Below are positions 1-64,000 of a DNA stretch of 64,000 nucleotides, piece after piece. The DNA lies in IMG/VR virus record IMGVR_UViG_3300026291_000001, positions 311 through 64,310 of that record; one strand, given 5' to 3'. The notes beneath the pieces were generated by a model. The model had not been told where the DNA came from, made no database searches, and saw nothing but the letters and a program-made list of their open reading frames with translations. How positions within the stretch are numbered: position 1 is the first letter of the stretch; each line of letters starts with the position of its first letter. The stretch is from a virus. The translations under genes were made by a program, and so were the position numbers.

Positions 1-15
1 TATCAGATTGTATTT

Positions 16-465
16 GTGTCTTTTATTAAACCAGGACCAGATGATGTTGCCCACTTATACGATACCCGCTTGCAGGCTACCAGTAGTGAGCAAGTCATCA
101 TGTACTATCCAAACTGGCGCGACCTCAGTTCCAGACCCAATTGTTTTATTCAGCTCGATAAAACCATTGAGATTATCCCCAAATCCGACACTGATGGATC
201 GTTGCACATCGAAGCGTACCGTTTGCCGTTGGCGGATATGGAAGATGACGACGAAGAGCCTGAAATCCAACGCACGCATCACCTGAACTTAATCGACTGG
301 GTGTTATACCGGGCCTACAGTATGCCGGATGTGGATATTCAAAATACCGCGAAGGCTGACTTCTTTGAAAAACGGTTCTCGCGGATATTCGGCAATGAAC
401 CCCATGCGACGACCCGAAGAGAACAACAAGCCGACCTTCCGCATCACAATAGGGCATGCTTCTGA
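16..465 (+). CDS. phage head-tail adaptor-like protein (probably 5'-truncated by the window edge)
   Basis: Frame is open from base 1. Motifs EAYRLPLADM and LIDWVLYRAYS-PD-D resemble podovirus adaptor proteins; it would follow the capsid genes if the genome is circular. Confidence 0.55.
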   Translation: MSFIKPGPDDVAHLYDTRLQATSSEQVIMYYPNWRDLSSRPNCFIQLDKTIEIIPKSDTDGSLHIEAYRLPLADMEDDDEEPEIQRTHHLNLIDWVLYRAYSMPDVDIQNTAKADFFEKRFSRIFGNEPHATTRREQQADLPHHNRACF

Positions 466-824
466 TGGTAATAAAAACCAGAACCCCGCAATATTTGCAG
501 TATGATGTGGTTGCCATATCAGGGGACAACTTAAATCTATCCGTGTCCTGGCGTGATGCTACAGGCGCTTATGTCGATTTTTCAGGCGCTACCGGAAAAG
601 GCCAGATTAAGCTGGATAAAACTGATACAGAGAGTGTCGAGGAATTTACCGTGGCACTGGGATCAACAGCAAACAATATTCAATTCAGTTTAACCGCTGC
701 GCAAGTGGCCGCGTTAACCGTTGGCAACAAGTATTATTACGATATTCAAATTACTGAAGGCGCTAACATTCGCACTTACATTATCGGTTATTTGAAAACG
801 ACTCAGGATGTTTCGCGGCCGTGA
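456..824 (+). CDS. virion structural protein, BppU-N-like Ig fold
   Basis: W-D..G..VDFSG.T.K.QIK and YYYDIQIT motifs; sits directly upstream of the fibre gene. Confidence 0.45.
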   Translation: MLLMVIKTRTPQYLQYDVVAISGDNLNLSVSWRDATGAYVDFSGATGKGQIKLDKTDTESVEEFTVALGSTANNIQFSLTAAQVAALTVGNKYYYDIQITEGANIRTYIIGYLKTTQDVSRP

Positions 825-2122
825 GTTTGGAAACTGTTGAAACAACAACGGAGTTAATCGTCGAGGTTACGGAAAACGTTATCGAGGTTGTGGATTTAGG
901 AATCCAAGGCCCGATTGGCCCACAGGGCGTGGCCGGGGAAATGGGCATTCCGGGGAGCGCTGTTTTCAAGGGCGATACGGGCTCTAGCGCTTATGAATTA
1001 GCTGTTACCAATGGTTTTATAGGTACTGAAGCAGCGTGGCTTTTATCTTTGGTTGGAGCCACAGGCGCGGCAGGCCATGACAGTACAATCCCAGGGCCAA
1101 CCGGACCCACTGGCCCCACTGGCGCGGCGGGAGAAAATAGCACCGTTGCCGGCCCAAAAGGCGAAAAGGGAGACACCGGAAATTCCGGATTAGACAGCAC
1201 TATTGCTGGACCAAGGGGCTACAAAGGCGATACCGGAAATTCCGGAGCAGACTCAACAATTCCAGGACCACCTGGCTCGGTTTGGCGTGACGGTTCTGGT
1301 GTTCCATCAAATAGTTTAGGCATAAATAATGATTACTACCTCGATGACGCAACCGGAAATGTTTATCTAAAAGCAGCCGGTAGTTATACTTTCGTTGCCA
1401 ATATTAAGGGCAATACGGGTAGCACCGGGGCAACCGGATCGGCAGGCGCAACAGGAAGCGCAGGTGCCAAAGGCGATACTGGCGATCAAGGCATTCAGGG
1501 TATCCAGGGTATCCAGGGTATAAAAGGCGATACCGGAAATACGGGCGCGACCGGGGCCACGGGAAGTATAGGTGCCACAGGTTCAGTAGGCTCAATAGGC
1601 GCCACGGGTAGTTCTGGCAGTTCAGGAACTAATGGAACTAATGGAACCAATGGAACCAACGGCAATGTCTGGCGCGATGGCACCGGCGTTCCTTCAAATG
1701 CTTTGGGCGTCAACGGCGACTACTACCTGGATGACGCTACCGGAAATATCTATTTAATGGCAACAGGTACTTACTCGCTGGTTGCCAACATCAAAGGCTC
1801 GCCTTTACCCCGCATAACAACACCTGCTTACTCAGCGAACCTTACCCTCAATTGGGCCGTTGCCGATGTTATTAAAGTTACCCTAACTGGTAACATCATC
1901 ATAACCAATTCGGGCGCTGTTGATGGTCAAAAGTGTATTTTAGAATTAATTCAAGACAGCACGGGCAGCCGAACCGTCGCCTTTACCAGCGAAACCCGGT
2001 TTGGGGGCAGTATTACCAGTTATACAGCTACTACCACCGCTAGTAAGTTAGATAGGTTGGGATTTATTTATAATGGCGTAGCTACAAAATATGATGTTTT
2101 GGCTGTTGCCAAGGGGTTTTAA
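821..2122 (+). CDS. collagen-like tail fibre protein
   Basis: Long Gly-X-Y runs and two copies of the module WRDG(S/T)GVPSN.LG.N.DYYLDDATGN.YL. Confidence 0.8.
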   Translation: MSLETVETTTELIVEVTENVIEVVDLGIQGPIGPQGVAGEMGIPGSAVFKGDTGSSAYELAVTNGFIGTEAAWLLSLVGATGAAGHDSTIPGPTGPTGPTGAAGENSTVAGPKGEKGDTGNSGLDSTIAGPRGYKGDTGNSGADSTIPGPPGSVWRDGSGVPSNSLGINNDYYLDDATGNVYLKAAGSYTFVANIKGNTGSTGATGSAGATGSAGAKGDTGDQGIQGIQGIQGIKGDTGNTGATGATGSIGATGSVGSIGATGSSGSSGTNGTNGTNGTNGNVWRDGTGVPSNALGVNGDYYLDDATGNIYLMATGTYSLVANIKGSPLPRITTPAYSANLTLNWAVADVIKVTLTGNIIITNSGAVDGQKCILELIQDSTGSRTVAFTSETRFGGSITSYTATTTASKLDRLGFIYNGVATKYDVLAVAKGF

Positions 2123-2128
2123 TTAATC

Positions 2129-4576
2129 ATGTTAATCACAGCTATCAGTGCACAGAACCCAGCCAGAGTTACGGTTACAGGCCATAATTCTGTGACAGGG
2201 CAAGTGGTAGCGATTGATTCAACTAACTCCACGCCGCCGCTGTCAGGGGATTATGTCTGTACGGTGATTGACGCCAACACGTTTAGCGTGCCAGTTAATG
2301 TCACTGGCTCAGGTAATATGGGTAACGCCTACCCGGTGCTTTTCTGCTCGTATGAGGATGGCAATAACGCCAATTCGGGCATTACGTATGCCCTACGCTT
2401 TAAGGACCTGACCAACGGGGCCACTGCGGCAAGGCTTTTCCCTGGCTATCAGGTCAGAATAAAAGCAAGTCCAAATCCTACCTCTCTTGGTCAAACTGCT
2501 ACCTGGACTGATGGACCACTACCTGCAACAATTGTACCAGTATCCTCTACTGCCGCTAACCCTATTGTAATGACCTTATCTGCTGGGCATGGATTGGTTA
2601 CTGGCGATACTATTATTGTTAATGGGCATAATGGTAATCTTTGTGCTAATGGTGTATGGAGTATAACTGTCTCTACTAATGCTATTACCCTACTTAATGC
2701 AGATGGAAGTAATAGTCTAGGCACTACCTCAGGTAATAGTCCAGGTGGAGTTTCAGGTACAGTACGTAAGATTACTAATTCAGTAGTTAAATTAACCACT
2801 TCTGTTACTAAAAATATCGCTGGCTTTGGGAATACTAGTGTATATGCTACAAATGCATGGACTGCCAGTACAAATGTAACTACAGATACAGCAGCTATAT
2901 GGAAAGAGGGTTGGGGTTCTCCACGAATAACCATTGCAGCAGCTTTTACCACTGGACTTGCAGCCTATTATCCAACAGGTACTTTAGATTTATCAGGTTA
3001 TCAACAAGTTTCATTTTGGATTTACCAATTTTCAGGGACATTGGGAGCAGCCTCATCTTGTAGTTTAGCACTATGCTCAGACACAGCAGGTACAACTGTT
3101 GTTAATACCATCAATATTCCAGTTTTAGGTGCATTAGGCAGATGGAGTCCAATTACAGTTGATTTAGGTACTAATTTAGGTTCATCTATTAAATCTATCG
3201 CCTTTATTGTTAATACTGACAATGGCGCACAACAGTTTTATATTGACAATATTATCGCCTGTAAAGCTAGTAGTTCAGCAGATTCATTAAGTCTTACTTC
3301 GCTTATCTCTAAAAATACTGGCACTGAAGGTTGGTATGGGATTCAATCAATAAATGGAACTAGAGTTATTTTAGATCAAGATACCAATTGTGTTCCAGCC
3401 GCTACTTCATCTCGTGGATATTCAGGTACAACAGAAACAGTTACTACCTATAAGAAAGAAACTACTAAAACTGCTATGGCAGTTGCGCTGGCTACAGTAA
3501 TACAACAGATAATGGATTCAGGTACAGATGGTAATCCAATTACTTTTTCTGGTGGTTGGAATCGAACAGATATGTCAACTCAAACTGGAGAAACTATATT
3601 TGATGGGCAGAATGGCTGGGGTTATGGAATATATTTAGTAAGTATAAATTTTATAAATTTATCTATCTCAGCAGTTAGATATAGTAATGGAATACTACTT
3701 AATAATGCCTATATCAATACAATTCTTGTAAATAATGCAAATAATAATGCCTATAGTGGTGTTTATTCTACAGTTCTTAGCAGTAATAAAATAACAGTAA
3801 TAAATGCTAATAATAATTTGATAACTGGAATATATAATGTTACCTGTTCTAACCAAAAAATAATTAGTGTTAATACTAACAACAATGCCGGTCCAGGAGT
3901 TACTCTTTATAGTTCTAGTTCCAATAACAAGGTAGTTGCGTCTATCGGTAGAAATAATACTTGTGCAGCATCTCTTATGCTTGGCACCAGTAATAATTTT
4001 TGTTCTATAGCAGATAGTTCAGGGAATTCTACTGCCAGTATCATTACAGATTCAATGAATTATTTAACTAATAGCACACTTAATTCTAGTGTAAAAGTTA
4101 GTTTGCAATACCCACAAAATTATATGAATAATATGCTTTGGTCTACTAATGAAAATGGTAATACTGACACCCACTTTGGCTATACCGATGGTGGTTTAAT
4201 AAGTTCTGATATAACCACTGTACATACCGCAGGTGGAATGAGTTGGAAACTTTCACCAACTTCCGCTAACAGGGCAGTAAATTATCCTTTACCACTTAAA
4301 GTAGCCACTGGTGCTACACCAGCTAATACACCGATAACCTGTTCAGTTTGGTTCATGCGCGATAACACCGGACTTACCGCCAGATTAATATGTAGAGCAA
4401 ATCAGTTAACTGGTATTCCTACTGATATTATAACAAATGCCAGTGCTGCCGCTAATGTCTGGGAAAAATTATCTGTAGTCGTCACGCCAACTCAAAAAGG
4501 TGTATTAGAGTTCTACGCAGAAGCCTGGGGTGGTACCTCTTGGAATTGCTGGGTTGATGAACCGAGTTTTAGCTAA
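2129..4576 (+). CDS. tail fibre / receptor-binding structural protein with beta-helix-like region
   Basis: 815 aa, rich in T/S/N/G; HGLVTGDTIIV module, Asn-ladder repeats; lies in the tail module. Confidence 0.55.
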   Translation: MLITAISAQNPARVTVTGHNSVTGQVVAIDSTNSTPPLSGDYVCTVIDANTFSVPVNVTGSGNMGNAYPVLFCSYEDGNNANSGITYALRFKDLTNGATAARLFPGYQVRIKASPNPTSLGQTATWTDGPLPATIVPVSSTAANPIVMTLSAGHGLVTGDTIIVNGHNGNLCANGVWSITVSTNAITLLNADGSNSLGTTSGNSPGGVSGTVRKITNSVVKLTTSVTKNIAGFGNTSVYATNAWTASTNVTTDTAAIWKEGWGSPRITIAAAFTTGLAAYYPTGTLDLSGYQQVSFWIYQFSGTLGAASSCSLALCSDTAGTTVVNTINIPVLGALGRWSPITVDLGTNLGSSIKSIAFIVNTDNGAQQFYIDNIIACKASSSADSLSLTSLISKNTGTEGWYGIQSINGTRVILDQDTNCVPAATSSRGYSGTTETVTTYKKETTKTAMAVALATVIQQIMDSGTDGNPITFSGGWNRTDMSTQTGETIFDGQNGWGYGIYLVSINFINLSISAVRYSNGILLNNAYINTILVNNANNNAYSGVYSTVLSSNKITVINANNNLITGIYNVTCSNQKIISVNTNNNAGPGVTLYSSSSNNKVVASIGRNNTCAASLMLGTSNNFCSIADSSGNSTASIITDSMNYLTNSTLNSSVKVSLQYPQNYMNNMLWSTNENGNTDTHFGYTDGGLISSDITTVHTAGGMSWKLSPTSANRAVNYPLPLKVATGATPANTPITCSVWFMRDNTGLTARLICRANQLTGIPTDIITNASAAANVWEKLSVVVTPTQKGVLEFYAEAWGGTSWNCWVDEPSFS

Positions 4577-4713
4577 TGGACGATTATGCTTACCAGGCTC
4601 AACCATTTTCCCCACCACCTAATGATACAGAAACCTACGCGTATCAATGCCAGCCCTTTATCCTTTATCCAAAACCGGAGAGTGATCCTGGTGCCTTTTT
4701 TGAATTATTCTAA
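4576..4713 (+). CDS. small hypothetical protein (45 aa)
   Basis: ATG overlaps the TAA of the preceding gene; internal repeat YAYQAQPF / YAYQCQPF. Confidence 0.35.
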   Translation: MDDYAYQAQPFSPPPNDTETYAYQCQPFILYPKPESDPGAFFELF

Positions 4714-4858
4714 TGGTCAGTTCTGAAAAAAAAGAATTTTGGCAAGCAGTCATTTTATTGGGATGCTTGATAGGAATGGCCTTAATCATCATGATTAGAA
4801 TTTTCAAAATATTTTAGTAGGTGAAAAAAGCACCCAAACTATTGCCGGGAGGCATCAA

Positions 4859-5380
4859 ATGCACACACAATTAAATCGAACAGAAACCGGATTTACTCTC
4901 ATTGAACTGATGATTGTCTTGGCCATTATTGGTATACTGGCCGCTATTTCAATCCCTGCTTATAACGATTATGCGACCCGCTCAAAGGTAGCGGTGGTCA
5001 TATCCTTAGCCAGTAACGGCAAGCTTCCGCTTATGGAGGAATATTCCAGCAATGGCACGATGCCTATTGGGCAACCACTACCGGGAACCATTATTGGCGA
5101 CTGGTTAAAATCGATAGCGGATTCCAAGTATGTCGGCACCACACCGTCTTATAGCGTAGGTAGCGCCGGGGGCTTAAGTAATAATCAGGCAAAAATATCA
5201 GTGACGCTATCACCCACGATTGGCGGAGATGCCGCTTCGAAAGTGATTGAATTTCTGTACACGGTAACGGGCAGCGGTCTGGCTTTTGAATGTTCAGCTA
5301 CTGCCGCCACGAATCCTGTCGCGGGCATAGGCTCGGCAACTACTACGCCGATTCGCTACCTGCCGTCGATTTGCCGGTAA
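4859..5380 (+). CDS. pilA: type IVa major pilin
   Basis: Class III signal peptide G|[24 protein letters not shown]; C-terminal disulfide loop ECSA...PSIC. Confidence 0.9.
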
Positions 5381-5384
5381 AAAT

Positions 5385-5585
5385 ATGGATATTCTAACCT
5401 CGCTATTCAGCAATACCGGACTGACGGGCGCTGTAATGGCAGCCCTGTTCGGCTTGATCTTAATGTTGTTGAAGGATAGACGGGCGGAACATGAGCAGTA
5501 TATGGAGATGCAAAAAGAAACCAATGCTGTGTTAAGGGAATTATCAAATTTGGTGCGTGATATAAGAAGTGGAAACCACAGGTGA
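5385..5585 (+). CDS. small membrane protein, holin-like
   Basis: One TM segment (GLTGAVMAALFGLILMLL) followed by a charged coiled-coil tail. Confidence 0.4.
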   Translation: MDILTSLFSNTGLTGAVMAALFGLILMLLKDRRAEHEQYMEMQKETNAVLRELSNLVRDIRSGNHR

Positions 5586-5859
5586 TAGACGCAAAGGCAA
5601 TAGAAGAATACAGGAAGACAGAAGGTATTCAAGGAGCGAGTATCATTATCGTGTATTCAGCGAGGGCATGGTTCTTAACCGAGAGCAGGCCATTAATATT
5701 ATCAGCAACAGCCATGCAGATTTAACCGACTGTTACGGGATTTGTTTTACAGGCGTCAGTGGGCTGTTGCAATACGTAAATTTTAAGGAAATGACCAGAA
5801 AAGAATTGGCGCTGCTGGATTTAAACAGGGTTGGATCTAATGATTACCGAGAGAAGTAA
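5569..5859 (+). CDS. hypothetical protein
   Basis: 96-aa ORF overlapping the previous gene. Confidence 0.45.
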   Translation: METTGDRRKGNRRIQEDRRYSRSEYHYRVFSEGMVLNREQAINIISNSHADLTDCYGICFTGVSGLLQYVNFKEMTRKELALLDLNRVGSNDYREK

Positions 5860-6319
5860 TTGTGTTGGTTTTAGCGTCTATTGAGTGCTAAAATCGATAA
5901 ACAAAAATAAGGGCAGCGATACTAGAAATATCCTGCCCTACATAGAAGGCCTGAGACACCTATCTATGGTTTGTGGTATTTTTGCAATGCCACGGATATT
6001 AGACAGTAAAACGTCCTATAAAGTCAAATTAGGTTAAAGTTTGCCAGTCGCTCAAGAAAGAACTTAAACATGGCCTGCCGTGAATGCAGGTGTAGAAGTT
6101 ATAAGATCGGGGCAAAGACCGACCCGCGCTGTAAACAATGCAGGGCGCATACAACCGTAAAGTGATAAACAAGGATGCTGAAGGGGTGGCATAGGTTTCC
6201 CTGGGAGTTCATATTACCCGATAACCGTGGTTGAAATTGATCTTATAACATCGAAGTGAGACAGATAATACCAGCCGGTATGGAATGTATTCTAACCATC
6301 CCTATCATATACGGTCTAA

Positions 6320-6610
6320 ATGATTGCTATGGTTCAAAAAAATGGAAGCCAAAATATGATCATAGAACGAATTGAACTTATGGCCCTCTGCTTGGGCATG
6401 GCGCAAGATTCCTACGGCTTCAAGCCGGGCAAGGAACCTGTCAAGAAGGATCACAACCTGGCGTGTTGCCGCCGTATTCAAAAGGGCTTGGTGAAACAGG
6501 GTTTTGATCTGGACCTGGAGTCTATCGATGCGATATTAACGAGTGCCGCCGCCTATTACCGCGATAAATCTGCACAAGGAATTGTACGTAAACATGCCGT
6601 TTCTAAGTAG
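6320..6610 (+). CDS. hypothetical protein
   Basis: 96-aa ORF. Confidence 0.45.
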   Translation: MIAMVQKNGSQNMIIERIELMALCLGMAQDSYGFKPGKEPVKKDHNLACCRRIQKGLVKQGFDLDLESIDAILTSAAAYYRDKSAQGIVRKHAVSK

Positions 6611-6797
6611 AGCCATCATTCTTGTATCAAAGTTAACAGGCTATTGCCGTGATTTAACTTACGAATGGTCTTGGAAACGAAAATCGCCGGGTATTCATAA
6701 AGATGAGTACGATAAACTGCAACACACCATTGACGAAGGCGATCACCTGACCGATAAATTAACCGACCTGAAAAAAAATGACGAAGATCAAGAGTGA
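6594..6797 (+). CDS. hypothetical protein; its stop codon is supplied by the IS right end
   Basis: ATG at 6594; the TGA at 6795-6797 lies within the reverse-complemented IS end GGTAATTCAC. Confidence 0.5.
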   Translation: MPFLSRAIILVSKLTGYCRDLTYEWSWKRKSPGIHKDEYDKLQHTIDEGDHLTDKLTDLKKNDEDQE

Positions 6798-6808
6798 ATT
6801 ACCAAGTC

Positions 6809-7204
6809 CTATTGGACATGGCTTCCAGCTTCAACGGCACGAGCAAGAACAGAGGATTTACGTCCTTTGACTTGGCTAACAGTGCCTCGACTGGCAGTAC
6901 CGGCGATCCCCGCCGCTATCATACGTTGTGCTTCATTGCGGATGTTTTGTGCAGCATTTATGTCTCTATCGTGTATAGAGCCACACTTATCACACCGCCA
7001 TGAGCGGATTTCTAAAGGCATGTAGGATTGAACATGAAGACAGTTAGAGCAAGCTTTAGAACTCGGAAAGAAGCGATTGACTTCTATGTAGCCCTTTCCT
7101 GCTTGTTCAGCCTTATATTTGAGCATTCCTGTGAATGTTCCCCAACCCACGTCACCAATAGATTTTGCAAGACGGTGGTTTTTCATCATGCCTTTTACAT
7201 GCAA
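6809..7204 (-). pseudogene. tnpB: tnpB C-terminal fragment (zinc finger and RuvC-III)
   Basis: VKGMMKNHRLAKSIGDVGWGTF, FFPSSKACSNC, CDKCGSIHDRDINAAQNI. Confidence 0.9.
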
Positions 7205-7252
7205 CTATCGTTATTTATCAAACTATAGTACAATGTATCATACATAAATGAA

Positions 7253-7963
7253 TTGATAAGAAACGATACTATGGTTAGCTCAATAACACATATTGTTAAA
7301 GACGGTAACTTAACCTTACGCGAAGCAAGTTCAAAATATAACATACCTGTAAGTACATTAAAATCAAGGATGTTCAAAAATGAATTATCTTTGGAAGATG
7401 CTATTTTTAATAACATAACCAAGAGAGCAAGAATTATAAAAGGTGATAGGTTTGGTCATCTTGTTGCTACTGGCAATACCATCAGCAATCCTCACGGAAA
7501 TATGAGCTATGAAGTTGTATGCGACTGCGGAAATATAATTAATGTTTTAGGAATTGTGCTTAAAAGCGGAAAAAGCAAAACTGCTTGTAATATGGCCGGT
7601 TGTTCTTATAGCAGGTCAATTAGGCATGGCGTATCAAAGACTAAAGAACACAATGCTTGGATTAATATAAAACAGCGATGCTATAACAAAGATAACAGTG
7701 CGTATCCCTATTATGGCGGCATTGGTATAACAATGAGTGATGAGTTTTTAAACGATGTTTCAGCGTTTTTGGAGCATATAGGAAAAGCTCCATCACCTAC
7801 GCATAGCGTAGACAGAATAGATGGTAGCAAAGGATATGAAAGAGGTAATTTAAAATGGTCTACAAAGACCGAGCAAAGCAATAATCAAAGACGTGTAAAT
7901 GATCTAACGATGGAAATTAAAAGATTAAAGGATTTGCTAGATGTTAATGATATTGCTTATTGA
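7253..7963 (+). CDS. HNH-type homing endonuclease
   Basis: GDRFGHLV, YEVVCDCGN, KSGKSKTAC, WINIKQRCYN...YYGGIGI, HSVDRIDGSKGYERGNLKWST. Confidence 0.85.
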   Translation: MIRNDTMVSSITHIVKDGNLTLREASSKYNIPVSTLKSRMFKNELSLEDAIFNNITKRARIIKGDRFGHLVATGNTISNPHGNMSYEVVCDCGNIINVLGIVLKSGKSKTACNMAGCSYSRSIRHGVSKTKEHNAWINIKQRCYNKDNSAYPYYGGIGITMSDEFLNDVSAFLEHIGKAPSPTHSVDRIDGSKGYERGNLKWSTKTEQSNNQRRVNDLTMEIKRLKDLLDVNDIAY

Positions 7964-8048
7964 ACCAACGCGCACAACCGAACGCTTTATCCAGTTTTTC
8001 AACTTGCTTAGTGTCTGGATATATGCGTATTTTTGTAGCTTTTATCAT
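7944..8048 (-). pseudogene. tnpB: tnpB N-terminal HTH stub
   Basis: MIKATKIRIYPDTKQVEKLDKAFGCARWF is the typical IS605 OrfB N-terminus. Confidence 0.85.
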
Positions 8049-8121
8049 GGATTTAGTATAAATAACATTAATACTAAAGTCAAGATAAGTTTCATATCCC
8101 CAAACTAAGGGAAGGGGAATT

Positions 8122-8469
8122 ATGATCAATATTAAAATTTGTTATCCCAAAAAAAAGGCCATAACAATGCAGCACCAAGAAGAACCAACCCACGTAACTC
8201 ACCTTTTAAAGGAAATTGAAATGCGCTTATCAGAACTTTTACAACAAAACGTCAGTGTCAAAAATCAGTTGAACAAAGCTGAAGCTGAAATCGTAGCCAA
8301 AGTGAACGCTTTACAAGCGTCTATCGATAAACTAACCGCCGATTTAGCCGATGTTGAATTAACCGAAGAACAAACCCAATCTGTGCTGGACTTGCAGACT
8401 GCGGCGGATGCTTTAGATAATTTGGCTCCAGAATTAGTACCGGTAGTAACACCCCCACCAGCGGCGTAG
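8122..8469 (+). CDS. coiled-coil hypothetical protein
   Basis: Heptad-rich ORF; true start may be 8167 or 8221. Confidence 0.5.
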   Translation: MINIKICYPKKKAITMQHQEEPTHVTHLLKEIEMRLSELLQQNVSVKNQLNKAEAEIVAKVNALQASIDKLTADLADVELTEEQTQSVLDLQTAADALDNLAPELVPVVTPPPAA

Positions 8470-8585
8470 TAAACGCTACAGCGTGCTCGTTTATTAAATT
8501 ACCGGGAGAATTACGATGGGGAAAACCATCAGACCCTGGAAATAATTATGGCTCTCCTGCCAATGCCCCCTGTCACTTTGACAAT

Positions 8586-8610
8586 GCCCGTGTAGTAGCG
8601 GGCTTTTTTT
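8586..8610 (+). terminator. rho-independent terminator
   Basis: GCCCG-tgtagtag-CGGGC followed by T7. Confidence 0.75.
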
Positions 8611-8623
8611 CAGGTGCTCAACT

Positions 8624-9625
8624 ATGTTCCTATTCAAACTATTATTGGCTTTAGTGCTACTAATTCCTCCTAACGCTTTTTCAATACCCTTTGCGCCAAC
8701 ATCGATCTGGAACAGGACAATCCCAAGCACGGCGGTCTATACCGATGTGAGCGATGCTTTATGGGGTTCTCCAGAAAATAGCCCGGCGCAAATCTATCTA
8801 GATTTAATCACTATTCTTTATGTCGATCCCCACTTAACGCCTGTCAATATCCGGCTTGATAACAACTGGGACTACCCTTACCGAACCCAGCCTGCTAGTG
8901 GAACGCTGTATCAAAGAAAACTTGGTGCGACCGCTGGCGTTAAAGAAAGCACCACGAATAGCAATGGCATAGTGGTTATTGTAGATCCACTAACAGGCCG
9001 AACTGATGAAGGCGGCGCTATGTTTCGAGATCAAGGCAGTAATGATTTGCTCATCTTTCAAGACAGACCCGCGCTTCATTACAACGTCTTTACGGGAAGT
9101 GGACTCTATGATGGCGTGAGAGGCTCCGGTATGTCTGGATTGGGCGGTGTCATTCGAGCTGGTGAGATCAATACGGTCATTCCTCATGCCATCGCGATCA
9201 TGACGAGTGGTCGCATCTATTCAAAAAACACCTGCTATATCTGGCCTGCGACACGTTGCGACAGTATTGCCAAGGATCCCACTTATGGTTACAAGGGGCC
9301 CAATAATGCCTATACCCTTGGCACTTTACTAGCGATACCTTCATCCATCAATTTAAGTACCATTAAGTTAAAGACCATGCAAGGCTATACTATTGCGATA
9401 GCCGCTCAGAAATATGGCATCTATGTGGTTGACTCCTCAGCAGCGACAGGTAATCGAGTGGGTCTTAGCATGGATTATCAGGCAGCTGTCACCGATTTAG
9501 GACTTGTCCAGGATCCAGTAACTACCTACCAATCCGTAGACGCTAAAAAAATCGATGGCAATGCTTTCCAGGCCGACATAATCGCCATCTTGCATAAGGT
9601 AAAAGCTGTAGTGAATAATAAATAA
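8624..9625 (+). CDS. secreted hypothetical protein (moron)
   Basis: N-terminal signal peptide MFLFKLLLALVLLIPPNAFS; bracketed by terminators. Confidence 0.65.
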   Translation: MFLFKLLLALVLLIPPNAFSIPFAPTSIWNRTIPSTAVYTDVSDALWGSPENSPAQIYLDLITILYVDPHLTPVNIRLDNNWDYPYRTQPASGTLYQRKLGATAGVKESTTNSNGIVVIVDPLTGRTDEGGAMFRDQGSNDLLIFQDRPALHYNVFTGSGLYDGVRGSGMSGLGGVIRAGEINTVIPHAIAIMTSGRIYSKNTCYIWPATRCDSIAKDPTYGYKGPNNAYTLGTLLAIPSSINLSTIKLKTMQGYTIAIAAQKYGIYVVDSSAATGNRVGLSMDYQAAVTDLGLVQDPVTTYQSVDAKKIDGNAFQADIIAILHKVKAVVNNK

Positions 9626-9637
9626 TTATTTATACAT

Positions 9638-9663
9638 CCCCGCTTAACTGCGGGCTTTTTTTT
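9638..9663 (+). terminator. rho-independent terminator
   Basis: CCCGC-ttaact-GCGGG followed by a T-run. Confidence 0.8.
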
Positions 9664-9740
9664 GTCAAATTTTTGTTGTGTTATTTTTTTAGGCATATTA
9701 ATATTGCCCCGTAACTTACACTCTACTATGTGTTTTTCAT

Positions 9741-9825
9741 AGCGTAGCGAATCTATCCTAAACTCAGCAGTCCCCAGAAGAGCCCATCGCAGTAAAGCGG
9801 AGTATTGCCGAGCCAAGCACAGGCT
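9741..9825 (+). ncRNA. 5-nt periodic (WNY-NN) guide-like tract 1, 17 units
   Basis: AGCGT AGCGA ATCTA TCCTA AACTC AGCAG TCCCC AGAAG AGCCC ATCGC AGTAA AGCGG AGTAT TGCCG AGCCA AGCAC AGGCT. Confidence 0.8.
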
Positions 9826-9872
9826 ACAAAATAGCGTTTAGTCCATTGCAAAGTGGGCTAATCGGTATTCGT

Positions 9873-9952
9873 AGTAAATCCTAGCAGAGTCTTGCCATGC
9901 CGAGCCTTGCGAACCGAATTTCAGCCAAGCAAATCGCTGCGAACCAAAGTCT
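9873..9952 (+). ncRNA. 5-nt periodic tract 2, 16 units
   Basis: AGTAA ATCCT AGCAG AGTCT TGCCA TGCCG AGCCT TGCGA ACCGA ATTTC AGCCA AGCAA ATCGC TGCGA ACCAA AGTCT, then TTTAACC. Confidence 0.8.
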
Positions 9953-9974
9953 TTTAACCAAAAAAGGTATCTAC

Positions 9975-10586
9975 ATGAAACAAATAAGAATAAAACTAAC
10001 CGGAACCTCGCCACTATTGCTATCCAGCGATAAACTAGCCGACCCCCTTAATCCGTTAACGATACGTCATAAAGAACTTACCAGTAAACGCAAGAAAACC
10101 GAGGATGACCATAGATTAATAGCCCGTTCCCAATGGCAAGGGTTGTTATATTGGGATGACAAACTAGGCGTAGTGATGCCGACGCAAAATATCCGTGCGG
10201 CGATGATAGGCGGAGGAAAATTAAACAAGCTGGGCATGGCGCTCAAACGCGGAACATTGATGATGGAAGATCAGGTCCCTGTAGAGTATGGTAAAAAATT
10301 AACGATTGAACAGTTATGGGATGGCGATTATAAAGATGTACGTTCTGTAGTAGTCTCTCAAGCACGGGTCATGGCTTACCGACCAAAATTCCTTAATTGG
10401 TCATTAACTGTCGACTTCCAGTATGATGAAAATGTATTGGATGAAAACCAGATTATGCAATCCCTGGAAAATGCCGGGATGTTTGTGGGTATTGGCGGTT
10501 ACAGACCGGAGAAAGGCGGTGTTTTCGGGAGGTTTAAAGCCGAGAAAGTTGTCGATAAAGTACAAGAAACAAAAATCGCAGCGTAG
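9975..10586 (+). CDS. stand-alone Cas7-like RAMP protein (Vipr-like effector)
   Basis: RAMP motifs: beta1 KQIRIKLTGTSPLLL, VVMPTQNIRAAM, and a C-terminal G-rich loop GIGGYRPEKGGVFGRF; 203 aa; no other class 1 cas genes nearby. Confidence 0.8.
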   Translation: MKQIRIKLTGTSPLLLSSDKLADPLNPLTIRHKELTSKRKKTEDDHRLIARSQWQGLLYWDDKLGVVMPTQNIRAAMIGGGKLNKLGMALKRGTLMMEDQVPVEYGKKLTIEQLWDGDYKDVRSVVVSQARVMAYRPKFLNWSLTVDFQYDENVLDENQIMQSLENAGMFVGIGGYRPEKGGVFGRFKAEKVVDKVQETKIAA

Positions 10587-10633
10587 TTAAGCTCAGCGCA
10601 TCGAAGCTGACATAGCGCATCAAAGCAAAGTTT
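10575..10633 (+). ncRNA. 5-nt periodic tract 3, 12 units (one 4-nt unit), overlapping the RAMP stop codon
   Basis: ATCGC AGCGT AGTTA AGCTC AGCGC ATCGA AGCTG ACAT AGCGC ATCAA AGCAA AGTTT, then TTAAT. Confidence 0.75.
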
Positions 10634-10640
10634 TTAATAA

Positions 10641-10700
10641 TTCGCAGCAGTGTAGTACCCAGCGAATCGGAGCAGATCGAAGTATTGCAGAGCACAGTTT
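10641..10700 (+). ncRNA. 5-nt periodic tract 4, 12 units
   Basis: TTCGC AGCAG TGTAG TACCC AGCGA ATCGG AGCAG ATCGA AGTAT TGCAG AGCAC AGTTT, then TTTAACC. Confidence 0.78.
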
Positions 10701-10721
10701 TTTAACCCAAGGAGCACACTT

Positions 10722-11195
10722 ATGAACCCCACAAACGAAACACCCAATGTAACCCTCGATAAACTGTATATTTTAGCCGCCGAGGAAGCTGCTACTAAAT
10801 ATAATTATGGAGAGGTTATCAGTAAAAACTGGTTGCTGGAAAAGTTCTCAATCGAATTTCCACAACGAGGAACAAAAAAAGACTTTGAAGATGCCAGCTT
10901 TGAGTTTTTACAAAACATGGAAGGCTTTAAAAGCATTATGCTGGAAAAGTTCCAGATGTTTTTATACCCGGTTAAAGGGGTCGGCTATGAGATTGTCTAC
11001 CCTAAATACCAGTCTGATTTAGCAATGATACGCTTAAGGAATACAGTCTCTACCGAGATTAAAAGAGCCATCAATGTACTGACGCATGTTAACGAACAAC
11101 ATTTAACCCAGGACGATATACGGAAAAGGGATGAACACCAGGGAAAGATTGCAGCTCTAGCCGCGTTCTCGAATAAGCGACTTTCTAATAGTTGA
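10722..11195 (+). CDS. accessory protein of the RAMP/periodic-repeat locus, function unknown
   Basis: 157 aa, AGGAG RBS, embedded between tracts 4 and 5. Confidence 0.7.
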   Translation: MNPTNETPNVTLDKLYILAAEEAATKYNYGEVISKNWLLEKFSIEFPQRGTKKDFEDASFEFLQNMEGFKSIMLEKFQMFLYPVKGVGYEIVYPKYQSDLAMIRLRNTVSTEIKRAINVLTHVNEQHLTQDDIRKRDEHQGKIAALAAFSNKRLSNS

Positions 11196-11201
11196 TTTCT
11201 T

Positions 11202-11271
11202 AGCAAAGCAAAGCCAATCGGAGCTGACTAAAGCTGATCGGAGCGGAACCTAGTTGAGCCAAGCACAGGCT
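11202..11271 (+). ncRNA. 5-nt periodic tract 5, 14 units
   Basis: AGCAA AGCAA AGCCA ATCGG AGCTG ACTAA AGCTG ATCGG AGCGG AACCT AGTTG AGCCA AGCAC AGGCT. Confidence 0.8.
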
Positions 11272-11317
11272 ATCAATAGCGTATTGTCCATTGCGAAGTG
11301 GGCAATGCGGTATTATT

Positions 11318-11382
11318 ATCGATGCAATGCCGATCAAAGCCGAGCGGATTAAAGCGATGCACAGTGGAGCAAATCTCATCAC
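11318..11382 (+). ncRNA. 5-nt periodic tract 6, 13 units, interrupted by an IS (last 2 units at 12627-12636)
   Basis: ATCGA TGCAA TGCCG ATCAA AGCCG AGCGG ATTAA AGCGA TGCAC AGTGG AGCAA ATCTC ATCAC | IS | AGCAA AGTTT TTAAC. Confidence 0.78.
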
Positions 11383-12626
11383 CGGTTTTGCTCCAGGTTG
11401 CCCCTTGCTTTAGCTGGGTGAGGAATGGAGTGCTCTTGATTTTTATGTCTTGACATAGTGTTAAAACTCTCTATACTTGAAGATATGAAATTAGTAATAA
11501 ATCTTAAACTTAACCCGGATGTACAGCAGCAACGCGCACTTCAAGATACTCTTGAACGGTGCAATGCAGCTTGTAATTGGCTGTCTGAGGTTGCCTATAA
11601 AGAAAATACTATTAAACAATTTGCCCTCCAAAAATTAACATACCGGCAATGCCGTGAAGATTATGGTTTGACAGCTCAGGCCGCAATCCGTTGTATTTCT
11701 AAAGTTGCCGATGCCTACAAGCTTAAGGATGCCGATAAGACCCAGAGAAATTTCAGGAAGTGGTCGGCACAACCTTACGACGACCGTATCTTCCGGTTCG
11801 GCAAAGGCGACACCGTAAATTTGTGGACTATTGCTGGAAGGCAAACTATCCCGTTTGAGTGCGGTGAATACCAACGTAAGCTTATCCCTTACCGCAAAGG
11901 CGAAGTTGACTTGATGTTTATCAAAGCCAAATGGTATGCGTCTTGTGTTATTGATGTTGACGATGCCGAACCGTTTGCGCCAACTGGCGGCGTGTTGGGT
12001 GTTGATTTGGGTATTGTCCAGATTGCTTCCGATTCTGATGGAGAACAGTTTTCCGGAGACAAAATTGAAGTCGTGCGTAAGAGATACCATACACTCAGGC
12101 AACAGCTTCAAAAGAAAGGCACTAAATCGGCAAAGCGGCATTTGAAGCGCATTGCCAAAAACGAAGCTAATTTTCGTAGCGAAACCAACCACGTAATTTC
12201 TAAAAAACTTGTTGAGAAGGCTAAAGGCACTTTTCGCAGCATCAACCTTGAAGAACTCAAAGGCATACGCGAAAGGATTACGGTTAGGAAAAATCAACGG
12301 GCTAAACAAAGTGGATGGGCGTTCTATCAACTTCAGCAATACATTGCCTATAAATCCAAGCTTTGTGGCGTGACGGTCAATTTTGTTGACCCTCGCTACA
12401 CAAGCCAAAGCTGTAGCGTTTGTGGTCATACCGCAAAAGCCAACCGCAAAAGCCAAGCTGTTTTTGTTTGCAAAAGTTGTAACCATAATCAAAATGCCGA
12501 CATCAATGCGGCAAAAAATATAAGTTTAAGGGCGGCTGTCAATCCGCCTATCGTAGCTACCGATGACCCACATGGATTGTGGCGAGGTAAGTTACAAGCT
12601 CCGTCATTCATGACGGTGTAGTTGAC
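11383..12626 (+). mobile_element. IS200/IS605-family (IS1341-like, tnpB only) element
   Basis: Left end CGGTTTTGCTCC...CCCCTTGCTTTAGCTGGG after TCAC; right end CAAGCTCCGTCATTCATGACGGTGTAGTTGAC; no target duplication. Confidence 0.8.
11485..12621 (+). CDS. tnpB: TnpB RNA-guided endonuclease
   Basis: RuvC D-E-D intact (GVDLG, LEELKGIR, NADINAAKNI) plus a CxxC...CxxC zinc finger. Confidence 0.93.
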   Translation: MKLVINLKLNPDVQQQRALQDTLERCNAACNWLSEVAYKENTIKQFALQKLTYRQCREDYGLTAQAAIRCISKVADAYKLKDADKTQRNFRKWSAQPYDDRIFRFGKGDTVNLWTIAGRQTIPFECGEYQRKLIPYRKGEVDLMFIKAKWYASCVIDVDDAEPFAPTGGVLGVDLGIVQIASDSDGEQFSGDKIEVVRKRYHTLRQQLQKKGTKSAKRHLKRIAKNEANFRSETNHVISKKLVEKAKGTFRSINLEELKGIRERITVRKNQRAKQSGWAFYQLQQYIAYKSKLCGVTVNFVDPRYTSQSCSVCGHTAKANRKSQAVFVCKSCNHNQNADINAAKNISLRAAVNPPIVATDDPHGLWRGKLQAPSFMTV

Positions 12627-12711
12627 AGCAAAGTTTTTAACTAAAAATCTTATTTTTCGCAAAAATTAAGAGTATAGTCTAACTTAATCCCTCCCGCTGA
12701 TAAGAAGCGTT

Positions 12712-13818
12712 ATGAAATCCAAAATTCTCACCAGTTTTTTAGGCATTAGGAATAAGGAAGGTCCTAGATCAATACCATTTAATGCTCTAGTTGATTGTGA
12801 AAATTTAGACATTTCCTCAGAAGGAGTACTTCTTCAACGCGCAGGCCATATCCTGGCTAAAACTATTCCCGTTAGCGCTGCTTATAGCACGCTCGCCAAA
12901 CGCTCCTATATCATCACTGACGGTATTCTGTGCGAAGTCCTGGCAGACCTGTCCCTGTTGGAACTGGCAGCAACTGACGCCACGGCTTTCGACGATTACA
13001 AGCAGTTTCTGTTTTTAAATACAGGTTTAATGGTCAATGACGACACGGTCACTAACCTTAAACTGCCCATTCCCGCCTTTGCTCCCCAATTAACAGTATT
13101 ACCCGGTGATCTTCCAGCCGGAACCTATCGATCCGTCTCCACTTATAAAGCCGCTTCAGGCTTGGAAAGCGGCGCGTCGCCAATGAGCGTGATTGAATTA
13201 ACCGGACCCGGCAATATAAGCATCCAGAACGAGATAGAGCCTGCTGGTTACCAAATAATAAATTATTTGTCATACGCTAGCGGTACGGTTTTTTATCGCC
13301 CTGATGGTGTTCAAATTGACCCGGTTCAATTAACCGCCAAGTCCATGCCTGATGGGGAGTTGATTGCGTATCATGACAGCCGCTTGTGGTTGAGTCGAAG
13401 CTTGGCGGATGGTTCAAGCGTAGTTTGGTTTAGTAAACTATTCTCAATGCACTGGTGGAATTTAGAGAAGGATTTTATAATAATTCCAGGCCAAGTTCTA
13501 ATGCTGGCTTCAACTTCAAAAGGCTTGGTTATAGGTACGCATAAAGCGATTTATGCGTATGTGGACGACACCCTGCAACCGTTAGCGGATTATGGGGTAA
13601 TCAAGGGAAAACCATACGCAAAAACACCGGAACATTCAGTGCTTATGTGGACCGAGCGTGGTGTATGCAGTTACCCGCCATTTACCAACCATACGGTTAA
13701 TAAGGCTACCTTTCCGCCCGGTAGCCAATGCAGTGCGGCGATTGTTGAAAGTAATGGCATATCGCGGTTCGTGGCGTTAAATGATGGAATAGGAGTCCCC
13801 TATAATGCCCGCTCATGA
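12712..13818 (+). CDS. tail structural protein (nozzle/tubular-like)
   Basis: FLGIRN...CENLDIS..G.L.QRAG N-terminus and beta-propeller-like composition; first gene of the tail block. Confidence 0.5.
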   Translation: MKSKILTSFLGIRNKEGPRSIPFNALVDCENLDISSEGVLLQRAGHILAKTIPVSAAYSTLAKRSYIITDGILCEVLADLSLLELAATDATAFDDYKQFLFLNTGLMVNDDTVTNLKLPIPAFAPQLTVLPGDLPAGTYRSVSTYKAASGLESGASPMSVIELTGPGNISIQNEIEPAGYQIINYLSYASGTVFYRPDGVQIDPVQLTAKSMPDGELIAYHDSRLWLSRSLADGSSVVWFSKLFSMHWWNLEKDFIIIPGQVLMLASTSKGLVIGTHKAIYAYVDDTLQPLADYGVIKGKPYAKTPEHSVLMWTERGVCSYPPFTNHTVNKATFPPGSQCSAAIVESNGISRFVALNDGIGVPYNARS

Positions 13819-14216
13819 AACACAAGCAGTATAAAGTTATTGAAATGGTTCTTAATGGCGCATCATTTAGCCATGTAGATAATGAGCTGGGTTATTGCAA
13901 AAATGGCTCAAGAGCGGCTTTTTATTCATGGATAAGACGACTCAATAAGACTGTTTATGATGCCGGATTAACTGACGAGCAAAAAAAACATATTACTAAA
14001 TACGGTAGTCTTGAAGATCTTGAAGATCGTGAAGCCTGGAAATCAGCCTCAACTTCCATAGACTATTTACGACTTAACAAAGAGCATTTTTTAAAAAATA
14101 TACCTGATGCTGATGCTAAAGAAATTCTATCCTATTCGATAGATTTAGAAATTGATAAAGCTATCTTATTGCTGGTTAAAAATGGTTATAGAGTTGAGAG
14201 ACAGATAAGTAATTAA
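13815..14216 (+). CDS. hypothetical protein
   Basis: 133 aa, AT-rich relative to flanking genes, ATGA overlap with the upstream gene. Confidence 0.55.
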   Translation: MKHKQYKVIEMVLNGASFSHVDNELGYCKNGSRAAFYSWIRRLNKTVYDAGLTDEQKKHITKYGSLEDLEDREAWKSASTSIDYLRLNKEHFLKNIPDADAKEILSYSIDLEIDKAILLLVKNGYRVERQISN

Positions 14217-14265
14217 AAACAATTTTTCGCGCTGTGAAGTGCCATGATCCCATGAGGAAATACCC

Positions 14266-14718
14266 ATGTTTAAATATTCTACGAAATGCTTTAACGCCAT
14301 GCTATCGGCGTTAGATACGCAATTTACCAATGGCGTTATAGAGCTTCGAACCGGCGCACAGCCAGCTTCACCGGACGATGCCGCTACCGGGACCCTAATA
14401 GCAGTCGCTACACGTGATGCGGCTGTTTTCGTGCCGGGTTCTCCCGGCAATGGCTTGAATTTCGCTACCCCTGTTTTAAATGTCATGGGAAAGGAACCGG
14501 CGGAAGTTTGGCGTTTTACGGCCATAGCCAGCGGGACAATAGGGTGGGGGAGATTAAAAGGAAATGGTGTCGATGCCGGAGATGCTTCAACAATATTACC
14601 AAGGATCGATGCCAGCGTTGGGATCACTAGTGGAGAAATGAGAACTTCCAAGGTAACTTACGCATTGAATGAGGTCGGATCGGTCGACTCCTTCAACATC
14701 ACCCTGACCAATATCTAA
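14266..14718 (+). CDS. virion structural protein
   Basis: IELRTGAQPASPDDAATGTL...ASGTIGWGRL, a motif pattern seen in phage tail-associated proteins. Confidence 0.5.
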   Translation: MFKYSTKCFNAMLSALDTQFTNGVIELRTGAQPASPDDAATGTLIAVATRDAAVFVPGSPGNGLNFATPVLNVMGKEPAEVWRFTAIASGTIGWGRLKGNGVDAGDASTILPRIDASVGITSGEMRTSKVTYALNEVGSVDSFNITLTNI

Positions 14719-14744
14719 GACTAAACCGCTAACCGGCAACGGCT

Positions 14745-16457
14745 GTGAGCATAATTATCCAGGGCGACCAAGTAGAAGGCACCAAATGGCTGGGTCTGGT
14801 CAAGCAGCAGAAAAACCAGTTGGAGCGTATTTACGCGCCTAACAACCCGTTCATGCAGACATGGGAGCAACTGTCTCCCGATGTCAGCGTGCATATCTTT
14901 TTGCAGCAGGGCAAGGCGAGCGCGATTATTTTTGCTGGCGTACAGAAAATATATGTCACGATAATGAATATATACCGGACGGATCAGCATTTTCTATATG
15001 ATAAATTTGATAAGTATGCGACTAAGGACAATTATCCTTCCGGGGCAAACGGATGGTTAGGCAAGAATAATAAGGTTATGTCCTGGGATCAGGAATCTAA
15101 TGGCACTAGCTATAACAGATTCAGGGTCTATTTAGCCGGAGCCAGCGGAACTAACCTGATGGGATCACTGACTTTAAAAGTATTGTCTGTTTGTCTTAAT
15201 GATAAATATGTCGTGGTAATAGCAGAGGACGGAGGAAACCCTATTCTTAATAAAAAAGAGATAGCAGTAACCTACCCTACTATAGCATTTGTCGATAATA
15301 TTGATGTTCTATTAGCGCTTCCCCCGCTTGGCAGCGAGCTTGGGACAGGCAGTTATTGGTTTTTATCAGAGTTCTCGCCAGACGGGAAAAGTATTTGTTT
15401 GGTATCGAAGATCGTTGCCAACTCTACCCGTCAGGAGGTCAATATTATAACCTTCTCAAGCGACTACAGTACCTATGCGACCTCGCTGGTATATAACAAG
15501 GCTATTGTATCGGTTACTACCACTACGACTACCGTTGTAACAGGTGAAACTGAAATGGGCGCGGATAGACTGGCTACTCGAACCGGAGCAGTTAATTTGG
15601 GTGAACCCTATATCGTTATGGTTAAAGCAGAAGGGTCTAGCTTTTGCGCTTTACGGCAGAACATAACCGAATATCATGATAATGCGCAAGCCCACGAAGA
15701 TATTACCGGGAATTTCACACGGTCGTCGGTAACTACTATAACGAATACGCTTGAAGTCATCAGTATTATTCCAGAGATAATAGATGTATCGCCAGCGATC
15801 GTAAACGTAGAGTTTACCGTATCTATTCCGCAAGACTCCATAGCAACATCAGCGCACAGGCCAGCAGGATTAGTGACCGATACTTTTCTGGATGAAAGGA
15901 GTTCTCCGGTTCTGGAGGTAGCTTACTATTCCGCGATCAATAAAGCGGTACTTTATAAAAATTATATAAGTCATACCAAAGATTACTCGGATGGAGGGAC
16001 TATTTATAATTCGTTTGGGTCGCTCGTACCACGTAAATCTATTACCAAAAATGAATCAGAACTATGCGCTTATGCAAATAATGACGGCTCGGTAAGTATA
16101 GCAAGCAAAGATTACGTTACGCCTACCGCGTATTCTGTGGTTAGTAATGAGCCTTATTTTATAGGTTTAGGGGGAGATGCCGTATCAACCTCTCCAAAAA
16201 TCATTAATATTGCCGGTATATTCCATGACCAAACCTATCAATGGAGCTATTTACCCTACCACCTGCGTTCGGCTTACAATGAATTTACCATACTTTATTG
16301 CTTTAATCTTTTATACCCGTTAGGTGGAATTATTGGGCCCTTTGGCTATACCGCCGCAATCGATATAAAAACGGGGCTAAACATTTTAGTCAATGAACGG
16401 CTCGACTTGCTGAGTTCAGCACCCTTAACCTATACACCGATTTCCATCACCAATTAA
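14745..16457 (+). CDS. tail-associated structural protein
   Basis: 570 aa, beta-rich, within the tail module. Confidence 0.45.
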   Translation: MSIIIQGDQVEGTKWLGLVKQQKNQLERIYAPNNPFMQTWEQLSPDVSVHIFLQQGKASAIIFAGVQKIYVTIMNIYRTDQHFLYDKFDKYATKDNYPSGANGWLGKNNKVMSWDQESNGTSYNRFRVYLAGASGTNLMGSLTLKVLSVCLNDKYVVVIAEDGGNPILNKKEIAVTYPTIAFVDNIDVLLALPPLGSELGTGSYWFLSEFSPDGKSICLVSKIVANSTRQEVNIITFSSDYSTYATSLVYNKAIVSVTTTTTTVVTGETEMGADRLATRTGAVNLGEPYIVMVKAEGSSFCALRQNITEYHDNAQAHEDITGNFTRSSVTTITNTLEVISIIPEIIDVSPAIVNVEFTVSIPQDSIATSAHRPAGLVTDTFLDERSSPVLEVAYYSAINKAVLYKNYISHTKDYSDGGTIYNSFGSLVPRKSITKNESELCAYANNDGSVSIASKDYVTPTAYSVVSNEPYFIGLGGDAVSTSPKIINIAGIFHDQTYQWSYLPYHLRSAYNEFTILYCFNLLYPLGGIIGPFGYTAAIDIKTGLNILVNERLDLLSSAPLTYTPISITN

Positions 16458-16469
16458 CGAGGTTACACC

Positions 16470-16871
16470 ATGTTAGGCAATGTCCCCGCAGAAGGCGAAA
16501 ACTTAATCGCCAATTTAGTTTACCCAGGTGCTGATGCCAATCGTGGTAGCAGTTTACAATTAGGCTTATTCACCAATGCCTCGGTGAGTAACTCAACCAC
16601 ATTATCGGCTATTACCGAACCAACTGGAGGTGGTTATGCCAGGAAAACGCTAGTGAATGCCAACTGGACAGTGACTGGTAATGCTTCTGCCTATGCCCTG
16701 CAAACCTTTACGGCCACAGGCTCGGCGATGACCGGCTCCATTTATGGCTATTTTATCGCTACTACCGGAACTACGCCCAAGCTTTTGGCTTATGAGGTTG
16801 ATGTAAGTGGACCTTATACCCTGGCGATAGGCGATAGTTACGATGTGACGCCTAACTTGTCTAATTCCTGA
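16470..16871 (+). CDS. tail fibre-associated protein
   Basis: LGLFTN...TEPTGGGYARKTL...W..T...YA.QTFTATG. Confidence 0.5.
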   Translation: MLGNVPAEGENLIANLVYPGADANRGSSLQLGLFTNASVSNSTTLSAITEPTGGGYARKTLVNANWTVTGNASAYALQTFTATGSAMTGSIYGYFIATTGTTPKLLAYEVDVSGPYTLAIGDSYDVTPNLSNS

Positions 16872-16894
16872 TGTCAGGCTGACGGAGCAGAGTC

Positions 16895-18880
16895 ATGGCT
16901 GATCCCTATAGTGCTAATGTAAGTCTGTTACTTCATTGTGATGGGACTAATGGCAGCACGACGTTTACCGATAGCTCTTTAAACACAAAAACCATAACTG
17001 CTGTAGGGGCTATATTAAGTACTACTTCCCCTAAATTTGGAACAGCAGGGTTCTATAGTTCAGCAGCAGATCCCAGTCATTATCTATATGGTACAGGGTC
17101 TTCAGATTTTTCTTTTGGCACTGGTGATTATACTGTAGAGTTTTGGATAAATCCTATAACTCGGCCCAGTCTTGGATATATTTATTGTAATTCTGATACT
17201 ACTAATGCAGCAAATGCCGTCACTATAGCCCTACATCCCGCTAATGGGTTTTTATTTACTCTTGGAAATAATGCCTCTTTTTACTCCTTAGGCACTGTTA
17301 CTAATAATACTTGGTATCATGTTGCTGTAAGTAGAAGTGGAACAAGCGTTAGAGCTTTTATTAATGGAACTCAAGTTGGATCTACAGGCACTGATACTGC
17401 TACTCATACTATAGGAGCAAATGCTCCTTATATAAATGGTGGTGTGGCTACTGGTACAAATAGTTATTTAGATGAAATCAGGGTCACTAAAGGTATAGCT
17501 AGGTATACCTCAAACTTTACTCCCCCTGCGGCAGCTTTTGATAACCCGTCAACCACTGTAGCGCACAGCATCGTTGGAAATATACCGTTAGTAACAACTG
17601 TAGCGGCGACTCTTCAAAAGCATACGGCAACCATAGCGCACAGTATAGTTGGCAACATCCCGTTGGTAACGACGGTAGCAGCGGTGATGCACAAGCGTAA
17701 TTCCAATTATCACGCTATCATCGGTAATATCCCACTTACAACGACCGTAGCGGCAACCATGCATAAGCGTACAGCACATCGCATAGTTGGAAATATACCG
17801 CTGACAACTACCGTAGCGGCTACTCTGCAAAAGCATACCGCGACTATCGCTCATAATATTGTTGGCAACATCCCGTTAACAACAACCGTAGCGGCACTGT
17901 TAAATTCCCATATAATGCCACGCGTGAATATTGAAGGCGGTGGCTTTAATAGCGTTCTGACTGCAACTCTAAACAGTTTTGAAAACATGGCAGTACAGGG
18001 CGGCGCGTTCACCTCGTCCTTGTCGTCTTATTTTGGCGGCAACATCGAAGGCGGAAACTTTAACTCGGTGCTGGATTCAACCATTACCGGGATCCCATCG
18101 TTTTTTATCAGTGGCGGTGCGTTCAATTCAGCGCTGTCTGCAACGATTAGTTATGAAACTAATATCAATGCCCAGGGTGGCGCGTTTAAGTCGTCCCTTG
18201 AGGCTAATTTTGGCTGGAATACACAAGGTGGCGGCTTTGCCAGTAGCTTATCAGCGGAGTTTTCCGGCTGGGCTTCGTTGTCGGTAGCAGGCGGTGCGTT
18301 TACTTCGGTATTTAATAGTGAGATAACCGGCTATTATGGGATTAACGTAAAAGGCGGCGCGTTCAGGTCACAATTATTGTGGATGGACATTCAGGGCGGC
18401 GGCTTTTCTACCGGACTGAAAGCGCATATTGATGTGGGGGCGGCTAATAGTGTGGCTTTTTGTATGAACATTATTACTCAGGAAAGCACTCGTTGGACCA
18501 ATATTCGGTTTAACCACATCATTGCTATTGGTCAAAAATACTTCGGTGTTACAGATGCAGGACTTTTTGAAATATCGACTAACTACTTAACTGATAATAG
18601 CGTACCTATAAACGGAATCGCACGATTGCGAGACGATGATTATGGTTCGTTCAACTCAAAGAATTGTCCTGCAGTCTATTTAGACTCAGATACCAAAACC
18701 CATATAACACCTTTTGTCGATGGCGTTAAACAACATACCTACCCAAGTCAGTTCAACGGTAGAAAGACTAGATTAGGGCTTGGAAATCAAGGCCGTTACT
18801 GGCAGTTTGAAATACAGAATATAGTCAAGCTTAATGGATTAGAAGTTTTGGTAGCTGAGAAACAGCGGCGGGTAAAATAA
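16895..18880 (+). CDS. tail fibre protein with LamG/concanavalin-A-like domain and tandem repeats
   Basis: VSLLLHCDGTNGSTTFTD, FGTGDYTVEFW, WYHVAVSRSG, YLDEIRVTKGIARYTSNF; five H.I.GNIPL.TTVAA repeats; many GG.F.S.L repeats. Confidence 0.75.
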   Translation: MADPYSANVSLLLHCDGTNGSTTFTDSSLNTKTITAVGAILSTTSPKFGTAGFYSSAADPSHYLYGTGSSDFSFGTGDYTVEFWINPITRPSLGYIYCNSDTTNAANAVTIALHPANGFLFTLGNNASFYSLGTVTNNTWYHVAVSRSGTSVRAFINGTQVGSTGTDTATHTIGANAPYINGGVATGTNSYLDEIRVTKGIARYTSNFTPPAAAFDNPSTTVAHSIVGNIPLVTTVAATLQKHTATIAHSIVGNIPLVTTVAAVMHKRNSNYHAIIGNIPLTTTVAATMHKRTAHRIVGNIPLTTTVAATLQKHTATIAHNIVGNIPLTTTVAALLNSHIMPRVNIEGGGFNSVLTATLNSFENMAVQGGAFTSSLSSYFGGNIEGGNFNSVLDSTITGIPSFFISGGAFNSALSATISYETNINAQGGAFKSSLEANFGWNTQGGGFASSLSAEFSGWASLSVAGGAFTSVFNSEITGYYGINVKGGAFRSQLLWMDIQGGGFSTGLKAHIDVGAANSVAFCMNIITQESTRWTNIRFNHIIAIGQKYFGVTDAGLFEISTNYLTDNSVPINGIARLRDDDYGSFNSKNCPAVYLDSDTKTHITPFVDGVKQHTYPSQFNGRKTRLGLGNQGRYWQFEIQNIVKLNGLEVLVAEKQRRVK

Positions 18881-18991
18881 AGTTACAAAAATGCTATAAT
18901 AGTAAAGCACAGATAGGGGGATACCCCGAATACCAGTACCTAGCTGACCTCTGTGCATCCTTTCTAGGAATTGCTGTAGGAGGCAATAAAA

Positions 18992-19519
18992 ATGTTAACT
19001 CAAGAATATTTGAAAGAATGCGTAGATTATAATCGTGATACTGGTATTTTTATTTGGTTACATAGACCTGAATGTCATTTTAAAAATAAAAGGTCATTTA
19101 AACAACGTAATGCAGCACGTACTGGAAAACAGACAGGTTCATTTGATGGTAAAGGATATTATACGATCAGTATTGATAACAAATCCTATTTATCCCATAG
19201 ATTAGCTTGGCTTTATGAATATGGTAAGTTCCCTGAAAATGATATTGATCATGTAGATGGTAATAGATTAAATAACAGAATATCAAATTTACGAGAAGCT
19301 ACCAGATTACAAAATATGCAAAATCAAAGAGCACCTAGAGGGAATAATAAAACAACAAATTTACTTGGAGTGAGTCTAATACCAAGTTCTGGTAAATTTA
19401 GAGCACGTGTAACTGTTGCTGGAAAAACCCTATTTAGTGGTTGTTATAAAACAAAAGAAGAGGCTGCTATAGCCTATACAGACGCTAAAAGGAGATTTCA
19501 CCCATTCGGAAATTTATAA
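18992..19519 (+). CDS. HNH homing endonuclease with AP2 domain
   Basis: YLSHRLAWLYEYG, IDHVDGNRLNNRISNLREAT, GKFRARVTV. Confidence 0.9.
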   Translation: MLTQEYLKECVDYNRDTGIFIWLHRPECHFKNKRSFKQRNAARTGKQTGSFDGKGYYTISIDNKSYLSHRLAWLYEYGKFPENDIDHVDGNRLNNRISNLREATRLQNMQNQRAPRGNNKTTNLLGVSLIPSSGKFRARVTVAGKTLFSGCYKTKEEAAIAYTDAKRRFHPFGNL

Positions 19520-19532
19520 TCAGGAGAATAAC

Positions 19533-21437
19533 GTGATTGATCCAGATGTATTAATATTAGAAAACGTAGCCAGAGCCAACGACTATCTGGGAAAAGCTGA
19601 CAGCGCCATATCAGAAATTAGAAGCACGCACTTTACCCAGTACGGCTTTCTGACGCCTCCTGATATTAACTTTAGCTATCCAAACTACACAGCACCTGCT
19701 AAAGATAACACCCCTGTTCCTGTTTATGAGCCGCCCACTACGCGGTTGCCTACGCTACCTGCGTTAGCGGATGTCGCTACCATTCCCAAACCAACCTTTC
19801 CTGACGCGCCGGTTCTCAATATCAGCGGCCTGTTCAACGAAGTTAAACCCTCGACCAATATTCCCGACTGGAATAATGCCGAGCCTGATATGCGCATCGA
19901 TGCCCTGGTTGCGGAAATGGATGCCTTAGTGATGCCGGTCTTGAGTACGATTGACTTCCCGGTCATTGAACCACTGCACATAGGTCCAGCGCCCGGTCTG
20001 ACAATCCCTGCCTATACAGCACCGCTGCCGCCCGATACCTTACGCGAGCCGGTCAACTATCAGGCTCTGGTAGAAAGTAAATATCAAACATTATTACCGG
20101 AAATGCAGGGCTACATCGACGATAAAGTGGATAGCTGGCTATCTACCTATGCGCCGGAATATAATAATCTTAGAAACCTGTTAGCGGATAAGATAATAGG
20201 TTCCCTTAATGGCGATCAAATCTTGCCAGACCATTTTGAAGCGGCGCTGTATACCCGCGCCCGTGGCCGTGTTGAACAAGAGTTTGCCGCTATTGAAGAA
20301 GGACTTGCCGATACTTACAGCAAGCGCGGCTTTATCGCCCCGCCGGGCGCTTTAACCGCAGGACTCCATGCCGGACGTTTAAAAGGCGCGGACGCCTTGG
20401 CGAACCAGTCTACCGATATTTACATCGAGCGTCGTAAACAGGAAATTCAACACCTGCAATTCATTATGACCATGGCGGATTCCCAAGTGATGGGGCTGCG
20501 TAGTCTGGCGATGCAGTATGCCGGGGTGTTATTAAACACCGTTCAGCAAGCGCTCGCCTTCTCAACGCAACTGGGCGAGATGGCTATCAAGTTGTATGAC
20601 CACCTGATGGCGCGTGCGCAATTTATTCTCGCTGTGATGGCGGAGCTTCGTGCCCAGTATGAAACTAACCTGAAATCAGCGTTATCAGCACTGGAAGGCT
20701 ACCGCCTGCAACTGGAAGCGGAGAAAGCCAAAAAAGATGTAGAACTGGCCGTTGTGACCATCCTGGAAGCGGAAGTAAGAACCCAGGAATTGCTGGTTAG
20801 CCGTTATAGCGCGATGATTGACGCGATTAGCCGCAAGGCTACCGTGGAAGAATTGAAGCTAAAAGGCTATGAGATACGTTCAGAAGTCTTCAGAACCCAA
20901 ATTCAGGCGCAAGTGGCGGGCTTTGATATTTATAAGGCGTCCTTATCCGGCGATCAATCCAAGATGGAAGGCGAATTGTCCAAGCTTAAAATTTATGAAA
21001 GCCAGTTAGGTGCTATTACTAAAGAAATGGAAGCCAATATCAAGTCTACGGAATCCACGATTGCCACGAATGATGCAAAGATTAAGGTATTTCAAGCAAA
21101 TGGAGACGTGTATAAATTAGATTCTCAGGCTGCTATCCAGAAATTCAGTGCATTGGCTGAAGTTAAAAAGATGGCACAATCCCTATACAGCACAGAACTA
21201 CAGGGTAGCGTGCAGATTTATCAATCCTTGATAGAACAGCCTAAACTTATTCTCGATGCTGTGATGAGGGAATATGAGGGCCGTATCAGGAGCTTTGAAA
21301 CGACCGGCAGGTTGAATACTGAGGAGTTACGCAGGGTGCAATCTGCCAGTGAGGCTTTGGCTGCGGGTTATAGTGGTATCGCTCAAAGTGCCCTCGGAAG
21401 CGCAACTTCTCAAATTTCTTCGATTACGAGTGTTTAG
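19533..21437 (+). CDS. internal virion / ejection protein (coiled-coil)
   Basis: Pro-rich N-terminus and long helical coiled-coil; position before the giant ejection proteins. Confidence 0.5.
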   Translation: MIDPDVLILENVARANDYLGKADSAISEIRSTHFTQYGFLTPPDINFSYPNYTAPAKDNTPVPVYEPPTTRLPTLPALADVATIPKPTFPDAPVLNISGLFNEVKPSTNIPDWNNAEPDMRIDALVAEMDALVMPVLSTIDFPVIEPLHIGPAPGLTIPAYTAPLPPDTLREPVNYQALVESKYQTLLPEMQGYIDDKVDSWLSTYAPEYNNLRNLLADKIIGSLNGDQILPDHFEAALYTRARGRVEQEFAAIEEGLADTYSKRGFIAPPGALTAGLHAGRLKGADALANQSTDIYIERRKQEIQHLQFIMTMADSQVMGLRSLAMQYAGVLLNTVQQALAFSTQLGEMAIKLYDHLMARAQFILAVMAELRAQYETNLKSALSALEGYRLQLEAEKAKKDVELAVVTILEAEVRTQELLVSRYSAMIDAISRKATVEELKLKGYEIRSEVFRTQIQAQVAGFDIYKASLSGDQSKMEGELSKLKIYESQLGAITKEMEANIKSTESTIATNDAKIKVFQANGDVYKLDSQAAIQKFSALAEVKKMAQSLYSTELQGSVQIYQSLIEQPKLILDAVMREYEGRIRSFETTGRLNTEELRRVQSASEALAAGYSGIAQSALGSATSQISSITSV

Positions 21438-21566
21438 AGTGCAAGCGACAAACTTTCCCTTTTAAGTAATTTTAAAAGCTTTTAGGAGGTCTGTAAGTCA
21501 CGAATACTAATGTTTTAAAAGATGATATAACTTGATAATGCTATCATATTGTGATAGTATATAGCC

Positions 21567-21821
21567 ATGAAAACCAAGCACACTAAAACCTTGATAGCCA
21601 TTTATGCCAAGCCAACCCCAGCAACGCTGGAATGGCAACACATAGAATCTCTATTGATCGCTTTAGGTTGCCGGGTTATCGAAGGACGCGGGTCACGGGT
21701 ACGGTTTGAGTTTCAGGGTAGAGTGGTGGCGTTTCATCGGCCGCACCCCGCTAAAGAAGCCAAACCATACCAAGTCGAACAAGCCCGCGATTTTCTATTG
21801 GCTATAGGGGTTAAACCGTGA
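21567..21821 (+). CDS. hicA: HicA toxin (mRNA interferase)
   Basis: IEGRGSRVRF...FHRPHPAKEAKPYQV. Confidence 0.9.
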   Translation: MKTKHTKTLIAIYAKPTPATLEWQHIESLLIALGCRVIEGRGSRVRFEFQGRVVAFHRPHPAKEAKPYQVEQARDFLLAIGVKP

Positions 21822-22153
21822 ATACATTGACTTATAAGGGCTATACCGCCAGGATAGATTTTGATGATAGAGACAATATTTTAGTAGGCAGATTGCTGGG
21901 TATCAACGATTTCATCGGCTTTCATGCTGACAATGGCACAGAGTTACGAGAGGCATTTAAGGAAGCTGTAGACGATTATCTGGAAGCTTGCCAAGAAGTA
22001 GGTAAGACCCCAGATAAGCCTTCTAATGGCAAGTTACTGTTACGCATACCGCCAGAAGTTCATGCCGCTGCGCTGGTCGCTGCAAAAGCCGCTGGTAAAA
22101 GTCTGAATGCGTGGGCAGGTGAGGTTCTTACCGGAGCTTGTCATGGACACTAG
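21818..22153 (+). CDS. hicB: HicB antitoxin
   Basis: MNTLTYKGYTARIDFD...FHAD...AVDDYLEAC...GKLLLRIPPEVH...SLNAW. Confidence 0.92.
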   Translation: MNTLTYKGYTARIDFDDRDNILVGRLLGINDFIGFHADNGTELREAFKEAVDDYLEACQEVGKTPDKPSNGKLLLRIPPEVHAAALVAAKAAGKSLNAWAGEVLTGACHGH

Positions 22154-22410
22154 AACCGTATACATGCAGTGTTTGGTATTCGCAAAAAAATAGGCATATT
22201 GGCATGATTACAGCTACGAATGGGGCATATAAGACGACTTGAATCAGGTAATATATGGGTTAATTCTTGCGTAGTGGGCAATTCTGAAAAGGGCGTTATT
22301 GATAAAACCTATAGGCTTGATTCATAAAGGCTTGAATACCCATAATAACAAGCACATAATCGCTAAATACCAGCGCCGCGAGGCACTACCTTCCTCATCT
22401 GGAAACAGTC

Positions 22411-24054
22411 ATGCAAACTCAAACAGTCAAACCACTGGGTACAAAAGTTCCCGGCGTTCAAAGAACCGGAAATAGTTACAGCGAAGCGCCGCCCCCCATC
22501 GTTACCGAGAGAAAACCCTATCAGCCCATCCTGCAAACGGTTCAAGCCGGACAGCCTGACCCGAAACAAACGCTGTTAACCGTGCCTACCCCGGTAGCGT
22601 GGAAAGACCGCCTGGGTTATAAGGACGGCGGCGAGGTTAAGGACAGGCCCAAGTTAGCCGCCAAGAAAGGCCCTGTTACCGGACCCGGTACCGCAACTTC
22701 GGATTCAATACCTGCCAAGTTGTCCAAAGGCGAGTTCATCATCCCGGCAGCTATCGTTAAGCAGTACGGCAAGGCGTTCTTCAATAAGCTGATTGGTGGT
22801 ACCAAAGAACCGGATACGGACGATAAGGGCAGGCCGAAGTTAGCGCAAGGCGGTGGCTTATCGGATGCGGAAAAAATAAGAATCAAGTCACTCATTGCGC
22901 CGGTAAATGATAGTTCACCTGACAATACCGGATTAATTAAAAATTTGCCACAATCTAAATTAACCACGCAAAACTCAAGTGCTTATCCCTCATTAAATAA
23001 ACAGACGTTTATGCCTGATGTATACCCAAAAAATAAAGCATTCACAACAGGAAGTGGATTAGGCACGCAAGGGATAATGATCCCACCTGATTTAAACAAA
23101 GATATGTTGCAACTACCTAAAGAACAACCGGCAACTATACCCGAGCAACCCTCATCTACAGGTTTTGACGTTAACGGTATGCTGGGACAGCAAATTCCTT
23201 TTCCTAAAGTTAATCTTGGCGATCCTAACCGGGCAGGACAAGTTAAACCGCAACAACAACAGTTTAAACCCACTCAAGTTATTAACAGACCGGCTGGAAA
23301 CGAATACCGGAACGATTTAGGCAACGGTAACTATATAGGCGCTAGTCAACAAAAAACAGCGCCAAAGGTAGATAGGATGCGGGCTTTAATGACACCGTCC
23401 ACAGATGCGCAAAAACAAAACCGCGCAGAGCAAGCAAAAATTGTTGACGATCGCTATGCCTGGGCTGGAAATAAGGAAGCTGAACGGCAACAAGCGCAAC
23501 GCACCGCGCAGCAAGACCAGATGACCCAACAAGCCAATAACACCTTACTGGCTCCGACGGTCAGCGGCGATCTGCTGGGCATGGTCCGGCAAAAGCACGA
23601 TAGGGCGGCGGCCGGTGAGTTCTTGAACCAAAACAATAACAGTCAGCAGATTCAGGCAAACAACCGGCTGGGACTGGGGAAACTGGCGACCGATCAGGCG
23701 CAGTTCGATCAGACCATGGGCTATAATAAAGAGGCTGCCAAGAATGCAGGAACACTCAAGGCGGAGGAAATGGCGCAAGAAAAAGAGTTAAAGACCATCG
23801 AAAACACTAAACCTGTTCAAAAAAGGAATGTTGACATTTATGCTGAAGGTGTCAAAACAGGCGAAGAACCAGGTGGGTTAATAACCTATGATCCGGCAAC
23901 AAAGACCTGGGGATCAAAACTGGATGCGGGTCAGCAAACTTCAACAGCTGAGCAACAGTTCCTGGAAGCGCACCGACAAGCGGCCAAAGAAAAAGACCCT
24001 GCAATTAAAGCCAAACTGATTGCAGCCGCTAATGCGATTTACCACCAAACATAG
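22411..24054 (+). CDS. internal virion / ejection protein
   Basis: GPGTATSDSIPAKLSKGEFIIPAAIVKQYG motif; Q-rich low complexity. Confidence 0.55.
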   Translation: MQTQTVKPLGTKVPGVQRTGNSYSEAPPPIVTERKPYQPILQTVQAGQPDPKQTLLTVPTPVAWKDRLGYKDGGEVKDRPKLAAKKGPVTGPGTATSDSIPAKLSKGEFIIPAAIVKQYGKAFFNKLIGGTKEPDTDDKGRPKLAQGGGLSDAEKIRIKSLIAPVNDSSPDNTGLIKNLPQSKLTTQNSSAYPSLNKQTFMPDVYPKNKAFTTGSGLGTQGIMIPPDLNKDMLQLPKEQPATIPEQPSSTGFDVNGMLGQQIPFPKVNLGDPNRAGQVKPQQQQFKPTQVINRPAGNEYRNDLGNGNYIGASQQKTAPKVDRMRALMTPSTDAQKQNRAEQAKIVDDRYAWAGNKEAERQQAQRTAQQDQMTQQANNTLLAPTVSGDLLGMVRQKHDRAAAGEFLNQNNNSQQIQANNRLGLGKLATDQAQFDQTMGYNKEAAKNAGTLKAEEMAQEKELKTIENTKPVQKRNVDIYAEGVKTGEEPGGLITYDPATKTWGSKLDAGQQTSTAEQQFLEAHRQAAKEKDPAIKAKLIAAANAIYHQT

Positions 24055-24071
24055 AAATACCAGGAACTATC

Positions 24072-27000
24072 ATGGCCGCAAATCCTTACCGGACAGCCTT
24101 CGAAGCTATTAAGCCCGGCTCTTATGCCGATAGTGTGGAGTCTGGCGCACCGGAACCCGCAGCTAATAATAATCCGTATGAAAAAGCCTTTACGGAGATA
24201 CGCAATGCACCCAAGCCTGCCGGTACGCTGCGTCAACTGGGTACTCAACTAGGCGCGGGCGCTGTGGTTGATCTTCCAAGAATGGTGGGTCAGGCAGCGC
24301 AAGCTTTTAGCACAGAAGGCTCACCTACTACCAGGTTAGGTAAATCATTAGTGGCAGGCGCGGAGCAACGCGCTCCTAATTGGGAACCTGATTTAAGCGA
24401 TAAGAATGAAGTTCAAAAAGCTTTAATTACAGGAAGCCGATCCATAGCGCCTAGTTTGGCTACAGTAGGCGCTTATGCAGTTCCGTTTGCAGGGCCGGTA
24501 TTAGGGCCTGCTGCAACGATAGGTTTATATGGTGGCAGTCAATATCAGGACACTTATGAGAAAGCCAAACTGGCAGGAAACACCGACGAACAAGCCCATT
24601 TAGCGGGACTTGGCACCGGCGCTATTCAAGGTGGCGGAGAAGCTTTAGCTAATAAGATAACGCTAGGCTTATTCGGTGCCGGAAAAAATGTTGCCAAAGC
24701 AGGCATACAAGGTTTAACGGATACCTCAGTCATTAAACCCTTTGCTAAAAGCTTAGGGGTAGCCGCCATAGGCGAACCTGCTACGGAAGTAGGCCAGGAT
24801 ATAGGCACTGCGTTAGTAGAAAGAAATCAAGGTATACCTACTGGGCCTTTAAGCGATATAGCTTATCAATCAAGTACGGCGGCTTTAGGCATGACTGCCT
24901 TGTTTGCTCCATTTGGACTGGGAGGTCATGCAAATAATGCCAGACAAGTTCAAAACCGGAATAACGTCTTAACTGATACCACGAAAGCTCCTGAAGAACG
25001 TGTTAATGCAGCTAATGCCTTACACGCTCAAGCTAAACAGCTTGGCATAGCCGATGCCGATTTATGGCATAGTCAGGCAATGGACAGTATTAGTGCCGGA
25101 TTACCCGTTAGTTTATCTAACCCTGTTATAGCACAAGGCCCGCTCACTAGAGCCGCCAACAGCAACCCAGACTCAGTAGCAGCAGCGGCGGCACAGATCC
25201 AATCCACTAACCTTGCGCAAGCTGAAACAGACCGTGTAGCGCAAGAGCAAGCGGCAGCCAAGCAGGCCGACGACGCCAATAAGCAAGTTATCGCAGAGGC
25301 AAAAGCCAAAGAAACTGCGGCTAAGGCCGAACAAATAAAAGCTCAACAACAAAAACAACCAGGAGCAGACATTGGAACACCTGACACTAGCGGCCTTAGA
25401 GCAGATAATCAATCAGCAGTCAGACGCGTTACACCGGCTAGAGCACCAAGTTCAGGACTTGGAACTCAAGCTACAGGCATTAATACACCAGCACCTGACC
25501 TTACCGGAACAGCAACGGTTAGCGATGCATCGGAGGACATTAACTTAACACCCGCGCAAGCGGCCCTTAAACAAACGGAGAAACAAGATGTCGAAAGGCA
25601 AAAAAATACCACCGAAACCACCGAAACCCTGCTGAAAACTGAAGCGCCCGATAACAAGGGCGCTGAACCCTTCCCAGCAACCCACATAATGAGTGATGGA
25701 AATAAGGCTATCATTCAAAAGGATGGTTCTTTTAACGATATTAATGGCGATAATTGGACTGATCCTTATGCTGAAAAAATTAAACCCACTACCGAGACAA
25801 AAGCGAATGTCCCTGCACCAGCAAATCCGAAAATTGCACCAATCGAATCAGAAAAATCAGGAGCAGGTAAGACTGCATCCGGAATTATACAGACTAGCAA
25901 AGAAGCATCAGCCGAGCCTGTGGGAACGGATAAAGGAGTGGTTACGGGACTGACCGAAGATTCTTATACAAAAATAGATAATGAAAATATAAGAATAGAT
26001 GATGAAAATAGATGGGGAAAGCCAAAACTAAAAGAACACTTGGATAATGGTAATTTGCCCATTATTGATAAGCGTGATGAAGGTGGTATAAGAACTTATG
26101 AAGCAAAAGGTACTGGTAATCCGCTCCCTAAATGGAACGTGAGATTAACATTAACACCTGAAGAAAAAAAGGCAGCACAGAGAGCAGAAGCAGATTACGA
26201 GCTTGCTGAATCAGCAGAAGAAAAACAAAGCGCAAAAGATAATCTTGAAAAAATATTACTTAATGCCTCAAAACGAGCAGTACAAGAAACGGAAAGTTTG
26301 GCAAACCAAACAGAGGTAAAAACCAGTGAACAAGTCAAAAAAGAAGCGCCTGCGCAAGCTGTTCAAACGCCTAGTACCACTGAGGGATTAGATAATGCGA
26401 GAAATCTTGTTGCGAAAATAAGAGAGTCTCTTGCGCGTCCAGGTTCGGCAGGCATGTTAACAACACCAGCTGAATTAAAGAAAGTAGCGACGGATTTAGG
26501 TGTTTATAGCAAAGCCCATAAACCTATTCAGGTATTAGAAGCAGTCGAGGCCAAGTTAGCCGAAGTACAACAACCCACGCAGCCAGTGCCCAAGGCCGAA
26601 GCACAGGCTACCGTAGAAACACCAGCAGCACCTCAGACCCAACAAGAACAAATGAAGGCCAAGCTTGCGCAACAACGCCAATCCGAGCCTGATGTAACCC
26701 AAATCAGCAAAACGCATACGAAGATAAACAGCAGGGCGCAAGTCGAGCTAATTAATACCGGAACTGGACAATCCGTATTTCCAGGCAAGACATTCAAAAC
26801 ACCAACGGAAGCTAATCAGTTTTTCAAGGCGGCCAAGCAGACGCAATTATTGGCAGCAGGAAACACGCAGCCTACGGAAGCCAAGGCCGAGCCGGTTAAA
26901 TCCGAATTACAATTAAATAAGACTGGAAAGATAGAATCATTAGCGGATTTGATCAGTATTGCTCTATCAAGAAAAGACGGCAATAAGGCTTTCTCAGAAC

Positions 27001-30000
27001 TTGGTAAAGTAATGCCTGAAATAGCTAAAAAAGTACAACAAGCAACAGGAATTAATGTTGATGGATGGAGCCATGGTATAGATGAAGCGGCCATCAGGCA
27101 TATTATTAAAGAACATGGTAATGCGTTAGTTGAGTCTGCACGCGGTCAAATTGCAGTAACGCCTGAAGATATTAGTAATATAAAGGAAATAATACAAAAT
27201 CCTGATACGGTAGAAAAGGGCTATCCTATGCCTGATGGAACTGAAACCGTTATTTACAAAAAAATAATAGATGGCCAGTCTATTTATGTGCAGGAAATTA
27301 GAGAAGGAAGGGAAAAATTAACAGCAAAAACGTTGTGGAAAGTCCGCACTGTGCCGCCTGCTACAGAAAAAACTGGCTTGGTGCATACGTCCGAAACGTC
27401 CAGCGCGCGACCCCCACAACTGGATTCAAGTATAACGCAGCCATCAGAAAAGGCAACAAACACTAAAGAAGACAAGCCGAAAACACAGCCAAAATCGCCC
27501 AGTACCAAGACAGAAGCGCATTATTTTAGCCATTTAAGAGATAATGGATTTACTGCTTCCGAAATACAGGAGATTCAAGAAGCCGGTAAAACTAGGAAAG
27601 ATTTAACGGGCTGGGCGCGTGGACGCTTTGGCTATGACCGGATTAAAGGCGTTGATTTTAATGCGTTGCAACCAAGCAAGGCTGAACAGACAAAGACAGA
27701 AACGCCCGTAAAATCCGAACCCGTTAAGGCCGAGCAGTTGGTTAAGGCCGAGCAGCCGGTTAAGGTTGAGGCCAAGCCAGCCCAGGACAAGCCGGTTGAG
27801 ACTGATAAAAAAGGCACGGCGCTTTACAGCAAGGCCCAAACGCCTGCCAATGGAAGCACGATACAGCAAGTTAAGGGCTGGCTGTCAGGCATGAAGAAGC
27901 TGCAAGGCTTGATAGCAGCTGGACAATTAAGAGTCGTTAGCAATATCAATCAGCTACCCGACTCAGAAGCGCAGGGAGCAGGGGCAGAAGCCATCTATAA
28001 CCAGCGTACCAATACGATTACTTTATTTGCGGATAATATCAACGATAGCAATAGGGAATCGGTTTTATTTCATGAACTCATGCACATGGCCGAGGCTACC
28101 GATCCCAAGCTAAAGAAAGCCCTTGAACAGTTCGAGGGCGACTTACAGCGACGTTTTGACTTAGCCTTGAAAGGACTGGGTAGCAAGATTGAAAACGCAG
28201 CAGCAGCGCGAGTTATAAAAGCTGATACGCCACTTGCAGATCAACAAAGCGAGTTCAGAAGTTACATAATAAGTGAATATCTCAAAAAACCTGAATCCTT
28301 CACCGGCAAGCTTCTTAAAGCCATTAAAGACATCTTTGCGGCTATCAGGATTGCCCTGGTCAGGTCTGGTTTAGACTTTGGCATGGTTAGGAAACTGTCC
28401 GATGCAGACCTCTATGCAATGAGCAAGTACGGTACTCAGGTGAAAACCAATTCGGTGACAGCACCGCAATGGATAGGACAGGCGGCACTGGCAAGTAGCC
28501 AAGCCAGTAGGTTCTATTCCCAACTTCACAGAGCCTTGATAACCGCCCCCGATAAGATATTCGGCAATGCCGCCCAGGTTAAGTTGTGGCTAAACAGCAA
28601 TGCGCCTAAGTTGGGAATCAAGGGAGATGAGATTTACTGGAGTGGGATTAACGATTTTCTTGATATCAAAGCCGCCAACAAGGAGAAAGTCACCAAGGCG
28701 GATATGGATGCCTTTATGCGCGAGTCTGGAACGGTTAAGGTTGAGGATGTGATGTTGGGTGAAAATACAAATAAAAAACCTATAAAAACAATCAAATCAG
28801 ATGGGGACGTATGGACTGTTGAATTTAATGATGGGGAAATAAAAGAATTTTCAGCTTATTTAGCAGATGATAAGCAAGAAGCTGAAGCCTACGCCAGAAA
28901 AGGCAAATTAGACACCAAACACGGCGGCGGTACCCTGGTCATCCCTGGTGGTAGGGATTACAAGGAGTTGGTGATTACCATACCTACCATCGACAAATTC
29001 AATGAGAGCGACAAAACTCATTTCGGCGATGTTTCTCATGGAAAAGCTGTGGCCTGGGTCAGAATGGACACCAGAACCGACGCAAATGGCAAGGACACGC
29101 TGTTTCTTCAGGAAGTGCAATCACAGCGATCTCAAAGGGGTCGTAAAGATGGCTTCTCATATCTGGCGGATAAATGGCAGGCAGAATTTCAAACCGGCGA
29201 TGTGGCTTATTTCAACAACGAAGCCGATGCCAAAAAAGCTGAAAAACAAGGTGCTAAGGTAACACGGGTTACTGTTCCTGGCGTACCTCCAGCGCCATTC
29301 GTGACGGACGCAAATAATAAGGCCACGAACGCCTACATAGCCCTAACACTCAAGAAGGCCATCAGCCATGCGGTAGACAACGGGCAGCACAGTGTGAGCT
29401 GGACAACGGGGAATCAACAAAGTGAACGCTATAATTTGAGTAAGCAGATAAATTCAGTTTCATATAGAGGTGGGGATTATCAAGAACTCACGTATAACCT
29501 TATTGATAATAGTGGTACAAAAACACTAGAAAATGTACCAGAAAATAAAATTGCTGATTATATAGGCAAAGAAGTGGCAGAAAAACTGTTGCAACAACCT
29601 GTAGAGTTTAATGGTTTTAAAATATTAAAAGGACTTGATCTTGATATAAAACCAGCATGGGTATCCAGCATGTATGGCGATGAAAACGGCATGAATAAGG
29701 ACGGAAAACCCGCGATGATAACCCAGGCCGCAATGGAGATTGCCCGGAAAATGGGCGGGGAAGTGGGGAGTGTTAGTATTCCGGGACAATCAGATTATCA
29801 AGAAATTTTAGATATGCTAAATGACTTTGATAGTTTTCCAGAAGGCAGCAAAGGTAGGAGAGAGCTTGAATTAAAACTGCCAAAAACATACGACGATAGA
29901 GCTAAATTATCTGGCAAACAACCCGCCCTAATCATAACCGATTCTATGGCCGCAAAAATCCGCGCAGAGGGTATGCCCCTGTTTTCCAAAACTGGCGGCT

Positions 30001-33000
30001 TGGAGGCTAGCCGCGAGAATCTGCCCGCTACCCTAAATATCAACGGTAAAAAACGATCCACTACCAACAGCAACGGTGCGCCGATAGCGCAGACTGAGGA
30101 AGCGATTAGGAACTTCTACGCATGGTTTAAGGATTCAAAGGTGGTAGACGATCAGGGTAGGCCATTAGTCGTGTACCACGGAACTAATAACGATTTTAAT
30201 GAATTTGATGTCAGTAATGAACTGGGAGCGCACTTTGGGAGTACAGGGCAAGCAGGCAGTTTTGCTAAGACAAAGGGGCTTATCATTCCTGCATATATTA
30301 AGATGGATAATCCTTTAAGGCTTGTTGACAACGGTAGCTTCAATGCAAACGATATAATAGGCGAATTAATTGATACGGGTGTTATATCTCAGCAAGCAGG
30401 AGAAAACATACTTAGAAATGATGATCCTATGGCTACAGATTTGACAAAAAAACTCATAAAAAAATCAGGGTTTGACGGTATTGTATATTTAAACAGGAGA
30501 GAAGGACTGGTTGCTATTCTGGATGAAGATGAGGATTTTGAAGTAGATGCTACTGATAACGAATTTAAAGGAAAATATCCTAATGCTAAAGACTCATATA
30601 TTGCTTTTGAATCCAACCAAATAAAATCCGCCACGGGTAATTCCGGTGCGTTTAGCACCACGAACAACGACATCCGGTTTAGCGTTAGGGCGGCAACAGA
30701 AAACACCGAACCCCATATACCACAAGTCGATACCTGGCTCAGTAAATGGCTAAACCATACTAACCTGGACACGGCTATCTATAACCTGCAAGACCGTTAT
30801 ATTGATTTGTACCGGCAAATGCAGAAGATCACCAAAGAGGGCGGCGTGATTACCGAGTCTGAAAATGCACGGATGGGCGAAGAAGTTAGTCACCAGCGTA
30901 TTCAAAGCCGTATTAAAGAGTTTTACGATACCCAATTTAACCCGATCCTGGAAGAACTTCACGATAACAAGTTAGATATGGATGCCTTTCAAAAGGTTCT
31001 GCAAGCCCGTCATGCACCGAGCCGTAATGAAGTCATGGCCGAGCGCAACCCTAATCAAGAGATTATTGATGAAAAACTGGCCGATGCTGAACAGGCATTA
31101 GAGGATGCAGTCTCCAATAAAGAGAAACAGCAAGCGTCTACAGAAATAGCCAAGTGGAGCCGTGCGAAACCGTTTAGAGGTACTGAGGAAGAACGCTTAT
31201 CCTTATCAGGCATGACCGACGAACAAGCACAAACTACCCTGGATAATTTAACGCCAGAACAAAAGCGGGTCATGTTGCCATTGGCCGACAAAATCGACGC
31301 CATTAATAATGACACGCTGGATTTGATGGTGGCTTATGGCATGGAAACACCGGAATCCATTCAGGCATTAAAAGACCAGTGGGAGCACTATGTCCCTCTG
31401 CATCGTGACGAGGCGCACCCGGATGATGCTAATTTTGGTCATCCGATAGGTCGTGGGTACAGTATCCGAGGAACGGGTATAAAAACCGCAACTGGCTCCA
31501 ATGCCGAAGTGACCAACATCATGGCGCACATTGCCGCAGCGCGAGAACAAATGCTCAGACGTGGCGAGAAAAATAAGGTAACTGTGCAACTGGCCGATTT
31601 TATCACTAACCACCCAGACTCCACGTTCGCTGTTACCAAACCCTTACCGACTAAAGATTATTTGGTGAATGGCTTGGTTGAAACTTTACCGGACCCTACC
31701 TTTAAGGATAAAAACAATATTGTTATTTACCGGCTGAACGGCAAAGACAAGGCGCTTATCTTTAATGAATATGTACCGGAAAATGTGCGCCTTGCCATGT
31801 CGCTTAAAAATATGAACGGCATTGAACTGGATAAAGTGGAATCACTAATAGCAAAAGGTACTCGATGGCTTGCGAGCGTAAACACACAATTTAACGTCGT
31901 TTTTGGTTTGATGAACGTGACCCGTGATGTACAAGGCGCGATGTTAAACTTGACCAGTACGCCACTGGCTGGAAAACAACGCGCGGTTTTCTCAAAAATG
32001 GGCGACAGCATTAAAATTATTGCGGGTGTTGAAAGAGGATGGGCTAATACCGATCCTGCCTTAAAAGCGATGTATGAGCGTTTTAACAAAGCGGGTGGTA
32101 CCACGGCGTATAGCCAAATGTTTGAGGGTATCAAAGACCGTGACCATGCTATCCGTAATGAATTGAAGAAATTGAAGGAAGGGAAAGCTATGCACATGGG
32201 CCGTGCAGTCGTTAAAGCCTTGTCCGATTTTAATACCGTGATGGAAAATAGCACACGGCTATCCGTGTTTATGACAGCGGTTGAATCAGGTTTAAGCGAT
32301 ATGCACGCGGCCAGTTTAGCCAAGAACATCACCGTTAACTTTAACCGGAAAGGCGCTTACACCACTAAAGTAGGTTCACTCTATGCCTTTTTTAATGCCT
32401 CGATGCAGGGCAGCTTTCGCATGGCGGAAACCCTAAAGGGTCCTGCGGGTAAACAAATCCTGATAGGCGGCGTGGGACTGGGCGCAGCGTTAACCATTCT
32501 GGGTATTGCCGCCATGGGCGCGGATGACTGGGACAAAATACCGGAGTTTATCAAGGAGCGCAGTTTGATTATTCCGGCACCGTGGAACAGTTCCGGGTAT
32601 ATTGCTATACCGATGCCTCTCGGTTTTCATATCCTTCCCACGCTCGGAAGAGTTCTTGTTGAATCGCTTATTGGTAGCAATAGAATTACCAATCAACATA
32701 GATTTATGAATTTGATTGGTGCGACCACTGGCGCATTCAACCCGCTAGGCGGCAGTGACATTAGCACTTTAGTGATGCCGACTGTATTGGACCCGGCGCT
32801 GGCTCTTTGGAGAAATAAAGATTGGACAAACAAGACGGTTTATCTTGAAGATTTTAACTCGCTTGATCCTACGCCGGGTTATCTTCGCACCAAGAATACG
32901 GCGTCTGCGCCTTCCAAATGGGCGGCAGAAGCAGCGAATACTTTAACTGGAGGTACCTCTTACAAACCTGGATTATGGAGTCCTACGCCCGATCAGCTTG

Positions 33001-33407
33001 ATTATGTCATGGGTCAACTTACCGGAGGAACTGGCAGGGAACTCTTGAAAGCTCAAGAGGCTGTTGCCAGTATCGGTTCAGATGAAGAACTCCCCACCTA
33101 TAAAATACCCTTAATCGGTAGGTTATACGGAACTGTCACAGGTGACGCGGAAGAACGTACGGCTTATTATGAAAATGTTAAAGCATTGAATGAGGAAAAC
33201 AATGAGGTTCAGGGCTTGTTGAAAGAGGAAAACGGCAGAGTGAAGGCCAACGAATACCTAAGAAATAATCCACTGGCACGAGTCTATAACCGGGCGCATG
33301 TTTATCAGAAAATGATTGATAAGCTTAAGAAACGCCCTGGTTCGGAACAGCGTATAATGGATTTAATGAAGCGGCAAAATACGTTAGTGTCTCAGGCACA
33401 GAAATAG
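24072..33407 (+). CDS. giant polyvalent virion/ejection protein (3111 aa)
   Basis: PBECR-like nuclease region (AIRHIIKEHG...EIIQNPD), zincin metallopeptidase HELMH, ART-like WFKDSKVVD.QGRPLVVYHGT, LPD38-like C-terminus (YIAIPMPLGF, DPALALWRNKDW). Confidence 0.8.
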   Translation: MAANPYRTAFEAIKPGSYADSVESGAPEPAANNNPYEKAFTEIRNAPKPAGTLRQLGTQLGAGAVVDLPRMVGQAAQAFSTEGSPTTRLGKSLVAGAEQRAPNWEPDLSDKNEVQKALITGSRSIAPSLATVGAYAVPFAGPVLGPAATIGLYGGSQYQDTYEKAKLAGNTDEQAHLAGLGTGAIQGGGEALANKITLGLFGAGKNVAKAGIQGLTDTSVIKPFAKSLGVAAIGEPATEVGQDIGTALVERNQGIPTGPLSDIAYQSSTAALGMTALFAPFGLGGHANNARQVQNRNNVLTDTTKAPEERVNAANALHAQAKQLGIADADLWHSQAMDSISAGLPVSLSNPVIAQGPLTRAANSNPDSVAAAAAQIQSTNLAQAETDRVAQEQAAAKQADDANKQVIAEAKAKETAAKAEQIKAQQQKQPGADIGTPDTSGLRADNQSAVRRVTPARAPSSGLGTQATGINTPAPDLTGTATVSDASEDINLTPAQAALKQTEKQDVERQKNTTETTETLLKTEAPDNKGAEPFPATHIMSDGNKAIIQKDGSFNDINGDNWTDPYAEKIKPTTETKANVPAPANPKIAPIESEKSGAGKTASGIIQTSKEASAEPVGTDKGVVTGLTEDSYTKIDNENIRIDDENRWGKPKLKEHLDNGNLPIIDKRDEGGIRTYEAKGTGNPLPKWNVRLTLTPEEKKAAQRAEADYELAESAEEKQSAKDNLEKILLNASKRAVQETESLANQTEVKTSEQVKKEAPAQAVQTPSTTEGLDNARNLVAKIRESLARPGSAGMLTTPAELKKVATDLGVYSKAHKPIQVLEAVEAKLAEVQQPTQPVPKAEAQATVETPAAPQTQQEQMKAKLAQQRQSEPDVTQISKTHTKINSRAQVELINTGTGQSVFPGKTFKTPTEANQFFKAAKQTQLLAAGNTQPTEAKAEPVKSELQLNKTGKIESLADLISIALSRKDGNKAFSELGKVMPEIAKKVQQATGINVDGWSHGIDEAAIRHIIKEHGNALVESARGQIAVTPEDISNIKEIIQNPDTVEKGYPMPDGTETVIYKKIIDGQSIYVQEIREGREKLTAKTLWKVRTVPPATEKTGLVHTSETSSARPPQLDSSITQPSEKATNTKEDKPKTQPKSPSTKTEAHYFSHLRDNGFTASEIQEIQEAGKTRKDLTGWARGRFGYDRIKGVDFNALQPSKAEQTKTETPVKSEPVKAEQLVKAEQPVKVEAKPAQDKPVETDKKGTALYSKAQTPANGSTIQQVKGWLSGMKKLQGLIAAGQLRVVSNINQLPDSEAQGAGAEAIYNQRTNTITLFADNINDSNRESVLFHELMHMAEATDPKLKKALEQFEGDLQRRFDLALKGLGSKIENAAAARVIKADTPLADQQSEFRSYIISEYLKKPESFTGKLLKAIKDIFAAIRIALVRSGLDFGMVRKLSDADLYAMSKYGTQVKTNSVTAPQWIGQAALASSQASRFYSQLHRALITAPDKIFGNAAQVKLWLNSNAPKLGIKGDEIYWSGINDFLDIKAANKEKVTKADMDAFMRESGTVKVEDVMLGENTNKKPIKTIKSDGDVWTVEFNDGEIKEFSAYLADDKQEAEAYARKGKLDTKHGGGTLVIPGGRDYKELVITIPTIDKFNESDKTHFGDVSHGKAVAWVRMDTRTDANGKDTLFLQEVQSQRSQRGRKDGFSYLADKWQAEFQTGDVAYFNNEADAKKAEKQGAKVTRVTVPGVPPAPFVTDANNKATNAYIALTLKKAISHAVDNGQHSVSWTTGNQQSERYNLSKQINSVSYRGGDYQELTYNLIDNSGTKTLENVPENKIADYIGKEVAEKLLQQPVEFNGFKILKGLDLDIKPAWVSSMYGDENGMNKDGKPAMITQAAMEIARKMGGEVGSVSIPGQSDYQEILDMLNDFDSFPEGSKGRRELELKLPKTYDDRAKLSGKQPALIITDSMAAKIRAEGMPLFSKTGGLEASRENLPATLNINGKKRSTTNSNGAPIAQTEEAIRNFYAWFKDSKVVDDQGRPLVVYHGTNNDFNEFDVSNELGAHFGSTGQAGSFAKTKGLIIPAYIKMDNPLRLVDNGSFNANDIIGELIDTGVISQQAGENILRNDDPMATDLTKKLIKKSGFDGIVYLNRREGLVAILDEDEDFEVDATDNEFKGKYPNAKDSYIAFESNQIKSATGNSGAFSTTNNDIRFSVRAATENTEPHIPQVDTWLSKWLNHTNLDTAIYNLQDRYIDLYRQMQKITKEGGVITESENARMGEEVSHQRIQSRIKEFYDTQFNPILEELHDNKLDMDAFQKVLQARHAPSRNEVMAERNPNQEIIDEKLADAEQALEDAVSNKEKQQASTEIAKWSRAKPFRGTEEERLSLSGMTDEQAQTTLDNLTPEQKRVMLPLADKIDAINNDTLDLMVAYGMETPESIQALKDQWEHYVPLHRDEAHPDDANFGHPIGRGYSIRGTGIKTATGSNAEVTNIMAHIAAAREQMLRRGEKNKVTVQLADFITNHPDSTFAVTKPLPTKDYLVNGLVETLPDPTFKDKNNIVIYRLNGKDKALIFNEYVPENVRLAMSLKNMNGIELDKVESLIAKGTRWLASVNTQFNVVFGLMNVTRDVQGAMLNLTSTPLAGKQRAVFSKMGDSIKIIAGVERGWANTDPALKAMYERFNKAGGTTAYSQMFEGIKDRDHAIRNELKKLKEGKAMHMGRAVVKALSDFNTVMENSTRLSVFMTAVESGLSDMHAASLAKNITVNFNRKGAYTTKVGSLYAFFNASMQGSFRMAETLKGPAGKQILIGGVGLGAALTILGIAAMGADDWDKIPEFIKERSLIIPAPWNSSGYIAIPMPLGFHILPTLGRVLVESLIGSNRITNQHRFMNLIGATTGAFNPLGGSDISTLVMPTVLDPALALWRNKDWTNKTVYLEDFNSLDPTPGYLRTKNTASAPSKWAAEAANTLTGGTSYKPGLWSPTPDQLDYVMGQLTGGTGRELLKAQEAVASIGSDEELPTYKIPLIGRLYGTVTGDAEERTAYYENVKALNEENNEVQGLLKEENGRVKANEYLRNNPLARVYNRAHVYQKMIDKLKKRPGSEQRIMDLMKRQNTLVSQAQK

Positions 33408-34311
33408 CAGCACTATCCGAAACCATGGCTGGCAAATGAATATTTGATATGCAGGATTCACCCCAATATTTTATTTCAGCCTGTACGCGAGCGTATATTG
33501 CGTCATCCATGTTTGCAAATATACCCAGGTAAATATTTTTCTTATTAACCTTAATTTCTGCGCGCCATTTTGAACTTTGTTTATGAAATCCTACACCTCT
33601 ATATCCACTTTTTGATTTTGTTTCCCTTTTCCTTTGAGCCAAACCCATATTCGCCTTTGCTTCATCAGAAAATTTTCTACCTAAATTGGGTTTCCTTCCT
33701 TTGCTTGCCTCAGACATTTTTTTCCTTGATTCCTCTGAATGTCTTTTACCTGTGTGATAAACCCTTAATTTTTCCTTTGTTGCCTTAGAAAGAATCTTCC
33801 CTTTATGTGCCAGTCCTATTTTTGCTTTATGACTATCAGTCAGTTTATGAGTTACCTTCTTTTTATTGCCGGTATTTGCTAGACTAATTTTCTTTCGAGT
33901 TTCTTCGGTAGCTGGTAGTCTATTTTTTTGTGATAAGCTCATTTTTACCTTTGATTCATCCGAATGTTTCTTACCTTTATTTCGCTCGCTTAGTATCCTT
34001 TTGGTTTCCTCACAAGGGGCAGAGTTATCGCCACCGCTTCTAAGATTATAACCATTAGGTGATAGCGAGTTATAAATAAAAATATAGAACGATTCCCAGT
34101 CGTTAGCTTCTTTTAATGAAAGTTCATCAATCAGAATCTCATGGGCAAAACTATCCCATCCATATTTTTTTATGGCATTAGCAAAAGCCCTGCATTGATT
34201 ATTTGTCCACTTATGGCGATTTGTTCTTGCTTGGTAATTGTTTGTTTGCCCAATATAGGCTTTTCCATTTGGAGCAGTATGCTTATAAATTACAAAATTT
34301 GATGCTTCCAT
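33325..34311 (-). CDS. GIY-YIG homing endonuclease with NUMOD3 repeats and AP2 domain
   Basis: VIYKHTAPNGKAYIGQT, GYNLRSGG, repeated GKKHSDESK.KMS, SGYRGVGFHKQSSKWRAEI; the 3' end overlaps the giant gene antisense by 83 nt. Confidence 0.88.
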   Translation of the reverse strand: MEASNFVIYKHTAPNGKAYIGQTNNYQARTNRHKWTNNQCRAFANAIKKYGWDSFAHEILIDELSLKEANDWESFYIFIYNSLSPNGYNLRSGGDNSAPCEETKRILSERNKGKKHSDESKVKMSLSQKNRLPATEETRKKISLANTGNKKKVTHKLTDSHKAKIGLAHKGKILSKATKEKLRVYHTGKRHSEESRKKMSEASKGRKPNLGRKFSDEAKANMGLAQRKRETKSKSGYRGVGFHKQSSKWRAEIKVNKKNIYLGIFANMDDAIYARVQAEIKYWGESCISNIHLPAMVSDSAAISVPETLTYFAASLNPLYAVPNQGVS

Positions 34312-34467
34312 GACAACCCCCGAACATGAGTTATTGAACAAAAAAGGATGTGGCGACAAGGTGTTCAAGCTTGTATTCAGCAAGGGTAATTAGTCCAAGC
34401 CTAGCCACTTCTTAAGTATAGACGGAATAATGAAAAAGCAGAATGATCTGGTGCAGGCGGCCTATGG

Positions 34468-34689
34468 TTAATCCTGCAAATCAAGCCTGATCTCGATGCG
34501 ATCCAGGCGCTCAACAACCTTATCGATAGACGACTGCATCCGGGCGTCAGTCACCGCGCTATAAGCTTGATGATGCTCCAGGTCAGCGACTCTAAGCGTC
34601 AAATCGCGCACATCCTCAGCCGTCCTATCCACAGTTTTTCGGATATGGCGGAGCTGTTCTAAAACGATATTACTAATATCAGCGGTCAT
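34468..34689 (-). CDS. small coiled-coil protein (NIVLEQLRHIR family, paralog 1 of 4)
   Basis: MTADISNIVLEQLRHIR...RLDRIEIRLDLQD. Confidence 0.7.
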   Translation of the reverse strand: MTADISNIVLEQLRHIRKTVDRTAEDVRDLTLRVADLEHHQAYSAVTDARMQSSIDKVVERLDRIEIRLDLQD

Positions 34690-34724
34690 TTTTTTCTCCT
34701 GAATTTCAATTGAATCTAGTATAG

Positions 34725-34760
34725 TTCAAGCAGCCTGCATACTGGCTTGGTAAGTATGAC
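34725..34760 (+). CRISPR. solitary Cas12m-type repeat
   Basis: AGCCTG CATACT GGCTTGGTA AGTATG AC (core 34732-34760), perfect 6-bp stem, same architecture as the repeats after cas12m. Confidence 0.8.
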
Positions 34761-34913
34761 GGGTTTCATTTTTTTCTTTAACGCGAGAATTTCATTTTTT
34801 CTTTTTAATAAATTACTATAATGTATATGTGGCAATAGGGGGATACCCCGAAAACTCCTTCAGTAAGAGCTGTGCCACTAACCTTAAACTGAAAACTTAA
34901 CTGGAGTTTTATT

Positions 34914-35087
34914 ATGAACACATCAAGAACCGCGCTTTACCGGCACTACGATAAGCAAAACATTTTGCTTTATGTAGGCATTTCGCTCTCGGCTACCTAT
35001 CGCCTTAGACAGCATCAATCAAGTGCTCAATGGGTTACGGATGCAGTGCGCATGGAAACTATGTGGTTTGATAAGGAATCCGCATGA
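34914..35087 (+). pseudogene. truncated GIY-YIG endonuclease (57 aa)
   Basis: TALYRHYDKQNILLYVGIS...RLRQH; ATGA-coupled to the next gene. Confidence 0.6.
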
Positions 35088-35413
35088 ACGCCACTGCCTT
35101 CGACACGCACGAATTTGTTAAGAAATTAAAAGGCGTAGGCTTCAGTGAGGAACAAGCCGAAGTCTTAACCGAACTGCAAAAAACCACCGTAGTCAACACA
35201 CTGGAACAGGCTCGGCATGATTACGAGCTGGATAATCTGGCTACCAAAAGGGATTTAAAAGAATTTGAACTGACGGTTAGTCTGCAATTTAAACAAGTTG
35301 ATGTAAAGATAGCCGAAACTAAAGCCGAATTAATCCGTTGGGTGGTAGCTGTTGGTTTATTACAGACAGTGATTATTACCGGCTTGATTTTGCGCTTGAC
35401 GGGGAAAATTTGA
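35084..35413 (+). CDS. DUF1640/CCDC90-like membrane-anchored coiled-coil protein (paralog 1 of 3)
   Basis: AFDTHEFVKKLKGVGFSEEQAE...LATKRDL...C-terminal TM. Confidence 0.85.
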   Translation: MNATAFDTHEFVKKLKGVGFSEEQAEVLTELQKTTVVNTLEQARHDYELDNLATKRDLKEFELTVSLQFKQVDVKIAETKAELIRWVVAVGLLQTVIITGLILRLTGKI

Positions 35414-37308
35414 TGATCATAGTCCGGAACTACGGCCTTTTACCTCCCGATAATTGGGGAGACGATTGTCACGAACAGTTATTCATGATGAGCAAGTTCT
35501 GGAATCAGCTTGTTGAAATAGACCACGCCGACCGTGAGCGTTATCGCGCTATTCTTACCGAAGACCCGGAAGTAGCAACGCTGGAAGTCCGTCTTTTTGA
35601 AACATCCGAACAACTGTTAAGTTTATCGACCGAGCGTAAAAAACTCAGATCATCCGCGCGTTCTAAAAATGTGGATGACGGCCTGCTTGTGGAGCGGATT
35701 AAAATCCTGCGCGAGACTGAGAAATCAATCAAGGCTCAACTAAAACTAAGTAGGGCAGCGAAGCGGGAAGCGTCAAAACCTGCCTTGGATGCGCTTAATG
35801 AAGCCCATAAAGCCACCGTTAAACAGGCTCGGAAAACATGCGGCTTATTCTGGAGTAATTACAATGCCGTCCTTGAATCCTACCAGGCAGCTCGTACCAA
35901 GGCCATGAAAATAGGCGTCGATCTGCGCTTTCGAAGGTTTGACGGGTCCGGTCGCTTTGTCAATCAGGTTCAGGGTGGTATCGATGTCTCGGAGTTCATG
36001 CACGGTACTTATAGTATGGCAGGTATTGATCCCGAACTATTTCCGGTCCTTGGACGTAGCGGGAAAGACCGGCCACGGTTGCATATAACAGCATTTACAG
36101 GCCATGACGCAGAGGGTAAGCACTTTCGGCGCACCTTAAGCTTTCCTGTTATCCTGCACCGTCCGATACCAGAAGAGGTTAACGGGTATCCGGTACGCAT
36201 AAAAACGCTGACCGTATCAAAGAAACGAGTCAGCGCCGGACACTTCGACTGGAGCTTGACATCCTCCACCAACTTAAAAAGCGTGGATTCCCAAGTACAG
36301 CCTTTCATGCCCGAAAGGGATGACTCTGAAAGTCATCTTACTTCACCCCAGCCCGGAGTTAATCCTGATGAGGTGAAAATACGCAGCAACAGCGTACCCA
36401 ACAAATTAAGTATAGTACAAAACGCTTTTATTTATAGGTTGACCATTACCGCGACGACTGATGGTGAAGCGATAGCTAATGCAAGCCCGGTAGCGGCAGG
36501 CGTTAACCTGGGCTGGAAGCGGGAAGGCCAAGCCTTACGGGTTGCCACGATTTACGATAGCAACGGCGATAGCGAACATTTTAGACTTCCGGCCACGTGG
36601 ACGACTGCCATGGATTACGCGGAATCGCTACGCGGAGATATTGATGAAGTTACCAACTTAATGTTTACGGCGTTACTGGCGCAAAATATTGAATCGGAAT
36701 TGCTGACTAAAGCCAAGCGCCCACACCCTGCCTTAATTAACCGCTTTGCACGTGAAGCTGAAATACGGCCCATGCTACAGGCACATATTATTACCAAGGA
36801 ACTGGTTATTGAATCTATAGCTATGCTACCGGCGCTCAATGCGCTACCGTGTTATCTAGCGTGGTCACGTTATAAAGAGCGCGAGTTTAGCGGTTTAAGA
36901 ACCCGGCTACTTGGGCAACGCAAAGACTTATACCGGAACATTGCGGCTACATTAGCCAGTCGTTATTCAGTTATTGCAATCGACAATGCCGACTATGCGA
37001 AAATGGCCCGGTTGGAATCACGGGGCGGCGAGGAAAATGACTTGTTAAAGATTGCCCGGACGAACCGGTTCAGGGTATCTCCTTCTGAGCTGCGTTTGTC
37101 GATTGAGCAGGCGATAGCCAAGAGCGGCGGCGTAGTCGAACGGGTCGGACAGCAAAACGAATGCGCGAATTGTGGCAGGCCCGATAAACAAGATACAATA
37201 ATCTGGAAATGTGGGCATTGCGGGGCGGTGTATGACCAAGATGAAAACATGGCGAAATTGTTGATTCGTGGGTATCTTCCTGAGCAGTCAAAGGGTGCGA
37301 CAGGGTAG
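35413..37308 (+). CDS. cas12m: Cas12m (type V-M / V-U1)-like effector, predicted nuclease-dead
   Basis: 631 aa; YGLLPPDNW, long REC coiled coil, FWSNYNAVL...LRFRRFDGSGRFVNQVQGG, RuvC GVNLGW / IAIDNAD / YDQDENMA, zinc finger CANCG...CGHCG; repeats start directly after the stop codon. Confidence 0.85.
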   Translation: MIIVRNYGLLPPDNWGDDCHEQLFMMSKFWNQLVEIDHADRERYRAILTEDPEVATLEVRLFETSEQLLSLSTERKKLRSSARSKNVDDGLLVERIKILRETEKSIKAQLKLSRAAKREASKPALDALNEAHKATVKQARKTCGLFWSNYNAVLESYQAARTKAMKIGVDLRFRRFDGSGRFVNQVQGGIDVSEFMHGTYSMAGIDPELFPVLGRSGKDRPRLHITAFTGHDAEGKHFRRTLSFPVILHRPIPEEVNGYPVRIKTLTVSKKRVSAGHFDWSLTSSTNLKSVDSQVQPFMPERDDSESHLTSPQPGVNPDEVKIRSNSVPNKLSIVQNAFIYRLTITATTDGEAIANASPVAAGVNLGWKREGQALRVATIYDSNGDSEHFRLPATWTTAMDYAESLRGDIDEVTNLMFTALLAQNIESELLTKAKRPHPALINRFAREAEIRPMLQAHIITKELVIESIAMLPALNALPCYLAWSRYKEREFSGLRTRLLGQRKDLYRNIAATLASRYSVIAIDNADYAKMARLESRGGEENDLLKIARTNRFRVSPSELRLSIEQAIAKSGGVVERVGQQNECANCGRPDKQDTIIWKCGHCGAVYDQDENMAKLLIRGYLPEQSKGATG

Positions 37309-37311
37309 TGG

Positions 37312-37413
37312 TAAAAATAGCCTGCACAGTGGCTTGGTGACTGTGACGGCAAGTAATATAACTTACCTTATGGATGGTAATAACAGCCTGCACAGTGGCA
37401 TGGTAATTGTGAC
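37312..37413 (+). CRISPR. mini CRISPR array 1 (2 repeats, 1 spacer)
   Basis: Cores 37319-37347 AGCCTGCACAGTGGCTTGGTGACTGTGAC and 37385-37413 AGCCTGCACAGTGGCATGGTAATTGTGAC; 37 nt between cores. Confidence 0.88.
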
Positions 37414-37435
37414 GTATGTACATCGGCATAAACCC

Positions 37436-37495
37436 TAAGCGACACACCGTATCAGACTGTCGCTTAATTAACACACTGTTACCATCTGTTAATTA
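37436..37495. repeat. two abutting 31-bp inverted repeats (9-13-9)
   Basis: TAAGCGACA-N13-TGTCGCTTA and TAATTAACA-N13-TGTTAATTA. Confidence 0.7.
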
Positions 37496-37567
37496 GGCTT
37501 CGTAGGCATTGAATTAGTTGTACTTCTTTATTTAAAGCGCTATACTAATTAACACAATTAACGATAT

Positions 37568-38140
37568 ATGCTCAAATGTTATCATAAGATGAATATAGTC
37601 GAGGCCGCCAACAAGACCGAGATAGCGATGGTACATGGGTTACTGACTCGGAAGTACCCGCGCCTTTATGCTGATATTTGGAAAGTAGGCGTTAACCTGT
37701 CCTTGCGTATTTCTGATTTATTGGCGATAAAGTATGCCGATCTCAACGTCAGCAAACGTAGCCTAAAACTAATTGACAAAAAAACCAGTAAACCCAACGA
37801 AGTGCGCTTGAATAATACCGTGATGGATATTATTAACCAGCGCCGTAATGACTACCCCAATGATGAGTGGCTGTTTCAGGTCCACAGTTCTCGCGCTAAC
37901 AACAAACCTATTTCCAGAGTAGCGGTCGCCGTGGCTTTTAAAAAAGCGGGCGAACAACTAGGCTTAACCATCAATACCCATAGTATGCGTAAATCACGCG
38001 GCATGGCTTTATTCGAGGATGGTGTTCCCGTGGAAATGATAGCCAAGGTATTGAATCATACAAATCCCTTGCATACGTTAAGGTATTTAGGGATTACGAA
38101 AGAAAAAGTGTTAGCAACTTATGATCTGTATGAACTGTAA
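37568..38140 (+). CDS. tyrosine recombinase (catalytic domain only; resolvase/integrase-like)
   Basis: LSLRISDLL, KKTSK, THSMRKSRG, LNHTN...TLRYLG: R-K-H-R-H-Y set present. Confidence 0.9.
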   Translation: MLKCYHKMNIVEAANKTEIAMVHGLLTRKYPRLYADIWKVGVNLSLRISDLLAIKYADLNVSKRSLKLIDKKTSKPNEVRLNNTVMDIINQRRNDYPNDEWLFQVHSSRANNKPISRVAVAVAFKKAGEQLGLTINTHSMRKSRGMALFEDGVPVEMIAKVLNHTNPLHTLRYLGITKEKVLATYDLYEL

Positions 38141-38192
38141 TGCCGCTGGCTGACTAATCAGGATGAAGAACATACGCCATAACAATTGCTGG

Positions 38193-38513
38193 CTATTTTT
38201 GGGCTAGAGGGTTTGACGGGGTGAAAGCAAGAGCACAGGCATTCAATTGGCCTTTCATGGCCTCATCCCAAGTTTCATAGCGCCACTGTGAATCTTTATG
38301 TTTGCCGCCGAATATCATAGTTTCAAACAGCCAGGGCGGCCCTTTACTGGAATGGTTATGGTTCAGCCCGAGGAACACGGTGGACACACGGATACCATCA
38401 TGTTCTTCGACAGCCATAATCCGATCGTCGCTATCAATATATTCCGCCCATTCCAGCATTGTGCAAGGGACAGGTTTATGTCCGTCCAGCCTGAAAAATT
38501 GAGCTTGCATCAC
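38193..38513 (-). CDS. conserved phage hypothetical protein
   Basis: RVSTVFLGLNHN...PWLFETMIFGG...RYETWDEA pattern. Confidence 0.65.
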   Translation of the reverse strand: MMQAQFFRLDGHKPVPCTMLEWAEYIDSDDRIMAVEEHDGIRVSTVFLGLNHNHSSKGPPWLFETMIFGGKHKDSQWRYETWDEAMKGQLNACALAFTPSNPLAQK

Positions 38514-39418
38514 ACCACTTTCTGATAGCGATTATTCGACATCACTTTAACCAGTAATTGACCGGCGATAATCAACCGCTGCCAGGACCTTTTATAGCTC
38601 TCGCAGATAATCAACAGCTCGGCGACAATCTGCTCATCGTCATAACTGCTCATATCCTGCATGGCCAACAAATTTATAAGCTCGGCACGCGTCAGGTTTA
38701 CCTCGCTGCGTCGTTCAGGCGTATTGACTAAAGCGGGTTGCCAGACGGATGCTTCGGTAGTGGTAATGGGTTCAGTAAACGCTTTATCCAACTGTTCTAT
38801 ATCACTGAATACATCAACCTGGGCAGGAACAGGTTTACTCATTGCGACATTATTAACCACGGGCACGACATACCGGCCCCTTTCCGCAAGCGGTACTTTA
38901 TCAATATTATCAAGAACCGTCTGTGACCGTTGCTTGTTATAGCCCTCAATGTGCACGACTCTCAGCTTATCGATCATGGCCAGCACATCGTTATAACTTA
39001 TATTCTTGCGCTTGATGTCATGATAGAGATTGTCGGCAAATCCGGCGTTGAGCGTCCGGCTTAATTCATAAAAAACCGTCTTTCCGATACCCACCTTATT
39101 TAGATCGGTAATGTTATGCTTCTCGGCAAACTTACCCGCCAATACCATGCGGCTAATATTTTGAAAACTATCATCGATATTATATTTATCGCGCATGGTA
39201 TTGATATATCCTTCAAAGCCGTTTTTTCCTTTTTCAGAAAAGCGTTGGCTTAGTTCCCAATACAGACGCCATTTCACTAAAGCGGATTGGTTATCGACTT
39301 GTTCAATACGCTCCAGTAGTGCTTCCTTGTCCAGTTTCTTTATGCCATCCATGGAAAATATATTGACTGGCGTGCTGTATAAATCTTTTGTTTCTTGTAC
39401 AAAGGTATTTTTATTCAT
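38510..39418 (-). CDS. hypothetical protein
   Basis: 302-aa ORF, divergent from the Cro-like gene. Confidence 0.65.
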   Translation of the reverse strand: MNKNTFVQETKDLYSTPVNIFSMDGIKKLDKEALLERIEQVDNQSALVKWRLYWELSQRFSEKGKNGFEGYINTMRDKYNIDDSFQNISRMVLAGKFAEKHNITDLNKVGIGKTVFYELSRTLNAGFADNLYHDIKRKNISYNDVLAMIDKLRVVHIEGYNKQRSQTVLDNIDKVPLAERGRYVVPVVNNVAMSKPVPAQVDVFSDIEQLDKAFTEPITTTEASVWQPALVNTPERRSEVNLTRAELINLLAMQDMSSYDDEQIVAELLIICESYKRSWQRLIIAGQLLVKVMSNNRYQKVV

Positions 39419-39630
39419 TATTTTTTCCTTTTATAGCATAAGTAGTATATAGCTTACAGAGCTTATTGTTCATTTAAGCATAAAAATGAACAAATATAAA
39501 CAAGTACTATTTTTTATATATTTCTTGAACTTAAAACAACTTATAGTTGCCGTTAATCATCAGTTAATTAATAATACAACTGAGATTAATAATTAACTCT
39601 AAATGACTTAAGAATGACAGAGACAAGCTT

Positions 39631-39924
39631 ATGCTAAAGAGCGAAATGATTAAGTTATTCGGATCAACACAAGAAGATGCCGCCAAAGGGCTGGGTATAA
39701 CCCGATGCAATATTAGTAAATGGCCGGAAGTATTAACATGGTCACAAGAGCAAAAGGTTAGAGAGGCGTTAATACGCTTGAATAGTAAGTTACCGGATAA
39801 CTTGGATAGACGCAAACAGGAAATTAAGAGCGTCCCGGAAAAACCAGACGATTCTTTTGAAAAGGTTACAAACGAAATTATCGCTGTGTTTCAGTACTGC
39901 ATTACTAGCTATATTGTGTCCTGA
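39631..39924 (+). CDS. Cro-like HTH regulator
   Basis: MLKSEMIKLFGSTQEDAAKGLGITRCNISKW. Confidence 0.75.
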   Translation: MLKSEMIKLFGSTQEDAAKGLGITRCNISKWPEVLTWSQEQKVREALIRLNSKLPDNLDRRKQEIKSVPEKPDDSFEKVTNEIIAVFQYCITSYIVS

Positions 39925-40021
39925 TTTATCCACATTTTCTGTGGATAATTGCTTACAATTTAGCTCATGATAACACGCCGAATGTGCTTTACCGTCAGAT
40001 TGACCAGTTTTTATCCAAACC

Positions 40022-40258
40022 ATGCTCACGATCTATTATTTCAGGTTATCAACCAATGTACTGATCGGCTCGACCAATGAGAAGAAAATAAGGTTGCTCG
40101 CCTGTTGCAAGCCGGTTTTTAGTTGCGATATTGCAGATTTTAATAGACTGCATGGAAAGCTGATAAACAAAGACTGGAACGGCATGTATACAGCGGCCTG
40201 CGTGGAGCAATTAAATTTCAACCTGCCCAAACTGGGCTATCCGGTTTTCAACTGCTAG
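40022..40258 (+). CDS. hypothetical protein
   Basis: 78-aa ORF in the apparent operon. Confidence 0.35.
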   Translation: MLTIYYFRLSTNVLIGSTNEKKIRLLACCKPVFSCDIADFNRLHGKLINKDWNGMYTAACVEQLNFNLPKLGYPVFNC

Positions 40259-40267
40259 GACGACAAT

Positions 40268-40600
40268 ATGCACTCTCAAGCAAATTTAGCAAACGACCGG
40301 CTATGCCGTTTATTGATATTCACCCTGATGGCGGTTTTGTTACTCCTGTTCATTACCTCCTGCGCGATTGTCAGTTATAACGCTGCGCCGGATGGTACAA
40401 CTAAAGTTAATTTATATTCTCTGGGATCAGATAAAATCATGGAAGATTTTAAGGCGAGCATCAGTAAAACTGGCGAGAGAAACTTATCGATTGGTTCTTT
40501 TGACGCCAATCAAACAGAGGGCTTGAGACAAGTCAATGAAGGCATGAAGATGATTGTCGAAGGCGCGGCCAAGGGCACCGTATCGGGCTTGAAGCCTTAA
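40268..40600 (+). CDS. putative lipoprotein
   Basis: Hydrophobic segment ending LLFITSC. Confidence 0.5.
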   Translation: MHSQANLANDRLCRLLIFTLMAVLLLLFITSCAIVSYNAAPDGTTKVNLYSLGSDKIMEDFKASISKTGERNLSIGSFDANQTEGLRQVNEGMKMIVEGAAKGTVSGLKP

Positions 40601-41025
40601 TCCGGGAAAAACCCGTCATCAATAATCTGATCAAATGACCAGGGGCATGATTCCGGAAAGCTATCCAATCCGGTTTCTTTGATGGCTTTCATAATCGCAT
40701 CACCATAAACACCAGATAACCAGTCATCCTGGGTTAAATCATGTTTTAAACTGGGTGTTCTTTTAAAGCACCTTAGTATTTGCTTGCGCTGCTCCTTAAT
40801 GGTTCTTAGCCAGCTATTACCTCGCCTATCCGGTTGATAGTGCCATTTCAATAAATGGGCTATTAACAACGAGGAGCGATGCTCAAGCTCCAAATGATAG
40901 CTTGCGCCCATATCCAGCAGTTCCTCATAAAGGTTATCAATATCCAGGTGATCAAATTCACCGGCTTGCAAAAAGTTGGCTTGTTCCTTAGCCCAGGTCA
41001 GCACATCTTCTTTGTAGTCCATCAT
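40597..41025 (-). CDS. DUF29 family protein
   Basis: DYKEDVLTWAKEQA.FL...LDIDNLYEEL..MG...LLIAHLLKWHYQP...SW..TIKEQR. Confidence 0.85.
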   Translation of the reverse strand: MMDYKEDVLTWAKEQANFLQAGEFDHLDIDNLYEELLDMGASYHLELEHRSSLLIAHLLKWHYQPDRRGNSWLRTIKEQRKQILRCFKRTPSLKHDLTQDDWLSGVYGDAIMKAIKETGLDSFPESCPWSFDQIIDDGFFPD

Positions 41026-41294
41026 TCAAAATCCTCATCCGGCACAATCGCCACATCGCCCACAATGGTATGCGTGGCGTGTTCAGGATTCTTGCTACGA
41101 TACAGCGCCGTAGCTTTGGGATTTAACGGCAAGCCTTTAAGGTGCCCATCATCATCAACCAGCATGACGTGAACACGATCCGGCAGCAGTATTGAGTCAG
41201 TACAGTCAACATTAATTAGCTTTGCCAACTCCTTAAGGGGTTTTTGCCCTTCTATCTGGATCTCGGCGCCGTTACTGCGGATTATTTTTCTCAT
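41022..41294 (-). CDS. hypothetical protein (DUF3846-like)
   Basis: MLVDDDGHLKGLPLNPKATALY...IVGDVAIV. Confidence 0.6.
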   Translation of the reverse strand: MRKIIRSNGAEIQIEGQKPLKELAKLINVDCTDSILLPDRVHVMLVDDDGHLKGLPLNPKATALYRSKNPEHATHTIVGDVAIVPDEDFE

Positions 41295-41512
41295 TCCTGT
41301 ATCTCCAGGCGGCGCTCGATACGATCCAGGCGTTTATCAAAATTATCCAGGCGATTGTTAATTTTCGCTAAATTGACATGCAGGCAAGCTGTCGATTGCT
41401 CCAATGAGGATACCCTGGCGGTTAGCACATTCGCCTTTCTTTCGATACCATCTACTATCAAACGGATATACTGCAAGTGCTCAAGTACGATGTTGGTGGC
41501 TTCGGCTGTCAT
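41291..41512 (-). CDS. small coiled-coil protein (paralog 2 of 4)
   Basis: MTAEATNIVLEHLQYIR...RLDRIERRLEIQE. Confidence 0.7.
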   Translation of the reverse strand: MTAEATNIVLEHLQYIRLIVDGIERKANVLTARVSSLEQSTACLHVNLAKINNRLDNFDKRLDRIERRLEIQE

Positions 41513-41751
41513 TCCTGAATCTCCAACCTGCGCTCGATACGATCCAGACGCGCCAAAATACGCTCGTCAGTGCTTTGCAAACGAATTTGATCGGCATAGC
41601 CATCAATTACTTCGCGGCGAACCGATAGCATGGCGCGTTCAAGACTGGTCATTCTGGACTTCAAGTCACTCATACCTTCCTTTAATTCGCTTATATCAGC
41701 ACGCAATATGCGAAATTGTTCGAGCATCAAGTGCGCAATGTTGTCGGTCAT
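41509..41751 (-). CDS. small coiled-coil protein (paralog 3 of 4)
   Basis: MTDNIAHLMLEQFRILR...RLDRIERRLEIQE. Confidence 0.7.
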   Translation of the reverse strand: MTDNIAHLMLEQFRILRADISELKEGMSDLKSRMTSLERAMLSVRREVIDGYADQIRLQSTDERILARLDRIERRLEIQE

Positions 41752-41909
41752 GACAATTCCCTGATTGCAACTTTTAGAGCATCTCGTATAAACTCGTTCA
41801 ACGGAATACCTTTTTTATCTGATGCCTGTTTTAAACTCTCTTTAAGATAAATAGGCATGGTTACATTAACCTGTATAGATTTAGATGAAATTAGTCTTTT
41901 TTTTATCAT
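41748..41909 (-). CDS. ribbon-helix-helix DNA-binding protein (53 aa)
   Basis: IQVNVTMPIYLKESLKQASDKKGIPLNEFIRDAL; ATGA-coupled; not in the supplied ORF track. Confidence 0.6.
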   Translation of the reverse strand: MIKKRLISSKSIQVNVTMPIYLKESLKQASDKKGIPLNEFIRDALKVAIRELS

Positions 41910-42009
41910 AATATATAGTCATTGTTATAGTTAATGTTGCGCATACCTATATTTTAGCATACAATAGAGCCTCCCATCGAAAGAAAAATATTTCCAAGAG
42001 GTTTTTCCC

Positions 42010-42231
42010 ATGAACGTTGTATTTGACACCCAAGTTGCGGTCGTTGATTTAAAAGCCGCAGGCTTTGATAATGAACAAGCGGAAGCGATAGTTACCGTGC
42101 TTAAAAATGCACAGGCTGAACTGGCTACCAAGCGAGATTTGGTTGATTTAGAACAAAGATTAATTATTAAATTAGGCGTTGTAATATTTGTTACTTTTGG
42201 GCTTTTTGCATCATTGGTTAAATTATTATGA
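42010..42231 (+). CDS. DUF1640/CCDC90-like protein (paralog 2 of 3)
   Basis: VFDTQVAVVDLKAAGFDNEQAEAIV...LATKRDL...TM. Confidence 0.8.
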   Translation: MNVVFDTQVAVVDLKAAGFDNEQAEAIVTVLKNAQAELATKRDLVDLEQRLIIKLGVVIFVTFGLFASLVKLL

Positions 42232-42349
42232 AAATCCACTGTTACGCCAACAAAAAATGGCTGCATGATCTGGATTCGCGTTATCCGGTTAAGCCCGGCA
42301 AGATCAGGCAGATTTACTATTCCATCATCCTGTTTTTGGGAGTATTAAA

Positions 42350-43606
42350 ATGAGCACAGATTTATCAACCATCCTGGTCATCAACGATGTTGTTCCAGAC
42401 GATTTCTATAAAAATTCAAAGCACTACGAAGCACAACTTGATTTGGCTCTCGTTACAGCTCAAAGTCTTTGCCATGAACTATCCGATGATGGACGCAAAC
42501 GGGCCAAGTCAGATGTCGCGCTAATTCGCAAATATACTAGCGTTAGTAATAAACACGCTCTGTCTGTATTTCGTTCACTGACTGATAAGGTGCAAGCTTG
42601 GAGATCAGGCATAACCGACAAAACCAAAGCTCTTGACCTGGAAGCCGACGCCATCATGAGCCGCTTTGAAGAACTGGAAACCGCCAAACTAACCACTATC
42701 CGTAGCCTATTAACTGATACCCTAAACAATGAATGGAACGAACAGGACATTGATCCTGAGTTCCGTGTGGCCGATCTTGAACCACTGGTAAAACTAAACG
42801 GCACGTTAACCGAAGCCGGTAACTTAACCAGTAAAGCTAAAGACGCTATTCTGGGCATGGTTAATGAAAACCGGGTACGGCAACACAAGATTGAAAGCCG
42901 CCTGCTATTCCTAGAAAACCGTTGTCTACGCGACGATATTACGCCTTTGAGCAAGGGCCATTTGGGAAACTATTTATATGCGGAAGAAGCAGTATTTAAC
43001 GCGCAAGTGGATAAGCTGATAGAGGCTGAATTGGCAAGAATCAGTGACCTGCAAGCTCGCATCGAAGCCCGGACCCAAGCGGAAAATAAGCGCAAGTTGG
43101 ACGATGCTTTAAAAGCACAGCAACAGGAAGTCAGGGAAGCTGCGCGTATTGAAGCCGCAAGAGTCATGGAACAGGGCAGGCAAGCAGCGGAAGCACTTAA
43201 GGCGCATACGCAACAAGAAGCCCTGGCCGTTGACCGCGAGATTGAAAAGCAAAGTCAGGTAGCGCCAGTATCTAAAAACGATAACCGTACCGCAGCATGG
43301 TCAATTAACGATAGCAGCCTTACACCCAGAAGAACAAAGCCTGACCTGCAAAGCGTTAAATCCATACTGGAAGTCAGTGCGCCTACGCTACCTAAAGCCT
43401 TGCCTGAAAAGCGCACAGTGAAGGTTACAGCGGTGTTTAACTTCAATGGCATATCAAGCCGCGTCAGCTCCAAGGCCGTGGTCGATCATTTTATTAAACT
43501 ACTGGGTGACTGCCCAAAGCTAAAAGACGGGCTTGAATCCGCTATTTCTATTGATTTACTTGTTGGAGAGCAACATGAGCCAAGCGCACGCAGTAACGTG
43601 GGATGA
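42350..43606 (+). CDS. coiled-coil recombination-module protein
   Basis: Helical 418-aa protein upstream of the exonuclease. Confidence 0.55.
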   Translation: MSTDLSTILVINDVVPDDFYKNSKHYEAQLDLALVTAQSLCHELSDDGRKRAKSDVALIRKYTSVSNKHALSVFRSLTDKVQAWRSGITDKTKALDLEADAIMSRFEELETAKLTTIRSLLTDTLNNEWNEQDIDPEFRVADLEPLVKLNGTLTEAGNLTSKAKDAILGMVNENRVRQHKIESRLLFLENRCLRDDITPLSKGHLGNYLYAEEAVFNAQVDKLIEAELARISDLQARIEARTQAENKRKLDDALKAQQQEVREAARIEAARVMEQGRQAAEALKAHTQQEALAVDREIEKQSQVAPVSKNDNRTAAWSINDSSLTPRRTKPDLQSVKSILEVSAPTLPKALPEKRTVKVTAVFNFNGISSRVSSKAVVDHFIKLLGDCPKLKDGLESAISIDLLVGEQHEPSARSNVG

Positions 43607-44468
43607 GATCCCCGAGGATATTGTCGATCCTGAAAACGAAATAACCCACGATTCAACCGTATTAAACCAATGTCTGTTAGCAGGTGCAAAAGGGGTTGAT
43701 ATACCCAATACTCTATATCACCAGCTTGACGGAATTAGTGGTAGCGGTTTATCAATCCTGGCCGAGTCGAATAAGCATTTTGATAATAGAAGGTTGTTTA
43801 ATTTAGGCGAGGCACCCGCGTTAAATTTTGGTTCGCTCTTTCATTGCGCTTGTCTTGAACCAGATAGTGTAGAAGACCGCTATACAGTAGAGCCTAAGTT
43901 CGATAATCGGAGCCTTAAAGGAAAAGTACACAAGCTGGAGTTCATGTCCGAAAACAGCCATAAAATCGTCATGAGTAAAGCGGATATGGCCAAGGCTAAA
44001 GCCATGGCGCGTAATGTCCATGCAGTGTATGGCGATGTATTGGATGCCTGTATTAAGGAATGCTCCTGGTTTGTCGAGGTAGACGGATTAATCCTAAAGT
44101 CACGCCCGGATTGTTATGATCAGGTAACGGGCCATGATATTGACCTGAAAGCTATCTCGCTGGGTATTAAACCGTTTAGTAATCTAACCCTGGAACATCA
44201 CATTAAGAAGTTTAACTACCACTTGAGCGCGGCCTTGCGCATGATAGTCCGTCAAGAGCTGGGCCAAGTGGTAGGCAATTCTTACCTGTTGTTTTGCGAT
44301 ACCGGACCCGGTAATCGGGTTAGACTAATCCAGATCGCGCCGGAATGGTTGGCGGAAGCGGAAACGGTGGTGAGAGATTTACTGGATGGGCGCAGGTTTT
44401 ATTTGATGAGCAAGGTCGATAATCCGGTTACTGTTATTGATGATCGGAATAGGCAGTTTGGGGTGTGA
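43575..44468 (+). CDS. PD-(D/E)XK exonuclease (RecE/exonuclease VIII-like)
   Basis: YHQLDGISGSGL, FGSLFHCACLEP, LKSRPDC...IDLKA, YHLSAA. Confidence 0.8.
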   Translation: MSQAHAVTWDEIPEDIVDPENEITHDSTVLNQCLLAGAKGVDIPNTLYHQLDGISGSGLSILAESNKHFDNRRLFNLGEAPALNFGSLFHCACLEPDSVEDRYTVEPKFDNRSLKGKVHKLEFMSENSHKIVMSKADMAKAKAMARNVHAVYGDVLDACIKECSWFVEVDGLILKSRPDCYDQVTGHDIDLKAISLGIKPFSNLTLEHHIKKFNYHLSAALRMIVRQELGQVVGNSYLLFCDTGPGNRVRLIQIAPEWLAEAETVVRDLLDGRRFYLMSKVDNPVTVIDDRNRQFGV

Positions 44469-44703
44469 TTTTTAAGCGATAGCGCGATGTCTGATTTAAT
44501 CAGCATCCGCTTTCTGCTTTTGATGTGCTTTTAATATATCACGAATATAATCAGAGGGTGATATGCCTAAACTTAGTGAGCTGTTTTTAATTGATTCAAT
44601 TAACCAAATTGGCATAACAATATGTACGCGTTTGGATTCAATTTTATTTTTCATGTGATAAAAGATGTGTTGATATTATTTGTAAGTGTGCTAATATTAG
44701 CAC

Positions 44704-45798
44704 ATGAACATTCAAATTAAAACCTTAAAAGTTAGAATCCGCGATAAACATGCAGATGTTTTGAATCGCATGTCTTTTGAAGTCAATCAAGTCTGGAATG
44801 CAGCCAATGAAACGTCTGCTGAGTTCGCTTGGGTTCCAGTGCCTGAAGTTGGCTATATGAATATGCAGACATCCGGTTTTGACTTAATGAAGGAGCTGAA
44901 AGGAATCCGCAAAGAACGAAGTATGATTATCAGTGCTAGAACTGTTCAGGAAGTAATAGCCGTCCACGCCAAGACCCGCAAACAATTCAAGAAAGACAAA
45001 CTAAGGTGGAGGTCTTCAGGTGGAGCAAGACGCGCTTTAGGATGGGTTCCTTTCAAGTCTGGATCGGCTTGTTGGATAAATGGTCAAGTCAGGTTCTGCG
45101 GTATCTATTTCAAGTGTTGGGATAGCTACGGCTTAAGCCAATACGATTTTAGAAGCGGCTGCTTCTCTGAAGATAGTCGAGGCCGCTGGTATTTCAATAT
45201 CGTAGTGCATGTCGAGGAAGAAGTCAGGCTATCAGAAGGTGGTCAGATAGGCATTGATTTAGGACTTAAGACAACGGCAACCTGTAGCAATGGCGTAGTA
45301 TTGGAACGTAAACAGTTTTATCGTAATTTAGAAGAAAAACTAGGCAAGGCACAGCGAGCTAATAAGAAGAAACTGGTTAAAACGATACATGCAAAAATTA
45401 AGAACCAACGGCTTGATGCGAATCATAAATTTAGCCGTAAAATAGTAAATGAAAACAGTTTAATAGTAGTTGGCAATGTAAGCAGTTCAGGTCTGGCAAA
45501 AACCAAGATGGCTAAGTCCGTTCTTGATGCAGGCTGGTTCATGCTAAAAACGATGATTGATTATAAATCGAAAGCGATGCAATCAGCGTTCATAGAAGTC
45601 AATGAAGCATACACTACTCAAGCGTGTTCGTGCTGTGGCTGTATAAGCTCCAGTAGTCCGAAAGGTAGACGCGATCTTGATGTAAGAGAATGGACTTGTG
45701 CCGAGTGTGGCACCGAGCATGATAGAGATATTAATGCGGCTAAGAATATTCTCTCTCTGGGACATCAGAGACTAGCAGTAGGAATCCTCTCCCTTTAG
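44704..45798 (+). CDS. tnpB: TnpB with apparently rearranged RuvC-II
   Basis: GIDLGLK, IVVGNV (no canonical E), VNEAYTTQACSCC, HDRDINAAKNI; right end GGAATCCTCTCCCTTTAGAGAGAGGAGGATGTCAA at 45781-45815. Confidence 0.9.
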   Translation: MNIQIKTLKVRIRDKHADVLNRMSFEVNQVWNAANETSAEFAWVPVPEVGYMNMQTSGFDLMKELKGIRKERSMIISARTVQEVIAVHAKTRKQFKKDKLRWRSSGGARRALGWVPFKSGSACWINGQVRFCGIYFKCWDSYGLSQYDFRSGCFSEDSRGRWYFNIVVHVEEEVRLSEGGQIGIDLGLKTTATCSNGVVLERKQFYRNLEEKLGKAQRANKKKLVKTIHAKIKNQRLDANHKFSRKIVNENSLIVVGNVSSSGLAKTKMAKSVLDAGWFMLKTMIDYKSKAMQSAFIEVNEAYTTQACSCCGCISSSSPKGRRDLDVREWTCAECGTEHDRDINAAKNILSLGHQRLAVGILSL

Positions 45799-45920
45799 AG
45801 AGAGGAGGATGTCAATTGGCAACAATGGGAAGCTAAGGCCGGTTCAAAAAATCACAGAAAAATGGACCCGGCTTTTTGGGAACTGTTTAAAATAAAAAAT
45901 CTACATTAGGGGCATATATC

Positions 45921-46403
45921 ATGAACAAGAAATTATTAACCATAGCAATGAGTGTTGCTATGACGGGAGCGCCATTAGCCGTCCACGCAAGCACTGAGTT
46001 TTTAGGCTATAAGTGCGGGGAAGGCAGTTCTCCAATTGCTTTTCAGCACAACCAATGTCTGGCAGGTGTTATTGAGCATAAAGTTATGCTGATAGGAAAT
46101 TTAGTTAAGTTGATAGACAGTACTGAAATAGGCACTGAAGCAACTGTTAGTTTGCAAAAAAGCACAGCCGGTAATATGGCTATAAGGCAAGCAGCTAATA
46201 AAGAAGCCGAGCTTATTAACCTGCAAAAAGAACAAGCGTATAAACAACGTCAGGCCGAGATGATGGCGGCTAATGCGCAAGTACAGGCACAAGCTAATCG
46301 AGACTATCTGTTGAATAATATCAACAAAAAGTTAAGTAACATACGGACGCAACAGATTGTTGATAATAACAATCTATTGTTTTATCGGATACAACATCAT
46401 TAA
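45921..46403 (+). CDS. secreted hypothetical protein
   Basis: Signal peptide MNKKLLTIAMSVAMTGAPLAVHA. Confidence 0.6.
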   Translation: MNKKLLTIAMSVAMTGAPLAVHASTEFLGYKCGEGSSPIAFQHNQCLAGVIEHKVMLIGNLVKLIDSTEIGTEATVSLQKSTAGNMAIRQAANKEAELINLQKEQAYKQRQAEMMAANAQVQAQANRDYLLNNINKKLSNIRTQQIVDNNNLLFYRIQHH

Positions 46404-46426
46404 CAAAAACTAATTAAGGAACCACT

Positions 46427-47572
46427 ATGGCACACGAGAATAATTTTTTTAGCGCACCGGCAGTTATCCCCGCTAAAAATCTAATGTCCAATGAATCGGA
46501 CAAGGGCATTGCTGAGATTCAATCAGCCATGATTATTGCCAAGAAGTTTCCGCGCGATCAACGGGCGGCGCTTGATCGTATTCTTACAGCCTGTGAGCGT
46601 CCCTCCCTGGCTGAAGTATCGCAGTACCAGTACGCTAAGGGCGGAACCGATATAACCGGTCCATCTATTCGCATGGCGGAAGCTCTTGCCATGTCTTGGG
46701 GTAACATTTCCTACGGAATAAAAGAAATATCTCAGGAAGATGGCGTTAGTACCGTACAGTCGTATGCTTGGGACATTGAGACAAACACAAGGCGAGAAAT
46801 TGTGTTCCAAGTCCCCCACATTCGTCACACCAAGAAAGGCGACTACACATTGACCGATCCGCGTGAAATATATGAGCTCGTTGCCAATCAGGGCGCGCGC
46901 CGCTTAAGAGCCTGTATCCTTGGCTTGATACCGGGCGATGTGCAGGACGCGGCGATTAATCAATGCAATGTCACGCTGAATGCAGCCTGTGATATGTCTG
47001 TTGATGCTATTACCAAAACGATTGCCGGTTTTTCTACCTTGGGCGTATCGAAAGCCGCGATTGAAAAACGCATACAGCGACGCATGGATACCATTACCGC
47101 TGCGCAAATGATTGGGCTTAAGAATATTTTTAATTCAATCCGCGATGGCATGAGTTCACCCAACGACTGGTTTGAGGGTTCTGAAAATGGCGCAAGTGAA
47201 AATCCGGAAGCTCTGGAAAAAGCGCTTATTGCTATCGACAAAGCCAGTTCTAAAGCTGAAGTTGATATTGTGTTGTCCCTTATCGACGGATTGGCCGCTT
47301 CCGATCAAAAAATAGCACGGGCAAAGTGGATGGAAAAAGTCGCGGAATTGAAGAAAAGCAAAGCTAGCCTTTTACCTGGAGTAAAAGCAAAAGCTAAAGC
47401 AGAAGCCAAACCGGAAGCAAAAGAAGAAGCCAAAGAACGCAACTGGCTACAGGAAATTAAGGAGTGCGGCGATAAGAATATGCTGAATGCTCTGCTTGAT
47501 GAAGTCCCGGAAGATGTGCAGATGGAAAACCAAGAGTTAATTGATGAGTGCTTGGATGCGTTGAGGGATTGA
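46427..47572 (+). CDS. putative single-strand annealing/recombination protein
   Basis: AKKFPRD...YQYAKGGTDITGPSIRMAEALAMSWGN, a conserved phage protein found beside exonucleases. Confidence 0.6.
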   Translation: MAHENNFFSAPAVIPAKNLMSNESDKGIAEIQSAMIIAKKFPRDQRAALDRILTACERPSLAEVSQYQYAKGGTDITGPSIRMAEALAMSWGNISYGIKEISQEDGVSTVQSYAWDIETNTRREIVFQVPHIRHTKKGDYTLTDPREIYELVANQGARRLRACILGLIPGDVQDAAINQCNVTLNAACDMSVDAITKTIAGFSTLGVSKAAIEKRIQRRMDTITAAQMIGLKNIFNSIRDGMSSPNDWFEGSENGASENPEALEKALIAIDKASSKAEVDIVLSLIDGLAASDQKIARAKWMEKVAELKKSKASLLPGVKAKAKAEAKPEAKEEAKERNWLQEIKECGDKNMLNALLDEVPEDVQMENQELIDECLDALRD

Positions 47573-47790
47573 TTATCAAAAAATTACATATTTCCTGCAG
47601 CCCACTATCTGGGACTATTTTTGCAGGCACGGTTTTAAAAGACGGCAGGACATGGTCTTCTAATAAGCAGGATGTTACCATAGAGGCACTGATAGCCGTT
47701 GCAGAGCATGTGCTAAAATTTGGGAGTCCTGTAGAGATAACACAGGAAAATGGAACGATAGAATACAGAATAACAGTCGAGAAATTCTAA
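47548..47790 (+). CDS. hypothetical protein
   Basis: SPLSGTIFAGTV...KQDVT.EAL.AVAEH. Confidence 0.5.
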   Translation: MLGCVEGLIIKKLHISCSPLSGTIFAGTVLKDGRTWSSNKQDVTIEALIAVAEHVLKFGSPVEITQENGTIEYRITVEKF

Positions 47791-48167
47791 TGAACACCGT
47801 AGAAATACCCTGGCCACCTAGCTTCTTATCCCCAAATAGCCGTTGCCATTGGCGAACCAAGGCCAGTGTCGGCAAGAAATATAAAAGGGATTGCTTTTAT
47901 CTCTGCAAAGAAGCAGGGTTCACTAAGCTGGAATTACCGGTAGGCGAGAAAGTACATGTGTTTATGGATTACTACCAGCCCAGCAGGCACGAGAATGATC
48001 AAGACAATATGCAGGCCAGCGCAAAATTCCTTTTAGATGCGATAGCTGAAGCCCTGGGCATTAACGACAACCGCTTTGTGCTGCACCCTTTCTTTACAGA
48101 TGCGTTGGGCGGTAAAATAGTGGTTCGCATAGCAACGCTTGGAGAGCGTGATGAAAAACAGGTTTAA
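47790..48167 (+). CDS. rusA: RusA-like Holliday junction resolvase
   Basis: PWPPSFLSPN...ENDQDNMQASAKFLLDAIAEALGINDNRF. Confidence 0.7.
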   Translation: MNTVEIPWPPSFLSPNSRCHWRTKASVGKKYKRDCFYLCKEAGFTKLELPVGEKVHVFMDYYQPSRHENDQDNMQASAKFLLDAIAEALGINDNRFVLHPFFTDALGGKIVVRIATLGERDEKQV

Positions 48168-48170
48168 CCC

Positions 48171-48263
48171 ATGATCCAGGCACAAGTAAAACTTAGGCTC
48201 AACGTCATTCAGTCATCATTACTGGATGGATGGTTATTTATGCTCACCGGAGATTTATCATGA
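48171..48263 (+). pseudogene. tnpB: tnpB N-terminal stub (30 aa)
   Basis: MIQAQVKLRLNVIQSSLLDGWLFMLTG resembles the N-terminus of a TnpB subfamily; an IS605-type right end is present at 48863-48897. Confidence 0.6.
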
Positions 48264-48856
48264 CGGAATTAGAAACAGCTTGGCTTGCTGGCATTCTTGA
48301 AGGCGAAGGATGTTTTAGCTGGTATGCATCAACACGGGAGTATGGTAAACCCACAGTTAAGCTTGCTATGAGCGACTTCGATATTGTTGAACGTGCAGCT
48401 AAAATAATGGTGGCAAAAACCGTAAGGCCAGTAAAGACGGATAGGCCGGACAGATTGGAAAGTCTTAATTATAAACCCATGTTTAAATGCTGTGTTTCTA
48501 CAACAAAGGCAGCGGTATTAATGGAAAAAATTCTTCCTTATATGGGAGAGCGTAGAAGCGCGAAAATTAAAGAATTGCTTGATTTGTGGGTAAAAAGGCC
48601 AGGATATAAGGCAACAAGTTTGGCTATACGATCTGGAAATGTAGCTAGATGGGATAAACAAAGTTTGCCTGTTAGCACACTTAATATCATTGAAGAACTC
48701 TCTATAAGTGGTTTGTCACAGTATAAAATTGCTGACAAACTGAATCAGGAAAGCGTACCTACCAGAACAGGTGTTGGTAAGTGGTCTCAAACACAAGTAG
48801 GCCGAACACTACGTTTAGGACAGCCCTCGAATGGAATTATGCAAAATGTCGCGTAA
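48260..48856 (+). CDS. LAGLIDADG homing endonuclease with C-terminal HTH
   Basis: AWLAGILEGEGCF, VKLAMSDFDIVER, ILPYMGERRSAKI; C-terminal IADKLNQESVPTRTG.GKWS.TQV. Confidence 0.85.
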   Translation: MTELETAWLAGILEGEGCFSWYASTREYGKPTVKLAMSDFDIVERAAKIMVAKTVRPVKTDRPDRLESLNYKPMFKCCVSTTKAAVLMEKILPYMGERRSAKIKELLDLWVKRPGYKATSLAIRSGNVARWDKQSLPVSTLNIIEELSISGLSQYKIADKLNQESVPTRTGVGKWSQTQVGRTLRLGQPSNGIMQNVA

Positions 48857-48862
48857 CTCTTT

Positions 48863-48897
48863 CAGGAATCCACCGGATTTATTCGTGGGGAAGTTCA
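48863..48897 (+). mobile_element. IS200/IS605-type right end
   Basis: CAGGAATCCACCGGATTTATTCGTGGGGAAGTTCA hairpin, similar to the right end at 45781-45815. Confidence 0.7.
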
Positions 48898-48920
48898 GCT
48901 AAATTAAATGGAGAAATATA

Positions 48921-49127
48921 ATGGCTTTAAAAATGCACCCGGTAAAATCATCAAACATAACTCACATAGGCCACGATAATAATACGTTGCATGTTACCTA
49001 TTCAAGTGGACAGACATACGAATTTAAAGATGTCACAGAGGATCAATTTCATAAATTGATGGCAGCGAAAAGCCATGGTAAATATCTTAACAAGATGAAC
49101 ATTATAGGTGAAAAGCTTAAAAAATAA
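48921..49127 (+). CDS. KTSC domain protein
   Basis: MHPVKSSNITHIGHD...LHVTYSSGQTYEFKDV....LMAAKSHGKY. Confidence 0.85.
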   Translation: MALKMHPVKSSNITHIGHDNNTLHVTYSSGQTYEFKDVTEDQFHKLMAAKSHGKYLNKMNIIGEKLKK

Positions 49128-49188
49128 TTACCACTTTTCAAAAACTTAAGCTTATAATCGAATAAACCTCAATAAATCAGGTAGTCCT

Positions 49189-49551
49189 GTGATCCTGTTA
49201 ATCTTTATTCTAATCGCCCAATTCCTGGGCATCTTCGGTCACTGGCTGACGCGCTGGGTTCAAGGCCGTACCACGAGTACTTTCAAAGAATATATGCTCG
49301 GCATGAAAGCACAGACGCTACAATCCTTAATGGCTAGTATCGCCTCGGCACTGACTATCTATGCGTCCTTGCCTGATACCTTAACGGGTAAACCGTTGTT
49401 GCTGGTTTTGATAGGCGCGTATACCGCAGGCTTTTCTTTTGATAGTTCGCTTAACAGGGATATAGGAGCCTGGGTCCCTGAAACTACGCGAGAACAGCGC
49501 AGCACGCCTTTAAAGATTCCCGATAACGAAAATATGGCAATAGAGCCGTGA
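49189..49551 (+). CDS. membrane protein, holin-like
   Basis: Three hydrophobic segments. Confidence 0.45.
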   Translation: MILLIFILIAQFLGIFGHWLTRWVQGRTTSTFKEYMLGMKAQTLQSLMASIASALTIYASLPDTLTGKPLLLVLIGAYTAGFSFDSSLNRDIGAWVPETTREQRSTPLKIPDNENMAIEP

Positions 49552-49704
49552 TAGTCATAGTTGAAGTTTTGCGTCTGTTTATTATTCTGGTGATTTTGAT
49601 TATCGGTTTTGCGGCGATTGCCTATGCGGTGTGCCCAGTGAACGAGTTGTCCGGTAGCGGCTTTGATTAATTTTTTTTAGGAGTGATTACAAGGAGTTTT
49701 TTAG

Positions 49705-50238
49705 ATGGCTGAAAAAAAAGATGTTGATTGGGACTTGATTGAAAAGGATTACAGATCAGGAATAAAATCATTAAGGAATATTGGTTCTGAGTTTGGTGTC
49801 AGTGACATGCTGATACGACGAAAAGCCAAACAAGAACATTGGATAAGAAACTTAAAAGAAAAAATTATTGATAGAGCTGATGAGATAGTGTTCTCAAATG
49901 GTGTTCGCGATAAAATTCGTATAGCTGAATATGATACTGTAGAAAGCAAGGCCGCTCAGATTGCATGTGTTCTCTTAAGCGAACGCGCTGACATAATAAA
50001 GCTGTCAGGAATCGCTGAAAAATATGAATTAGAGCTTGAAGATTATCAGGAAGACCCTGAGAAAAAATTCAGAACGCTTAAATGTGCTGTCGATATTCGT
50101 GAAAAAATCTTTAATCTTCGCCGCCGTAATTACAACATCAATGACGCATACAACAGTAATGAACAATCTATGGAAATAACGGAAATCAAGCGTATTATCG
50201 TCAGAGTTAATGGAAATCAAAACCCCGGAAGTATTTGA
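49705..50238 (+). CDS. terS: terminase small subunit
   Basis: VDWDLIEKDYRSG.KSLR.IG.EFGVS...IRRKAKQEHW.R; directly upstream of terL. Confidence 0.8.
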   Translation: MAEKKDVDWDLIEKDYRSGIKSLRNIGSEFGVSDMLIRRKAKQEHWIRNLKEKIIDRADEIVFSNGVRDKIRIAEYDTVESKAAQIACVLLSERADIIKLSGIAEKYELELEDYQEDPEKKFRTLKCAVDIREKIFNLRRRNYNINDAYNSNEQSMEITEIKRIIVRVNGNQNPGSI

Positions 50239-51418
50239 ATCGCTGTTAGAACCAAGCCGCTACAAAGGCATTTTTGGCGGGCGCGGCTCTGGAAAATCAT
50301 GGTTTTTTGCAGAGGCAATGATTGAACAACATATTATCAAAAAGATTAACTCCGTGTGTGTTCGGGAAATACAAAAATCACTGAGCCAGTCTGTTAAAAA
50401 ACTGCTTGAACTAAAAATAGAAAGCATGGGCGTCGGCCATTTATTCGATGTGCAAGAGTCCGTCATCAAAGCCAAAAATGGCGGTCAGATAATATTCCAA
50501 GGGATGCAAAACCACACCGCCGATTCTATCAAGTCTCTGGAAGGATATGATCTTGCATGGGTCGAAGAGGCGCAATCACTCAGTCAACGCTCTTTAGACC
50601 TGCTCAGGCCAACGATTAGAAAACCTAAATCGGAACTGTGGTTCAGTTGGAATCCTGGGCAGGACACGGACCCTATCGATGTGTTATTACGAGGAAAACA
50701 GCCACCTTCTGATGCTATCGTTGTACAAGCCAATTACTCGGATAATCCCTGGTTCCCTGATGTACTACGGCAAGAAATGGAGTACGATAAACGCCGGGAC
50801 CCTGATAAATACGCACACGTCTGGCTGGGTGAATATCTACGTAACAGCGAAGCGCGGGTATTCAGAAACTGGGTGATTGAAGAGTTTGAAGCGCCCCTGG
50901 GAACCTGTTTCAATTTTGGGGCAGACTGGGGTTACTCTAACGATCCCAGCGTATTAGTGCGTTGTTACCCGGATGGAAACAGGCTCTATATTGATTATGA
51001 GGCGTATTTGATTGGCTGTGAAATCGTTAATTTGCCTGCGTTATTCAACACCGTACCTGAGTCTGAAAAATGGTTCATTACAGCAGACAGCGCACGACCT
51101 GAAACAATCTCATATATGCAACAGCACGGCTATCCAAGGATGTCGGCAGCTATCAAAGGAGTTGGCTCGGTGGAAGAAGGCGTTACGTTTTTACAGTCGT
51201 TTGACATAGTAGTGCATCCTCGCTGCAAACATACGATTGATGAGCTATCGATGTACAGTTATAAAATAGACAAGCATACTGACCAGGTTATGCCGTTGCT
51301 GGAAGATAAGAATAATCACGTTGTAGACTCAATCCGTTACGCATGTGAAGGAGCAAGACGCTACAAACAAACTAAGTACATAGAAGAACCGCGAGAGGCC
51401 GCAGACTGGCGGTTTTGA
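50210..51418 (+). CDS. terL: terminase large subunit, PBSX family
   Basis: Walker A GGRGSGKS, Walker B WVEEAQ, nuclease GADWG...DSARPE...NHVVDSIRYA. Confidence 0.95.
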   Translation: MEIKTPEVFESLLEPSRYKGIFGGRGSGKSWFFAEAMIEQHIIKKINSVCVREIQKSLSQSVKKLLELKIESMGVGHLFDVQESVIKAKNGGQIIFQGMQNHTADSIKSLEGYDLAWVEEAQSLSQRSLDLLRPTIRKPKSELWFSWNPGQDTDPIDVLLRGKQPPSDAIVVQANYSDNPWFPDVLRQEMEYDKRRDPDKYAHVWLGEYLRNSEARVFRNWVIEEFEAPLGTCFNFGADWGYSNDPSVLVRCYPDGNRLYIDYEAYLIGCEIVNLPALFNTVPESEKWFITADSARPETISYMQQHGYPRMSAAIKGVGSVEEGVTFLQSFDIVVHPRCKHTIDELSMYSYKIDKHTDQVMPLLEDKNNHVVDSIRYACEGARRYKQTKYIEEPREAADWRF

Positions 51419-51420
51419 TT

Positions 51421-51516
51421 TGTAGGTACGTTGCTACATTATAATGTAGATATGTTGCTACATTTAATTGTAGGTACGTTGCTACATTGATAAATAAGTA
51501 GGTACGTTGCTACTTT
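51421..51516. repeat. 4 copies of a quasi-palindromic GTAGGTACGTTGCTAC unit
   Basis: Starts at 51421, 51445, 51469, 51497 (period 24, 24, 28). Confidence 0.85.
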
Positions 51517-51533
51517 CGCACTTTTGCGAATTG

Positions 51534-51677
51534 AACACTGTTTAATAGCTAAACAACGTTTAATTAATTAAAAAACAACGTTTAATTAATTATTGAACAA
51601 CGTTTAATTACTTATTAAACAATGTTTAATTAAAATTAAAAAACACTGTTTAATTAATTTATTAAACAACGTTTAAT
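51534..51677. repeat. 7 copies of AACAA/CC/TGTTTAAT, iteron-like
   Basis: Starts at 51534, 51552, 51574, 51596, 51618, 51642, 51665 (mostly 22-24 bp period); palindromic core TTAAAC-N3-GTTTAA; extremely AT-rich. Confidence 0.85.
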
Positions 51678-51715
51678 TATTTATTCCCCCTGCCGTGAGG
51701 CACAGGAGTTACACC

Positions 51716-53944
51716 ATGTTTTCAGATACCGAACGCGAACCCGAAGACCTTCTACAAGAACAAGAAGGCTTGTCTTTAGAACGCTTTACCAAGTTCTTTC
51801 ACGAGATTCTGCACCAGCCAGCATGGCGACGAGAAGCGGACCGGGAAGCGGATTATAAGGACGGCAATCAAATATCGGCGGAAGTTCTTGAAAAGATGAA
51901 GCGGATCGGGATGCCGCCCGCCGTTGATAATGTTATAGCAGTCGCCATTGAGTCTATCCTGGGCATGGAAGCCAAGAAAAGAACCGATTGGCGGGTGATA
52001 CCGGACTCAGATAAGGAAGGCCAGGAGGTTGCCGACGCCTATAACTACAAACTCAGTCAGGCCGAGCGTAAAAGCCGCGCTGACCGTTCCTGCTCGGATG
52101 CCTATGAGTCACAAGTGGGAGTTGGCATTGGCTGGGTCGAAGTCTCACGGGAACCGGACCCGTTTAAATACCCGTACCGCTGCACCTTCGTCCATCGCAA
52201 CGAGATTTGGTGGGACTGGAAAGCGAAAGAATCCATGCTAGACGATGGCCGGTACTTGATCAGGATGAAATGGATTGATAAGGATATTGCTAAGCTCATG
52301 TTTCCGGATCACGCCGACCTGCTGGAATACTCAATCTCAGGCTGGACCGGCTTTGATGCGTTCATGTTGGATGGCGGTAAGTCTACGAATCTGGTCATGG
52401 CGAACGACGTTGAGCGTGGCTGGACGATAGAGGAACAGGAATGGCGCAACATAGAGCATAAGCAAATACGGTTGTTCGAGGTCTGGTATCGGGAATGGAG
52501 TAATGTCCTGGTATTGAACATGCCCGATGGCCGCGTCGTGGAGCTGGATCAGGACAATGATATGCACATGATGGCCGTGGCTTCGGGGATACAACCAGAG
52601 TATAAAATTATAAGCAAACTCAATAAATCATTTTGGGCTGGACCCCATAAGTTGGAAGACACCCCGTCTCCTTATTTGCATCATCACTTCACGTATGTAC
52701 CATTCTGGGCGCATAAGGAAGACCGTACCGGCGTTCCCTTTGGGCGAATCAGGGGAATGATGTTCGCGCAAGACAATATCAATGCGACGATCAGTAAAAT
52801 ACGCTGGGGCTTATCGGCTACGGTTACCACACGCACCAAAGGAGCTGTGTTATCTACCGATTCTAATTTCCGGACCAATATCAGCCGACCAGATGCCGAC
52901 GTGATCCTCGATCAGCAACACATGTCCATGCCCGGCGCCACGTTTAAGGTAGACCGAAACTTTGAGCTGAACGAACAGCAATACAAAATGCTGCAAGACG
53001 CCCGGTTATCGGTGAAAAACTCAGGCATAAGCGATGAGTTCCAGGGTAATAACAACACCTCAACCAGCGGAGTGCAGTTTAACGCGCAGGTTGAACAGAG
53101 CAACCAAAACCTGGCCAACGTCGATGATAATTTCAAGGAATCGCGCTCACAGGTCGGTGAATTGCTGTTAAGTATGATTATCCAGGACGATATCGGCAAG
53201 CCGCAGGAAGTCAAGATACCCGGTTCGGTGTTGAAAGAGGATAAGGTGATACAGCTCAATCAACCTATTACGGATGAAGACGGTTTTCAGTATTTGAATA
53301 ACGACGTAGAACGGACTATTTTGAAAGTTGACCTCGAGGAGATTCCTTCCAACGCCAGCTACCAGTCCCAGCAATTAGCCGCACTAAGCGAGGCTTTTAA
53401 GGCCGCTCCACCAGAATATCAACGGATTATTCTTCCCCACATGTTACAGCTTTCCAATATCCCGGATAAGCAAGATATCATTTCACAAATAAAAGCTGCC
53501 GACTCACAACCCAGCCCTGAACAGCAAGCTATTGAGGCTAAACTCAAAGAGATTGAGATCAAGCAGATGTTGGCTGATGCGCAGATTAAGACGCTTGAAG
53601 CAACGGCTACCAAAACCCTTGTTGATGCTCAGTTTGCAAGTATGCAGGCTGGTTCTCAGGTGGTGCTCCAACCTGCTATCGCGCCGGTAGCTGATCAGGT
53701 TCTTATCAATGCAGGTTATAGAGAGCCAATTAATCCTCCAGGCCAAGACCCCGGATTTAGTAATCAGCCTTACCAGCAACCGCAACAACCGACACAACCT
53801 TCTCCTGAAGCCCAGCAACAAGCAAGGCTAGGACAGCAACAGTTAACACCAAACACCTCGCCACAAAGCCCAGCCGTGCCACAACAGGCAGGTTCGGCAC
53901 AGGCCGGTATTGAAACATCACGAAATGAAAATATGGGAGCCTAG
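51716..53944 (+). CDS. portal protein (P22-like)
   Basis: PAWRREADREADYKDGNQ, VGVGIGWVEV, FTYVPFW, SGVQFNAQVEQS; follows terL. Confidence 0.88.
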   Translation: MFSDTEREPEDLLQEQEGLSLERFTKFFHEILHQPAWRREADREADYKDGNQISAEVLEKMKRIGMPPAVDNVIAVAIESILGMEAKKRTDWRVIPDSDKEGQEVADAYNYKLSQAERKSRADRSCSDAYESQVGVGIGWVEVSREPDPFKYPYRCTFVHRNEIWWDWKAKESMLDDGRYLIRMKWIDKDIAKLMFPDHADLLEYSISGWTGFDAFMLDGGKSTNLVMANDVERGWTIEEQEWRNIEHKQIRLFEVWYREWSNVLVLNMPDGRVVELDQDNDMHMMAVASGIQPEYKIISKLNKSFWAGPHKLEDTPSPYLHHHFTYVPFWAHKEDRTGVPFGRIRGMMFAQDNINATISKIRWGLSATVTTRTKGAVLSTDSNFRTNISRPDADVILDQQHMSMPGATFKVDRNFELNEQQYKMLQDARLSVKNSGISDEFQGNNNTSTSGVQFNAQVEQSNQNLANVDDNFKESRSQVGELLLSMIIQDDIGKPQEVKIPGSVLKEDKVIQLNQPITDEDGFQYLNNDVERTILKVDLEEIPSNASYQSQQLAALSEAFKAAPPEYQRIILPHMLQLSNIPDKQDIISQIKAADSQPSPEQQAIEAKLKEIEIKQMLADAQIKTLEATATKTLVDAQFASMQAGSQVVLQPAIAPVADQVLINAGYREPINPPGQDPGFSNQPYQQPQQPTQPSPEAQQQARLGQQQLTPNTSPQSPAVPQQAGSAQAGIETSRNENMGA

Positions 53945-53946
53945 AT

Positions 53947-54123
53947 ATGAGATTCCAACCCGAAACTACTAACGATTATTCACAATTCAACGAAGAACTG
54001 GGTTACTGTTCCAACTGCTTTGGAAGTGCGGAAGGGAATATTTCAGGCGACCGCTGCACAGTTTGCAACGGCTCCGGCATGGAACCCAATGGCAACGAGG
54101 ACGATAATGATGATTTCGACTAA
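53947..54123 (+). CDS. small zinc-finger protein (58 aa)
   Basis: CSNCFGSAEG...CTVCNGSG DnaJ-type CxxCxG motifs; acidic tail; not in the ORF track. Confidence 0.55.
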   Translation: MRFQPETTNDYSQFNEELGYCSNCFGSAEGNISGDRCTVCNGSGMEPNGNEDDNDDFD

Positions 54124-54136
54124 ACCGGAAGCACAA

Positions 54137-54673
54137 ATGAGTATTCAAACGATGATCGATGACGTTCTAAAGAAAGAAGGCGGATATACTGATAATCCAT
54201 TAGATCATGGAAAATGCACTAATATGGGCATCACCCTATCCACACTGGACGAGTTTACCGGAAAAAAAAATGGTAAGGACAACATCAAGGCACTAAGCCA
54301 GGCTGATGCCTGGCATATTTACTACAATAATTACTACATCAAGCCTGCTATCTATTCACTGCCGTCAGCGCTACAACCGCTTATCTTCGATATGGCCGTC
54401 AACCAAGGCCCTCACAGCGCCATTAAACTGCTGCAACTTGAATTAAAAACCCTGGGCTATATGTACCGCGCTGCCGATGGTATTAACGGACCAATCACTA
54501 TCGCCGCTTCAAAAAAAGCTATCAATGATCTAGGCGCTAAGTTTATTAATAGCGTGGTCAACCGGCGTATTGATTTTTATCATGCCATTGTCGAAGCCAA
54601 GCCCAACCAATCGATGTTTTTAAAAGGCTGGATCGCCAGGGCGGAAACTTTTAGAGAGCATGAAACTGTGTAA
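54137..54673 (+). CDS. endolysin, glycoside hydrolase family 108 with peptidoglycan-binding domain
   Basis: LKKEGGYTDNPLDHGKCTNMGIT, FDMAVNQGP, DGINGPIT, FLKGWIAR. Confidence 0.9.
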   Translation: MSIQTMIDDVLKKEGGYTDNPLDHGKCTNMGITLSTLDEFTGKKNGKDNIKALSQADAWHIYYNNYYIKPAIYSLPSALQPLIFDMAVNQGPHSAIKLLQLELKTLGYMYRAADGINGPITIAASKKAINDLGAKFINSVVNRRIDFYHAIVEAKPNQSMFLKGWIARAETFREHETV

Positions 54674-55924
54674 ACAATCACCTACCTGAAGGAAGGTGCT
54701 TTTATGGTAACTAAAATCGTTCCACATTAGGGCGGCTTACCGCACCCCTTGACGGACTGAAAAGCCTGTCAAACTTAGCAATATTCGACGCCGCATTGAC
54801 GTCGCTGTGGGATAAGTGACCACAGTTCTTACAGGAAAATTTATGTTTTACACGAGTACCGATAGCATCACAGACCGAGCAGGATTTGGAGGTATAAGCG
54901 GGATTAATGTATTTAATCTCGATACCGACCGCTTGTGCTTTGTAGGCAACAAAATCTTGAAGCTGTCTAAACGACCAGCGATGCAAGCGAGAGCGAACGC
55001 GCCTACCGGCTTTGATGTTATCGCGAATGTTGGTCAAGTCCTCAAGCCTGATTTCACTGGCATTGTAGGCAATGGCTTCTTGAACAATCGCTTTGGATAT
55101 TTCGTGGTTTACGTGTTTTACATGGGCTACTTCTTTGCCGGAGATTTTCTTCAGCAATTGCTTTGCCGAATTAGAACCGTTGCGTTGAAGTCTCTTGCGG
55201 TGCGCCAAGAACTTGTCTCGTTTATGGCGCAGTTCGCCACCACCAAACACCTTTCCGGTGCTGGTTGCAGCGATATTATTTTCACCAACATCAACACCCA
55301 TAGAGCCGTTTCCGGTACTGGGTGTAGCGTCGGGTATGTCAATAACCAGATTGAAGTACCACTGGCCTTTTCGTTTAAGCAATTCTGCTTCTTTGGCAAT
55401 ACCAGAGTTAAGCAGGTTAGCTTGATGCTTACCCAATATGTAATTGACTGCTATGCGGCCATCCAGCGTGAACAGGGAAATAACTTCTTTCTTGAACGAA
55501 TAGGTACGCTTATCAAAGTGCACGGAAGACGTTTGTTTAAAGCTGATAACCGGCCAGTCTTCTTTTTTGAGCTTGGGTTCATTAGCTACCAAGGACTTGT
55601 AAGACTGGGCAACATTAGCAATGGCATTACAGACCATTTGGGAGCCAAGAGCAGGCACTTGTTCCCTGACAGAATAGTAGCAAAGATGGTGCAAAGCTAC
55701 CCGATTCGAGCATTTGACGTGTGCGGAAAAACCAACCGCAATGTTACAAGCGTTAGAAAATTCAACTTGCAAAGCGTCGAGTTTAACGCTTTGTTCGATG
55801 GTTGGATCAAGCTTGATAGACACTGTTTTTTTCATATAGGAAACTATAGATTAGAAACAGCAAAAGATCAAGAGCACTCCTTACCTCCCCGCCCTAAAGA
55901 GACGGGGTATCACGGAGCTTTCCG
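54670..55924 (-). mobile_element. IS200/IS605-family element (tnpB only)
   Basis: Minus-strand left end CGGAAAGCTCCGTGATACCCCGTCTCTTTAGGGCGGGG after TCAT; right end AAAGCACCTTCCTTCAGGTAGGTGATTGTTTAC. Confidence 0.85.
54711..55835 (-). CDS. tnpB: TnpB RNA-guided endonuclease
   Basis: GVDVGE, RLEDLTNIR, HSDVNAASNI (D-E-D intact), CSVC...CKNC. Confidence 0.93.
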   Translation of the reverse strand: MKKTVSIKLDPTIEQSVKLDALQVEFSNACNIAVGFSAHVKCSNRVALHHLCYYSVREQVPALGSQMVCNAIANVAQSYKSLVANEPKLKKEDWPVISFKQTSSVHFDKRTYSFKKEVISLFTLDGRIAVNYILGKHQANLLNSGIAKEAELLKRKGQWYFNLVIDIPDATPSTGNGSMGVDVGENNIAATSTGKVFGGGELRHKRDKFLAHRKRLQRNGSNSAKQLLKKISGKEVAHVKHVNHEISKAIVQEAIAYNASEIRLEDLTNIRDNIKAGRRVRSRLHRWSFRQLQDFVAYKAQAVGIEIKYINPAYTSKSCSVCDAIGTRVKHKFSCKNCGHLSHSDVNAASNIAKFDRLFSPSRGAVSRPNVERF

Positions 55925-56113
55925 ATGATGTTTAACCAAACGGACAAAACCATGACCCCAAGCGAACATGCTACTTATGAAAAAATGCTGGAATTAATAC
56001 GGGACGCGCCGACCGATGAAGCCGCTTACAATGCGTCTGAAGTGTTATCGGTGCTGATGCATACGATAGTGATGCGGGTTGAGTCTGGGGTTAAGATGCC
56101 TAAAGAGGTCTAA
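55925..56113 (+). CDS. hypothetical protein
   Basis: 62 aa; a GGAG 5' of the ATG is supplied by the IS left end. Confidence 0.5.
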   Translation: MMFNQTDKTMTPSEHATYEKMLELIRDAPTDEAAYNASEVLSVLMHTIVMRVESGVKMPKEV

Positions 56114-56128
56114 ATCAGTAGCCCATTA

Positions 56129-56299
56129 GTCACAATTATGAAGCCATTGTGCAGGCTGTTGCTGACTCGAATATGCATCTAAGTACGTCACAATTACGAG
56201 GTCACTGTACAGGCTCTGACTTAAAAGTTAAATTTACCAAGCCAATTTACAGGCATTACGAGTGTCACATTTTCGATGCCAATGTACAGGCTTGAGTTT
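56129..56299 (-). CRISPR. delocalised mini array 2 (4 degenerate Cas12m-type repeats)
   Basis: 29-nt cores at 56129-56157, 56187-56215, 56227-56255, 56264-56292; inter-core gaps 29, 11 and 8 nt; all keep the 6-bp stem on the minus strand. Confidence 0.8.
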
Positions 56300-56442
56300 A
56301 TACTGTACCACCCGGACGGCTGACAACAATCCGGGCTTAACACTTTTAAAACACCCCCCTTAAACCGCCAAGTTCGAGGGGCTTATAACCCTATACCGCG
56401 CCTGTATTATAGCAGGTTCCAGAGAATTTAAACATGCGTTTT

Positions 56443-56715
56443 TCATACCGGTTTCACCAGATAGGCAATCGTCAACACAAGCAATATTTCCATGCCGATT
56501 ATCAGCGCTATGTTGAATAACAGCCTGCGTTCAAACTTCACCAGATCAAACGAGGTAAACAGTGTTTCCTTGGGTAACTCAGGCGGTATCGCGACAATAT
56601 CCTGCTTAATGGCCTCTACCAAGCCGCGCGTAATCGCTCCAGCAAGTTCTGTTTGCATCCCTTTATCCTCAAGGCTCTGCCTGAATTTTTGGGTATCAAA
56701 ATTGAGAGCGCTCAT
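56443..56715 (-). CDS. DUF1640/CCDC90-like protein (paralog 3 of 3)
   Basis: LNFDTQKFRQSLEDKGMQTELAGAI...TSFDL...TM. Confidence 0.7.
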   Translation of the reverse strand: MSALNFDTQKFRQSLEDKGMQTELAGAITRGLVEAIKQDIVAIPPELPKETLFTSFDLVKFERRLLFNIALIIGMEILLVLTIAYLVKPV

Positions 56716-56718
56716 CGC

Positions 56719-56886
56719 TCAATTATCCGTCTGGTTCCTGTTGGTTGGCTTGGCGTGTGTTTTGGTAATATGTTCACGCACTAAATTATCTATTATCAAG
56801 GTTAATGACAGCTCTTGTTCACTAGATAACTGTTTTAACAGCGTCCATGTTTTAGCTCTTATTCTTACCGTTTTATGTTCTATCAT
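56719..56886 (-). CDS. small RHH-like DNA-binding protein (55 aa)
   Basis: KTVRIRAKTWTLLKQLSSEQELSLTLIIDNLV; not in the ORF track. Confidence 0.45.
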   Translation of the reverse strand: MIEHKTVRIRAKTWTLLKQLSSEQELSLTLIIDNLVREHITKTHAKPTNRNQTDN

Positions 56887-57056
56887 AAAATTATGCCTAC
56901 ATAATGGCTACATTGTGTATAATAGTATAACACAATTATTTGGTAGACAAGTATACATTAAGTGAACAAATTGACAAAAACAACACCCACCGCTGGCACG
57001 GTGGGCCTTACAACACAACAACCGTCTGAATTATAGCAGACGATAGAGAGTTTAAA

Positions 57057-58346
57057 ATGATCATTGAAATATTCGATAGGCCGATAGCATTCCATAGATG
57101 TTTTGTTCCATTAACTGGATCAATTACAGCAGCTCTTATGTTATCACAGGCAATTTATTGGAGTAACAGAACCAAAAATAATGATGGATGGTTTTATAAA
57201 ACTCAAGAAGAATGGTTAGATGAAACAGGAATGAGCAGGAGTGAACAAGAAAAAGCCAGGGATAAACTACGTTGTACCGGGTTTTGGTTTGAAGAAAGGC
57301 GAGGCGTACCAGCAAAACTATTTTTTCGCGTAGATGAAAAAGAATTGTCAGCTAAGGTACATGGACAAAAACGAATTGTCGTTATGGAAGATGTATTGAA
57401 ACATTCAAAAAGAAGCTTGTTAGGGCTTTCTAAAACAAGTCTCATGCGAGCCATTAAAATAGGTGTTAACTCTGAATACGTAGATTATTCCAAGGTATTA
57501 GAAGAACATGGAATGCACTGCCATATCTGCGACCAAGCAATAACTAACACACTGGGACAACAACCAGATGCTTTATGTTTTGATCATGTTAAACCTATTG
57601 TTTTAGGCGGTGCTCATGTCTACGAAAACATAAAACCAGCGCATTTTAAATGCAATGGAAAAAAAGGTGGTAATTTTGAAGAAAAAGACTCGAATACCAA
57701 TGAAATTAAGAATGATTACGCTAAACATACTGATAAAATCCAGTCTGCTTACACTAAGCAGACTGGAGTGCTTACCGTAAACACTCAGGAGTGCTTACCC
57801 AAAGCAGACAAGAAGGATTACAGTAAACAGACTATTACAGAGAATACATCAGAGAATACATCAGAGAAGGTTGTTGTTGGCAAAACCGAAAATTCTTATT
57901 CTGAATCGATTGAACAAAACAAGGCCCTGAAAAAATGGCTCGAATATTTTATGAATGTAAAAGGCTATGCGCTGGTTGAGGTACAAACAGTCGATACAGT
58001 TCCTATGTTTCTGGAATGGGAAAAAATAGGAGTTACTGATGACGATATGGTATTTGCCGAGTTGGCAATAACGAAGTCGTTGAAAGGAAAGCGTCCTGTA
58101 ACGCCACTGTATTACAGGCAGATAGTACAAGATATTGTTGAAAAACGAAAAAGCCAGAACACCGCTAGAAACGGGTCTGGCTCCAATTCAAATAAAACTC
58201 ATAACCACGGTGATAATCATGAAAGACAAGGATACAACAATGAAACCCATTCTTCAACTGGTAGGAAACAATCTGCAATTGAAAGAATGGCAGCAAACTC
58301 AAGAGAACTCAGAGAAATACGGGCGCAAGAATCCAGAGTTATCTGA
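57057..58346 (+). CDS. replication initiator (lambda O-like wHTH) with an in-frame HNH domain
   Basis: RPIAFHRCF...AALMLSQAIYW...WFYKTQEEW..ETGMSR.EQ N-terminus; CHICDQ...FDHVKPIVLGG.H..ENIKPAHFKCNGKKG; ENTSENTSE linker. Confidence 0.8.
   Translation: MIIEIFDRPIAFHRCFVPLTGSITAALMLSQAIYWSNRTKNNDGWFYKTQEEWLDETGMSRSEQEKARDKLRCTGFWFEERRGVPAKLFFRVDEKELSAKVHGQKRIVVMEDVLKHSKRSLLGLSKTSLMRAIKIGVNSEYVDYSKVLEEHGMHCHICDQAITNTLGQQPDALCFDHVKPIVLGGAHVYENIKPAHFKCNGKKGGNFEEKDSNTNEIKNDYAKHTDKIQSAYTKQTGVLTVNTQECLPKADKKDYSKQTITENTSENTSEKVVVGKTENSYSESIEQNKALKKWLEYFMNVKGYALVEVQTVDTVPMFLEWEKIGVTDDDMVFAELAITKSLKGKRPVTPLYYRQIVQDIVEKRKSQNTARNGSGSNSNKTHNHGDNHERQGYNNETHSSTGRKQSAIERMAANSRELREIRAQESRVI
57747..57833 (+). 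repeat. putative origin iterons inside the initiator gene
   Basis: TTAC-N3-AA-N-CA motif with TTAC at 57749, 57772, 57795, 57818 (23-bp period) and one more at 57716. Confidence 0.6.
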
Positions 58347-58905
58347 TTCTGCAATTTTGTTCATTTGGGAAAAAATGACGGTTATCTATGCGGATCAATG
58401 GTTATCGCGTAATGGTCTGTTACATGAAAATGGAAAATATACCGCAGCGGCTAAGGAATGGGCAGAAACTTTGGCAGGTTTAACAGCTAGGCAAATAAAA
58501 TCAGGTTTTGATGCACTGAGAAAAAATGGGGAGGAATGGCCGCCCAATGCTATCAAGTTTAGAAAACTATGCCTAAGCCTGGAACTGGAAAGCTTACCGA
58601 CCGTTAACGAGGTTTACAACATACTGGCTTACAACAAAAACAAGCAAGGCAGCATCAAAGATCGGTTCGAGCATCCACTCGTGTTTAGCATAGCTAATGC
58701 AGTTGATCTGCAAAAGGTAAGATATGAAAGCTTGAAAACAGCCATGCAGCTCATAACCCCGGTTTATGATCGACTGATAAAACAAGGTTGGCCCGATTGG
58801 AAGCCTGAGCATTTGTTAACGCCTGCACTCATCGAGAAAAAGCCCACGGAAGTCAATAGCAATATAGCCCGTAAGTCATTTGCCGAGATGAGGAAATCAT
58901 TATGA
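58219..58905 (+). CDS. replication protein P-like helicase loader
   Basis: IWEKMTVIYADQW...EWAETLAGLT.RQIK.GF...WPPNAIKFRKLC. Confidence 0.7.
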   Translation: MKDKDTTMKPILQLVGNNLQLKEWQQTQENSEKYGRKNPELSDSAILFIWEKMTVIYADQWLSRNGLLHENGKYTAAAKEWAETLAGLTARQIKSGFDALRKNGEEWPPNAIKFRKLCLSLELESLPTVNEVYNILAYNKNKQGSIKDRFEHPLVFSIANAVDLQKVRYESLKTAMQLITPVYDRLIKQGWPDWKPEHLLTPALIEKKPTEVNSNIARKSFAEMRKSL

Positions 58906-58994
58906 GCGATAATACTTATTACACTATCAAGACATCTATGGCAAAAGTCGCCGATAACATAGAGCGCATGATGGAGTATGTTACGAGAACATAC

Positions 58995-59080
58995 GTCACA
59001 ATTATAAAGCCACTGTGCAGGCAAGATTAAATTATATGGCTACCGTCACAATTACAAAGCCATCGCGTAGGCAGATTAGA
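58995..59080 (-). CRISPR. delocalised mini array 3 (2 Cas12m-type repeats)
   Basis: Cores 58995-59023 and 59045-59073, 21 nt apart; minus strand TGCCTGCACAGTGGCTTTATAATTGTGAC and TGCCTACGCGATGGCTTTGTAATTGTGAC. Confidence 0.8.
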
Positions 59081-59237
59081 TTATGCCACAACTTGAAAAA
59101 CTAGCCGCAAAAAATAGCGCTGACGACACGAAAACAAAAAATAGGTACATTGGCTTATGTATAAAATATAAAAGGGCTTAGAACTAAAAAATGACTGACG
59201 CCGAATACCTGGAAAAAGAACTACTTCGACCGGAAAA

Positions 59238-59480
59238 TTAATCCTGCAAATCCAGGCGTTTCTCAATTCGCTGTATTTTCTCATACAGAAAATCCAGGGT
59301 TTTTTGTTGCCGGTCGTCAACATCAGCGCACGTTAATACCTCGTAGCGCACCGAACGTACGGAATTTTCAAAACTACCAAGCCTAAGCAAAATATCGCCC
59401 TGGATTTTCTTTACGTCATATATTTCAGACCGGATAAACCGAAGCTGTTCCAGAACAAGGTTACTCGTGTAATCGGTCAT
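59238..59480 (-). CDS. small coiled-coil protein (paralog 4 of 4)
   Basis: MTDYTSNLVLEQLRFIR...KIQRIEKRLDLQD. Confidence 0.7.
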   Translation of the reverse strand: MTDYTSNLVLEQLRFIRSEIYDVKKIQGDILLRLGSFENSVRSVRYEVLTCADVDDRQQKTLDFLYEKIQRIEKRLDLQD

Positions 59481-59748
59481 GGTGCTCCTTAAGCCAGTCT
59501 TTCAAAACGTTATTCATGCGCGTTTGCCAGCCCCGGCCGGTAGCTCGAAAAGCCGTCAGTACATCCGAATCAAAACGCACCGTGGTTGATACCTTGATGG
59601 GAGCTTTCTGCTTGCCACGGCCTTCTTTCAAGCCCAGCAAAGTAGTTTGTAACGATTCAGGCAAAGCCGAAAACGGCATAGCATTTTTAAAATCTTCTTC
59701 TGTCCACTCAGGATTATCATCATCAATCATTTCTGGATTTCGTTTCAT
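59461..59748 (-). CDS. brnA: BrnA antitoxin (no adjacent brnT)
   Basis: DDDNPEWTEEDF...RGKQKAPIKVSTTVRFDSDVLTAFRATGRGWQTRMN. Confidence 0.9.
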   Translation of the reverse strand: MKRNPEMIDDDNPEWTEEDFKNAMPFSALPESLQTTLLGLKEGRGKQKAPIKVSTTVRFDSDVLTAFRATGRGWQTRMNNVLKDWLKEHHDRLHE

Positions 59749-59931
59749 ACTGTTTTCTCTCTCTTTTGTTAATTGTAGTAACAAAAAAGAATTTAAGCAA
59801 GAAAAAAACCACCATGATTCATTTGCCATTTGAAAAAAAAAGCGAATTATGGTATACGTATGGCTCTCTAATCGTCACCGCGACGACACAGCGGATAAAC
59901 CCCTACGGGATTATATGAGATTTAAAAAACC

Positions 59932-60888
59932 ATGAGCGAAAGAAACGCAGAATACTTTGAATTACAACCCCACGAATTCGAGTTACTTTCTGATGAAGAG
60001 AAAGAACTGGTAACAACCGGCCAAACTCTTGAGGACGATACCAAGGTCGAAAATACTAAGGCCGAGGAAAGCAGCGATTCGTCCGACGCTGACAAAGACA
60101 GTGATGAGAAGGAAGATAAAGAACCTGAATACAAATTGCTGGCGAAAGACAATATTCATGAGATCCCTTATCAGGAACTCCTGGACACCCGGCAACGAGA
60201 AGCGGAATGGAAAGAGTTTGCTAACCAGCAAAGTCAATTAATAGCGGATTTGCAAACCGCCAAAATCGAGGATGCCGGGACTGGTAAAACCGAAGCACAG
60301 GACGCGGTAAAGGCTGAATACGCTGGCGAATTTCCAGAAGTCGCCTCGGACTTAAAGCCTTACATTCAGTCGATGATCGATGATGGAATAAAATCCGGGC
60401 TGGCCCAGTTTCAGGAAGAGATCAATAAGCGGGTAGCTCCCGTGGAACAGATCGCCAATGAAAGCTATTGGGATAAATACTTTACTTCCATACGCAATGC
60501 TCATCCTGATGCAGACTCCATAGTGGATGGTAAAGATTTACAAGTCTGGATTGATGCACAACCTTCGTTCGTGCGTGATAAATATGTCGAGGCCCTTGAA
60601 TATAAGGGCCCTGCCAAGAATCTGATTGAACTGTTCGCTAAGTTCAAGCAGGACACCGGCAGTGACAAACCGAAAGAACCGGCTACCGACGTAGCCGGAA
60701 AAGCTAAATCGGCTATTGCCAAAGTGAAATCACCGGTACCCGGAAGCTTGTCGGATATTCCCGCTGGAACAACCGGACATCATGATGAAGCCGAAGCAGT
60801 TTTGAATATGTCACCTCGCGAGCTGGAACGGAAATTCGCCGGTAAAAGCGCTGATGAAGTGATGAAAATGATGTCGAAATACGTGTAA
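59932..60888 (+). CDS. capsid scaffolding protein
   Basis: Acidic N-terminus, KDNIHEIPYQEL, IRNAHPDADSIV...WIDAQP; between portal and capsid genes. Confidence 0.7.
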   Translation: MSERNAEYFELQPHEFELLSDEEKELVTTGQTLEDDTKVENTKAEESSDSSDADKDSDEKEDKEPEYKLLAKDNIHEIPYQELLDTRQREAEWKEFANQQSQLIADLQTAKIEDAGTGKTEAQDAVKAEYAGEFPEVASDLKPYIQSMIDDGIKSGLAQFQEEINKRVAPVEQIANESYWDKYFTSIRNAHPDADSIVDGKDLQVWIDAQPSFVRDKYVEALEYKGPAKNLIELFAKFKQDTGSDKPKEPATDVAGKAKSAIAKVKSPVPGSLSDIPAGTTGHHDEAEAVLNMSPRELERKFAGKSADEVMKMMSKYV

Positions 60889-61127
60889 ACAGCCACAACC
60901 TGAGGGCATGGGCTTTATGGTAACCACGAAGGGTCCCACAGTAGGGAAGCTTACTGTACCCCTTAACGATCTGAAAAGTTCGTTAACCCTGCGTTATTTA
61001 GTTTTATCGATACCTGAAAGGTTCGAAAGGATGCCGACGCCGGGGAAGCGCACCATGTATAAATTATAGACAATGTTAATACAAGATCAAGTACACCATT
61101 TCTCCCCCACCTGAAGGAAGGAAACTG
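60885..61127 (-). mobile_element. miniature non-coding IS200/IS605 derivative (about 240 bp)
   Basis: Minus-strand right end GTTACCATAAAGCCCATGCCCTCAGGTTGTGGCTGTTTAC and left-end hairpin CCTTCCTTCAGGTGGGGGAG both resemble the ends of the 54670-55924 element; no ORF inside. Confidence 0.65.
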
Positions 61128-61216
61128 ATTGAAACTGAAGTAAAGAACACACTGCCCCAGGGCAGTAAGCCGCCGCGTCGTGATGACGCTGCTAATCCCG
61201 TAGAAGGAAACCTATT

Positions 61217-62509
61217 ATGCCAACCTCCGTACCTTACGGATCGGATCAAGCGATCCGAATCCAGTCGGCGGGTTTGTTTGCTGCTTCAATGCAGCGCAAC
61301 ACTACCCTAAACCGACTCACAGGCCCGATGCCACAGCAAAGTGACGCGGAAAACAATTTACGCACACAATCCAGTAACAAATACCCGATTGTATTGTGCA
61401 AGGACTTATCGAAAACCGCAGGCGACGAGATCACCTTCGACCTGATTAACCCTCTTAGTGGTATCCCTATCATGGGCGGCCAGAACGCGGAAGGTCAAGG
61501 CGAGGCATTAAGCTTCTCGCAAGACCGTTTGCGGATCAATCAAAGCCGGAAACCGATTAGCGCGGGCGACGCCATGTCGCAACAACGCACCAAATGGCAA
61601 CTCAGGAGCCTGGCTCGAACCCTGGCCGAAGAGTACATGAACCGGCTGCTGGATCAAACTACTCTTGTACACATGGCGGGCGCTCGCGGCTTCCATGACA
61701 ATATTGAGTGGGCCATACCGCTGGCTACGCATCCAAAGTTTGCTGAAATCCTGATTAACCGCATTAAAGCCCCGACTAAAAACCGGCACTTTATGTCCAC
61801 GGGAACCGGGATTGAACACATTAACGCCACAGCGGGCGAGTTAAATTTTGCCTCGACCGATACCCTGAATATGGAAGTGGTCGATGCTATTCGCACACAA
61901 CTCGACTCGATGCCGCTACCTCCGGCCCCAGTCATCTTTGATGGTGACAAGATGGCAGGCGATTCCCCGTTGCGTATTTTGCTGGTATCCAGCGAAAATT
62001 ATACAAAATTCGTGCAATCCACCAACTTCAGGACCTTGCAATCACAAGCGATGGCACGCTCCCAAAACGCAGGCGATAACCCGTTATTCAGGGGTGATGC
62101 CGGATTGTGGAACGGGATTCTGATTGTTAAAATGCCTAAACCGATTCGTTTCTATCCAGGCAATCCGATGAACTGGTGTGGCAGTTTTACCACGGAAGTG
62201 GAAAATACCACTGATGTGATACCGGCCGCGTTTACGTCGAACGGTAAGCAACTGTTTGCGGTAGATCGTTCGATTCTGCTGGGTGGTCAGGCAATTGCCA
62301 CGGCTCTCGGCATGAATAACAAGACCGGGAATCCGTTCTTTTGGTCAGAACGTGAACTTGATCACGCCGACAAGCTAGAAGTGCTTATAGGAATGATGAA
62401 TGGGACAAGTAAAATACGCTTTAAAATTGATCACGGAACCGCAGGTCAACAAGTGACGGATAATGGCATAATTTGTATAGATAGCGTTGTGCCTATGGGT
62501 GCTTTATAG
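61217..62509 (+). CDS. major capsid protein, N4-gp56 family
   Basis: DLSKTAGDEITFDL..P.SG.P.MG...AEGQGEALSF..D.LRINQ.R..., LFRGDAG.WNGIL, FFWSERELDH. Confidence 0.92.
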   Translation: MPTSVPYGSDQAIRIQSAGLFAASMQRNTTLNRLTGPMPQQSDAENNLRTQSSNKYPIVLCKDLSKTAGDEITFDLINPLSGIPIMGGQNAEGQGEALSFSQDRLRINQSRKPISAGDAMSQQRTKWQLRSLARTLAEEYMNRLLDQTTLVHMAGARGFHDNIEWAIPLATHPKFAEILINRIKAPTKNRHFMSTGTGIEHINATAGELNFASTDTLNMEVVDAIRTQLDSMPLPPAPVIFDGDKMAGDSPLRILLVSSENYTKFVQSTNFRTLQSQAMARSQNAGDNPLFRGDAGLWNGILIVKMPKPIRFYPGNPMNWCGSFTTEVENTTDVIPAAFTSNGKQLFAVDRSILLGGQAIATALGMNNKTGNPFFWSERELDHADKLEVLIGMMNGTSKIRFKIDHGTAGQQVTDNGIICIDSVVPMGAL

Positions 62510-62619
62510 CATATTATAGCCTATAATAATTATGTCGGACAGGCCTATGCATGGCTTTCCACTCGCCTATTTCGGGTGGATTACGACACCAATTATTAAT
62601 TACAAAATAGGTGTAGGCT

Positions 62620-63435
62620 ATGAAATTCGTGGATCGTTGTGGACAGCGCTATGGCAAGCTGTTGGTTATCAGTAAATCAGTTAATGACTCTAACAAAACT
62701 TATTGGAATTGCCAGTGCGACTGCGGAAATACTACCGTGGTTTATGCAGGAAAACTCAGTTCAGGACTTACCAAATCCTGTGGTTGTTTAAGGCATGAAG
62801 CTGGTGAACGAAGAGTTATTGATAGAGTAGGTCAGCGTTTTAGCCGTTTGGTTGTTTTGGAACGTGTTGAAAGTGATAAAAAGGTAATGTGGCGTTGCTT
62901 GTGTGATTGTGGAAATGAATCGATTGTTGATAGTGCTAATTTAGCAGATGGACACAGCCGTTCATGTGGATGTTTAGTTAAAGATAAGGCCCGTGAGAAT
63001 TTCACGACGCATGGGTTAACTAATATTCCTGAACATAAAGCATGGATGAGTATGAATAATCGTTGCAACAACGAAAACGATAGGCAATACGTAGATTATG
63101 GTGGTCGCGGTATTCATATATGCGAACGCTGGCTTAGTTTTGAAAACTTTCTTGAGGATATGGGTAACAAGCCATCACCTCAGCACAGTATTGACCGGAT
63201 CGATAACGAGCTTGGCTACTCTAAGGACAATTGCCGTTGGGCAACCACTAAAGAGCAAGCTAATAATCGCAGGTCAAATCGTTTACTGATTATTGATGGC
63301 ATCACTAAAACCCTAAGCGAGTGTGCTGATGAATACCAAATATCCTATGGTGTTATTCAAAATAGATTGAAAAAAGGCTGGTCTGATGAGGACGCAGTGA
63401 AACTAAAACATTTTCAAAAGAGATCACAAACATGA
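62620..63435 (+). CDS. HNH-type homing endonuclease
   Basis: Two GQR(Y/F)G.L.V...W.C.CDCGN...SCGCL modules, W.SMNNRC...YGGRGI.ICERW.SFENFLEDMG, HSIDRIDNELGY...NCRWAT. Confidence 0.88.
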   Translation: MKFVDRCGQRYGKLLVISKSVNDSNKTYWNCQCDCGNTTVVYAGKLSSGLTKSCGCLRHEAGERRVIDRVGQRFSRLVVLERVESDKKVMWRCLCDCGNESIVDSANLADGHSRSCGCLVKDKARENFTTHGLTNIPEHKAWMSMNNRCNNENDRQYVDYGGRGIHICERWLSFENFLEDMGNKPSPQHSIDRIDNELGYSKDNCRWATTKEQANNRRSNRLLIIDGITKTLSECADEYQISYGVIQNRLKKGWSDEDAVKLKHFQKRSQT

Positions 63436-63914
63436 GCTTAATAACCAAAAAACAAACCGGCGAGAACCGTAACTGGTGCGCCCCTTACGGCAATGCCTTG
63501 TCATTGCTCTATACCTTCACAACAGACGCATCCGGTATCTTTATCCAAAGCGATACGCCGACTGCGCCACAAATTGGCGATGTCATCATTCTGGGCAGAC
63601 TGGAAGCAGGCTTGCTTATCTTTGATGCCCAGGTCATCGTATCTGACGCCTTTACCGCGTTAACCACGGCGAATATCGGCTTTCAGTATTGTGACGGTAT
63701 CGATGATGCCAACGCGCCGCAGGACAATGCTTATTTTGCTTCAGCCTTAGCCACTTCGGCAACTGGCGTGAGTCGAAAGACGGGTGTTAAAGCCCCTATT
63801 CGACTCAAGAAAGATGCTTACTTGATCTTGACGAATGCGGGAGCCGCTCATGCCGCTGCCGGTCAGATAGATGTAGTAGTTAACGGTATCTGGGAAGGTT
63901 TTCCTAATCTGTAA
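63432..63914 (+). CDS. capsid-associated structural (decoration-like) protein
   Basis: 160-aa beta-rich protein directly downstream of the capsid/HNH genes. Confidence 0.55.
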   Translation: MSLITKKQTGENRNWCAPYGNALSLLYTFTTDASGIFIQSDTPTAPQIGDVIILGRLEAGLLIFDAQVIVSDAFTALTTANIGFQYCDGIDDANAPQDNAYFASALATSATGVSRKTGVKAPIRLKKDAYLILTNAGAAHAAAGQIDVVVNGIWEGFPNL

Positions 63915-64000
63915 GCGATCAAACTAAAGGGGATGTAAAAATCCCCTTTCTTTAACCCCAGGAGATTCACAAATGTTAGTCCCTATACTATATTGCGGCA

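Follow-up and report, generated by a model that had tools for sequence, protein, structure and literature searches.

A temperate phage probably acquired two unrelated RNA-guided modules that do not cut; selfish elements of the IS605/TnpB type and homing endonucleases would have settled in it afterwards. The first module is a VIPR locus built around the RAMP protein Vipr, and the second is a Cas12m with a dead RuvC site. Both would have entered separate accessory slots of one temperate methanotroph phage. Each part is of a known kind, and what is new, as variants, is the AGY clade of VIPR loci and the nestings. That three classes coexist is peculiar to this one genome and does not amount to a conserved system. 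Identities, motifs, covariation, insertion boundaries and the lack of the modules in relatives are observed, whereas expression, binding, silencing and the host are inferred.

The phage genome and its relatives

The window (the whole 64,000-nt stretch analysed here) covers almost all of a 64,565-nt circle, the complete genome of a phage of soil origin. The phage is F116-like and probably temperate. It resembles F116/LKA5-like temperate podoviruses in its capsid protein (49–51% identical), P22-type portal, polyvalent protein and 58–66 kb genome class, and differs from those searched, which are without RNA-guided modules. The survey for co-occurrence that the preliminary description called for yielded Vipr, TnpB or Cas12m in none of 31 related phages (18 near-complete), with positive controls detected. 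These modules are therefore a lineage-specific accretion, and the load is unusual for the F116-like group. The backbone gene order is the same as in the relative G348, which lacks every module. The host is probably a methane-oxidising gammaproteobacterium of the Methylomonadaceae; spacer matching yielded no host. Rfam families, tRNA and tmRNA searched for in the window numbered zero.

Between them, a Logan contig and a k141 contig from ENA match the entire window at 100%, with zero differences. The Logan contig spans the circle junction, and the ENA contig of 64,706 nt equals 64,565 + 141. The three RNA-guided classes thus lie on one molecule, as had been claimed. The first 271 nt of the IMG/VR record, at positions outside the window, belong to a variant that shows 40 differences, which indicates a related strain in the sample. 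A chimeric origin of the contig from more than one element or strain, the danger raised in the preliminary description, is very improbable. The co-present strain speaks for it, as does the likelihood that all assemblies derive from one sample and probably the same reads, so that one read set may underlie them all. Against it, the variant stretch leaves the window untouched, two further assemblers yield the same circle base for base, which makes chimerism unlikely, and both genome size and gene order are consistent with the phage group.

Table 1. Positions of the features in the window.
Feature	Position	Strand	Remarks
Broken fourth IS605 element	6794..8121	-	tnpB N- and C-terminal remnants flank antisense HNH gene; left boundary approximate
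HNH endonuclease inside fourth IS shell	7253..7963	+	phrog_374
vrRNA1, AGY/NN tract + ~50-nt hairpin tail	9741..9870	+	tail -18 kcal/mol, common to vrRNA5
vrRNA2, AGY/NN tract, short U-rich end	9873..9957	+	
vipr (RAMP, 203 aa)	9975..10586	+	true start 9975; homology to SUSP1 Vipr
vrRNA3, short, one phase slip	10580..10637	+	end identical to TnpB1 guide over 14 nt
vrRNA4	10641..10707	+	
vap-like accessory gene (157 aa, PHROG 5926)	10722..11195	+	PHROG label; conserved neighbour, 57% homolog adjoins vipr in G002
vrRNA5 + hairpin tail	11197..11317	+	predicted target: CHC2 zinc-finger gene of satellite-like elements
vrRNA6, 5' part	11318..11382	+	split by TnpB1 element; last units 12627-12640
IS605-type element 1	11383..12626	+	tnpB1 11485-12621, D-E-D; inserted after TCAC in vrRNA6; ends TTGAC
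HNH-AP2 endonuclease	18992..19519	+	
GIY-YIG / NUMOD3 / AP2 endonuclease	33325..34383	-	start as called may be 34311
Solitary Cas12m repeat, upstream of cas12m operon	34732..34760	+	same arrangement in homolog L105
cas12m (631 aa, RuvC N-D-D)	35413..37308	+	sequence and fold match
183-nt IS605-type mini-element inside cas12m, in frame	36256..36438	-	61 extra residues; TnpB2-type right end
Two Cas12m repeats directly behind cas12m	37319..37413	+	
tnpB2 (364 aa) + right end	44704..45815	+	Gly replaces RuvC-II Glu; left-end hairpin not found
Putative endonuclease	48230..48856	+	PHROG 5046 label only; LAGLIDADG-like motif by eye
IS605-type element 3	54670..55924	-	tnpB3 54711-55835, D-E-D; inserted after TCAT
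Four degenerate Cas12m repeats	56129..56292	-	core-to-core gaps 8, 11, 29 nt
Two Cas12m repeats	58995..59073	-	21-nt gap
HNH endonuclease after capsid gene	62620..63435	+	50% homolog at same site in G350, G376

The VIPR locus and its predicted target

Vipr aligns with SUSP1 Vipr (PDB 36pp) over 190 aa at 141 bits (E 3e-40). It is a stand-alone RAMP with a G-loop, collinear with its homologs, which are found in unrelated phages. Six tracts of 5-nt period surround the gene, confirming the RAMP/periodic-repeat system first noticed in the sequence. What establishes the tracts is where they lie and the recurrence of the motif next to homologous genes; a crude periodicity score on its own did no better than shuffles. 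The structured 3' tail is a hairpin on vrRNA1, on vrRNA5 and in the homologous locus L001, and a short U-rich stretch ends the other four vrRNAs. As in SUSP1 type II VIPR, the RAMP is phage-borne and stands alone with a single accessory gene, several RNAs of 5-nt period surround them, some with a structured tail, the 1-nt skip falls on the codon wobble, and the predicted target is a satellite. Unlike in SUSP1, the constant triplet is AGY (also ATC/TGC) and never GGY, Ser and Gly stand for H17 and D177, and a TnpB element interrupts one of the guides.

The triplets AGC, ATC, AGT and TGC start 63 of the 78 units in the six tracts, and GGY none. The residues reading G1 in SUSP1 Vipr, H17 and D177, are S17 and G175 here (H17S, D177G); the R138 equivalent is retained. 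GGY with H17/D177, the mark of canonical type II, is thus missing, and the locus stays VIPR because AGY fits the looser published consensus YNNNG. The VIPR papers list the variants YNNNG, NNNGG, NNNNG, GAC, CAC, WGT and TGH and report GGY>AGY among changes abolishing SUSP1 silencing; AGY as a name for a natural class was not found in their main texts (bioRxiv 10.64898/2026.04.26.720920,.720927, 2026.10.15.759431). AGY tracts pair with S, A or V17 and G175 at every scorable locus of the clade; GGY tracts pair with H/N17 and D/E175. The AGY group is one clade (support 100/99) with a single origin of H17S and D177G. Loss of H17 and D177 has probably relaxed the pocket for the first base, so that it takes A/T in place of G. 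Two points count against this: the association represents one evolutionary event, and a distant E17/G175 clade retains GGY tracts.

Vipr would coat the AGY/NN guide RNAs and bind DNA by a code that skips 1 nt, silencing competing elements. The decode of vrRNA5 matches 22 of 24 bases in two Methylomonadaceae genomes and 21 of 24 in five. All seven matches fall in a single gene family, the primase zinc-finger (CHC2) gene of satellite-like elements with an integrase-CHC2-Toprim/DUF3987 arrangement. The skipped base falls on the codon wobble, and only a skip of 1 works. None of 226 genomes of the wider class contained a match, and the number expected by chance is 0.018. vrRNA5 is probably aimed at the replication module of such integrated satellites. 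Against this weigh the single gene family behind the seven matches, the roughly 0.09 such matches that chance would give across five guides with frame and context left aside, and the yield of only one target from the five vrRNAs searched: vrRNA1, 2, 4 and 6 had none in 200–220 Methylomonadaceae genomes, and exact 18-base decodes of vrRNA1 and vrRNA2 had no match in IMG/VR. In 17 phage records, namely G002 and 16 relatives by capsid, the guides did no better than reversed controls, and for the guides of further AGY loci no clear enrichment on these satellites was seen (8 vs 3), which also weighs against the prediction. Several candidates were rejected: seven matches to a 16-base decode of vrRNA5, which had no convincing extension; an 18/24 match of vrRNA6 in L001, at chance level; and self-targeting, with no match in the phage itself at skips 0–3.

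Cas12m and its dispersed repeats

The protein is Cas12m, and the locus is a derived form. It matches PDB 23vw at 137 bits, its top four fold matches are all Cas12m, and it is collinear with its homologs, whose contexts are prophage, P1-like, satellite and plasmid-like. The RuvC triad, N365-D524-D610, is non-canonical and common to the clade; N-D-D proteins of this family bind without cutting (PMC11013384). Nine repeat cores occur at four loci, with 0 expected from shuffles at the same stringency. The dead Cas12m of the preliminary description stands, together with the distribution of its repeats; since the searches gave no target, their label as guides is unproven. Spacers had no match, and no protospacer that would reveal a PAM, in the phage itself or the other sequences searched, spacers of the homologs had no match in the phage genome, and the repeat was not found in the 251 Methylomonadaceae genomes searched. 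The pseudoknot helix of the repeat is 100% paired, with 5 of 6 pairs compensatory. For stem and pseudoknot together 95.6% of cells are paired, a value reached by none of 500 shuffles and compared with 28–45% in slid controls.

Fold, dead RuvC of the characterised N-D-D type, a stem and pseudoknot repeat ending in GAC and the lack of adaptation genes (cas1 is absent from the genome, so there is no adaptation module by that marker) are shared with type V-M Cas12m (MmCas12m/Cas12m2, GoCas12m, N-D-D orthologs; PMC10442227, PMC11013384). Unlike those systems, the present one is phage-borne, its nine diverged repeats lie on both strands up to 24 kb apart, and no regular array exists: two repeats follow the gene and seven lie elsewhere. 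A 62%-identical homolog has the same repeat in a regular 10-repeat array behind its gene, and regular arrays also accompany homologs L004, L106 and L107. A further difference is the IS-derived insertion of 61 residues between WED and RuvC. An intron or ribozyme gave no Rfam match here, and this reading is rejected because the end of the insertion is an IS605 right end; IMG/VR contained no exact copy of the end motif.

Cas12m would bind repeat-derived RNAs from the four loci and block rival elements as a roadblock that depends on a PAM. For the upstream repeat and those with short gaps, a role in regulation or as decoys is more likely. The insertion and the degenerate arrays suggest that Cas12m may be decaying. 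Some credence, short of likelihood, is due to the view that the module is no longer a weapon, the protein having either been disabled by the insertion or turned into a regulator of genes of the phage itself, with the repeats as binding sites or decoys rather than guides. No targets were found, gaps of 8–29 nt have hardly any room for a spacer or none, several of the spacers are complementary to themselves, close homologs keep tidy arrays, and single repeats that precede cas12 genes are known to be regulatory (bioRxiv 2023.03.03.530964). On the other side, the frame is intact through the insertion, which is modelled as a disordered loop (pLDDT 25–35, remainder 70–90); compensatory changes preserve the pseudoknot even in the most diverged copies; and no self target was found.

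IS605 elements, endonucleases and nesting

Three full-length TnpBs of 364–378 aa with OrfB_IS605 and TNB domains were correctly recognised at the outset; a broken fourth tnpB is to be added. The RuvC triad D-E-D is intact in TnpB1 and TnpB3. TnpB2 has Gly for Glu, a change also seen in RuvC-II of the rearranged RIIr group (PMC10691335). Removal of elements 1 and 3 leaves clean empty sites. The elements agree with orphan IS200/IS605 TnpB (IS608-like ends; RIIr Gly-for-Glu clade, PMC10691335) in their domains, in the hairpins at their ends, in inserting after a tetranucleotide that is not duplicated, and in the absence of TnpA in cis (Y1_Tnp is absent from the genome; control detected). The differences are the presence of four in one 64-kb phage and none in 31 relatives, two insertions within other RNA-guided systems, and one shell with an HNH gene. 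The TnpBs would guard their own insertion sites, and movement would need a host TnpA. Endonuclease ORFs number five, four of them clear. The earlier count of at least five free-standing homing endonucleases holds for the ORFs and fails in part for the description, since one HNH gene lies within an IS shell and the ORF at 48230 has a PHROG label only. TnpB and homing endonucleases count as selfish passengers here, not as weapons.

The nesting is one-way: IS605-type DNA has inserted into a VIPR guide and into cas12m, and no hybrid protein exists. Removal of element 1 restores the 5-nt phase of vrRNA6, whose end is now TnpB1's own guide. It is quite unlikely that the three classes work together in a genome caught in the midst of module exchange, with TnpB1 recruited by the VIPR locus and using a vrRNA-derived guide to cut rival VIPR loci or empty alleles of this one. 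The position of element 1 favours such coupling, as does the 14-nt agreement of the guide with vrRNA3, where the motif position reads TCAA, not TCAC; tnpB insertion beside guide arrays is also a proposed route to Cas12 (PMC10691335). Yet recruitment is unnecessary, since the right flank becomes the guide in every IS605 element; no other Vipr locus among the gene tables examined has tnpB at this position; the insertion truncated vrRNA6; and none of the proteins is a hybrid. Exchange between TnpB, Cas12 and Cas7-like modules, as once envisaged, finds no support at protein level: Vipr and Cas12m are collinear with their homologs, the TnpBs are mutually 25–33% identical, and self-BLAST detected no common sequence among vrRNA tails, Cas12m repeats and TnpB ends. 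The link among the classes would be parasitic nesting, not cooperation or domain swapping. Of the intense inter-element conflict first proposed, the part concerning VIPR, with one satellite target, and the insertions into both systems is supported; that concerning Cas12m is not.

A more far-reaching reading, which we regard as doubtful, takes the AGY clade as a naturally orthogonal VIPR that silences methanotroph satellites, and joins to it a TnpB with a vrRNA-derived guide and a dead Cas12m on genome-wide mini-guides as layered RNA-guided control. Because H17S and D177G would switch the repeat code, GGY guides would neither be loaded nor act as decoys. From the locus comes a rule, stated in single residues and open to direct testing, for the reading of the repeat by Vipr. 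It is also a candidate for a second VIPR, one that could work alongside that of SUSP1 without cross-talk. The conflict between VIPR and satellites would extend to methanotrophs, with a concrete predicted target. A TnpB inside a guide RNA corresponds to the proposed first step of the TnpB-to-Cas12 transition, here in a non-CRISPR array.

The VIPR locus, its AGY code and a predicted target

The vipr product matches the Vipr RAMP protein of Escherichia phage SUSP1, the type II reference (E 3e-40), and a conserved accessory gene follows. Six tracts of 5-nt period (vrRNA1 to vrRNA6) lie around the two genes; two have a hairpin tail in common. The constant triplet is AGC, ATC, AGT or TGC in 63 of 78 units and GGY in none. 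In SUSP1, H17 and D177 recognise G1 of the triplet and R138 recognises G2 (bioRxiv 2026.04.26.720927). The Vipr described here has Ser and Gly at the equivalents of H17 and D177 (its residues 17 and 175) and retains the Arg. The G1-reading positions have changed together among 120 homologues. Across 77 loci, AGY tracts accompany Ser, Ala or Val at 17 with Gly at 175, and GGY tracts His or Asn at 17 with Asp or Glu at 175. The exception is a distant E17/G175 clade (L032–L038) that retains GGY guides; there, Glu17 may replace Asp177 as the G1 reader. AGY loci form a single clade (support 100/99) nested among GGY loci, so the association represents one event, not repeated covariation. Non-GGY systems are already known: the VIPR discovery paper reports YNNNG-type variants, includes GGY to AGY among the substitutions tested and finds that perturbing GGY abolishes silencing, and a later survey lists further non-canonical triplets. 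The readable VIPR literature yielded no description of the AGY clade or its residue link.

Decoded with one base skipped, vrRNA5 was searched against 251 Methylomonadaceae genomes, with the reversed guide as control. Seven genomes matched at 20/22 (control, one), and none of 226 from the wider class; skips of 0 and 2 gave no match. With the next unit added, two genomes match at 22/24 and five at 21/24. The expectation by chance is 0.018 per guide, about 0.09 over five guides; the other guides searched (vrRNA1, 2, 4 and 6) gave no targets. All matches fall in one gene, for a CHC2 zinc finger, and the skipped base lies on the codon wobble. The elements concerned (integrase, small ORFs, CHC2, Toprim/DUF3987) are presumably phage satellites. 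Wobble phase and mobile-element context agree with published VIPR behaviour. Within the known VIPR family, what is new is the AGY clade, for which a switch of specificity and a satellite target are predicted.

Cas12m, TnpB and nested insertions

Cas12m was identified by sequence and fold match. Its RuvC triad is N-D-D; such proteins bind without cutting, and their systems typically lack adaptation genes (PMC11013384). No cas1 was found in this phage genome. The five nearest homologues (57–66% identical) are carried by DNA of prophage, P1-like, satellite and plasmid-like kinds; several of them have regular arrays built from the phage's own repeat type. In the phage, nine repeat copies occupy four loci on both strands; some gaps, of only 8–11 nt, leave almost no room for a guide, and no spacer matched anything searched. 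In its stem and pseudoknot the repeat is similar to that of Cas12m2. Pairing is complete in the pseudoknot helix, and five of its six pairs show compensatory changes, which argues that the shape of the repeat RNA is under selection. A solitary repeat upstream of cas12m, also present in the homologous locus L105, resembles standalone repeats to which a regulatory role has been ascribed in Cas12a systems. The dispersed repeats are new within a known family. The array of one homologue (L003, 11830–12240) switches repeat along its length, four units of a different sequence passing gradually into three of the Cas12m type.

The three full-length TnpBs share 25–33% identity. TnpB1 and TnpB3 keep D-E-D; TnpB2 has Gly at RuvC-II, like the rearranged group. 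A fourth is broken, with an antisense HNH gene inside, and TnpA is absent from the phage genome. There are five endonuclease ORFs and a sixth, fused HNH domain.

An IS605 element enters the DNA on the 3' side of a tetranucleotide and leaves nothing behind when it excises (PMC3201880), so that empty sites can be reconstructed. Deleting the TnpB1 element in silico restores the phase and U-rich end of vrRNA6. The 14 nt 3' of this element are found only there and at the vrRNA3 end; the TnpB1 guide thus corresponds to a vrRNA end. The motif position reads TCAC at the element but TCAA at vrRNA3, and this one-base difference may spare vrRNA3 of the phage itself from TnpB1. Cas12m contains 61 residues without counterpart in eight homologues, encoded by a 183-nt antisense insert flanked by a repeated pentanucleotide. 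One end of the insert resembles the right end of TnpB2 and of its host homologues. Removing it restores the homologous Cas12m strand; the reading frame is open through it, and its product is a disordered loop in the structure model. Both nestings are new variants.

Coordinates of features in the window
Feature	Positions	Strand	Remarks
Type IV pilin gene	4859-5380		accessory region; may change the host's pilus receptor
vipr	9975-10586
TnpB1 element	11383-12626	+
Toxin–antitoxin-type morons	21567-22153, 59461-59829, 40597-41025		several: HicAB-like pair, BrnA antitoxin, DUF29 genes
Polyvalent protein	24072-33407		3111 aa; PBECR3 nuclease-like, ART-PolyVal, LPD38 domains
Short genes	34472, 41295, 41513, 59242	-	common 53-nt coding motif at 3' ends; two adjoin Cas12m repeat loci
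57-aa ORF	34914-35087		heads cas12m operon; by eye, resembles GIY-YIG N-terminal remnant
cas12m	35413-37308	+
36-nt exact match	44493-44528		just upstream of tnpB2; 3' gene end in a Methylococcales genome (G289); could be attachment core or captured host DNA
tnpB2	44704-45815	+
Tandem repeats	51415-51685		AT-rich, 24-nt and 22-nt; terminase–portal intergenic; resemble iterons or operators
tnpB3 element	54670-55924	-
Replication initiator	57057-58346		HNH domain fused in middle

Assembly, host and origin of the combination

A chimeric contig would undo the coexistence of three RNA-guided effector classes claimed in the preliminary description. The window spans positions 311–64310 of a single virus record of 64,913 nt (CheckV completeness 100%), whose two ends share a 348-nt overlap (88.5% identity), giving a circle of 64,565 nt. 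A Logan contig of SRR5450631 (64,501 nt) has a different start point, spans the circle junction and matches the window without any difference at 1–54,999 and 61,934–64,000; the ENA k141 contig (64,706 nt, the circle plus 141) is identical at 53,432–64,000. Foreign sequence is confined to the record's first 271 nt (genome 1–271), outside the window; its 40 mismatches reveal a second, related variant in the sample. Since a single read set probably underlies these assemblies, assembler error is better excluded than sample-level artefacts. With identity to other assemblies across the window, the contig is very probably real, and the coexistence is confirmed.

The backbone is F116/LKA5-like (capsid 49–51% identical to these phages), with a P22 portal and the polyvalent protein, and gene order matches that of a relative, G348. 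The host probably belongs to the Methylomonadaceae, as suggested by 75% capsid identity to a protein from a Methylobacter MAG, a Vipr homologue carrying the Methylobacter name, IS and antitoxin DNA matching Methylococcales (in a search without control order) and the vrRNA5 target.

A survey for co-occurrence covered 31 relatives found by capsid, 18 of them at least 90% complete. Vipr, the TnpB/Cas12 zinc finger and Cas12m are absent from all 31; identical Vipr and TNB queries match in this phage genome. The single searchable AGY-Vipr viral contig (57% complete) has no Cas12m. The proposed exchange between TnpB, Cas12 and Cas7-like classes found no backing beyond insertion. Every part is assigned to a known family, and the combination of RNA-guided modules is a property of this lineage. 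The best reading, which we consider fairly probable, is one of accretion: the phage would have acquired two silencing modules independently, and parasitic insertions would have come afterwards.

What the first reader, a model, noticed from the sequence alone, without database searches (positions are those of the whole stretch)
9741..12640. VIPR-like system: lone Cas7/RAMP gene interleaved with six 5-nt-periodic guide tracts
Seen: six tracts of 12-17 units (about 86 units in total) with strict 5-nt phase. Each unit is a constrained triplet (first base always A/T, third base pyrimidine in all but about four units, AGC most common) plus a freely varying dinucleotide. The tracts flank a 203-aa protein with RAMP motifs (TGTSPLLL, PTQNIRAAM, GIGGYRPEKGGVFGRF) and a 157-aa partner. 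There are no cas1/2/3/5/6/8/10 genes and no conventional repeat-spacer array. Established: Cas7 RAMPs polymerise along guide RNA with a fixed nucleotide step. As I recall (not verified here), phage VIPR systems use a Cas7-ancestral protein and RNAs of alternating GGY/NN in which the NN pairs specify a gapped DNA target. Inference: this is a phage-encoded RNA-guided system with six guides, one protein subunit per 5-nt unit, probably acting against competing phages or host genes.
Basis: partly seen in the sequence, partly recalled or inferred. Interest (0 to 1): 0.93.

Follow-up and report, generated by a model that had tools for sequence, protein, structure and literature searches.

The report
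Phage VIPR system with AGC-type guides
This soil phage carries a VIPR system, a CRISPR-like RNA-guided DNA-silencing system first described in 2026. It belongs to a sub-family whose guide RNAs use an AGC scaffold instead of the published GGY, and whose protein has lost both residues that read the first G.

Summary
Window 9741-12641 holds six 5-nt-phased tracts around a 203-aa RAMP gene and a 157-aa partner. Runs this long occur nowhere else in the window and exceed every shuffle.

The protein matches the solved SUSP1 Vipr protein (PDB 36pp, E 3e-40) and its model has a Cas7/Csm3 fold. The partner is homologous to the gene at the vap1 position in Felixounavirus phages and phage LESphi2. This is a type II-like VIPR locus, a kind published in 2026 preprints and already met by this scan on other DNA.

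What differs is the constant triplet. It is AGC-like (position 1 A/T, never G) rather than GGY. Across about 130 related loci, Vipr proteins with H17 plus D/E177, the two G1 contacts in the SUSP1 structure, sit beside GGY repeats. A single clade with S/A/C/V17 plus G177, which includes this window, sits beside AGC repeats. That is one evolutionary event, so it is suggestive only.

Two guides end in a tail with strongly covarying hairpins. A TnpB-only IS element interrupts guide 6.

No natural target of the six guides was found. A relative's AGC-type guide matches rival vipr genes under the published 1-nt-skip rule.

No expression data exist.

The parts
9639..9662 (+). Intrinsic terminator of the upstream tail-like gene (8624-9625). 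It marks the 5' border of the VIPR locus.
   Evidence: Terminator scan finds a 5-bp G+C stem followed by a T-run. The upstream gene matches phrog_17388, minor tail protein.
9741..9820 (+). vrRNA-1 repeat tract of 16 units. The last two units (AGCca AGCac) are shared with vrRNA-5.
   Evidence: Phase parse.
9821..9882 (+). Structured 3' tail of vrRNA-1 (tail A copy 1). H0 pairs 9823-9826 with 9832-9835. H1 pairs 9838-9845 with 9854-9861. A weaker third stem lies at 9864-9881.
   Evidence: In a 24-sequence alignment 98.5% of cells are paired and all 8 H1 pairs covary. Fold z-score is -3.9.
9883..9959 (+). vrRNA-2: 13 units (9883-9947) followed by the short T-rich end motif 'tail B' (AAAGTCTTTTAAC).
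   Evidence: Tail B has no predicted structure. The same motif ends arrays in relatives L098 and L165.
9975..10586 (+). vipr gene, 203 aa (P0001). RAMP protein with S17, K33, R136 and the G-loop GIGGYRPEKGG.
   Evidence: PDB 36pp_D 'SUSP1 Vipr protein', E 3e-40. phrog_4652. AlphaFold pLDDT 87 and Csm3/Cas7 fold matches. Residue mapping.
10580..10638 (+). vrRNA-3: about 9 units starting inside the last vipr codons, with one 4-nt unit at 10610-10613, then tail B at 10624-10638.
10641..10705 (+). vrRNA-4: 10 units followed by tail B at 10691-10705.
10722..11195 (+). vap gene, 157 aa (P0002), homologue of the gene at the vap1 position in type II VIPR loci.
   Evidence: BLASTP E 7e-15 to Andreotti gp55 and E 9e-24 to LESphi2 P21_8. 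phrog_5926. Homologues follow vipr in L004, L085 and L165.
11197..11266 (+). vrRNA-5 repeat tract of 14 units.
11267..11332 (+). Structured 3' tail of vrRNA-5 (tail A copy 2). H1 pairs 11283-11290 with 11299-11306. H2 pairs 11309-11314 with 11326-11331.
   Evidence: Relative to copy 1, H1 carries compensatory changes.
11333..11382 (+). vrRNA-6, 5' part: 10 units, cut off by the IS element.
11383..12626 (+). TnpB-only IS200/IS605-family element inserted in vrRNA-6; borders are inferred. tnpB spans 11458/11485-12621. A promoter-like site lies at 11450-11477 and a right-end hairpin at 12597-12612.
   Evidence: Pfam Cas12f1-like_TNB and OrfB_IS605. phrog_506 transposase. Promoter scan 11 of 12. 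Hairpin fold. Weak HgcC/omega-RNA-like Rfam match at 12528-12641, E 0.16. Removing exactly this span rejoins the tract to its tail B, but the borders were set by that criterion.
12627..12641 (+). Tail B of vrRNA-6 (AGCAAAGTTTTTAAC), separated from its tract by the IS element.
   Evidence: Exact motif match.

Best explanation
The locus is a type II-like VIPR system carried by a tailed phage from soil.

Proposed mechanism:
- The six tracts are transcribed on the + strand as vrRNAs.
- Vipr (203 aa) polymerises along each vrRNA, one protomer per 5-nt unit. It sequesters the constant triplet and presents the two variable bases.
- The concatenated NN dinucleotides pair with double-stranded DNA that has one skipped base between pairs (NNx). 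The skipped base is usually the codon wobble position. Binding silences genes of a competing mobile element, and Vap assists.

The locus belongs to a monophyletic sub-family in which the constant triplet is AGC, relaxed here to [A/T][G/T]Y, instead of GGY. The two residues that hydrogen-bond G1 in SUSP1 Vipr (H17, D177) are replaced by S/A/C/V and G. I infer that this replacement re-specifies position 1 from G to A.

Shown here: homology, fold, repeat anatomy, the clade-wide association and tail covariation.
Inferred: transcription, filament assembly, DNA targeting, and that residues 17 and 177 cause the base switch.
For: - Sequence and fold. P0001 matches PDB 36pp_D 'SUSP1 Vipr protein' at E 3e-40 over residues 1-190. 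It is 41-47% identical to proteins of Felixounavirus phages, LESphi2 and a Gordonia phage that lie beside GGY/NN tracts. The AlphaFold model has pLDDT 87, and the top 50 PDB fold matches are all Csm3/Cas7.
- Partner gene. Vap is homologous to the gene at the vap1 position.
- Repeats. Phased tracts far exceed chance. A relative with 90% protein identity (L165) has the same layout and the same relaxed triplets but entirely different NN dinucleotides. This is the pattern expected of programmable guides.
- Conserved functional residues. K33, R138, the aromatic residue at 178 and R179 (SUSP1 numbering) are all kept.
- Residue and repeat association. All 36 loci with S/A/C/V17 plus G177 have A at triplet position 1 (46-93%). 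About 80 loci with H17 plus D/E177 have G. The A1 loci form one clade with SH-aLRT 97. The structure paper names H17 and D177 as the G1 contacts. The discovery paper states that perturbing the GGY motifs abolished silencing, and its supplementary legend lists GGY>AGY among the substitutions tested.
- Tails. The tail hairpins covary: 10 of 14 pairs show compensatory changes, and the covariation score is 0.66 against 0.19 for shuffles and 0.10 or less for slid controls. G-U pairs fit + strand RNA.
- Targeting rule in the clade. An AGC-type guide of relative L085 matches codon positions 1-2 of KRGTIMLED in the vipr genes of L112-L116. The match is 18/18 over nine units and lies in frame 0. The same guide matches its own vipr at only 15/22.
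- Setting. The genome is a 64.9-kb virus record with tail, portal and head-closure genes.
Against: - No RNA data exist. The only sequencing runs that hold the locus are soil-metagenome DNA.
- No convincing promoter lies upstream of tract 1.
- No natural target was found for any of the six guides in the phage genome, in 638 kb of related loci, or by seed searches of IMG/VR.
- The triplets are more degenerate here than in most relatives. Tract 3 has a phase break and guide 6 is interrupted by an IS element, so part of the locus may be impaired.
- The residue and base association rests on a single evolutionary event. The tree allows only one independent pair.
- In distant homologues (24-32% identity) the alignment places G at 177 beside GGY-like repeats. 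If that alignment is correct, residue 177 alone is not a universal predictor.
Confidence: 0.85

Rival explanations
1. The locus is a decaying, no longer functional VIPR remnant. The degenerate triplets, the phase break in tract 3 and the IS element in guide 6 would be signs of erosion.
For: Triplets are less uniform than in relatives: A 74-85% and G 65-70% here, against 80-90% in most AGC-clade loci. There is a 4-nt unit in tract 3. An apparently intact TnpB element lies inside guide 6.
Against: vipr and vap are full-length and keep all conserved functional residues. The 90%-identical relative L165 shows the same relaxed W-K-Y pattern with completely different NN. So the relaxation is a lineage property under continuing guide turnover, not random decay. 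Five of the six guides are uninterrupted.
Confidence: 0.08
2. The phased tracts act at the DNA level, for example as iteron-like binding sites for Vap or Vipr or as curvature elements, and are not guide RNAs.
For: No transcript evidence is available. Vap-family proteins are predicted DNA binders in the literature.
Against: The tails next to the tracts show strand-specific RNA covariation that includes G-U pairs. The protein is a close homologue of one solved in complex with such RNA. Tracts always lie on the vipr strand in relatives. The NN dinucleotides turn over completely between close relatives, which does not fit fixed protein-binding sites.
Confidence: 0.03
3. The locus is a minimal CRISPR-Cas (class 1) derivative, with a lone Cas7 that uses crRNA-like guides and contiguous pairing, rather than a VIPR system.
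For: The fold matches are Csm3/Cas7. The same phage carries a Cas12-like gene with a two-repeat array.
Against: There is no repeat-spacer array and no other cas gene at the locus. Sequence similarity is to Vipr (E 3e-40) and not to any Cas7. The period is 5 nt, not 6 nt plus spacers. A clade member's guide matches its target only with gapped NNx spacing, in frame with codons.
Confidence: 0.02

Closest known systems
Type II VIPR systems of Escherichia phage SUSP1 and the Pseudomonas fulva prophage (bioRxiv 10.64898/2026.04.26.720920; structures in 10.64898/2026.04.26.720927, PDB 36pp)
   Same: Homologous Vipr (41-47% identity to the clade, E 3e-40 to the solved chain). Homologous downstream vap gene. 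Phage-borne two-gene locus. vrRNAs on the vipr strand both upstream and downstream. 9-16 units of constant triplet plus hypervariable NN. A conserved structured 3' tail. K33, R138, the aromatic residue at 178 and R179 are conserved.
   Different: The constant triplet is AGC-like, with position 1 A/T and never G. The G1-contacting H17 and D177 are S and G. The tail has covarying hairpins H0 and H1 plus a putative H2, with no sequence similarity to the SUSP1 pseudoknot tail. Four guides end in a short unstructured T-rich motif. A guide lies between vipr and vap. A TnpB IS element sits inside one guide.
Non-canonical VIPR arrays reported from entropy periodicity (bioRxiv 10.64898/2026.10.21.760802: GAC/NN, CAC/NN, WGT/NN, TGH/NN) and the YNNNG/NNNNG variants mentioned in the discovery paper
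   Same: 5-nt arrays with a non-GGY constant triplet next to Vipr-like proteins. WGT/NN resembles the W-G-Y pattern seen here.
   Different: AGC/NN is not named in the searchable text of either paper, and the figures are not held. No link between scaffold base and the residues at positions 17 and 177 is described there.
Class 1 CRISPR Cas7 backbone (Csm3, type III-A; Cas7 of type VII)
   Same: RAMP fold with RRM core, G-loop and thumb. According to the structure paper, both polymerise along a guide with periodic base flipping.
   Different: No CRISPR array and no Cas5, Cas6, Cas10 or Cas11. The period is 5 nt with three bases sequestered, against 6 nt with one base flipped. Sequence identity is only 8-16%.

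Membership tests
VIPR (Viral Interference Programmable Repeat) system | Vipr protein: a single-RRM RAMP with G-loop and thumb, homologous to SUSP1 Vipr / X1U2U4 | tested here: met
   phmmer hit to PDB 36pp_D 'SUSP1 Vipr protein', E 3e-40 over residues 1-190. Foldseek top 50 are all Csm3/Cas7 RAMPs. G-loop is GIGGYRPEKGG.
VIPR (Viral Interference Programmable Repeat) system | Minimal locus of vipr plus an accessory vap gene, with no CRISPR array and no other cas genes | tested here: met
   ORF list and Pfam/PHROG scans. Vap homology.
VIPR (Viral Interference Programmable Repeat) system | Flanking intergenic tandem 5-nt repeats, 9-16 units, with a conserved trinucleotide alternating with a hypervariable NN | tested here: met
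   Six tracts of 9-16 units. NN dinucleotides are entirely different in the 90%-identical relative L165.
VIPR (Viral Interference Programmable Repeat) system | Constant trinucleotide is GGY (canonical consensus) | tested here: not met
   Position 1 is A 62 / T 11 / G 0 in 73 units. AGC is the commonest triplet. The discovery paper allows 'a related consensus' (YNNNG, NNNNG), so this excludes only the canonical form.
VIPR (Viral Interference Programmable Repeat) system | Invariable, structured 3' tail after the repeat tract | tested here: met
   vrRNA-1 and vrRNA-5 end in a tail conserved across the clade, with covarying stems. vrRNA-2, -3, -4 and -6 have only a short conserved T-rich motif with no predicted structure.
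VIPR (Viral Interference Programmable Repeat) system | Encoded mainly by phages or proviruses | tested here: met
   Virus record with a single 64.9-kb contig. Tail fibre, portal and head-closure genes are present.
VIPR (Viral Interference Programmable Repeat) system | vrRNAs are expressed and co-purify with Vipr | not testable with these tools
   Only soil-metagenome DNA runs hold the locus.
VIPR (Viral Interference Programmable Repeat) system | NN dinucleotides match natural targets under the 1-nt-skip rule (at least 80% NN match), with no self-target | tested here: inconclusive
   There is no self-target. No significant target was found for the window's six guides. One 21/24 match to a Klebsiella P2-like prophage tail gene is probably chance. 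Within the clade, guide 5 of L085 matches rival vipr genes 18/18 over nine units, in frame.
VIPR type II | A vap1-type accessory gene directly downstream of vipr, and Vipr phylogenetically close to the SUSP1 / P. fulva clades | tested here: met
   Vap homology at E 7e-15 and 9e-24. In the tree the AGC clade sits among the loci related to LESphi2 and the Felixounavirus phages. The paper's own type assignment for this clade could not be read because the figures are not held.
CRISPR-Cas class 1 | Repeat-spacer array plus a multi-subunit cas operon (Cas5, Cas7 and a large subunit) | tested here: not met
   None is present at the locus. The only repeat pair in the phage, at 37309-37414, follows a Cas12-like gene 25 kb away.

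The most novel reading that the evidence does not exclude
The AGC clade is a naturally orthogonal VIPR scaffold code. Replacing the two G1-reading residues (H17 to S/A, D177 to G) re-specifies the first scaffold base from G to A. The window's sub-lineage has relaxed the code further, to [A/T][G/T]Y. If so, scaffold specificity could be rewritten with two residues. AGC-type and GGY-type systems could then coexist in one cell without sharing guides, which would also block hijacking by rival 'solo' vrRNAs.
Probability: 0.45. Interest if true: 0.6.

Novelty: new variant of a known kind. Interest (0 to 1): 0.5.

Why it matters
VIPR was described only in 2026, and all mechanistic work uses GGY guides. 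The discovery paper reports that perturbing the GGY motifs abolishes silencing, and GGY>AGY is among the substitutions it lists.

A natural clade runs on AGC and has lost exactly the two residues that read G1. About 57 of 125 homologues recovered here belong to it, and 36 of its loci were inspected. This gives a two-residue hypothesis for how the protein chooses its RNA scaffold, and the hypothesis can be tested directly. It also points to orthogonal VIPR pairs for multiplexed silencing. It suggests one way phages could escape guide-stealing by rivals.

The vipr-targeting guide in relative L085 extends the 1-nt-skip rule and VIPR-against-VIPR conflict beyond the enterobacterial systems studied so far.

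Finally, this phage combines a VIPR locus, a Cas12-like gene with a mini-array, and a TnpB element that sits inside a vrRNA.

Tried and rejected
- Self-targeting. The six guides were scanned against the 64.9-kb phage genome with 0-3 skipped bases. Nothing exceeded shuffled guides, apart from the trivial skip-3 self loci.
- Targets in 638 kb of fetched loci. The best match was T1 at 24/32 in L035, against a shuffle maximum of 22. That is under the 80% criterion.
- IMG/VR seed searches. A T1 10-unit seed gave 0 hits. 8-unit seeds for T2, T5 and T6 gave 7-14 hits each, and all extended at chance level.
- T4 9-unit seed. It gave 12 hits, 10 of them the same site in P2-like Klebsiella prophage tail genes (21/24, with the skipped base at the wobble position). 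I judge this probably chance, because the sequence is highly redundant in the database, the extension matched only 3 of 6 bases, and GC content and habitat do not fit.
- Rfam. No hammerhead or other family matches the tails.
- Megablast of 25 kb of the window against GenBank phages found no close relative.
- The search for related loci with the single protein found only one locus per collection. An alignment query was needed.
- Independent-contrast test of residue 177 against base 1. Only one independent pair exists, so no statistical support is possible.
- RNAfold offers an alternative in which the flanks of H1 pair with each other instead of forming H0 and H2. This is not resolved.
- Complex prediction was not used, because no protein-protein binding claim is made.
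Full report
**Observation.** The + strand between 9741 and 11382 holds long runs of 5-nt units. In each unit the first base is A or T, the third is a pyrimidine, and the last two vary freely.
- In 73 conservatively parsed units the triplets are AGC 33, ATC 12, AGT 9, TGC 7 and others 12. Position 1 is never G or C, and positions 4 and 5 are near uniform.
- Chains of 13-18 units occur nowhere else in the window. In 200 Markov shuffles the longest chain averaged 8.1 units and never exceeded 12.
Part of each tract end belongs to conserved tails, tract 3 has one 4-nt unit, and tract 6 is split by a TnpB element. Its end motif reappears at 12627-12641.

**Proteins.**
- The 203-aa ORF (9975-10586, P0001) has no Pfam hit. 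It matches PDB 36pp chain D, 'SUSP1 Vipr protein', at E 3e-40 over residues 1-190, and it matches phrog_4652.
- By tblastn it is 41-47% identical to unannotated proteins of Felixounavirus phages, Pseudomonas phage LESphi2 and Gordonia phages. Each of those lies beside GGY/NN tracts on the same strand.
- An AlphaFold model built on a 30-sequence alignment has pLDDT 87. Its 50 best PDB fold matches are all Csm3/Cas7 RAMPs.
- The 157-aa ORF (P0002) is homologous to the gene directly downstream of vipr in phage Andreotti (E 7e-15) and LESphi2 (E 9e-24). That is the vap1 position of type II VIPR loci.

**What is known.** VIPR systems were described in two April 2026 preprints.
- Vipr is a RAMP that polymerises on vrRNAs made of GGY/NN repeats. 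It sequesters GGY and presents NN.
- The NN dinucleotides pair with DNA that has one skipped base between pairs, and binding silences competing phages and satellites.
- The structure paper names H17 and D177 as the hydrogen-bond contacts of G1. R138 and W178 hold G2, and R179 contributes to the Y3 pocket.
- The discovery paper states that perturbing the GGY motifs abolished silencing, and its supplementary legend lists GGY>AGY among the substitutions tested.
- Later preprints report vrRNAs aimed at rivals' vipr genes and 21 clusters of non-canonical repeats such as GAC, CAC, WGT and TGH plus NN. AGC is not named in any searchable text.
- This scan has met VIPR arrays before on other genomes, including a CGC-type.

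**The variant.**
- In an alignment numbered on the SUSP1-like protein, the window's Vipr has S17 and G177. K33, R138, an aromatic residue at 178 and R179 are kept.
- Among 125 homologues, 57 carry S/A/C/V17 with G177. All proteins at about 53% identity or more to the window protein are of this kind. The others carry H17 with D or E at 177.
- I fetched about 130 loci, detected 5-nt periodic regions de novo and rotated them into register.
- Every locus with H17 plus D/E177 has G at triplet position 1. L049-L051 look different only because of a register artefact. Every one of 36 loci with S/A/C/V17 plus G177 has A there (46-93%). These include the window and a 38%-identical pair with V17.
- In a maximum-likelihood tree of 62 representatives, the A1 loci form one clade with SH-aLRT 97. 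So the switch happened once and cannot be tested by independent contrasts.
- The association fits the structural contacts but is not proof.
- In distant homologues (24-32% identity) the alignment puts G at 177 beside GGY-like repeats. That alignment is unreliable.

**Guide behaviour.**
- A relative with 90% protein identity (L165) has the same layout, the same relaxed triplets (AGC, ATC, TGC, TCC) and the same tails, but entirely different NN dinucleotides. The relaxed scaffold is therefore a lineage trait, and the NN positions turn over as guides should.
- Most other clade members use strict AGC.
- I tested 107 clade guides against all clade loci. One, the fifth vrRNA of L085, matches codon positions 1-2 of the conserved KRGTIMLED segment of vipr in L112-L116.
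- That match is 18/18 over nine units and 19-20/22 overall, on the + strand in frame 0. The same guide matches its own vipr at only 15/22 and the window's vipr at 16/22.
- My rough estimate of the chance probability, after multiple testing, is about 3e-3.
- This is the published behaviour of vipr-targeting guides, and it supports the 1-nt-skip rule for AGC-type guides.

**Tails.**
- vrRNA-1 and vrRNA-5 end in a conserved element, AGGCT followed by hairpins.
- In a 24-sequence alignment of clade tails, 98.5% of cells pair. Ten of 14 pairs have compensatory changes, including all eight pairs of H1.
- The covariation score is 0.66, against 0.19 for shuffles and 0.10 or less for slid controls.
- G-U pairs fit transcription of the + strand.
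- RNAfold also finds an alternative pairing of the flanks, so H0 and H2 are less certain than H1.
- No Rfam family matches.
- The other four guides end in a short T-rich motif (AGCAAAGTTTTTAAC and variants). Relatives carry the same motif at array ends.

**Targets and expression.**
- None of the window's six guides has a self-target.
- None has a significant match in the fetched loci or in IMG/VR seed searches.
- The T4 seed hit a tail gene of P2-like Klebsiella prophages at 21/24. Database redundancy, a chance-level extension and the mismatch in GC content and habitat make this probably spurious.
- Only soil-metagenome DNA runs hold the locus. No convincing sigma-70 promoter precedes tract 1.

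**Context.**
- The genome is a single 64.9-kb virus contig with 44% GC. It encodes tail-fibre, baseplate, portal and head-closure genes and has no close relative in GenBank phages.
- The VIPR locus sits between a tail-like gene and a head-closure-like gene.
- An apparently intact TnpB-only IS element lies inside guide 6, at about 11383-12626.

**Verdict.** The kind is already known. The new points are:
- the AGC scaffold clade;
- the coupled loss of both G1-reading residues;
- the covarying hairpin tail;
- the IS-interrupted guide.

All functional steps for this locus remain inferred.

Noticed in passing
window 11383-12641: If the IS element ends at 12626, the omega-RNA guide of its TnpB would be the vrRNA end motif AGCAAAGTTTTTAAC. 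That motif also ends guides 3 and 4, and occurs in relatives. One RNA-guided element may therefore home into the guide array of another. The borders and the TAM are not established.
   Followed up: partly
window 35338-37414: A 656-aa protein has a weak Cas12f1-like TNB domain (E 9e-5). It is followed at once by two 40-nt direct repeats spaced 66 nt apart, which looks like a one-spacer mini-CRISPR. A short phage-integrase-family ORF lies at 37568-38140.
   Followed up: partly
L085:2412-2471 against L112-L116 vipr, codon offset 270: A vrRNA of one AGC-type VIPR phage spells codon positions 1-2 of the conserved KRGTIMLED segment of rival vipr genes. It mismatches its own gene. This looks like VIPR-against-VIPR conflict in environmental (IMG/VR and JGI metagenome) phage contigs.
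   Followed up: yes
L086, L091-L097, L107 (IMG/VR and JGI contigs): Some AGC-clade phages carry arrays of 8-10 vrRNAs upstream of vipr. Each has 9-12 AGC units and a near-identical 68-nt tail with a GGUA-UUCG-UACC hairpin. Spacing is regular at 105-125 nt, much like a CRISPR array.
   Followed up: partly
Only the Pfam hit was seen here.
   Followed up: no
L174:3232-3267 (Klebsiella P2-like prophages, ST16-OXA48phi5.4-like): Guide 4 of the window matches a tail-protein gene at 21/24 NN positions, with the skipped bases on the wobble position of the minus-strand gene. I judge it probably chance, but it formally passes the 80% criterion used in the VIPR paper.
   Followed up: partly

What the first reader, a model, noticed from the sequence alone, without database searches (positions are those of the whole stretch)
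9741..12640. VIPR-like system: lone Cas7/RAMP gene interleaved with six 5-nt-periodic guide tracts
Seen: six tracts of 12-17 units (about 86 units in total) with strict 5-nt phase. Each unit is a constrained triplet (first base always A/T, third base pyrimidine in all but about four units, AGC most common) plus a freely varying dinucleotide. The tracts flank a 203-aa protein with RAMP motifs (TGTSPLLL, PTQNIRAAM, GIGGYRPEKGGVFGRF) and a 157-aa partner. There are no cas1/2/3/5/6/8/10 genes and no conventional repeat-spacer array. Established: Cas7 RAMPs polymerise along guide RNA with a fixed nucleotide step. As I recall (not verified here), phage VIPR systems use a Cas7-ancestral protein and RNAs of alternating GGY/NN in which the NN pairs specify a gapped DNA target. 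Inference: this is a phage-encoded RNA-guided system with six guides, one protein subunit per 5-nt unit, probably acting against competing phages or host genes.
Basis: partly seen in the sequence, partly recalled or inferred. Interest (0 to 1): 0.93.

Follow-up and report, generated by a model that had tools for sequence, protein, structure and literature searches.

The report
Phage VIPR locus with AGY-type guides
This is a genuine phage VIPR system, a recently described RNA-guided DNA-silencing system built on a Cas7-like protein; it is a new member that uses AGY rather than GGY repeat units, and a TnpB insertion element has split one of its six guide genes.

Summary
Window 9741-12640 carries six + strand tracts of 5-nt units (83-85 units). 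Position 1 is A/T in 83/83 units and position 3 is C/T in 80/83. The two NN positions are unbiased. A motif-free scan finds this periodicity nowhere else in the 64.9-kb phage genome.

The 203-aa protein matches the solved SUSP1 Vipr structure (PDB 36pp, E=3e-40) and its model has a Cas7/Csm3-like fold. The 157-aa partner is a Vap1 homologue. There are no other cas genes and no CRISPR array.

VIPR was published in 2026, so this is a new member of a known kind, closest to type II. Three things are new here:
- The scaffold triplet is AGY/WNY, shared by a monophyletic Vipr clade in which both residues that read the first G in SUSP1 and P. fulva (H17, D175/177) are replaced (S/A17, G175).
- Only two tracts carry the long structured 3' tail, which covariation supports. 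Four end in a short AGTYTTTTAA motif.

No natural target was found, and the host is unknown; weak hints point to Methylobacter.

The parts
9741..9825 (+). vrRNA tract T1: 16 W-N-Y/NN units. The last two units (ca, ac) and the following AGG.ct are constant and belong to the tail junction.
9816..9878 (+). Long structured 3' tail of T1: a small stem followed by a 12-bp hairpin.
   Evidence: Covariance model hit of 67 bits. Covariation. Fold z-score -6.0.
9873..9960 (+). vrRNA tract T2: 16 units ending in the short motif AGTCTTTTAAC (9948-9958), 16 nt before the vipr ATG.
9975..10586 (+). vipr, 203 aa, the Cas7-like RAMP that would polymerise on vrRNA. Residues 195-203 are a low-confidence extension read from tract T3.
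10575..10640 (+). vrRNA tract T3: 7 + 4 units with a 4-nt unit (ACAT) at 10610-10613. It overlaps the vipr stop codon and ends in AGTTTTTAATAA.
10641..10706 (+). vrRNA tract T4: 12 units ending in AGTTTTTTAAC, 15 nt before the vap ATG.
10722..11195 (+). vap1-like accessory gene, 157 aa (phrog_5926).
11202..11271 (+). vrRNA tract T5: 13 units plus AGG.ct.
11262..11317 (+). Long structured 3' tail of T5.
   Evidence: Covariance model hit of 60 bits. Terminator-like hairpin at 11280-11309. Fold z-score -5.3.
11318..11382 (+). vrRNA tract T6, 5' part (13 units), cut off by the IS.
11383..12626 (+). TnpB-only IS200/IS605-type element: tnpB at 11458-12621 with its own promoter-like site at 11450-11477. 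The boundaries are inferred from where the W-N-Y frame stops and resumes.
12627..12641 (+). Severed 3' end of T6 (AGC.aa AGT.tt TTAAC). The same end is found uninterrupted in the 90%-identical relative L002.

Best explanation
This is a phage-borne VIPR system, closest to the characterised type II systems (vipr + vap1).

Proposed mechanism: the + strand between about 9.7 and 11.4 kb is transcribed into vrRNAs of 9-17 pentamer units. One Vipr protomer binds each unit. The W-G-Y triplet is flipped out and held between neighbouring protomers. The exposed NN dinucleotides pair with double-stranded DNA that matches an NNx pattern (one base skipped per unit), forming an R-loop that blocks transcription. 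Vap1 assists.

Shown here:
- Homology of Vipr and Vap.
- The repeat anatomy.
- A structured tail under selection.
- Hypervariable NN positions beside a conserved scaffold.
- A clade-wide coupling between loss of the two residues that read the first G (H17 to S/A, D175 to G) and a first-base change from G to A/T.

Inferred by homology: transcription, filament formation, the 1-nt skip rule and silencing.

Five guides look intact. The sixth is interrupted by a TnpB IS and is probably inactive or truncated.
For: Protein:
- phmmer hit to PDB 36pp SUSP1 Vipr, E=3e-40.
- 41-47% identity to Vipr genes of Felixounaviruses and Pseudomonas phages.
- AF2 model with pLDDT 93, whose best PDB fold matches are Csm3, type VII Cas7 and Cmr4.
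- DNA/RNA-contact residues K33, R39, K82, R136 and R177 are conserved.

RNA:
- 83 units with W 83/83 at position 1, Y 80/83 at position 3, and unbiased NN.
- The periodicity is unique to this locus in the genome.
- Guide tracts are unstructured (z about 0), whereas tails are stable (z -6.0 and -5.3).
- Tail helices are 93.7% paired, with 10 pairs showing compensatory changes; 0/500 shuffles reach this.
- The tail model also finds tails in L073 and in LESphi2, which were not used to build it.

Comparative:
- The five distinct relatives with 55-90% identical Vipr carry AGC/NN tracts on the vipr strand.
- Against the 90%-identical locus L002, the tail is 46/52 identical but the NN positions of T1 match at only 8/34.
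- All 23 clade members have S/A/V/C17 + G175, and all 24 outgroup homologues have H/N/Q + D/E/T.
- One branch separates the two groups, with support 100/98.
- The four H/N + D loci inspected carry GGY/NN.

Accessory gene and context:
- Vap homology: E=7e-15 to the SUSP1-like gene and 9e-24 to the LESphi2 gene.
- There is no self-target in the phage genome, as the VIPR paper reports for its systems.
Against: - There is no expression, binding or silencing data for this locus or for any member of the AGY clade.
- No natural target was identified in any search made here.
- The canonical GGY triplet is absent, and in this phage and L002 the triplet is loose (G at position 2 in only about 65-70% of units).
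- Four of six tracts lack the structured tail that caps characterised vrRNAs.
- T3 has a phase slip and T6 is split by the IS.
- No convincing promoter was found upstream of T1.
Confidence: 0.88

Rival explanations
1. The locus is a decaying or only partly functional VIPR remnant. Vipr may still be made, but most tracts are relics that no longer yield working guides.
For: - T6 is split by a 1.24-kb IS.
- T3 has a 4-nt unit.
- Only 2 of 6 tracts keep the structured tail.
- Triplets are far looser than in L004 and L005, where A and G at positions 1-2 reach 93-100%.
Against: - Position 1 is W in 83/83 units and position 3 is Y in 80/83, although NN has turned over completely relative to the 90%-identical L002. 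Drift would erode the frame as fast as the NN positions.
- vipr and vap are intact, with all contact residues conserved.
- L002 shares the loose triplets and the short ends at the same three positions, so these are lineage traits rather than damage.
Confidence: 0.1
2. The tracts work mainly as RNA or DNA elements other than DNA-targeting guides. They could target RNA, act as decoys or sponges that titrate Vipr, or act as cis-regulators of vipr/vap translation, since T2 and T4 end 15-16 nt before the start codons.
For: - T2 and T4 abut the ribosome-binding sites.
- SUSP1 Vipr-vrRNA can pair with RNA targets in vitro.
- Decoy vrRNAs exist in satellites.
Against: - In the characterised systems, silencing needs dsDNA and the triplex, and RNA targets give incomplete filaments.
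- The non-target-strand clamp residues K82 and R39 are conserved here.
Confidence: 0.05
3. The pentanucleotide periodicity is a simple-sequence repeat or a chance feature unrelated to the RAMP gene.
For: Short windows (10 units with at least 9 W.Y) occur by chance about 3 times per 64 kb.
Against: - Runs of 13-17 perfect units are expected fewer than 4e-3 times.
- Six such runs cluster around vipr, and the periodicity is found nowhere else.
- The same architecture recurs next to every Vipr homologue inspected.
Confidence: 0.01

Closest known systems
Type II VIPR of Escherichia phage SUSP1 (Vipr structure PDB 36pp; bioRxiv 10.64898/2026.04.26.720920 and .720927)
   Same: - About 200-aa Vipr, 41% identical, E=3e-40.
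- vipr-vap1 gene pair.
- Phage-borne.
- Several vrRNAs of 9-17 pentamers on the vipr strand, both upstream and downstream.
- Conserved K33, R39, K82, thumb Arg and G-loop Arg.
   Different: - The scaffold triplet here is AGY/WNY, not GGY.
- H17 and D177, which read G1, are S17 and G175 here.
- The tail here is a two-stem hairpin element, not the SUSP1 pseudoknot, and the tail model does not hit the SUSP1-like phage Andreotti.
- Two vrRNAs lie between vipr and vap.
Pseudomonas-type type II VIPR (P. fulva prophage; phage LESphi2 locus L007)
   Same: - Closest characterised clade: 46.6% identity with the same residue numbering (R136, Y176, R177).
- G-loop ending RPEKGG.
- Homologous tail architecture: the tail model hits LESphi2 tails at E about 1e-5.
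- Vap 29% identical, E=9e-24.
   Different: - The Pseudomonas type keeps H17/D175 and uses GGC/NN.
- Natural targets (resident prophage regulators) are known there. None are known here.
Non-canonical VIPR arrays (YNNNG, NNNGG and NNNNG repeats in the discovery paper; GAC, CAC, WGT and TGH /NN clusters in bioRxiv 10.64898/2026.10.21.760802)
   Same: 5-nt repeats with a non-GGY fixed triplet next to a Vipr-fold gene. A-G-Y/NN fits the published 'YNNNG' class.
   Different: The text of those papers available here gives no protein basis for the altered triplet. Whether this exact AGC clade is among their clusters could not be checked, because the figures and tables are not held.
Class 1 CRISPR backbone subunits (Csm3/Cas7 of type III-A, type VII Cas7, Cmr4)
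   Same: RAMP fold. These are the best PDB fold matches (Foldseek prob 1.0, TM 0.38-0.51). One subunit binds per fixed step along a guide RNA, with base flipping by a thumb.
   Different: Here there is no repeat-spacer array, no adaptation or other effector genes, a 5-nt step instead of 6-nt, and a guide read as gapped dinucleotides.

Membership tests
VIPR (Vipr + vrRNA) | Vipr protein homologous to the experimentally characterised Vipr | tested here: met
   PDB 36pp_D 'SUSP1 Vipr protein', E=3e-40 over residues 1-190. phrog_4652, E=1e-56.
VIPR (Vipr + vrRNA) | RAMP fold with a glycine-rich loop | tested here: met
   AF2 model with pLDDT 93.1. Top 50 PDB matches are almost all Csm3, Cas7 or Cmr4. 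G-loop GIGGYRPEKGG, with G172 and R177 invariant in 47 homologues.
VIPR (Vipr + vrRNA) | Tandem 5-nt units of a fixed trinucleotide plus variable NN, on the vipr strand, flanking vipr | tested here: met
VIPR (Vipr + vrRNA) | Canonical GGY trinucleotide and the residues that read its first G (H17, D175/177) | tested here: not met
   Position 1 is A/T in 83/83 units, with S17 and G175 in place of H and D. The published definition admits 'a related consensus', including YNNNG, so this does not exclude membership.
VIPR (Vipr + vrRNA) | Invariant structured 3' tail after the repeat tract | tested here: inconclusive
   Met for T1 and T5. T2, T3, T4 and T6 end in a short AGTYTTTTAA motif with no predicted structure.
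VIPR (Vipr + vrRNA) | Adjacent vap accessory gene (vap1 in type II) | tested here: met
   The 157-aa ORF aligns with the gene downstream of vipr in all relatives. E=7e-15 to the SUSP1-like gene and 9e-24 to the LESphi2 gene.
VIPR (Vipr + vrRNA) | Minimal locus with no other cas genes and no CRISPR array | tested here: met
   PADLOC and Pfam scans of 54 ORFs give only TnpB/Cas12-like hits. No repeat-spacer array was found.
VIPR (Vipr + vrRNA) | vrRNAs are expressed and co-purify with Vipr | not testable with these tools
   Needs sRNA-seq and a pull-down.
VIPR (Vipr + vrRNA) | NN positions specify dsDNA targets by the 1-nt skip rule, with natural targets in competing mobile elements | tested here: inconclusive
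   No self-target. No hit in relatives' loci. Six IMG/VR scans and one metagenome scan gave only chance-level matches.
Class 1 CRISPR-Cas | Repeat-spacer array and cas1/cas2 or other effector subunits | tested here: not met
IS200/IS605-family TnpB element (insert in tract 6) | TnpB with OrfB_IS605 and Cas12f1-like TNB domains | tested here: met
   PF07282 E=2.8e-22 and PF01385 E=4.8e-09. phrog_506.
IS200/IS605-family TnpB element (insert in tract 6) | Defined left and right ends, insertion without target duplication, and an omega-RNA at the 3' end | tested here: inconclusive
   Ends are inferred from the interrupted W-N-Y frame and from the uninterrupted end in L002. No second copy was found in IMG/VR. 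There is only a sub-threshold Rfam HgcC match at 12528-12641. No tnpA was seen.

The most novel reading that the evidence does not exclude
The AGY clade may be a natural specificity switch of the VIPR scaffold. Replacing the two G1-reading residues (H17 to S/A, D175 to G) would retune Vipr to load A/U-first repeats. Its vrRNAs would then be orthogonal to those of GGY-type systems. This could let a phage escape hijacking by the solo or decoy vrRNAs that satellites and rival phages use against GGY-type Vipr, and it would give a second, independent scaffold for programmable tools.
Probability: 0.3. Interest if true: 0.62.

Novelty: new member of a known kind. Interest (0 to 1): 0.45.

Why it matters
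VIPR is a months-old class of RNA-guided DNA recognition, and only GGY-scaffold members have been characterised. This locus, with its roughly 23-member clade, offers three things:
- A natural experiment in how the protein reads its scaffold. Two known contact residues and the first repeat base change together along a single branch of the tree.
- A directly testable prediction: S17H/G175D swaps should exchange AGY and GGY preference.
- Evidence that vrRNA genes can sit between vipr and vap, can carry a minimal 3' end, and can be knocked out by another RNA-guided mobile element (TnpB).

It does not change the concept of VIPR.

Tried and rejected
Target searches:
- Own genome, skip 0, 1 or 2: best matches equal the shuffled-guide controls.
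- Guides of four relatives against this phage: none, with one marginal match of 20/26.
- Our guides against eleven VIPR loci: none.
- IMG/VR pattern scans: T1 units 1-9 and 6-14 gave 0 hits. T2 units 4-11, T5 units 3-10, T6 units 3-10 and T4 units 1-8 gave 7-29 hits each, and all fell to chance level on extension.
- Metagenome scan with T1 units 3-11: 14 hits, about the number expected by chance. One gene family reaches 24/28 informative bases (11 perfect units in a row). The site lies in an outer-membrane beta-barrel gene with the skipped base at the wobble position. I rejected it as unproven because the extension probability of about 0.02, times about 8 independent families, gives about 0.15, and the contigs are 61-64% GC against 44% for the phage.

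Host identification:
- TnpB relatives in genomes are at most 44% identical and taxonomically scattered.
- The portal protein is about 45% identical to portals of many Gammaproteobacteria phages.
- There are no tRNAs.

Other:
- Rfam: nothing above threshold and no hammerhead.
- The short end motif AGTYTTTTAAY is not enriched genome-wide.
- A search for a second IS copy to fix the left end found none.
- No near-identical phage exists in the phage collection.
Full report
**What is there**

The window is almost the whole of a 64,913-bp single-contig virus record. It is 44% GC. It encodes a P22-like portal, terminase, an N4-gp56-type major capsid protein, tail genes and an integrase.

The upstream tail-protein gene (8624-9625) is followed by a terminator-like hairpin at 9639-9654. 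The next structural gene starts at 12712. Between them, everything lies on the + strand in this order:
- tract T1 and its tail
- tract T2
- a 203-aa ORF (9975-10586)
- tracts T3 and T4
- a 157-aa ORF (10722-11195)
- tract T5 and its tail
- tract T6
- a 387-aa TnpB gene (11458-12621)
- 15 further bases of tract

**The observation**

Read in 5-nt register, 83 units have the following composition:
- A/T at position 1 in 83/83 units.
- G at position 2 in 58 units (T 17, C 5, A 3).
- C/T at position 3 in 80/83 units.
- Essentially no bias at positions 4 and 5 (0.03 and 0.05 bits).
- AGC is the commonest triplet (33 units).

Windows of ten units can arise by chance about three times per 64 kb. Perfect runs of 13-17 units cannot (expectation 4e-3 to 2e-5). 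A motif-free test asked for at least 2 of 5 columns to be constant in 7 of 8 successive pentamers. Over the whole genome, on both strands, it lights up only this locus.

- T3 has 9-11 units with one 4-nt unit, and it begins inside the end of the 203-aa ORF. The last ten residues of that protein are read from the tract and are disordered in the model.
- The register restarts after each tail.
- The sixth tract is split by an insertion element.

**The proteins**

The 203-aa protein has no Pfam family. It matches the solved chain 36pp_D, 'SUSP1 Vipr protein', at E=3e-40 over residues 1-190. It also matches phrog_4652. Unannotated genes in 133 phage records are 41-47% identical to it; most are Felixounaviruses, plus Pseudomonas phages LESphi2 and Medea1.

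An AlphaFold2 model built on 47 homologues has pLDDT 93. Its best PDB fold matches are Csm3, type VII Cas7 and Cmr4.

The 157-aa protein (phrog_5926) aligns end to end with the gene that follows vipr in every relative. This includes the SUSP1-like phage Andreotti (E=7e-15) and LESphi2 (E=9e-24). It is therefore a Vap1 homologue.

Among 54 ORFs there is no Cas1/2/3/5/6/8/10. The only 'Cas' hits are Cas12-like models that match TnpB genes. There is no repeat-spacer array.

**Literature**

VIPR systems were described in 2026.
- Vipr is an early-branching RAMP found mostly in phages. vrRNAs consist of 9-16 GGY/NN units followed by a structured tail. Targets are dsDNA read by the NN positions with one skipped base per unit. 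Binding silences transcription of competing satellites and prophages. Seven types are defined, and SUSP1 and P. fulva are type II with vap1.
- Cryo-EM shows one protomer per unit. G1 is read by H17 and D177 in SUSP1 (H17 and D175 in P. fulva). G2 is held by the thumb Arg and a G-loop aromatic residue. Y3 sits in a pocket that includes the G-loop Arg. K33, R39 and K82 contact DNA.
- Alternative repeats have already been reported: YNNNG, NNNGG and NNNNG, and GAC, CAC, WGT and TGH /NN.

**Relatives and the scaffold switch**

A search of 5.8 billion proteins gave 169 homologues. I fetched loci for seven of them.

Loci whose Vipr is 55-90% identical all carry AGC/NN tracts on the vipr strand, with position 1 being A in 59-100% of units. 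These are L002/L003, L001/L004, L005, L006 and L073. Loci with more distant Vipr carry GGY/NN, with G at position 1 in 70-100% of units. These are LESphi2, Andreotti, L074 and L075.

In a 47-sequence alignment, all 23 members of the near clade have S/A/V/C at the H17 position and G at the D175 position. All 24 others have H/N/Q and D/E/T. R136, R177, K33, R39 and K82 stay conserved throughout.

A maximum-likelihood tree places the 23 on one side of a single branch (support 100/98, one change suffices). With midpoint rooting they are nested among the H/D forms.

So the two residues known to read the first guanine are lost in exactly the clade whose repeats start with A/T. The correlation is shown. 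That it is causal is an inference.

**Evidence that the tracts are guide RNAs under selection**

- Twelve tails from six loci align to a small stem plus a 12-bp hairpin. 93.7% of cells are paired, ten pairs show compensatory changes, and 0 of 500 shuffles reach any measure. All slid controls collapse.
- A covariance model built from these tails finds exactly two tails in the window (9816-9878 and 11262-11317). It also finds tails it was not trained on in L073, and more weakly in LESphi2. It finds none in SUSP1-like Andreotti.
- The tails fold far better than shuffles (z -6.0 and -5.3). The guide tracts do not (z +0.3 and -0.9).
- Against L002, whose Vipr is 90% identical, the tail is 46/52 identical. 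The NN positions of T1 match at 8/34, which is chance level. The W-N-Y frame is kept.

**Peculiarities**

- Only T1 and T5 have the long tail. T2, T3, T4 and T6 end in AGC.aa AGT.yt TTTAA(C). T2 and T4 stop 15-16 nt before the vipr and vap start codons. L002 has the same short ends at the same three places. Whether these are true 3' ends, processing sites or promoter-proximal elements is unknown.
- Triplets in this phage and in L002 are looser than in L004 and L005. No explanation is offered for this.

**The IS**

The W-N-Y frame of T6 stops after 11382 and resumes at 12627 with the standard tract end. That end is uninterrupted in L002.

The 1,244 bp in between carry an intact tnpB with OrfB_IS605 and TNB domains. 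It has a near-consensus promoter-like site and ends only 5 nt after its stop codon. This fits a TnpB-only IS200/IS605-type element inserted without target duplication. The boundaries are inferred, not proven, because no second copy was found.

**Targets and host**

- No self-target was found, and no cross-targeting with relatives.
- Six IMG/VR scans and one metagenome scan gave only chance-level matches. The best is 24/28 informative bases in an outer-membrane protein gene of a 62% GC bacterium. I do not consider it significant.
- Host hints are weak. The nearest named relatives of both Vipr (56% identical) and the capsid protein (75% identical) come from Methylobacter assemblies.

**Verdict**

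This is a new member of a known (2026) kind. The AGY scaffold with its matching protein substitutions is the most useful new point.

Noticed in passing
window 11458-12621 (+), 54714-55835 (-), 44704-45795 (+), 6812-7204 (-), 35338-37308 (+): Five ORFs of this 65-kb phage match the TnpB/Cas12f-like TNB domain. Two are full-length TnpB genes that are 33% identical to each other, one is more distant, one is a fragment, and one is a 656-aa protein with only a C-terminal TNB match. This is an unusually heavy load of TnpB elements for a phage.
   Followed up: partly
window 56124-56291 and 58990-59072 (+ orientation); 34722-34761, 37309-37348 and 37375-37414 (inverted orientation): A family of nine 33-40-nt elements with an internal inverted repeat (core GTCACA...TGTGCAGGC) occurs in both orientations. 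Three copies flank the 656-aa TnpB-like ORF. They could be IS ends or regulatory hairpins.
   Followed up: no
window 24072-33407 (+): A 3,111-aa 'polyvalent' protein with PBECR3 nuclease, ART-PolyVal ADP-ribosyltransferase and LPD38 domains.
   Followed up: partly
window 51415-51516 and 51537-51685: Two arrays of short tandem repeats lie just upstream of the portal gene: four 24-28-nt units and five 22-nt AT-rich units. They look like iterons or packaging sites.
   Followed up: no
window 12528-12641 (+): A sub-threshold Rfam match to HgcC (19.7 bits, E=0.17) covers the 3' end of tnpB and the first 15 nt of the severed vrRNA end, where an omega-RNA and its guide would lie. If so, the guide of this TnpB would be the conserved vrRNA end AGCAAAGTTTTTAAC, which also closes T3 after a similar ATCAA context.
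   Followed up: no
window 10557-10586: Vipr here and in L002 is about ten residues longer than in most relatives (193 aa). The extension (ending KIAA) is translated from the first units of tract T3 and is disordered in the model.
   Followed up: yes
L112:4029-4637 (also L111, L116, L118, L120): The T1 guide, read as codon positions 1-2 on the opposite strand, spells R-I/M-P-F/L-A-G-L-G-L-D/E-Y-Y-S-T. A small outer-membrane beta-barrel protein of a 62% GC activated-sludge bacterium contains LIPFAGLGLDYYF at 24/28 informative bases. This is probably chance, but it passes the published 80% threshold.
   Followed up: partly
window, whole (ORFs not located individually): Pfam hits among the ORFs include phage integrase, HicB and BrnA antitoxins, a type IV pilin-like protein and a GH108 endolysin. 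The phage may therefore be temperate.
   Followed up: no

Follow-up and report, generated by a model that had tools for sequence, protein, structure and literature searches.

Repeat Copies with the Cas12m-Binding Fold at Four Loci of a Soil Phage Contig: Candidate crRNA-Handle Modules of a Predicted Nuclease-Dead Type V-M Effector

Introduction

Cas12m is known as a plasmid-borne silencer with ordinary arrays. Type V-M loci were identified on plasmids and in certain prophages, and in 2026 one such locus was described from a phage (10.64898/2026.09.14.751636). For Cas12m homologues with an N-D-D triad, PAM-dependent DNA binding without cutting was demonstrated, together with the processing of their own pre-crRNA (PMC11013384), and the heteroduplex of Cas12m2 was found to comprise 17 bp (PMC10442227). 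Regulatory uses of CRISPR repeats have been described in several forms. SRUs are located upstream of cas12a in about half of the type V-A loci (10.1101/2023.03.03.530964), under the guidance of the CreR RNA, Cas proteins repress the cas genes encoding them (10.1101/2023.03.10.532045), and Cracr is the phage-borne, anti-CRISPR counterpart of CreR (10.1101/2024.10.29.618823). For type V-M, no description of a Racr/SRU-like arrangement was found in the searchable literature.

[quoted passage not shown] If the corresponding RNAs are made and bound, the phage would illustrate how a programmable DNA binder can be hard-wired by a virus, and a protein-RNA tag system could come to light by which phage transcripts are controlled or the effector is titrated. 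In both cases, type V-M would be added to the CRISPR types whose repeats are known to have regulatory uses (SRU, Racr, CreR and Cracr), and, if true, natural compact handle variants would become available for Cas12m tools.

The Phage and Its Cas12m

The window, which is the whole stretch of 64,000 nucleotides that was analysed, spans nearly the complete genome of a 64.9-kb tailed soil phage (contig of 64,913 bp). In a run search the sequence was present in DNA soil metagenomes only, and the same phage was identified at low depth in four other runs. One contig from these other runs contained two repeats flanking a different 29-nt spacer. In its capsid protein, the phage shares about 50% identity with Pseudomonas and Pseudoalteromonas phages. 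The host is probably a soil gammaproteobacterium. Among the viral contigs searched, no close relatives of Cas12m, of the P-like replication protein or of the endolysin were identified.

The cas12m gene (35413–37308, plus strand) codes for a type V-M effector of 631 amino acids, with homology to characterised Cas12m proteins over the full length. Sequence matches were obtained to PDB entries 23vw (E 3.6e-39), 23vu (UnCas12m4a, 2.4e-33), 8hhl (Cas12m2, 5e-19) and 8pm4 (1.8e-12), and the homologues identified by BLASTP (P0002–P0006) are 57–66% identical to the phage protein. In alignment A4, the RuvC triad residues were assigned to N (GVNLGW), D (IAIDNAD) and D (DQDEN), and the cysteines C584/C587/C600/C603 of the CxxC...CxxC zinc ribbon in the TNB (target-nucleic-acid-binding) domain are invariant. 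The match to PF07282 is weak. An in-frame insertion of 61 amino acids (approximately 36256–36438) is unique to the phage protein in this alignment. Judged from its sequence, the ORF is a Cas12m homologue with an N-D-D triad; members of this class bind DNA without cutting it, and the protein is predicted to be nuclease-dead. Immediately upstream of cas12m, a gene for a DUF1640/CCDC90-like small membrane protein was identified (35084–35413, plus strand; PF07798, E 6e-8), whose stop codon overlaps the start of cas12m.

Repeat Copies at Four Loci

Nine matching CRISPR repeat copies were identified at four places, seven of them outside the main array and reaching as far as 21.8 kb from the cas12m locus. 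A first-pass annotation had placed them at the same coordinates and on the same strands throughout. It had further called them genome-distributed; here, the four loci hold, while the genome concerned is one 65-kb phage contig only. The pattern GCCTR-N6-G-N13-RAC matches ten times in the window, compared to 1.5 expected matches and to 100 shuffled sequences, none of which reached ten. Nine of these matches are the reported copies, and a loose pattern scan of the full 64,913-bp contig revealed no extra copy. An exact-pattern scan of viral, metagenome and genome collections gave zero matches in IMG/VR. The only two matches (L003 and L004) were rejected as due to chance, since they fall within an ORF of 696 aa in an archaeal MAG.

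The solitary repeat (34732–34760, plus strand; stem CATACT/AGTATG) lies upstream of the cas12m operon, between divergently oriented genes, and scores 35.1 bits (E 1.2e-7) with the covariance model R1 described below. A -10-like TATAGT precedes it at 34720–34725, and GGGTTTCA and a T-run follow directly 3'. Array 1 (37311–37413, plus strand) begins right behind the cas12m stop codon and contains two repeats, 37311–37347 and 37377–37413 (44.5 and 48.7 bits), with a sole spacer of 29 nt (37348–37376) which folds as an imperfect palindrome.

The two remaining arrays are on the minus strand. Array 2 (56129–56292) consists of the cores 56264–56292, 56227–56255, 56187–56215 and 56129–56157, scoring 21.0, 19.4, 20.8 and 40.3 bits, respectively, with the best conservation in the 3'-most copy and with gaps of 9, 12 and 30 nt between the 28-nt GCC-to-AC cores. 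In array 3 (58995–59073), the cores 59045–59073 and 58995–59023 (24.2 and 35.2 bits) are 22 nt apart, and a terminal "spacer" of 18–19 nt (58976–58994, minus strand), GTATGTTCTCGTAACATA, forms a 7-bp hairpin of its own. Both cores of array 3 are preceded by -10 boxes, TGgCATAAT (59080–59088) and TATAAT (59031–59036), each 7-8 nt ahead of GCC. In total, three copies have a -10 box at this distance, compared to 0.28 expected (P ~0.002). A generic scan for promoter and terminator consensus sequences gave no improvement over shuffles.

Fold and Identity of the Repeats

The stems listed in the first-pass annotation were found to be right in every copy: pairing is complete over the 54 stem positions, with G-U pairs at seven. 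In alignment A3, 98.8% of the cells pair, compared to 89.4 ± 2.0% after shuffling, and this value was reached by 0 of 500 shuffles; a shift of the partner column by 1-3 positions lowers the pairing to 29–44%. Double-sided, compensatory changes are present in six cells, three of which belong to 56227, the most diverged copy. The complete pairing, the compensatory changes and the shuffling test support the earlier proposal of selection on the RNA structure, and the repeat fold is under selection. The array 2 cluster as a whole, folded in its context, is no more stable than shuffles (z = -1.0).

It had been suggested that covariation maintains a pseudoknot. This holds for the 6-bp helix, which covaries within the phage, but the second helix, formed by the 5' GCC and the loop GGC, shows no variation here and is disrupted in one copy. 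The loop starts with GGC in eight of the nine copies, as described before, with 56187 (GAC) being the exception, and 26 of the 27 cells of this helix in the window pair in the pseudoknot layout. Its covariation was seen across relatives only (CCG/CGG, UCC/GGA, GCU/GGC). The strand assignment by wobble pairs is supported, since the seven G-U pairs turn into A-C mismatches on the opposite strand, and the array orientation in the relatives agrees.

For an independent rescan, which the first-pass annotation had proposed, R1 was trained only on arrays adjoining cas12m in related contigs and was run with filters off. Its top nine matches are exactly the nine copies (48.7–19.4 bits); the next two, with 18.0 and 15.9 bits, both lie within ORFs. 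Arrays of the same repeat family were identified 3' of cas12m in five relatives (L002, L006, L007, L001 and L008), and the assignment of the repeats to the type V-M Cas12m at 35413–37308 was thereby corroborated. All nine copies have the V-M scaffold, consisting of a 6-bp helix with its 3' strand at positions -8 to -3, followed by A(-2) and C(-1), and the Cas12m2 crRNA has the same helix/AC layout. Conservation ends abruptly at about 29 nt, the portion that Cas12m holds in the mature guide RNA and that is ordered in the Cas12m2 structure, and the flanks are unrelated.

This identity bears on the question whether the copies have nothing to do with Cas12m and are elements of the DNA itself, such as REP/BIME or IS200/IS605 hairpins, iterons, recombination sites or terminators. 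Their genomic setting would suit such elements: the clusters lie between convergent genes, the replication genes at 57057–58905 (coding for a lambda O-like initiator and a P-like helicase loader) are flanked by arrays 2 and 3 as direct repeats, and the phage contains three tnpB genes. However, the sequence, including the unpaired bases, is that of genuine cas12m-adjacent CRISPR repeats of the five related contigs, the G-U pairs fail on the other strand, the hairpins are not followed by a T-run, and the copy number is just nine. The tnpB 3' ends are free of repeats, and neither an Rfam family nor a tRNA was matched. A DNA-level origin is therefore considered very improbable. A link to the 374-aa TnpB encoded beside array 2 was rejected separately: this gene sits in an insertion of its own (approximately 54670–55924), and R1 identified no repeat at tnpB ends.

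Spacers and Candidate Guides

Calculated with the 37-nt repeat of the relatives, the phage spacers comprise 29 nt in array 1 and 0, 3, 21 and 13 nt in the remote arrays, compared to 32–37 nt in the relatives. Near-identical repeats with uniform 32–37-nt spacers, as in a canonical array, are approached by array 1 alone, and among the remote cores, differences amount to as many as about 8 of 28 positions. From the spacer lengths it follows that two or three units are without a usable guide: at least two are guide-less, and one more is below the 17 nt paired by Cas12m2. Unusually for guides, two of the candidates are self-complementary and form hairpins.

The first-pass annotation had pointed to the inter-repeat sequences as guides whose targets might be found in phage, plasmid or host genomes. 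This expectation was not borne out, since the guides matched nothing beyond chance in the phage, in the relatives' loci or in phage and plasmid collections. Within the phage, 17 matches to 8-nt seeds were counted compared to about 18 expected, seeds of 12 nt with at most one mismatch occurred at chance level, and the best ungapped 22-nt matches reached 15–17 of 22 positions. No cross-matches were identified between the window guides and the fetched relatives' loci or between the relatives' spacers and the window; the guides of arrays 1 and 2 gave only E ≥ 0.2 against the phage collection, and the L002 array remained unmatched among phages and plasmids. Autoregulation of the CreR kind was not supported, as no PAM-proximal guide match of at least 9 nt was present upstream of cas12m, either in the window or in six relatives. 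The lone 8-nt seed match near the cas12m promoter (35245, TTTT flank) corresponds to the number expected by chance.

The guide-less units raise the possibility of regulatory or decoy crRNA-like RNAs, with the solitary repeat and the spacer-poor clusters tuning or sequestering a Cas12m, either the phage's own or a V-M effector of the host or of a rival. Two units are entirely guide-less, and repeats upstream of the effector recur in the clade, with one copy 32 nt ahead of the start codon in L005 and two copies in L008/L009, like the SRUs upstream of cas12a (10.1101/2023.03.03.530964). For other CRISPR types, phage Cracr arrays and Racr decoys are known (10.1101/2024.10.29.618823, PMC10651486). 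However, the PAM-proximal guide matches to the promoter region of the cas12m operon stay at chance level, and a sponge acting on the phage's own effector requires an argument on timing. Such a role is regarded as unlikely.

Gene Neighbourhood of the Remote Arrays

As had been described, the remote clusters follow accessory genes: they lie 151 and 165 nt past the stop codons of small minus-strand cassettes, and every repeat copy has the same orientation as its upstream genes. The cassette upstream of array 2 (56443–56886, minus strand) consists of a 55-aa ORF (56719–56886) and a 90-aa DUF1640-like gene (56443–56715), with a promoter-like TTGTCA-16-TATACT ahead of it at 56977–56950. The 55-aa product is suspected to be a ribbon-helix-helix regulator; a Pfam search with it was empty, as was a homologue search with the 62-aa ORF adjoining array 2.

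Upstream of array 3, the cassette (59238–59829, minus strand) contains a BrnA-antitoxin-like gene (59461–59829; PF14384, E 8e-23) and an 80-aa coiled-coil gene (59238–59480), whose product is paralogous to that of the 73-aa gene at 34468–34689 (40% identity, E 1e-13), which adjoins the solitary repeat. An alignment with the related phage L017 (A5) revealed that this cassette is an inserted block which ends 18–19 nt past the last repeat, the L017 homology being picked up immediately beyond the terminal spacer. The distance of 18–19 nt resembles the length of the 17-bp Cas12m2 heteroduplex (PMC10442227).

Among the relatives, the array behind cas12m in L002 comprises 10 repeats, which recur at a period of about 70. 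Within ±10 kb of cas12m, the relatives contained zero repeats beyond about 500 nt, and in phages with related P-like helicase-loader genes the homologous place is repeat-free. Since the homologous places in these phages are without repeats, the remote loci are recent and lineage-specific.

The inserted cassette, which related phages lack, would be in agreement with remote copies that are decaying, unused relics, namely fragments of foreign cas12m loci brought in with accessory cassettes by recombination. DUF1640-like and BrnA-like genes are located near cas12m in L006 and L002, which would fit cassettes derived from other cas12m loci; moreover, the R1 scores of the remote copies are lower (19–40 bits compared to 44–49 for the cas-adjacent copies), and their spacers are short or absent, with no targets found in the searches. 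Neutral decay, however, should disrupt pairs, yet all 54 hold, including the three double compensatory changes in 56227. Conservation is limited to the Cas12m-bound handle, three copies have -10 boxes at a fixed distance, and the loss of spacers by repeat-repeat recombination would not yield back-to-back repeats. The relic origin is thus judged to be doubtful.

Proposed Roles of the Repeat Modules

With somewhat better than even confidence, the nine elements are interpreted as crRNA-handle modules cognate to the predicted nuclease-dead Cas12m which the phage itself encodes, some of them carrying guides and some being guide-less. From the repeat features, we infer transcription, Cas12m binding, processing and any targeting as follows. 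The modules would be transcribed in the sense direction, as parts of the leader region and the trailer of the cas12m operon and of two minus-strand cassette trailers, and in three copies a private -10 box probably starts the RNA at the handle. The handle of about 29 nt would fold as the V-M helix-plus-pseudoknot and would be bound by Cas12m. Where at least 17-18 nt of unique sequence follow the unit (37319, 37385, 56187, 56129 and 58995, possibly also 34732), a hard-wired guide RNA may result, through which DNA, most likely that of a host or rival element, would be bound and silenced but not cut. The units with 0–13 nt (56264, 56227 and 59045) are predicted to be unable to guide stable DNA binding. 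Most likely, they would serve as guide-less Cas12m-binding sites, either buffering the protein or marking or processing the transcript.

In a further conceivable role, the dead Cas12m would be a regulator of the phage's own transcripts, and the repeats would be cis-acting RNA tags in mRNA leaders and trailers. Cas12m would bind and cut these tags, thereby setting mRNA ends, stability or translation, its own mRNA included, and tags with 18–30 nt behind them could double as hard-wired guides. This role is put forward as an improbable, tentative one.

Comparison to Known Systems

The crRNA-handle modules proposed here resemble several described systems in part. Virus-borne mini-CRISPR arrays (Medvedeva et al. 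2019, as cited in PMC11656645) are, in the account given there, viral arrays of 1-2 spacers without adaptation genes, as in the phage; however, those of inter-virus conflict depend on host Cas proteins and have spacers matching related viruses, whereas the phage has a viral effector and unmatched spacers. With CreR/CreA and Cracr (10.1101/2023.03.10.532045; 10.1101/2024.10.29.618823), the phage shares short arrays outside the main array, degenerate repeats and short spacers, and units are sometimes stacked in multi-unit transcripts. The defining feature of CreR and Cracr, a guide with a partial, PAM-flanked match to the promoter of a cas or toxin gene, was searched for in the phage and did not occur above chance.

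Like SRUs and Racrs (Camara-Wilpert et al. 2023, PMC10651486; Shmakov et al. 2023, 10.1101/2023.03.03.530964), the phage elements are spacer-poor viral repeats which keep the Cas-binding fold, and a solitary repeat upstream of the effector gene is shared with many type V-A loci. In contrast to Racrs, which mimic host repeats and act against the host system, the cognate effector of the phage repeats is encoded by the phage itself.

The phage locus also resembles the known V-M loci (MmCas12m2, GoCas12m and MsCas12m; PDB 8hhl, 8pm4 and 23vw), which likewise have a compact effector with a non-canonical RuvC, no cas1, cas2 or cas4, and a co-oriented array directly 3' with a 6-bp helix plus pseudoknot repeat ending in AC. 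The N-D-D triad is shared with those V-M variants that were shown to bind and not cut DNA. Compared to these loci, the phage has a single regular spacer beside the gene, an effector with the extra 61-aa insertion, and seven repeats outside the locus which are degenerate in sequence and have irregular or absent spacers.

Nine Repeats with a Conserved Fold

The first-pass annotation had placed nine repeats of one RNA fold at four loci of this phage and interpreted them as functional, delocalised crRNA genes. All nine were found at the positions claimed, named here by lower core coordinate (34732, 37319 and 37385 on the plus strand; 56129, 56187, 56227, 56264, 58995 and 59045 on the minus strand), and every listed stem was correct. 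The pattern GCCTR-N6-G-N13-RAC has 10 matches in the window against 1.5 expected, and 9 of these are the reported copies. Alignment with flanks revealed that similarity is limited to ~29-30 nt, the flanks being unrelated. In the 37-column repeat alignment, 98.8% of the cells at paired positions form pairs, compared to 89.4 +/- 2.0% after shuffling (0/500 shuffles as high), with changes on both sides in six cells and ten further pair types; pairing falls to 29-44% once the partners are slid. Seven stem cells contain G-U, which on the opposite strand would be A-C. That the repeats are elements acting on the DNA level is very improbable.

The fold had been described as a pseudoknot kept by covariation. 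This holds across the arrays of relatives, where both helices covary, but within the window the helix of the 5' GCC and the loop GGC is invariant and broken once (56187). The canonical hairpin is not the minimum-energy fold for the weaker handles folded in isolation, and, folded in context, the cluster shows no greater stability than shuffled sequence. Both results are expected for a pseudoknot stabilised by protein, and lend it no support either.

Cas12m and Its Repeat Family

The ORF at 35413-37308 was identified as a Cas12m by comparison to solved proteins (23vw, E 3.6e-39; UnCas12m4a, 2.4e-33; Cas12m2, 5e-19), and alignment with its closest homologues showed the N-D-D RuvC variant and a zinc ribbon. 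Cas12m of the N-D-D class binds PAM-flanked DNA without cutting it (PMC11013384). An in-frame insertion of 61 aa (36256-36438), absent from 7/7 aligned homologues, separates the conserved motifs HFDWS and TITATT, and TTGAC flanks its DNA at either end. The insertion may be a small one that the protein tolerates, or may form a new loop in the WED (wedge)/RuvC region.

The closest homologues are encoded on contigs in which cas12m is directly followed by genuine arrays of this repeat family, with spacers of 32-37 nt: ten repeats (37 nt, period ~70) in L002, three repeats in L006, two in L007, a mixed array in L001, and arrays on both sides of cas12m in L008 and L009. In these arrays, all cells of both helices pair, four pairs are changed on both sides, and the pseudoknot triplets covary (CCG/CGG, UCC/GGA). 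The covariance-model rescan of the window proposed by the annotation, performed with a model built from these relatives' arrays only, retrieved the nine copies as its top nine matches (48.7 to 19.4 bits), while those ranked 10-11 fall within ORFs. The layout corresponds to the crRNA in the Cas12m2 structure, with a 6-bp helix whose 3' strand occupies -8 to -3, followed by A(-2)C(-1), and ~7 dispensable 5' nucleotides; for GoCas12m, the repeat-derived part is ~30 nt. The conserved core in the phage thus equals the part of the repeat actually held by Cas12m. These are real repeats, cognate to the Cas12m, and selection on the transcribed strand has kept them foldable.

The L001 array (11826-12236), beside a 58%-identical Cas12m, contains the repeat types CCGTGCTCAGCCGG..., GCCTGCTCAGTGGC... 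and TCCTGCTCAGTGGA... and one hybrid repeat. Since all retain both helices, repeat drift with retention of the fold is normal in these adaptation-less arrays. A different soil sample yielded a contig (run X2, joint 59023 to 56187) in which another 29-nt sequence lies between two repeats of the phage's family, showing that related arrays with other spacers exist in nearby communities.

Genomic Organization of the Repeats

The contig of 64,913 bp, of which the window covers 311-64310, codes for a large terminase, portal, major head protein, tail fibre, tape measure and endolysin, for lambda O-like (initiator) and P-like (helicase loader) replication proteins, and for a 3111-aa polyvalent protein. 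Its first ~320 bases recur near its end (~64520-64913) at ~90%, not 100%, identity as judged by eye, so that the genome is essentially complete; such imperfect identity points to assembly from two strain variants of a genome that is circular or terminally redundant. The capsid protein shares ~50% identity with those of Pseudoalteromonas and Pseudomonas phages, and the sequence was found in soil DNA metagenomes only. Selfish elements have colonised the phage heavily: it has three full-length tnpB genes (11458-12621, 44704-45798, 54711-55835) and several homing endonucleases of the HNH and GIY-YIG types (33325-34383, 48230-48856, 57057-58346, 62620-63435), one HNH domain sitting inside the O-like gene.

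The solitary repeat 34732 is flanked by divergently oriented genes: a 73-aa gene on the minus strand and, on the plus strand, an operon in which cas12m follows a 57-aa GIY-YIG fragment and a DUF1640-like gene. Downstream of the repeat (34761-34810) are two imperfect copies of TTTCATTTTTT(T)CTTT at a distance of 26 nt, the second directly preceding a TATAAT (34817-34822) that could be the operon promoter. Guide-directed autoregulation via these copies is unsupported, with mismatches at guide positions 2-3. Array 1 (37319 and 37385) begins 3 nt past the cas12m stop and has a single 29-nt spacer. Repeats 5' of cas12m also occur in L005 (one, 32 nt before the start codon) and in L008/L009 (a two-repeat mini-array ~300 nt upstream). 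DUF1640/CCDC90-like small membrane proteins with a common N-terminal FDT motif are encoded just 5' of cas12m in the window (35084-35413) and in L006 (1861-2097), and a second phage copy (56443-56715) just 5' of array 2; the gene may be a recurrent companion of this Cas12m clade.

On the minus strand, array 2 runs from 56292 to 56129, starting 151 nt past the stop of a cassette on that strand that comprises a 55-aa ORF and the second DUF1640-like gene. With the 37-nt repeat of the relatives as the measure, its spacers are 0, 3 and 21 nt. Array 3, also on the minus strand, runs from 59073 to 58995 and has an internal spacer of 13 nt. It starts 165 nt past a minus-strand cassette in which a BrnA-like gene is joined by an 80-aa gene; the product of the latter and the 73-aa protein encoded beside the solitary repeat are paralogues (40% identity). 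In each, the 3'-most repeat is best preserved (40.3 and 35.2 bits, respectively). Within 10-kb flanks, the relatives have no repeats >~500 nt from cas12m. The TnpB gene adjoining array 2 is presumably part of a separate insertion; no repeat was found at the end of any tnpB. As direct repeats of the same orientation, arrays 2 and 3 (56129-59073) bracket a 2.7-kb block in which the minus-strand cassette (55-aa ORF and DUF1640) is accompanied by the O-like and P-like genes; together with the endolysin, this block is oddly placed between the portal and head genes. Recombination between the two arrays would excise the replication module.

At the stop of the P-like gene, a small overlapping ORF shares 24 codons of homology with its counterpart in L017, a related phage without array 3. 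This homology ends at 58975/58976, 18-19 nt past repeat 58995, and no repeats occupy the corresponding place in phages whose P-like genes are related, indicating that array 3 and its cassette form an inserted block, the last unit of which is a repeat plus ~18 nt. The repeat-free place in these phages and the short or absent remote spacers would also agree with decaying relics, an explanation considered unlikely, as the fold is kept by selection on the transcribed strand.

Guides and Proposed Role

A -10-like hexamer ends 7-8 nt before the GCC in three copies (TATAGT for 34732, TGgCATAAT for 59045, TATAAT for 58995), compared to 0.28 copies expected at random positions (P ~0.002). From these predicted private promoters, transcription would begin right at the handle.

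Two units lack a guide (the sequence 3' of the repeat) and one has 13 nt, while the candidate guides after 37319 and 58995 are hairpins themselves. Guide matches inside the phage are at chance level, including the single match of an 8-nt seed with a TTTT flank in the DUF1640-like gene at 35245, and none was found in the relatives' loci. The search of phage and plasmid collections, likewise proposed by the annotation, matched no target. Working delocalised guide genes are plausible for five or six units, but cannot hold for the two or three whose guide is absent or short. Purely regulatory or decoy RNAs are a doubtful explanation for the whole set. To our knowledge, solitary or regulatory repeats have been described for types I and V-A only, and type V-M on plasmids, in prophages and in one phage. 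We somewhat favour a mixed role, with the repeats as hard-wired, predicted Cas12m-binding RNA modules, some being guides and some guide-less. For Cas12m2, the heteroduplex comprises 17 bp (PMC10442227), close to the ~18 nt that follow the last repeat of array 3.
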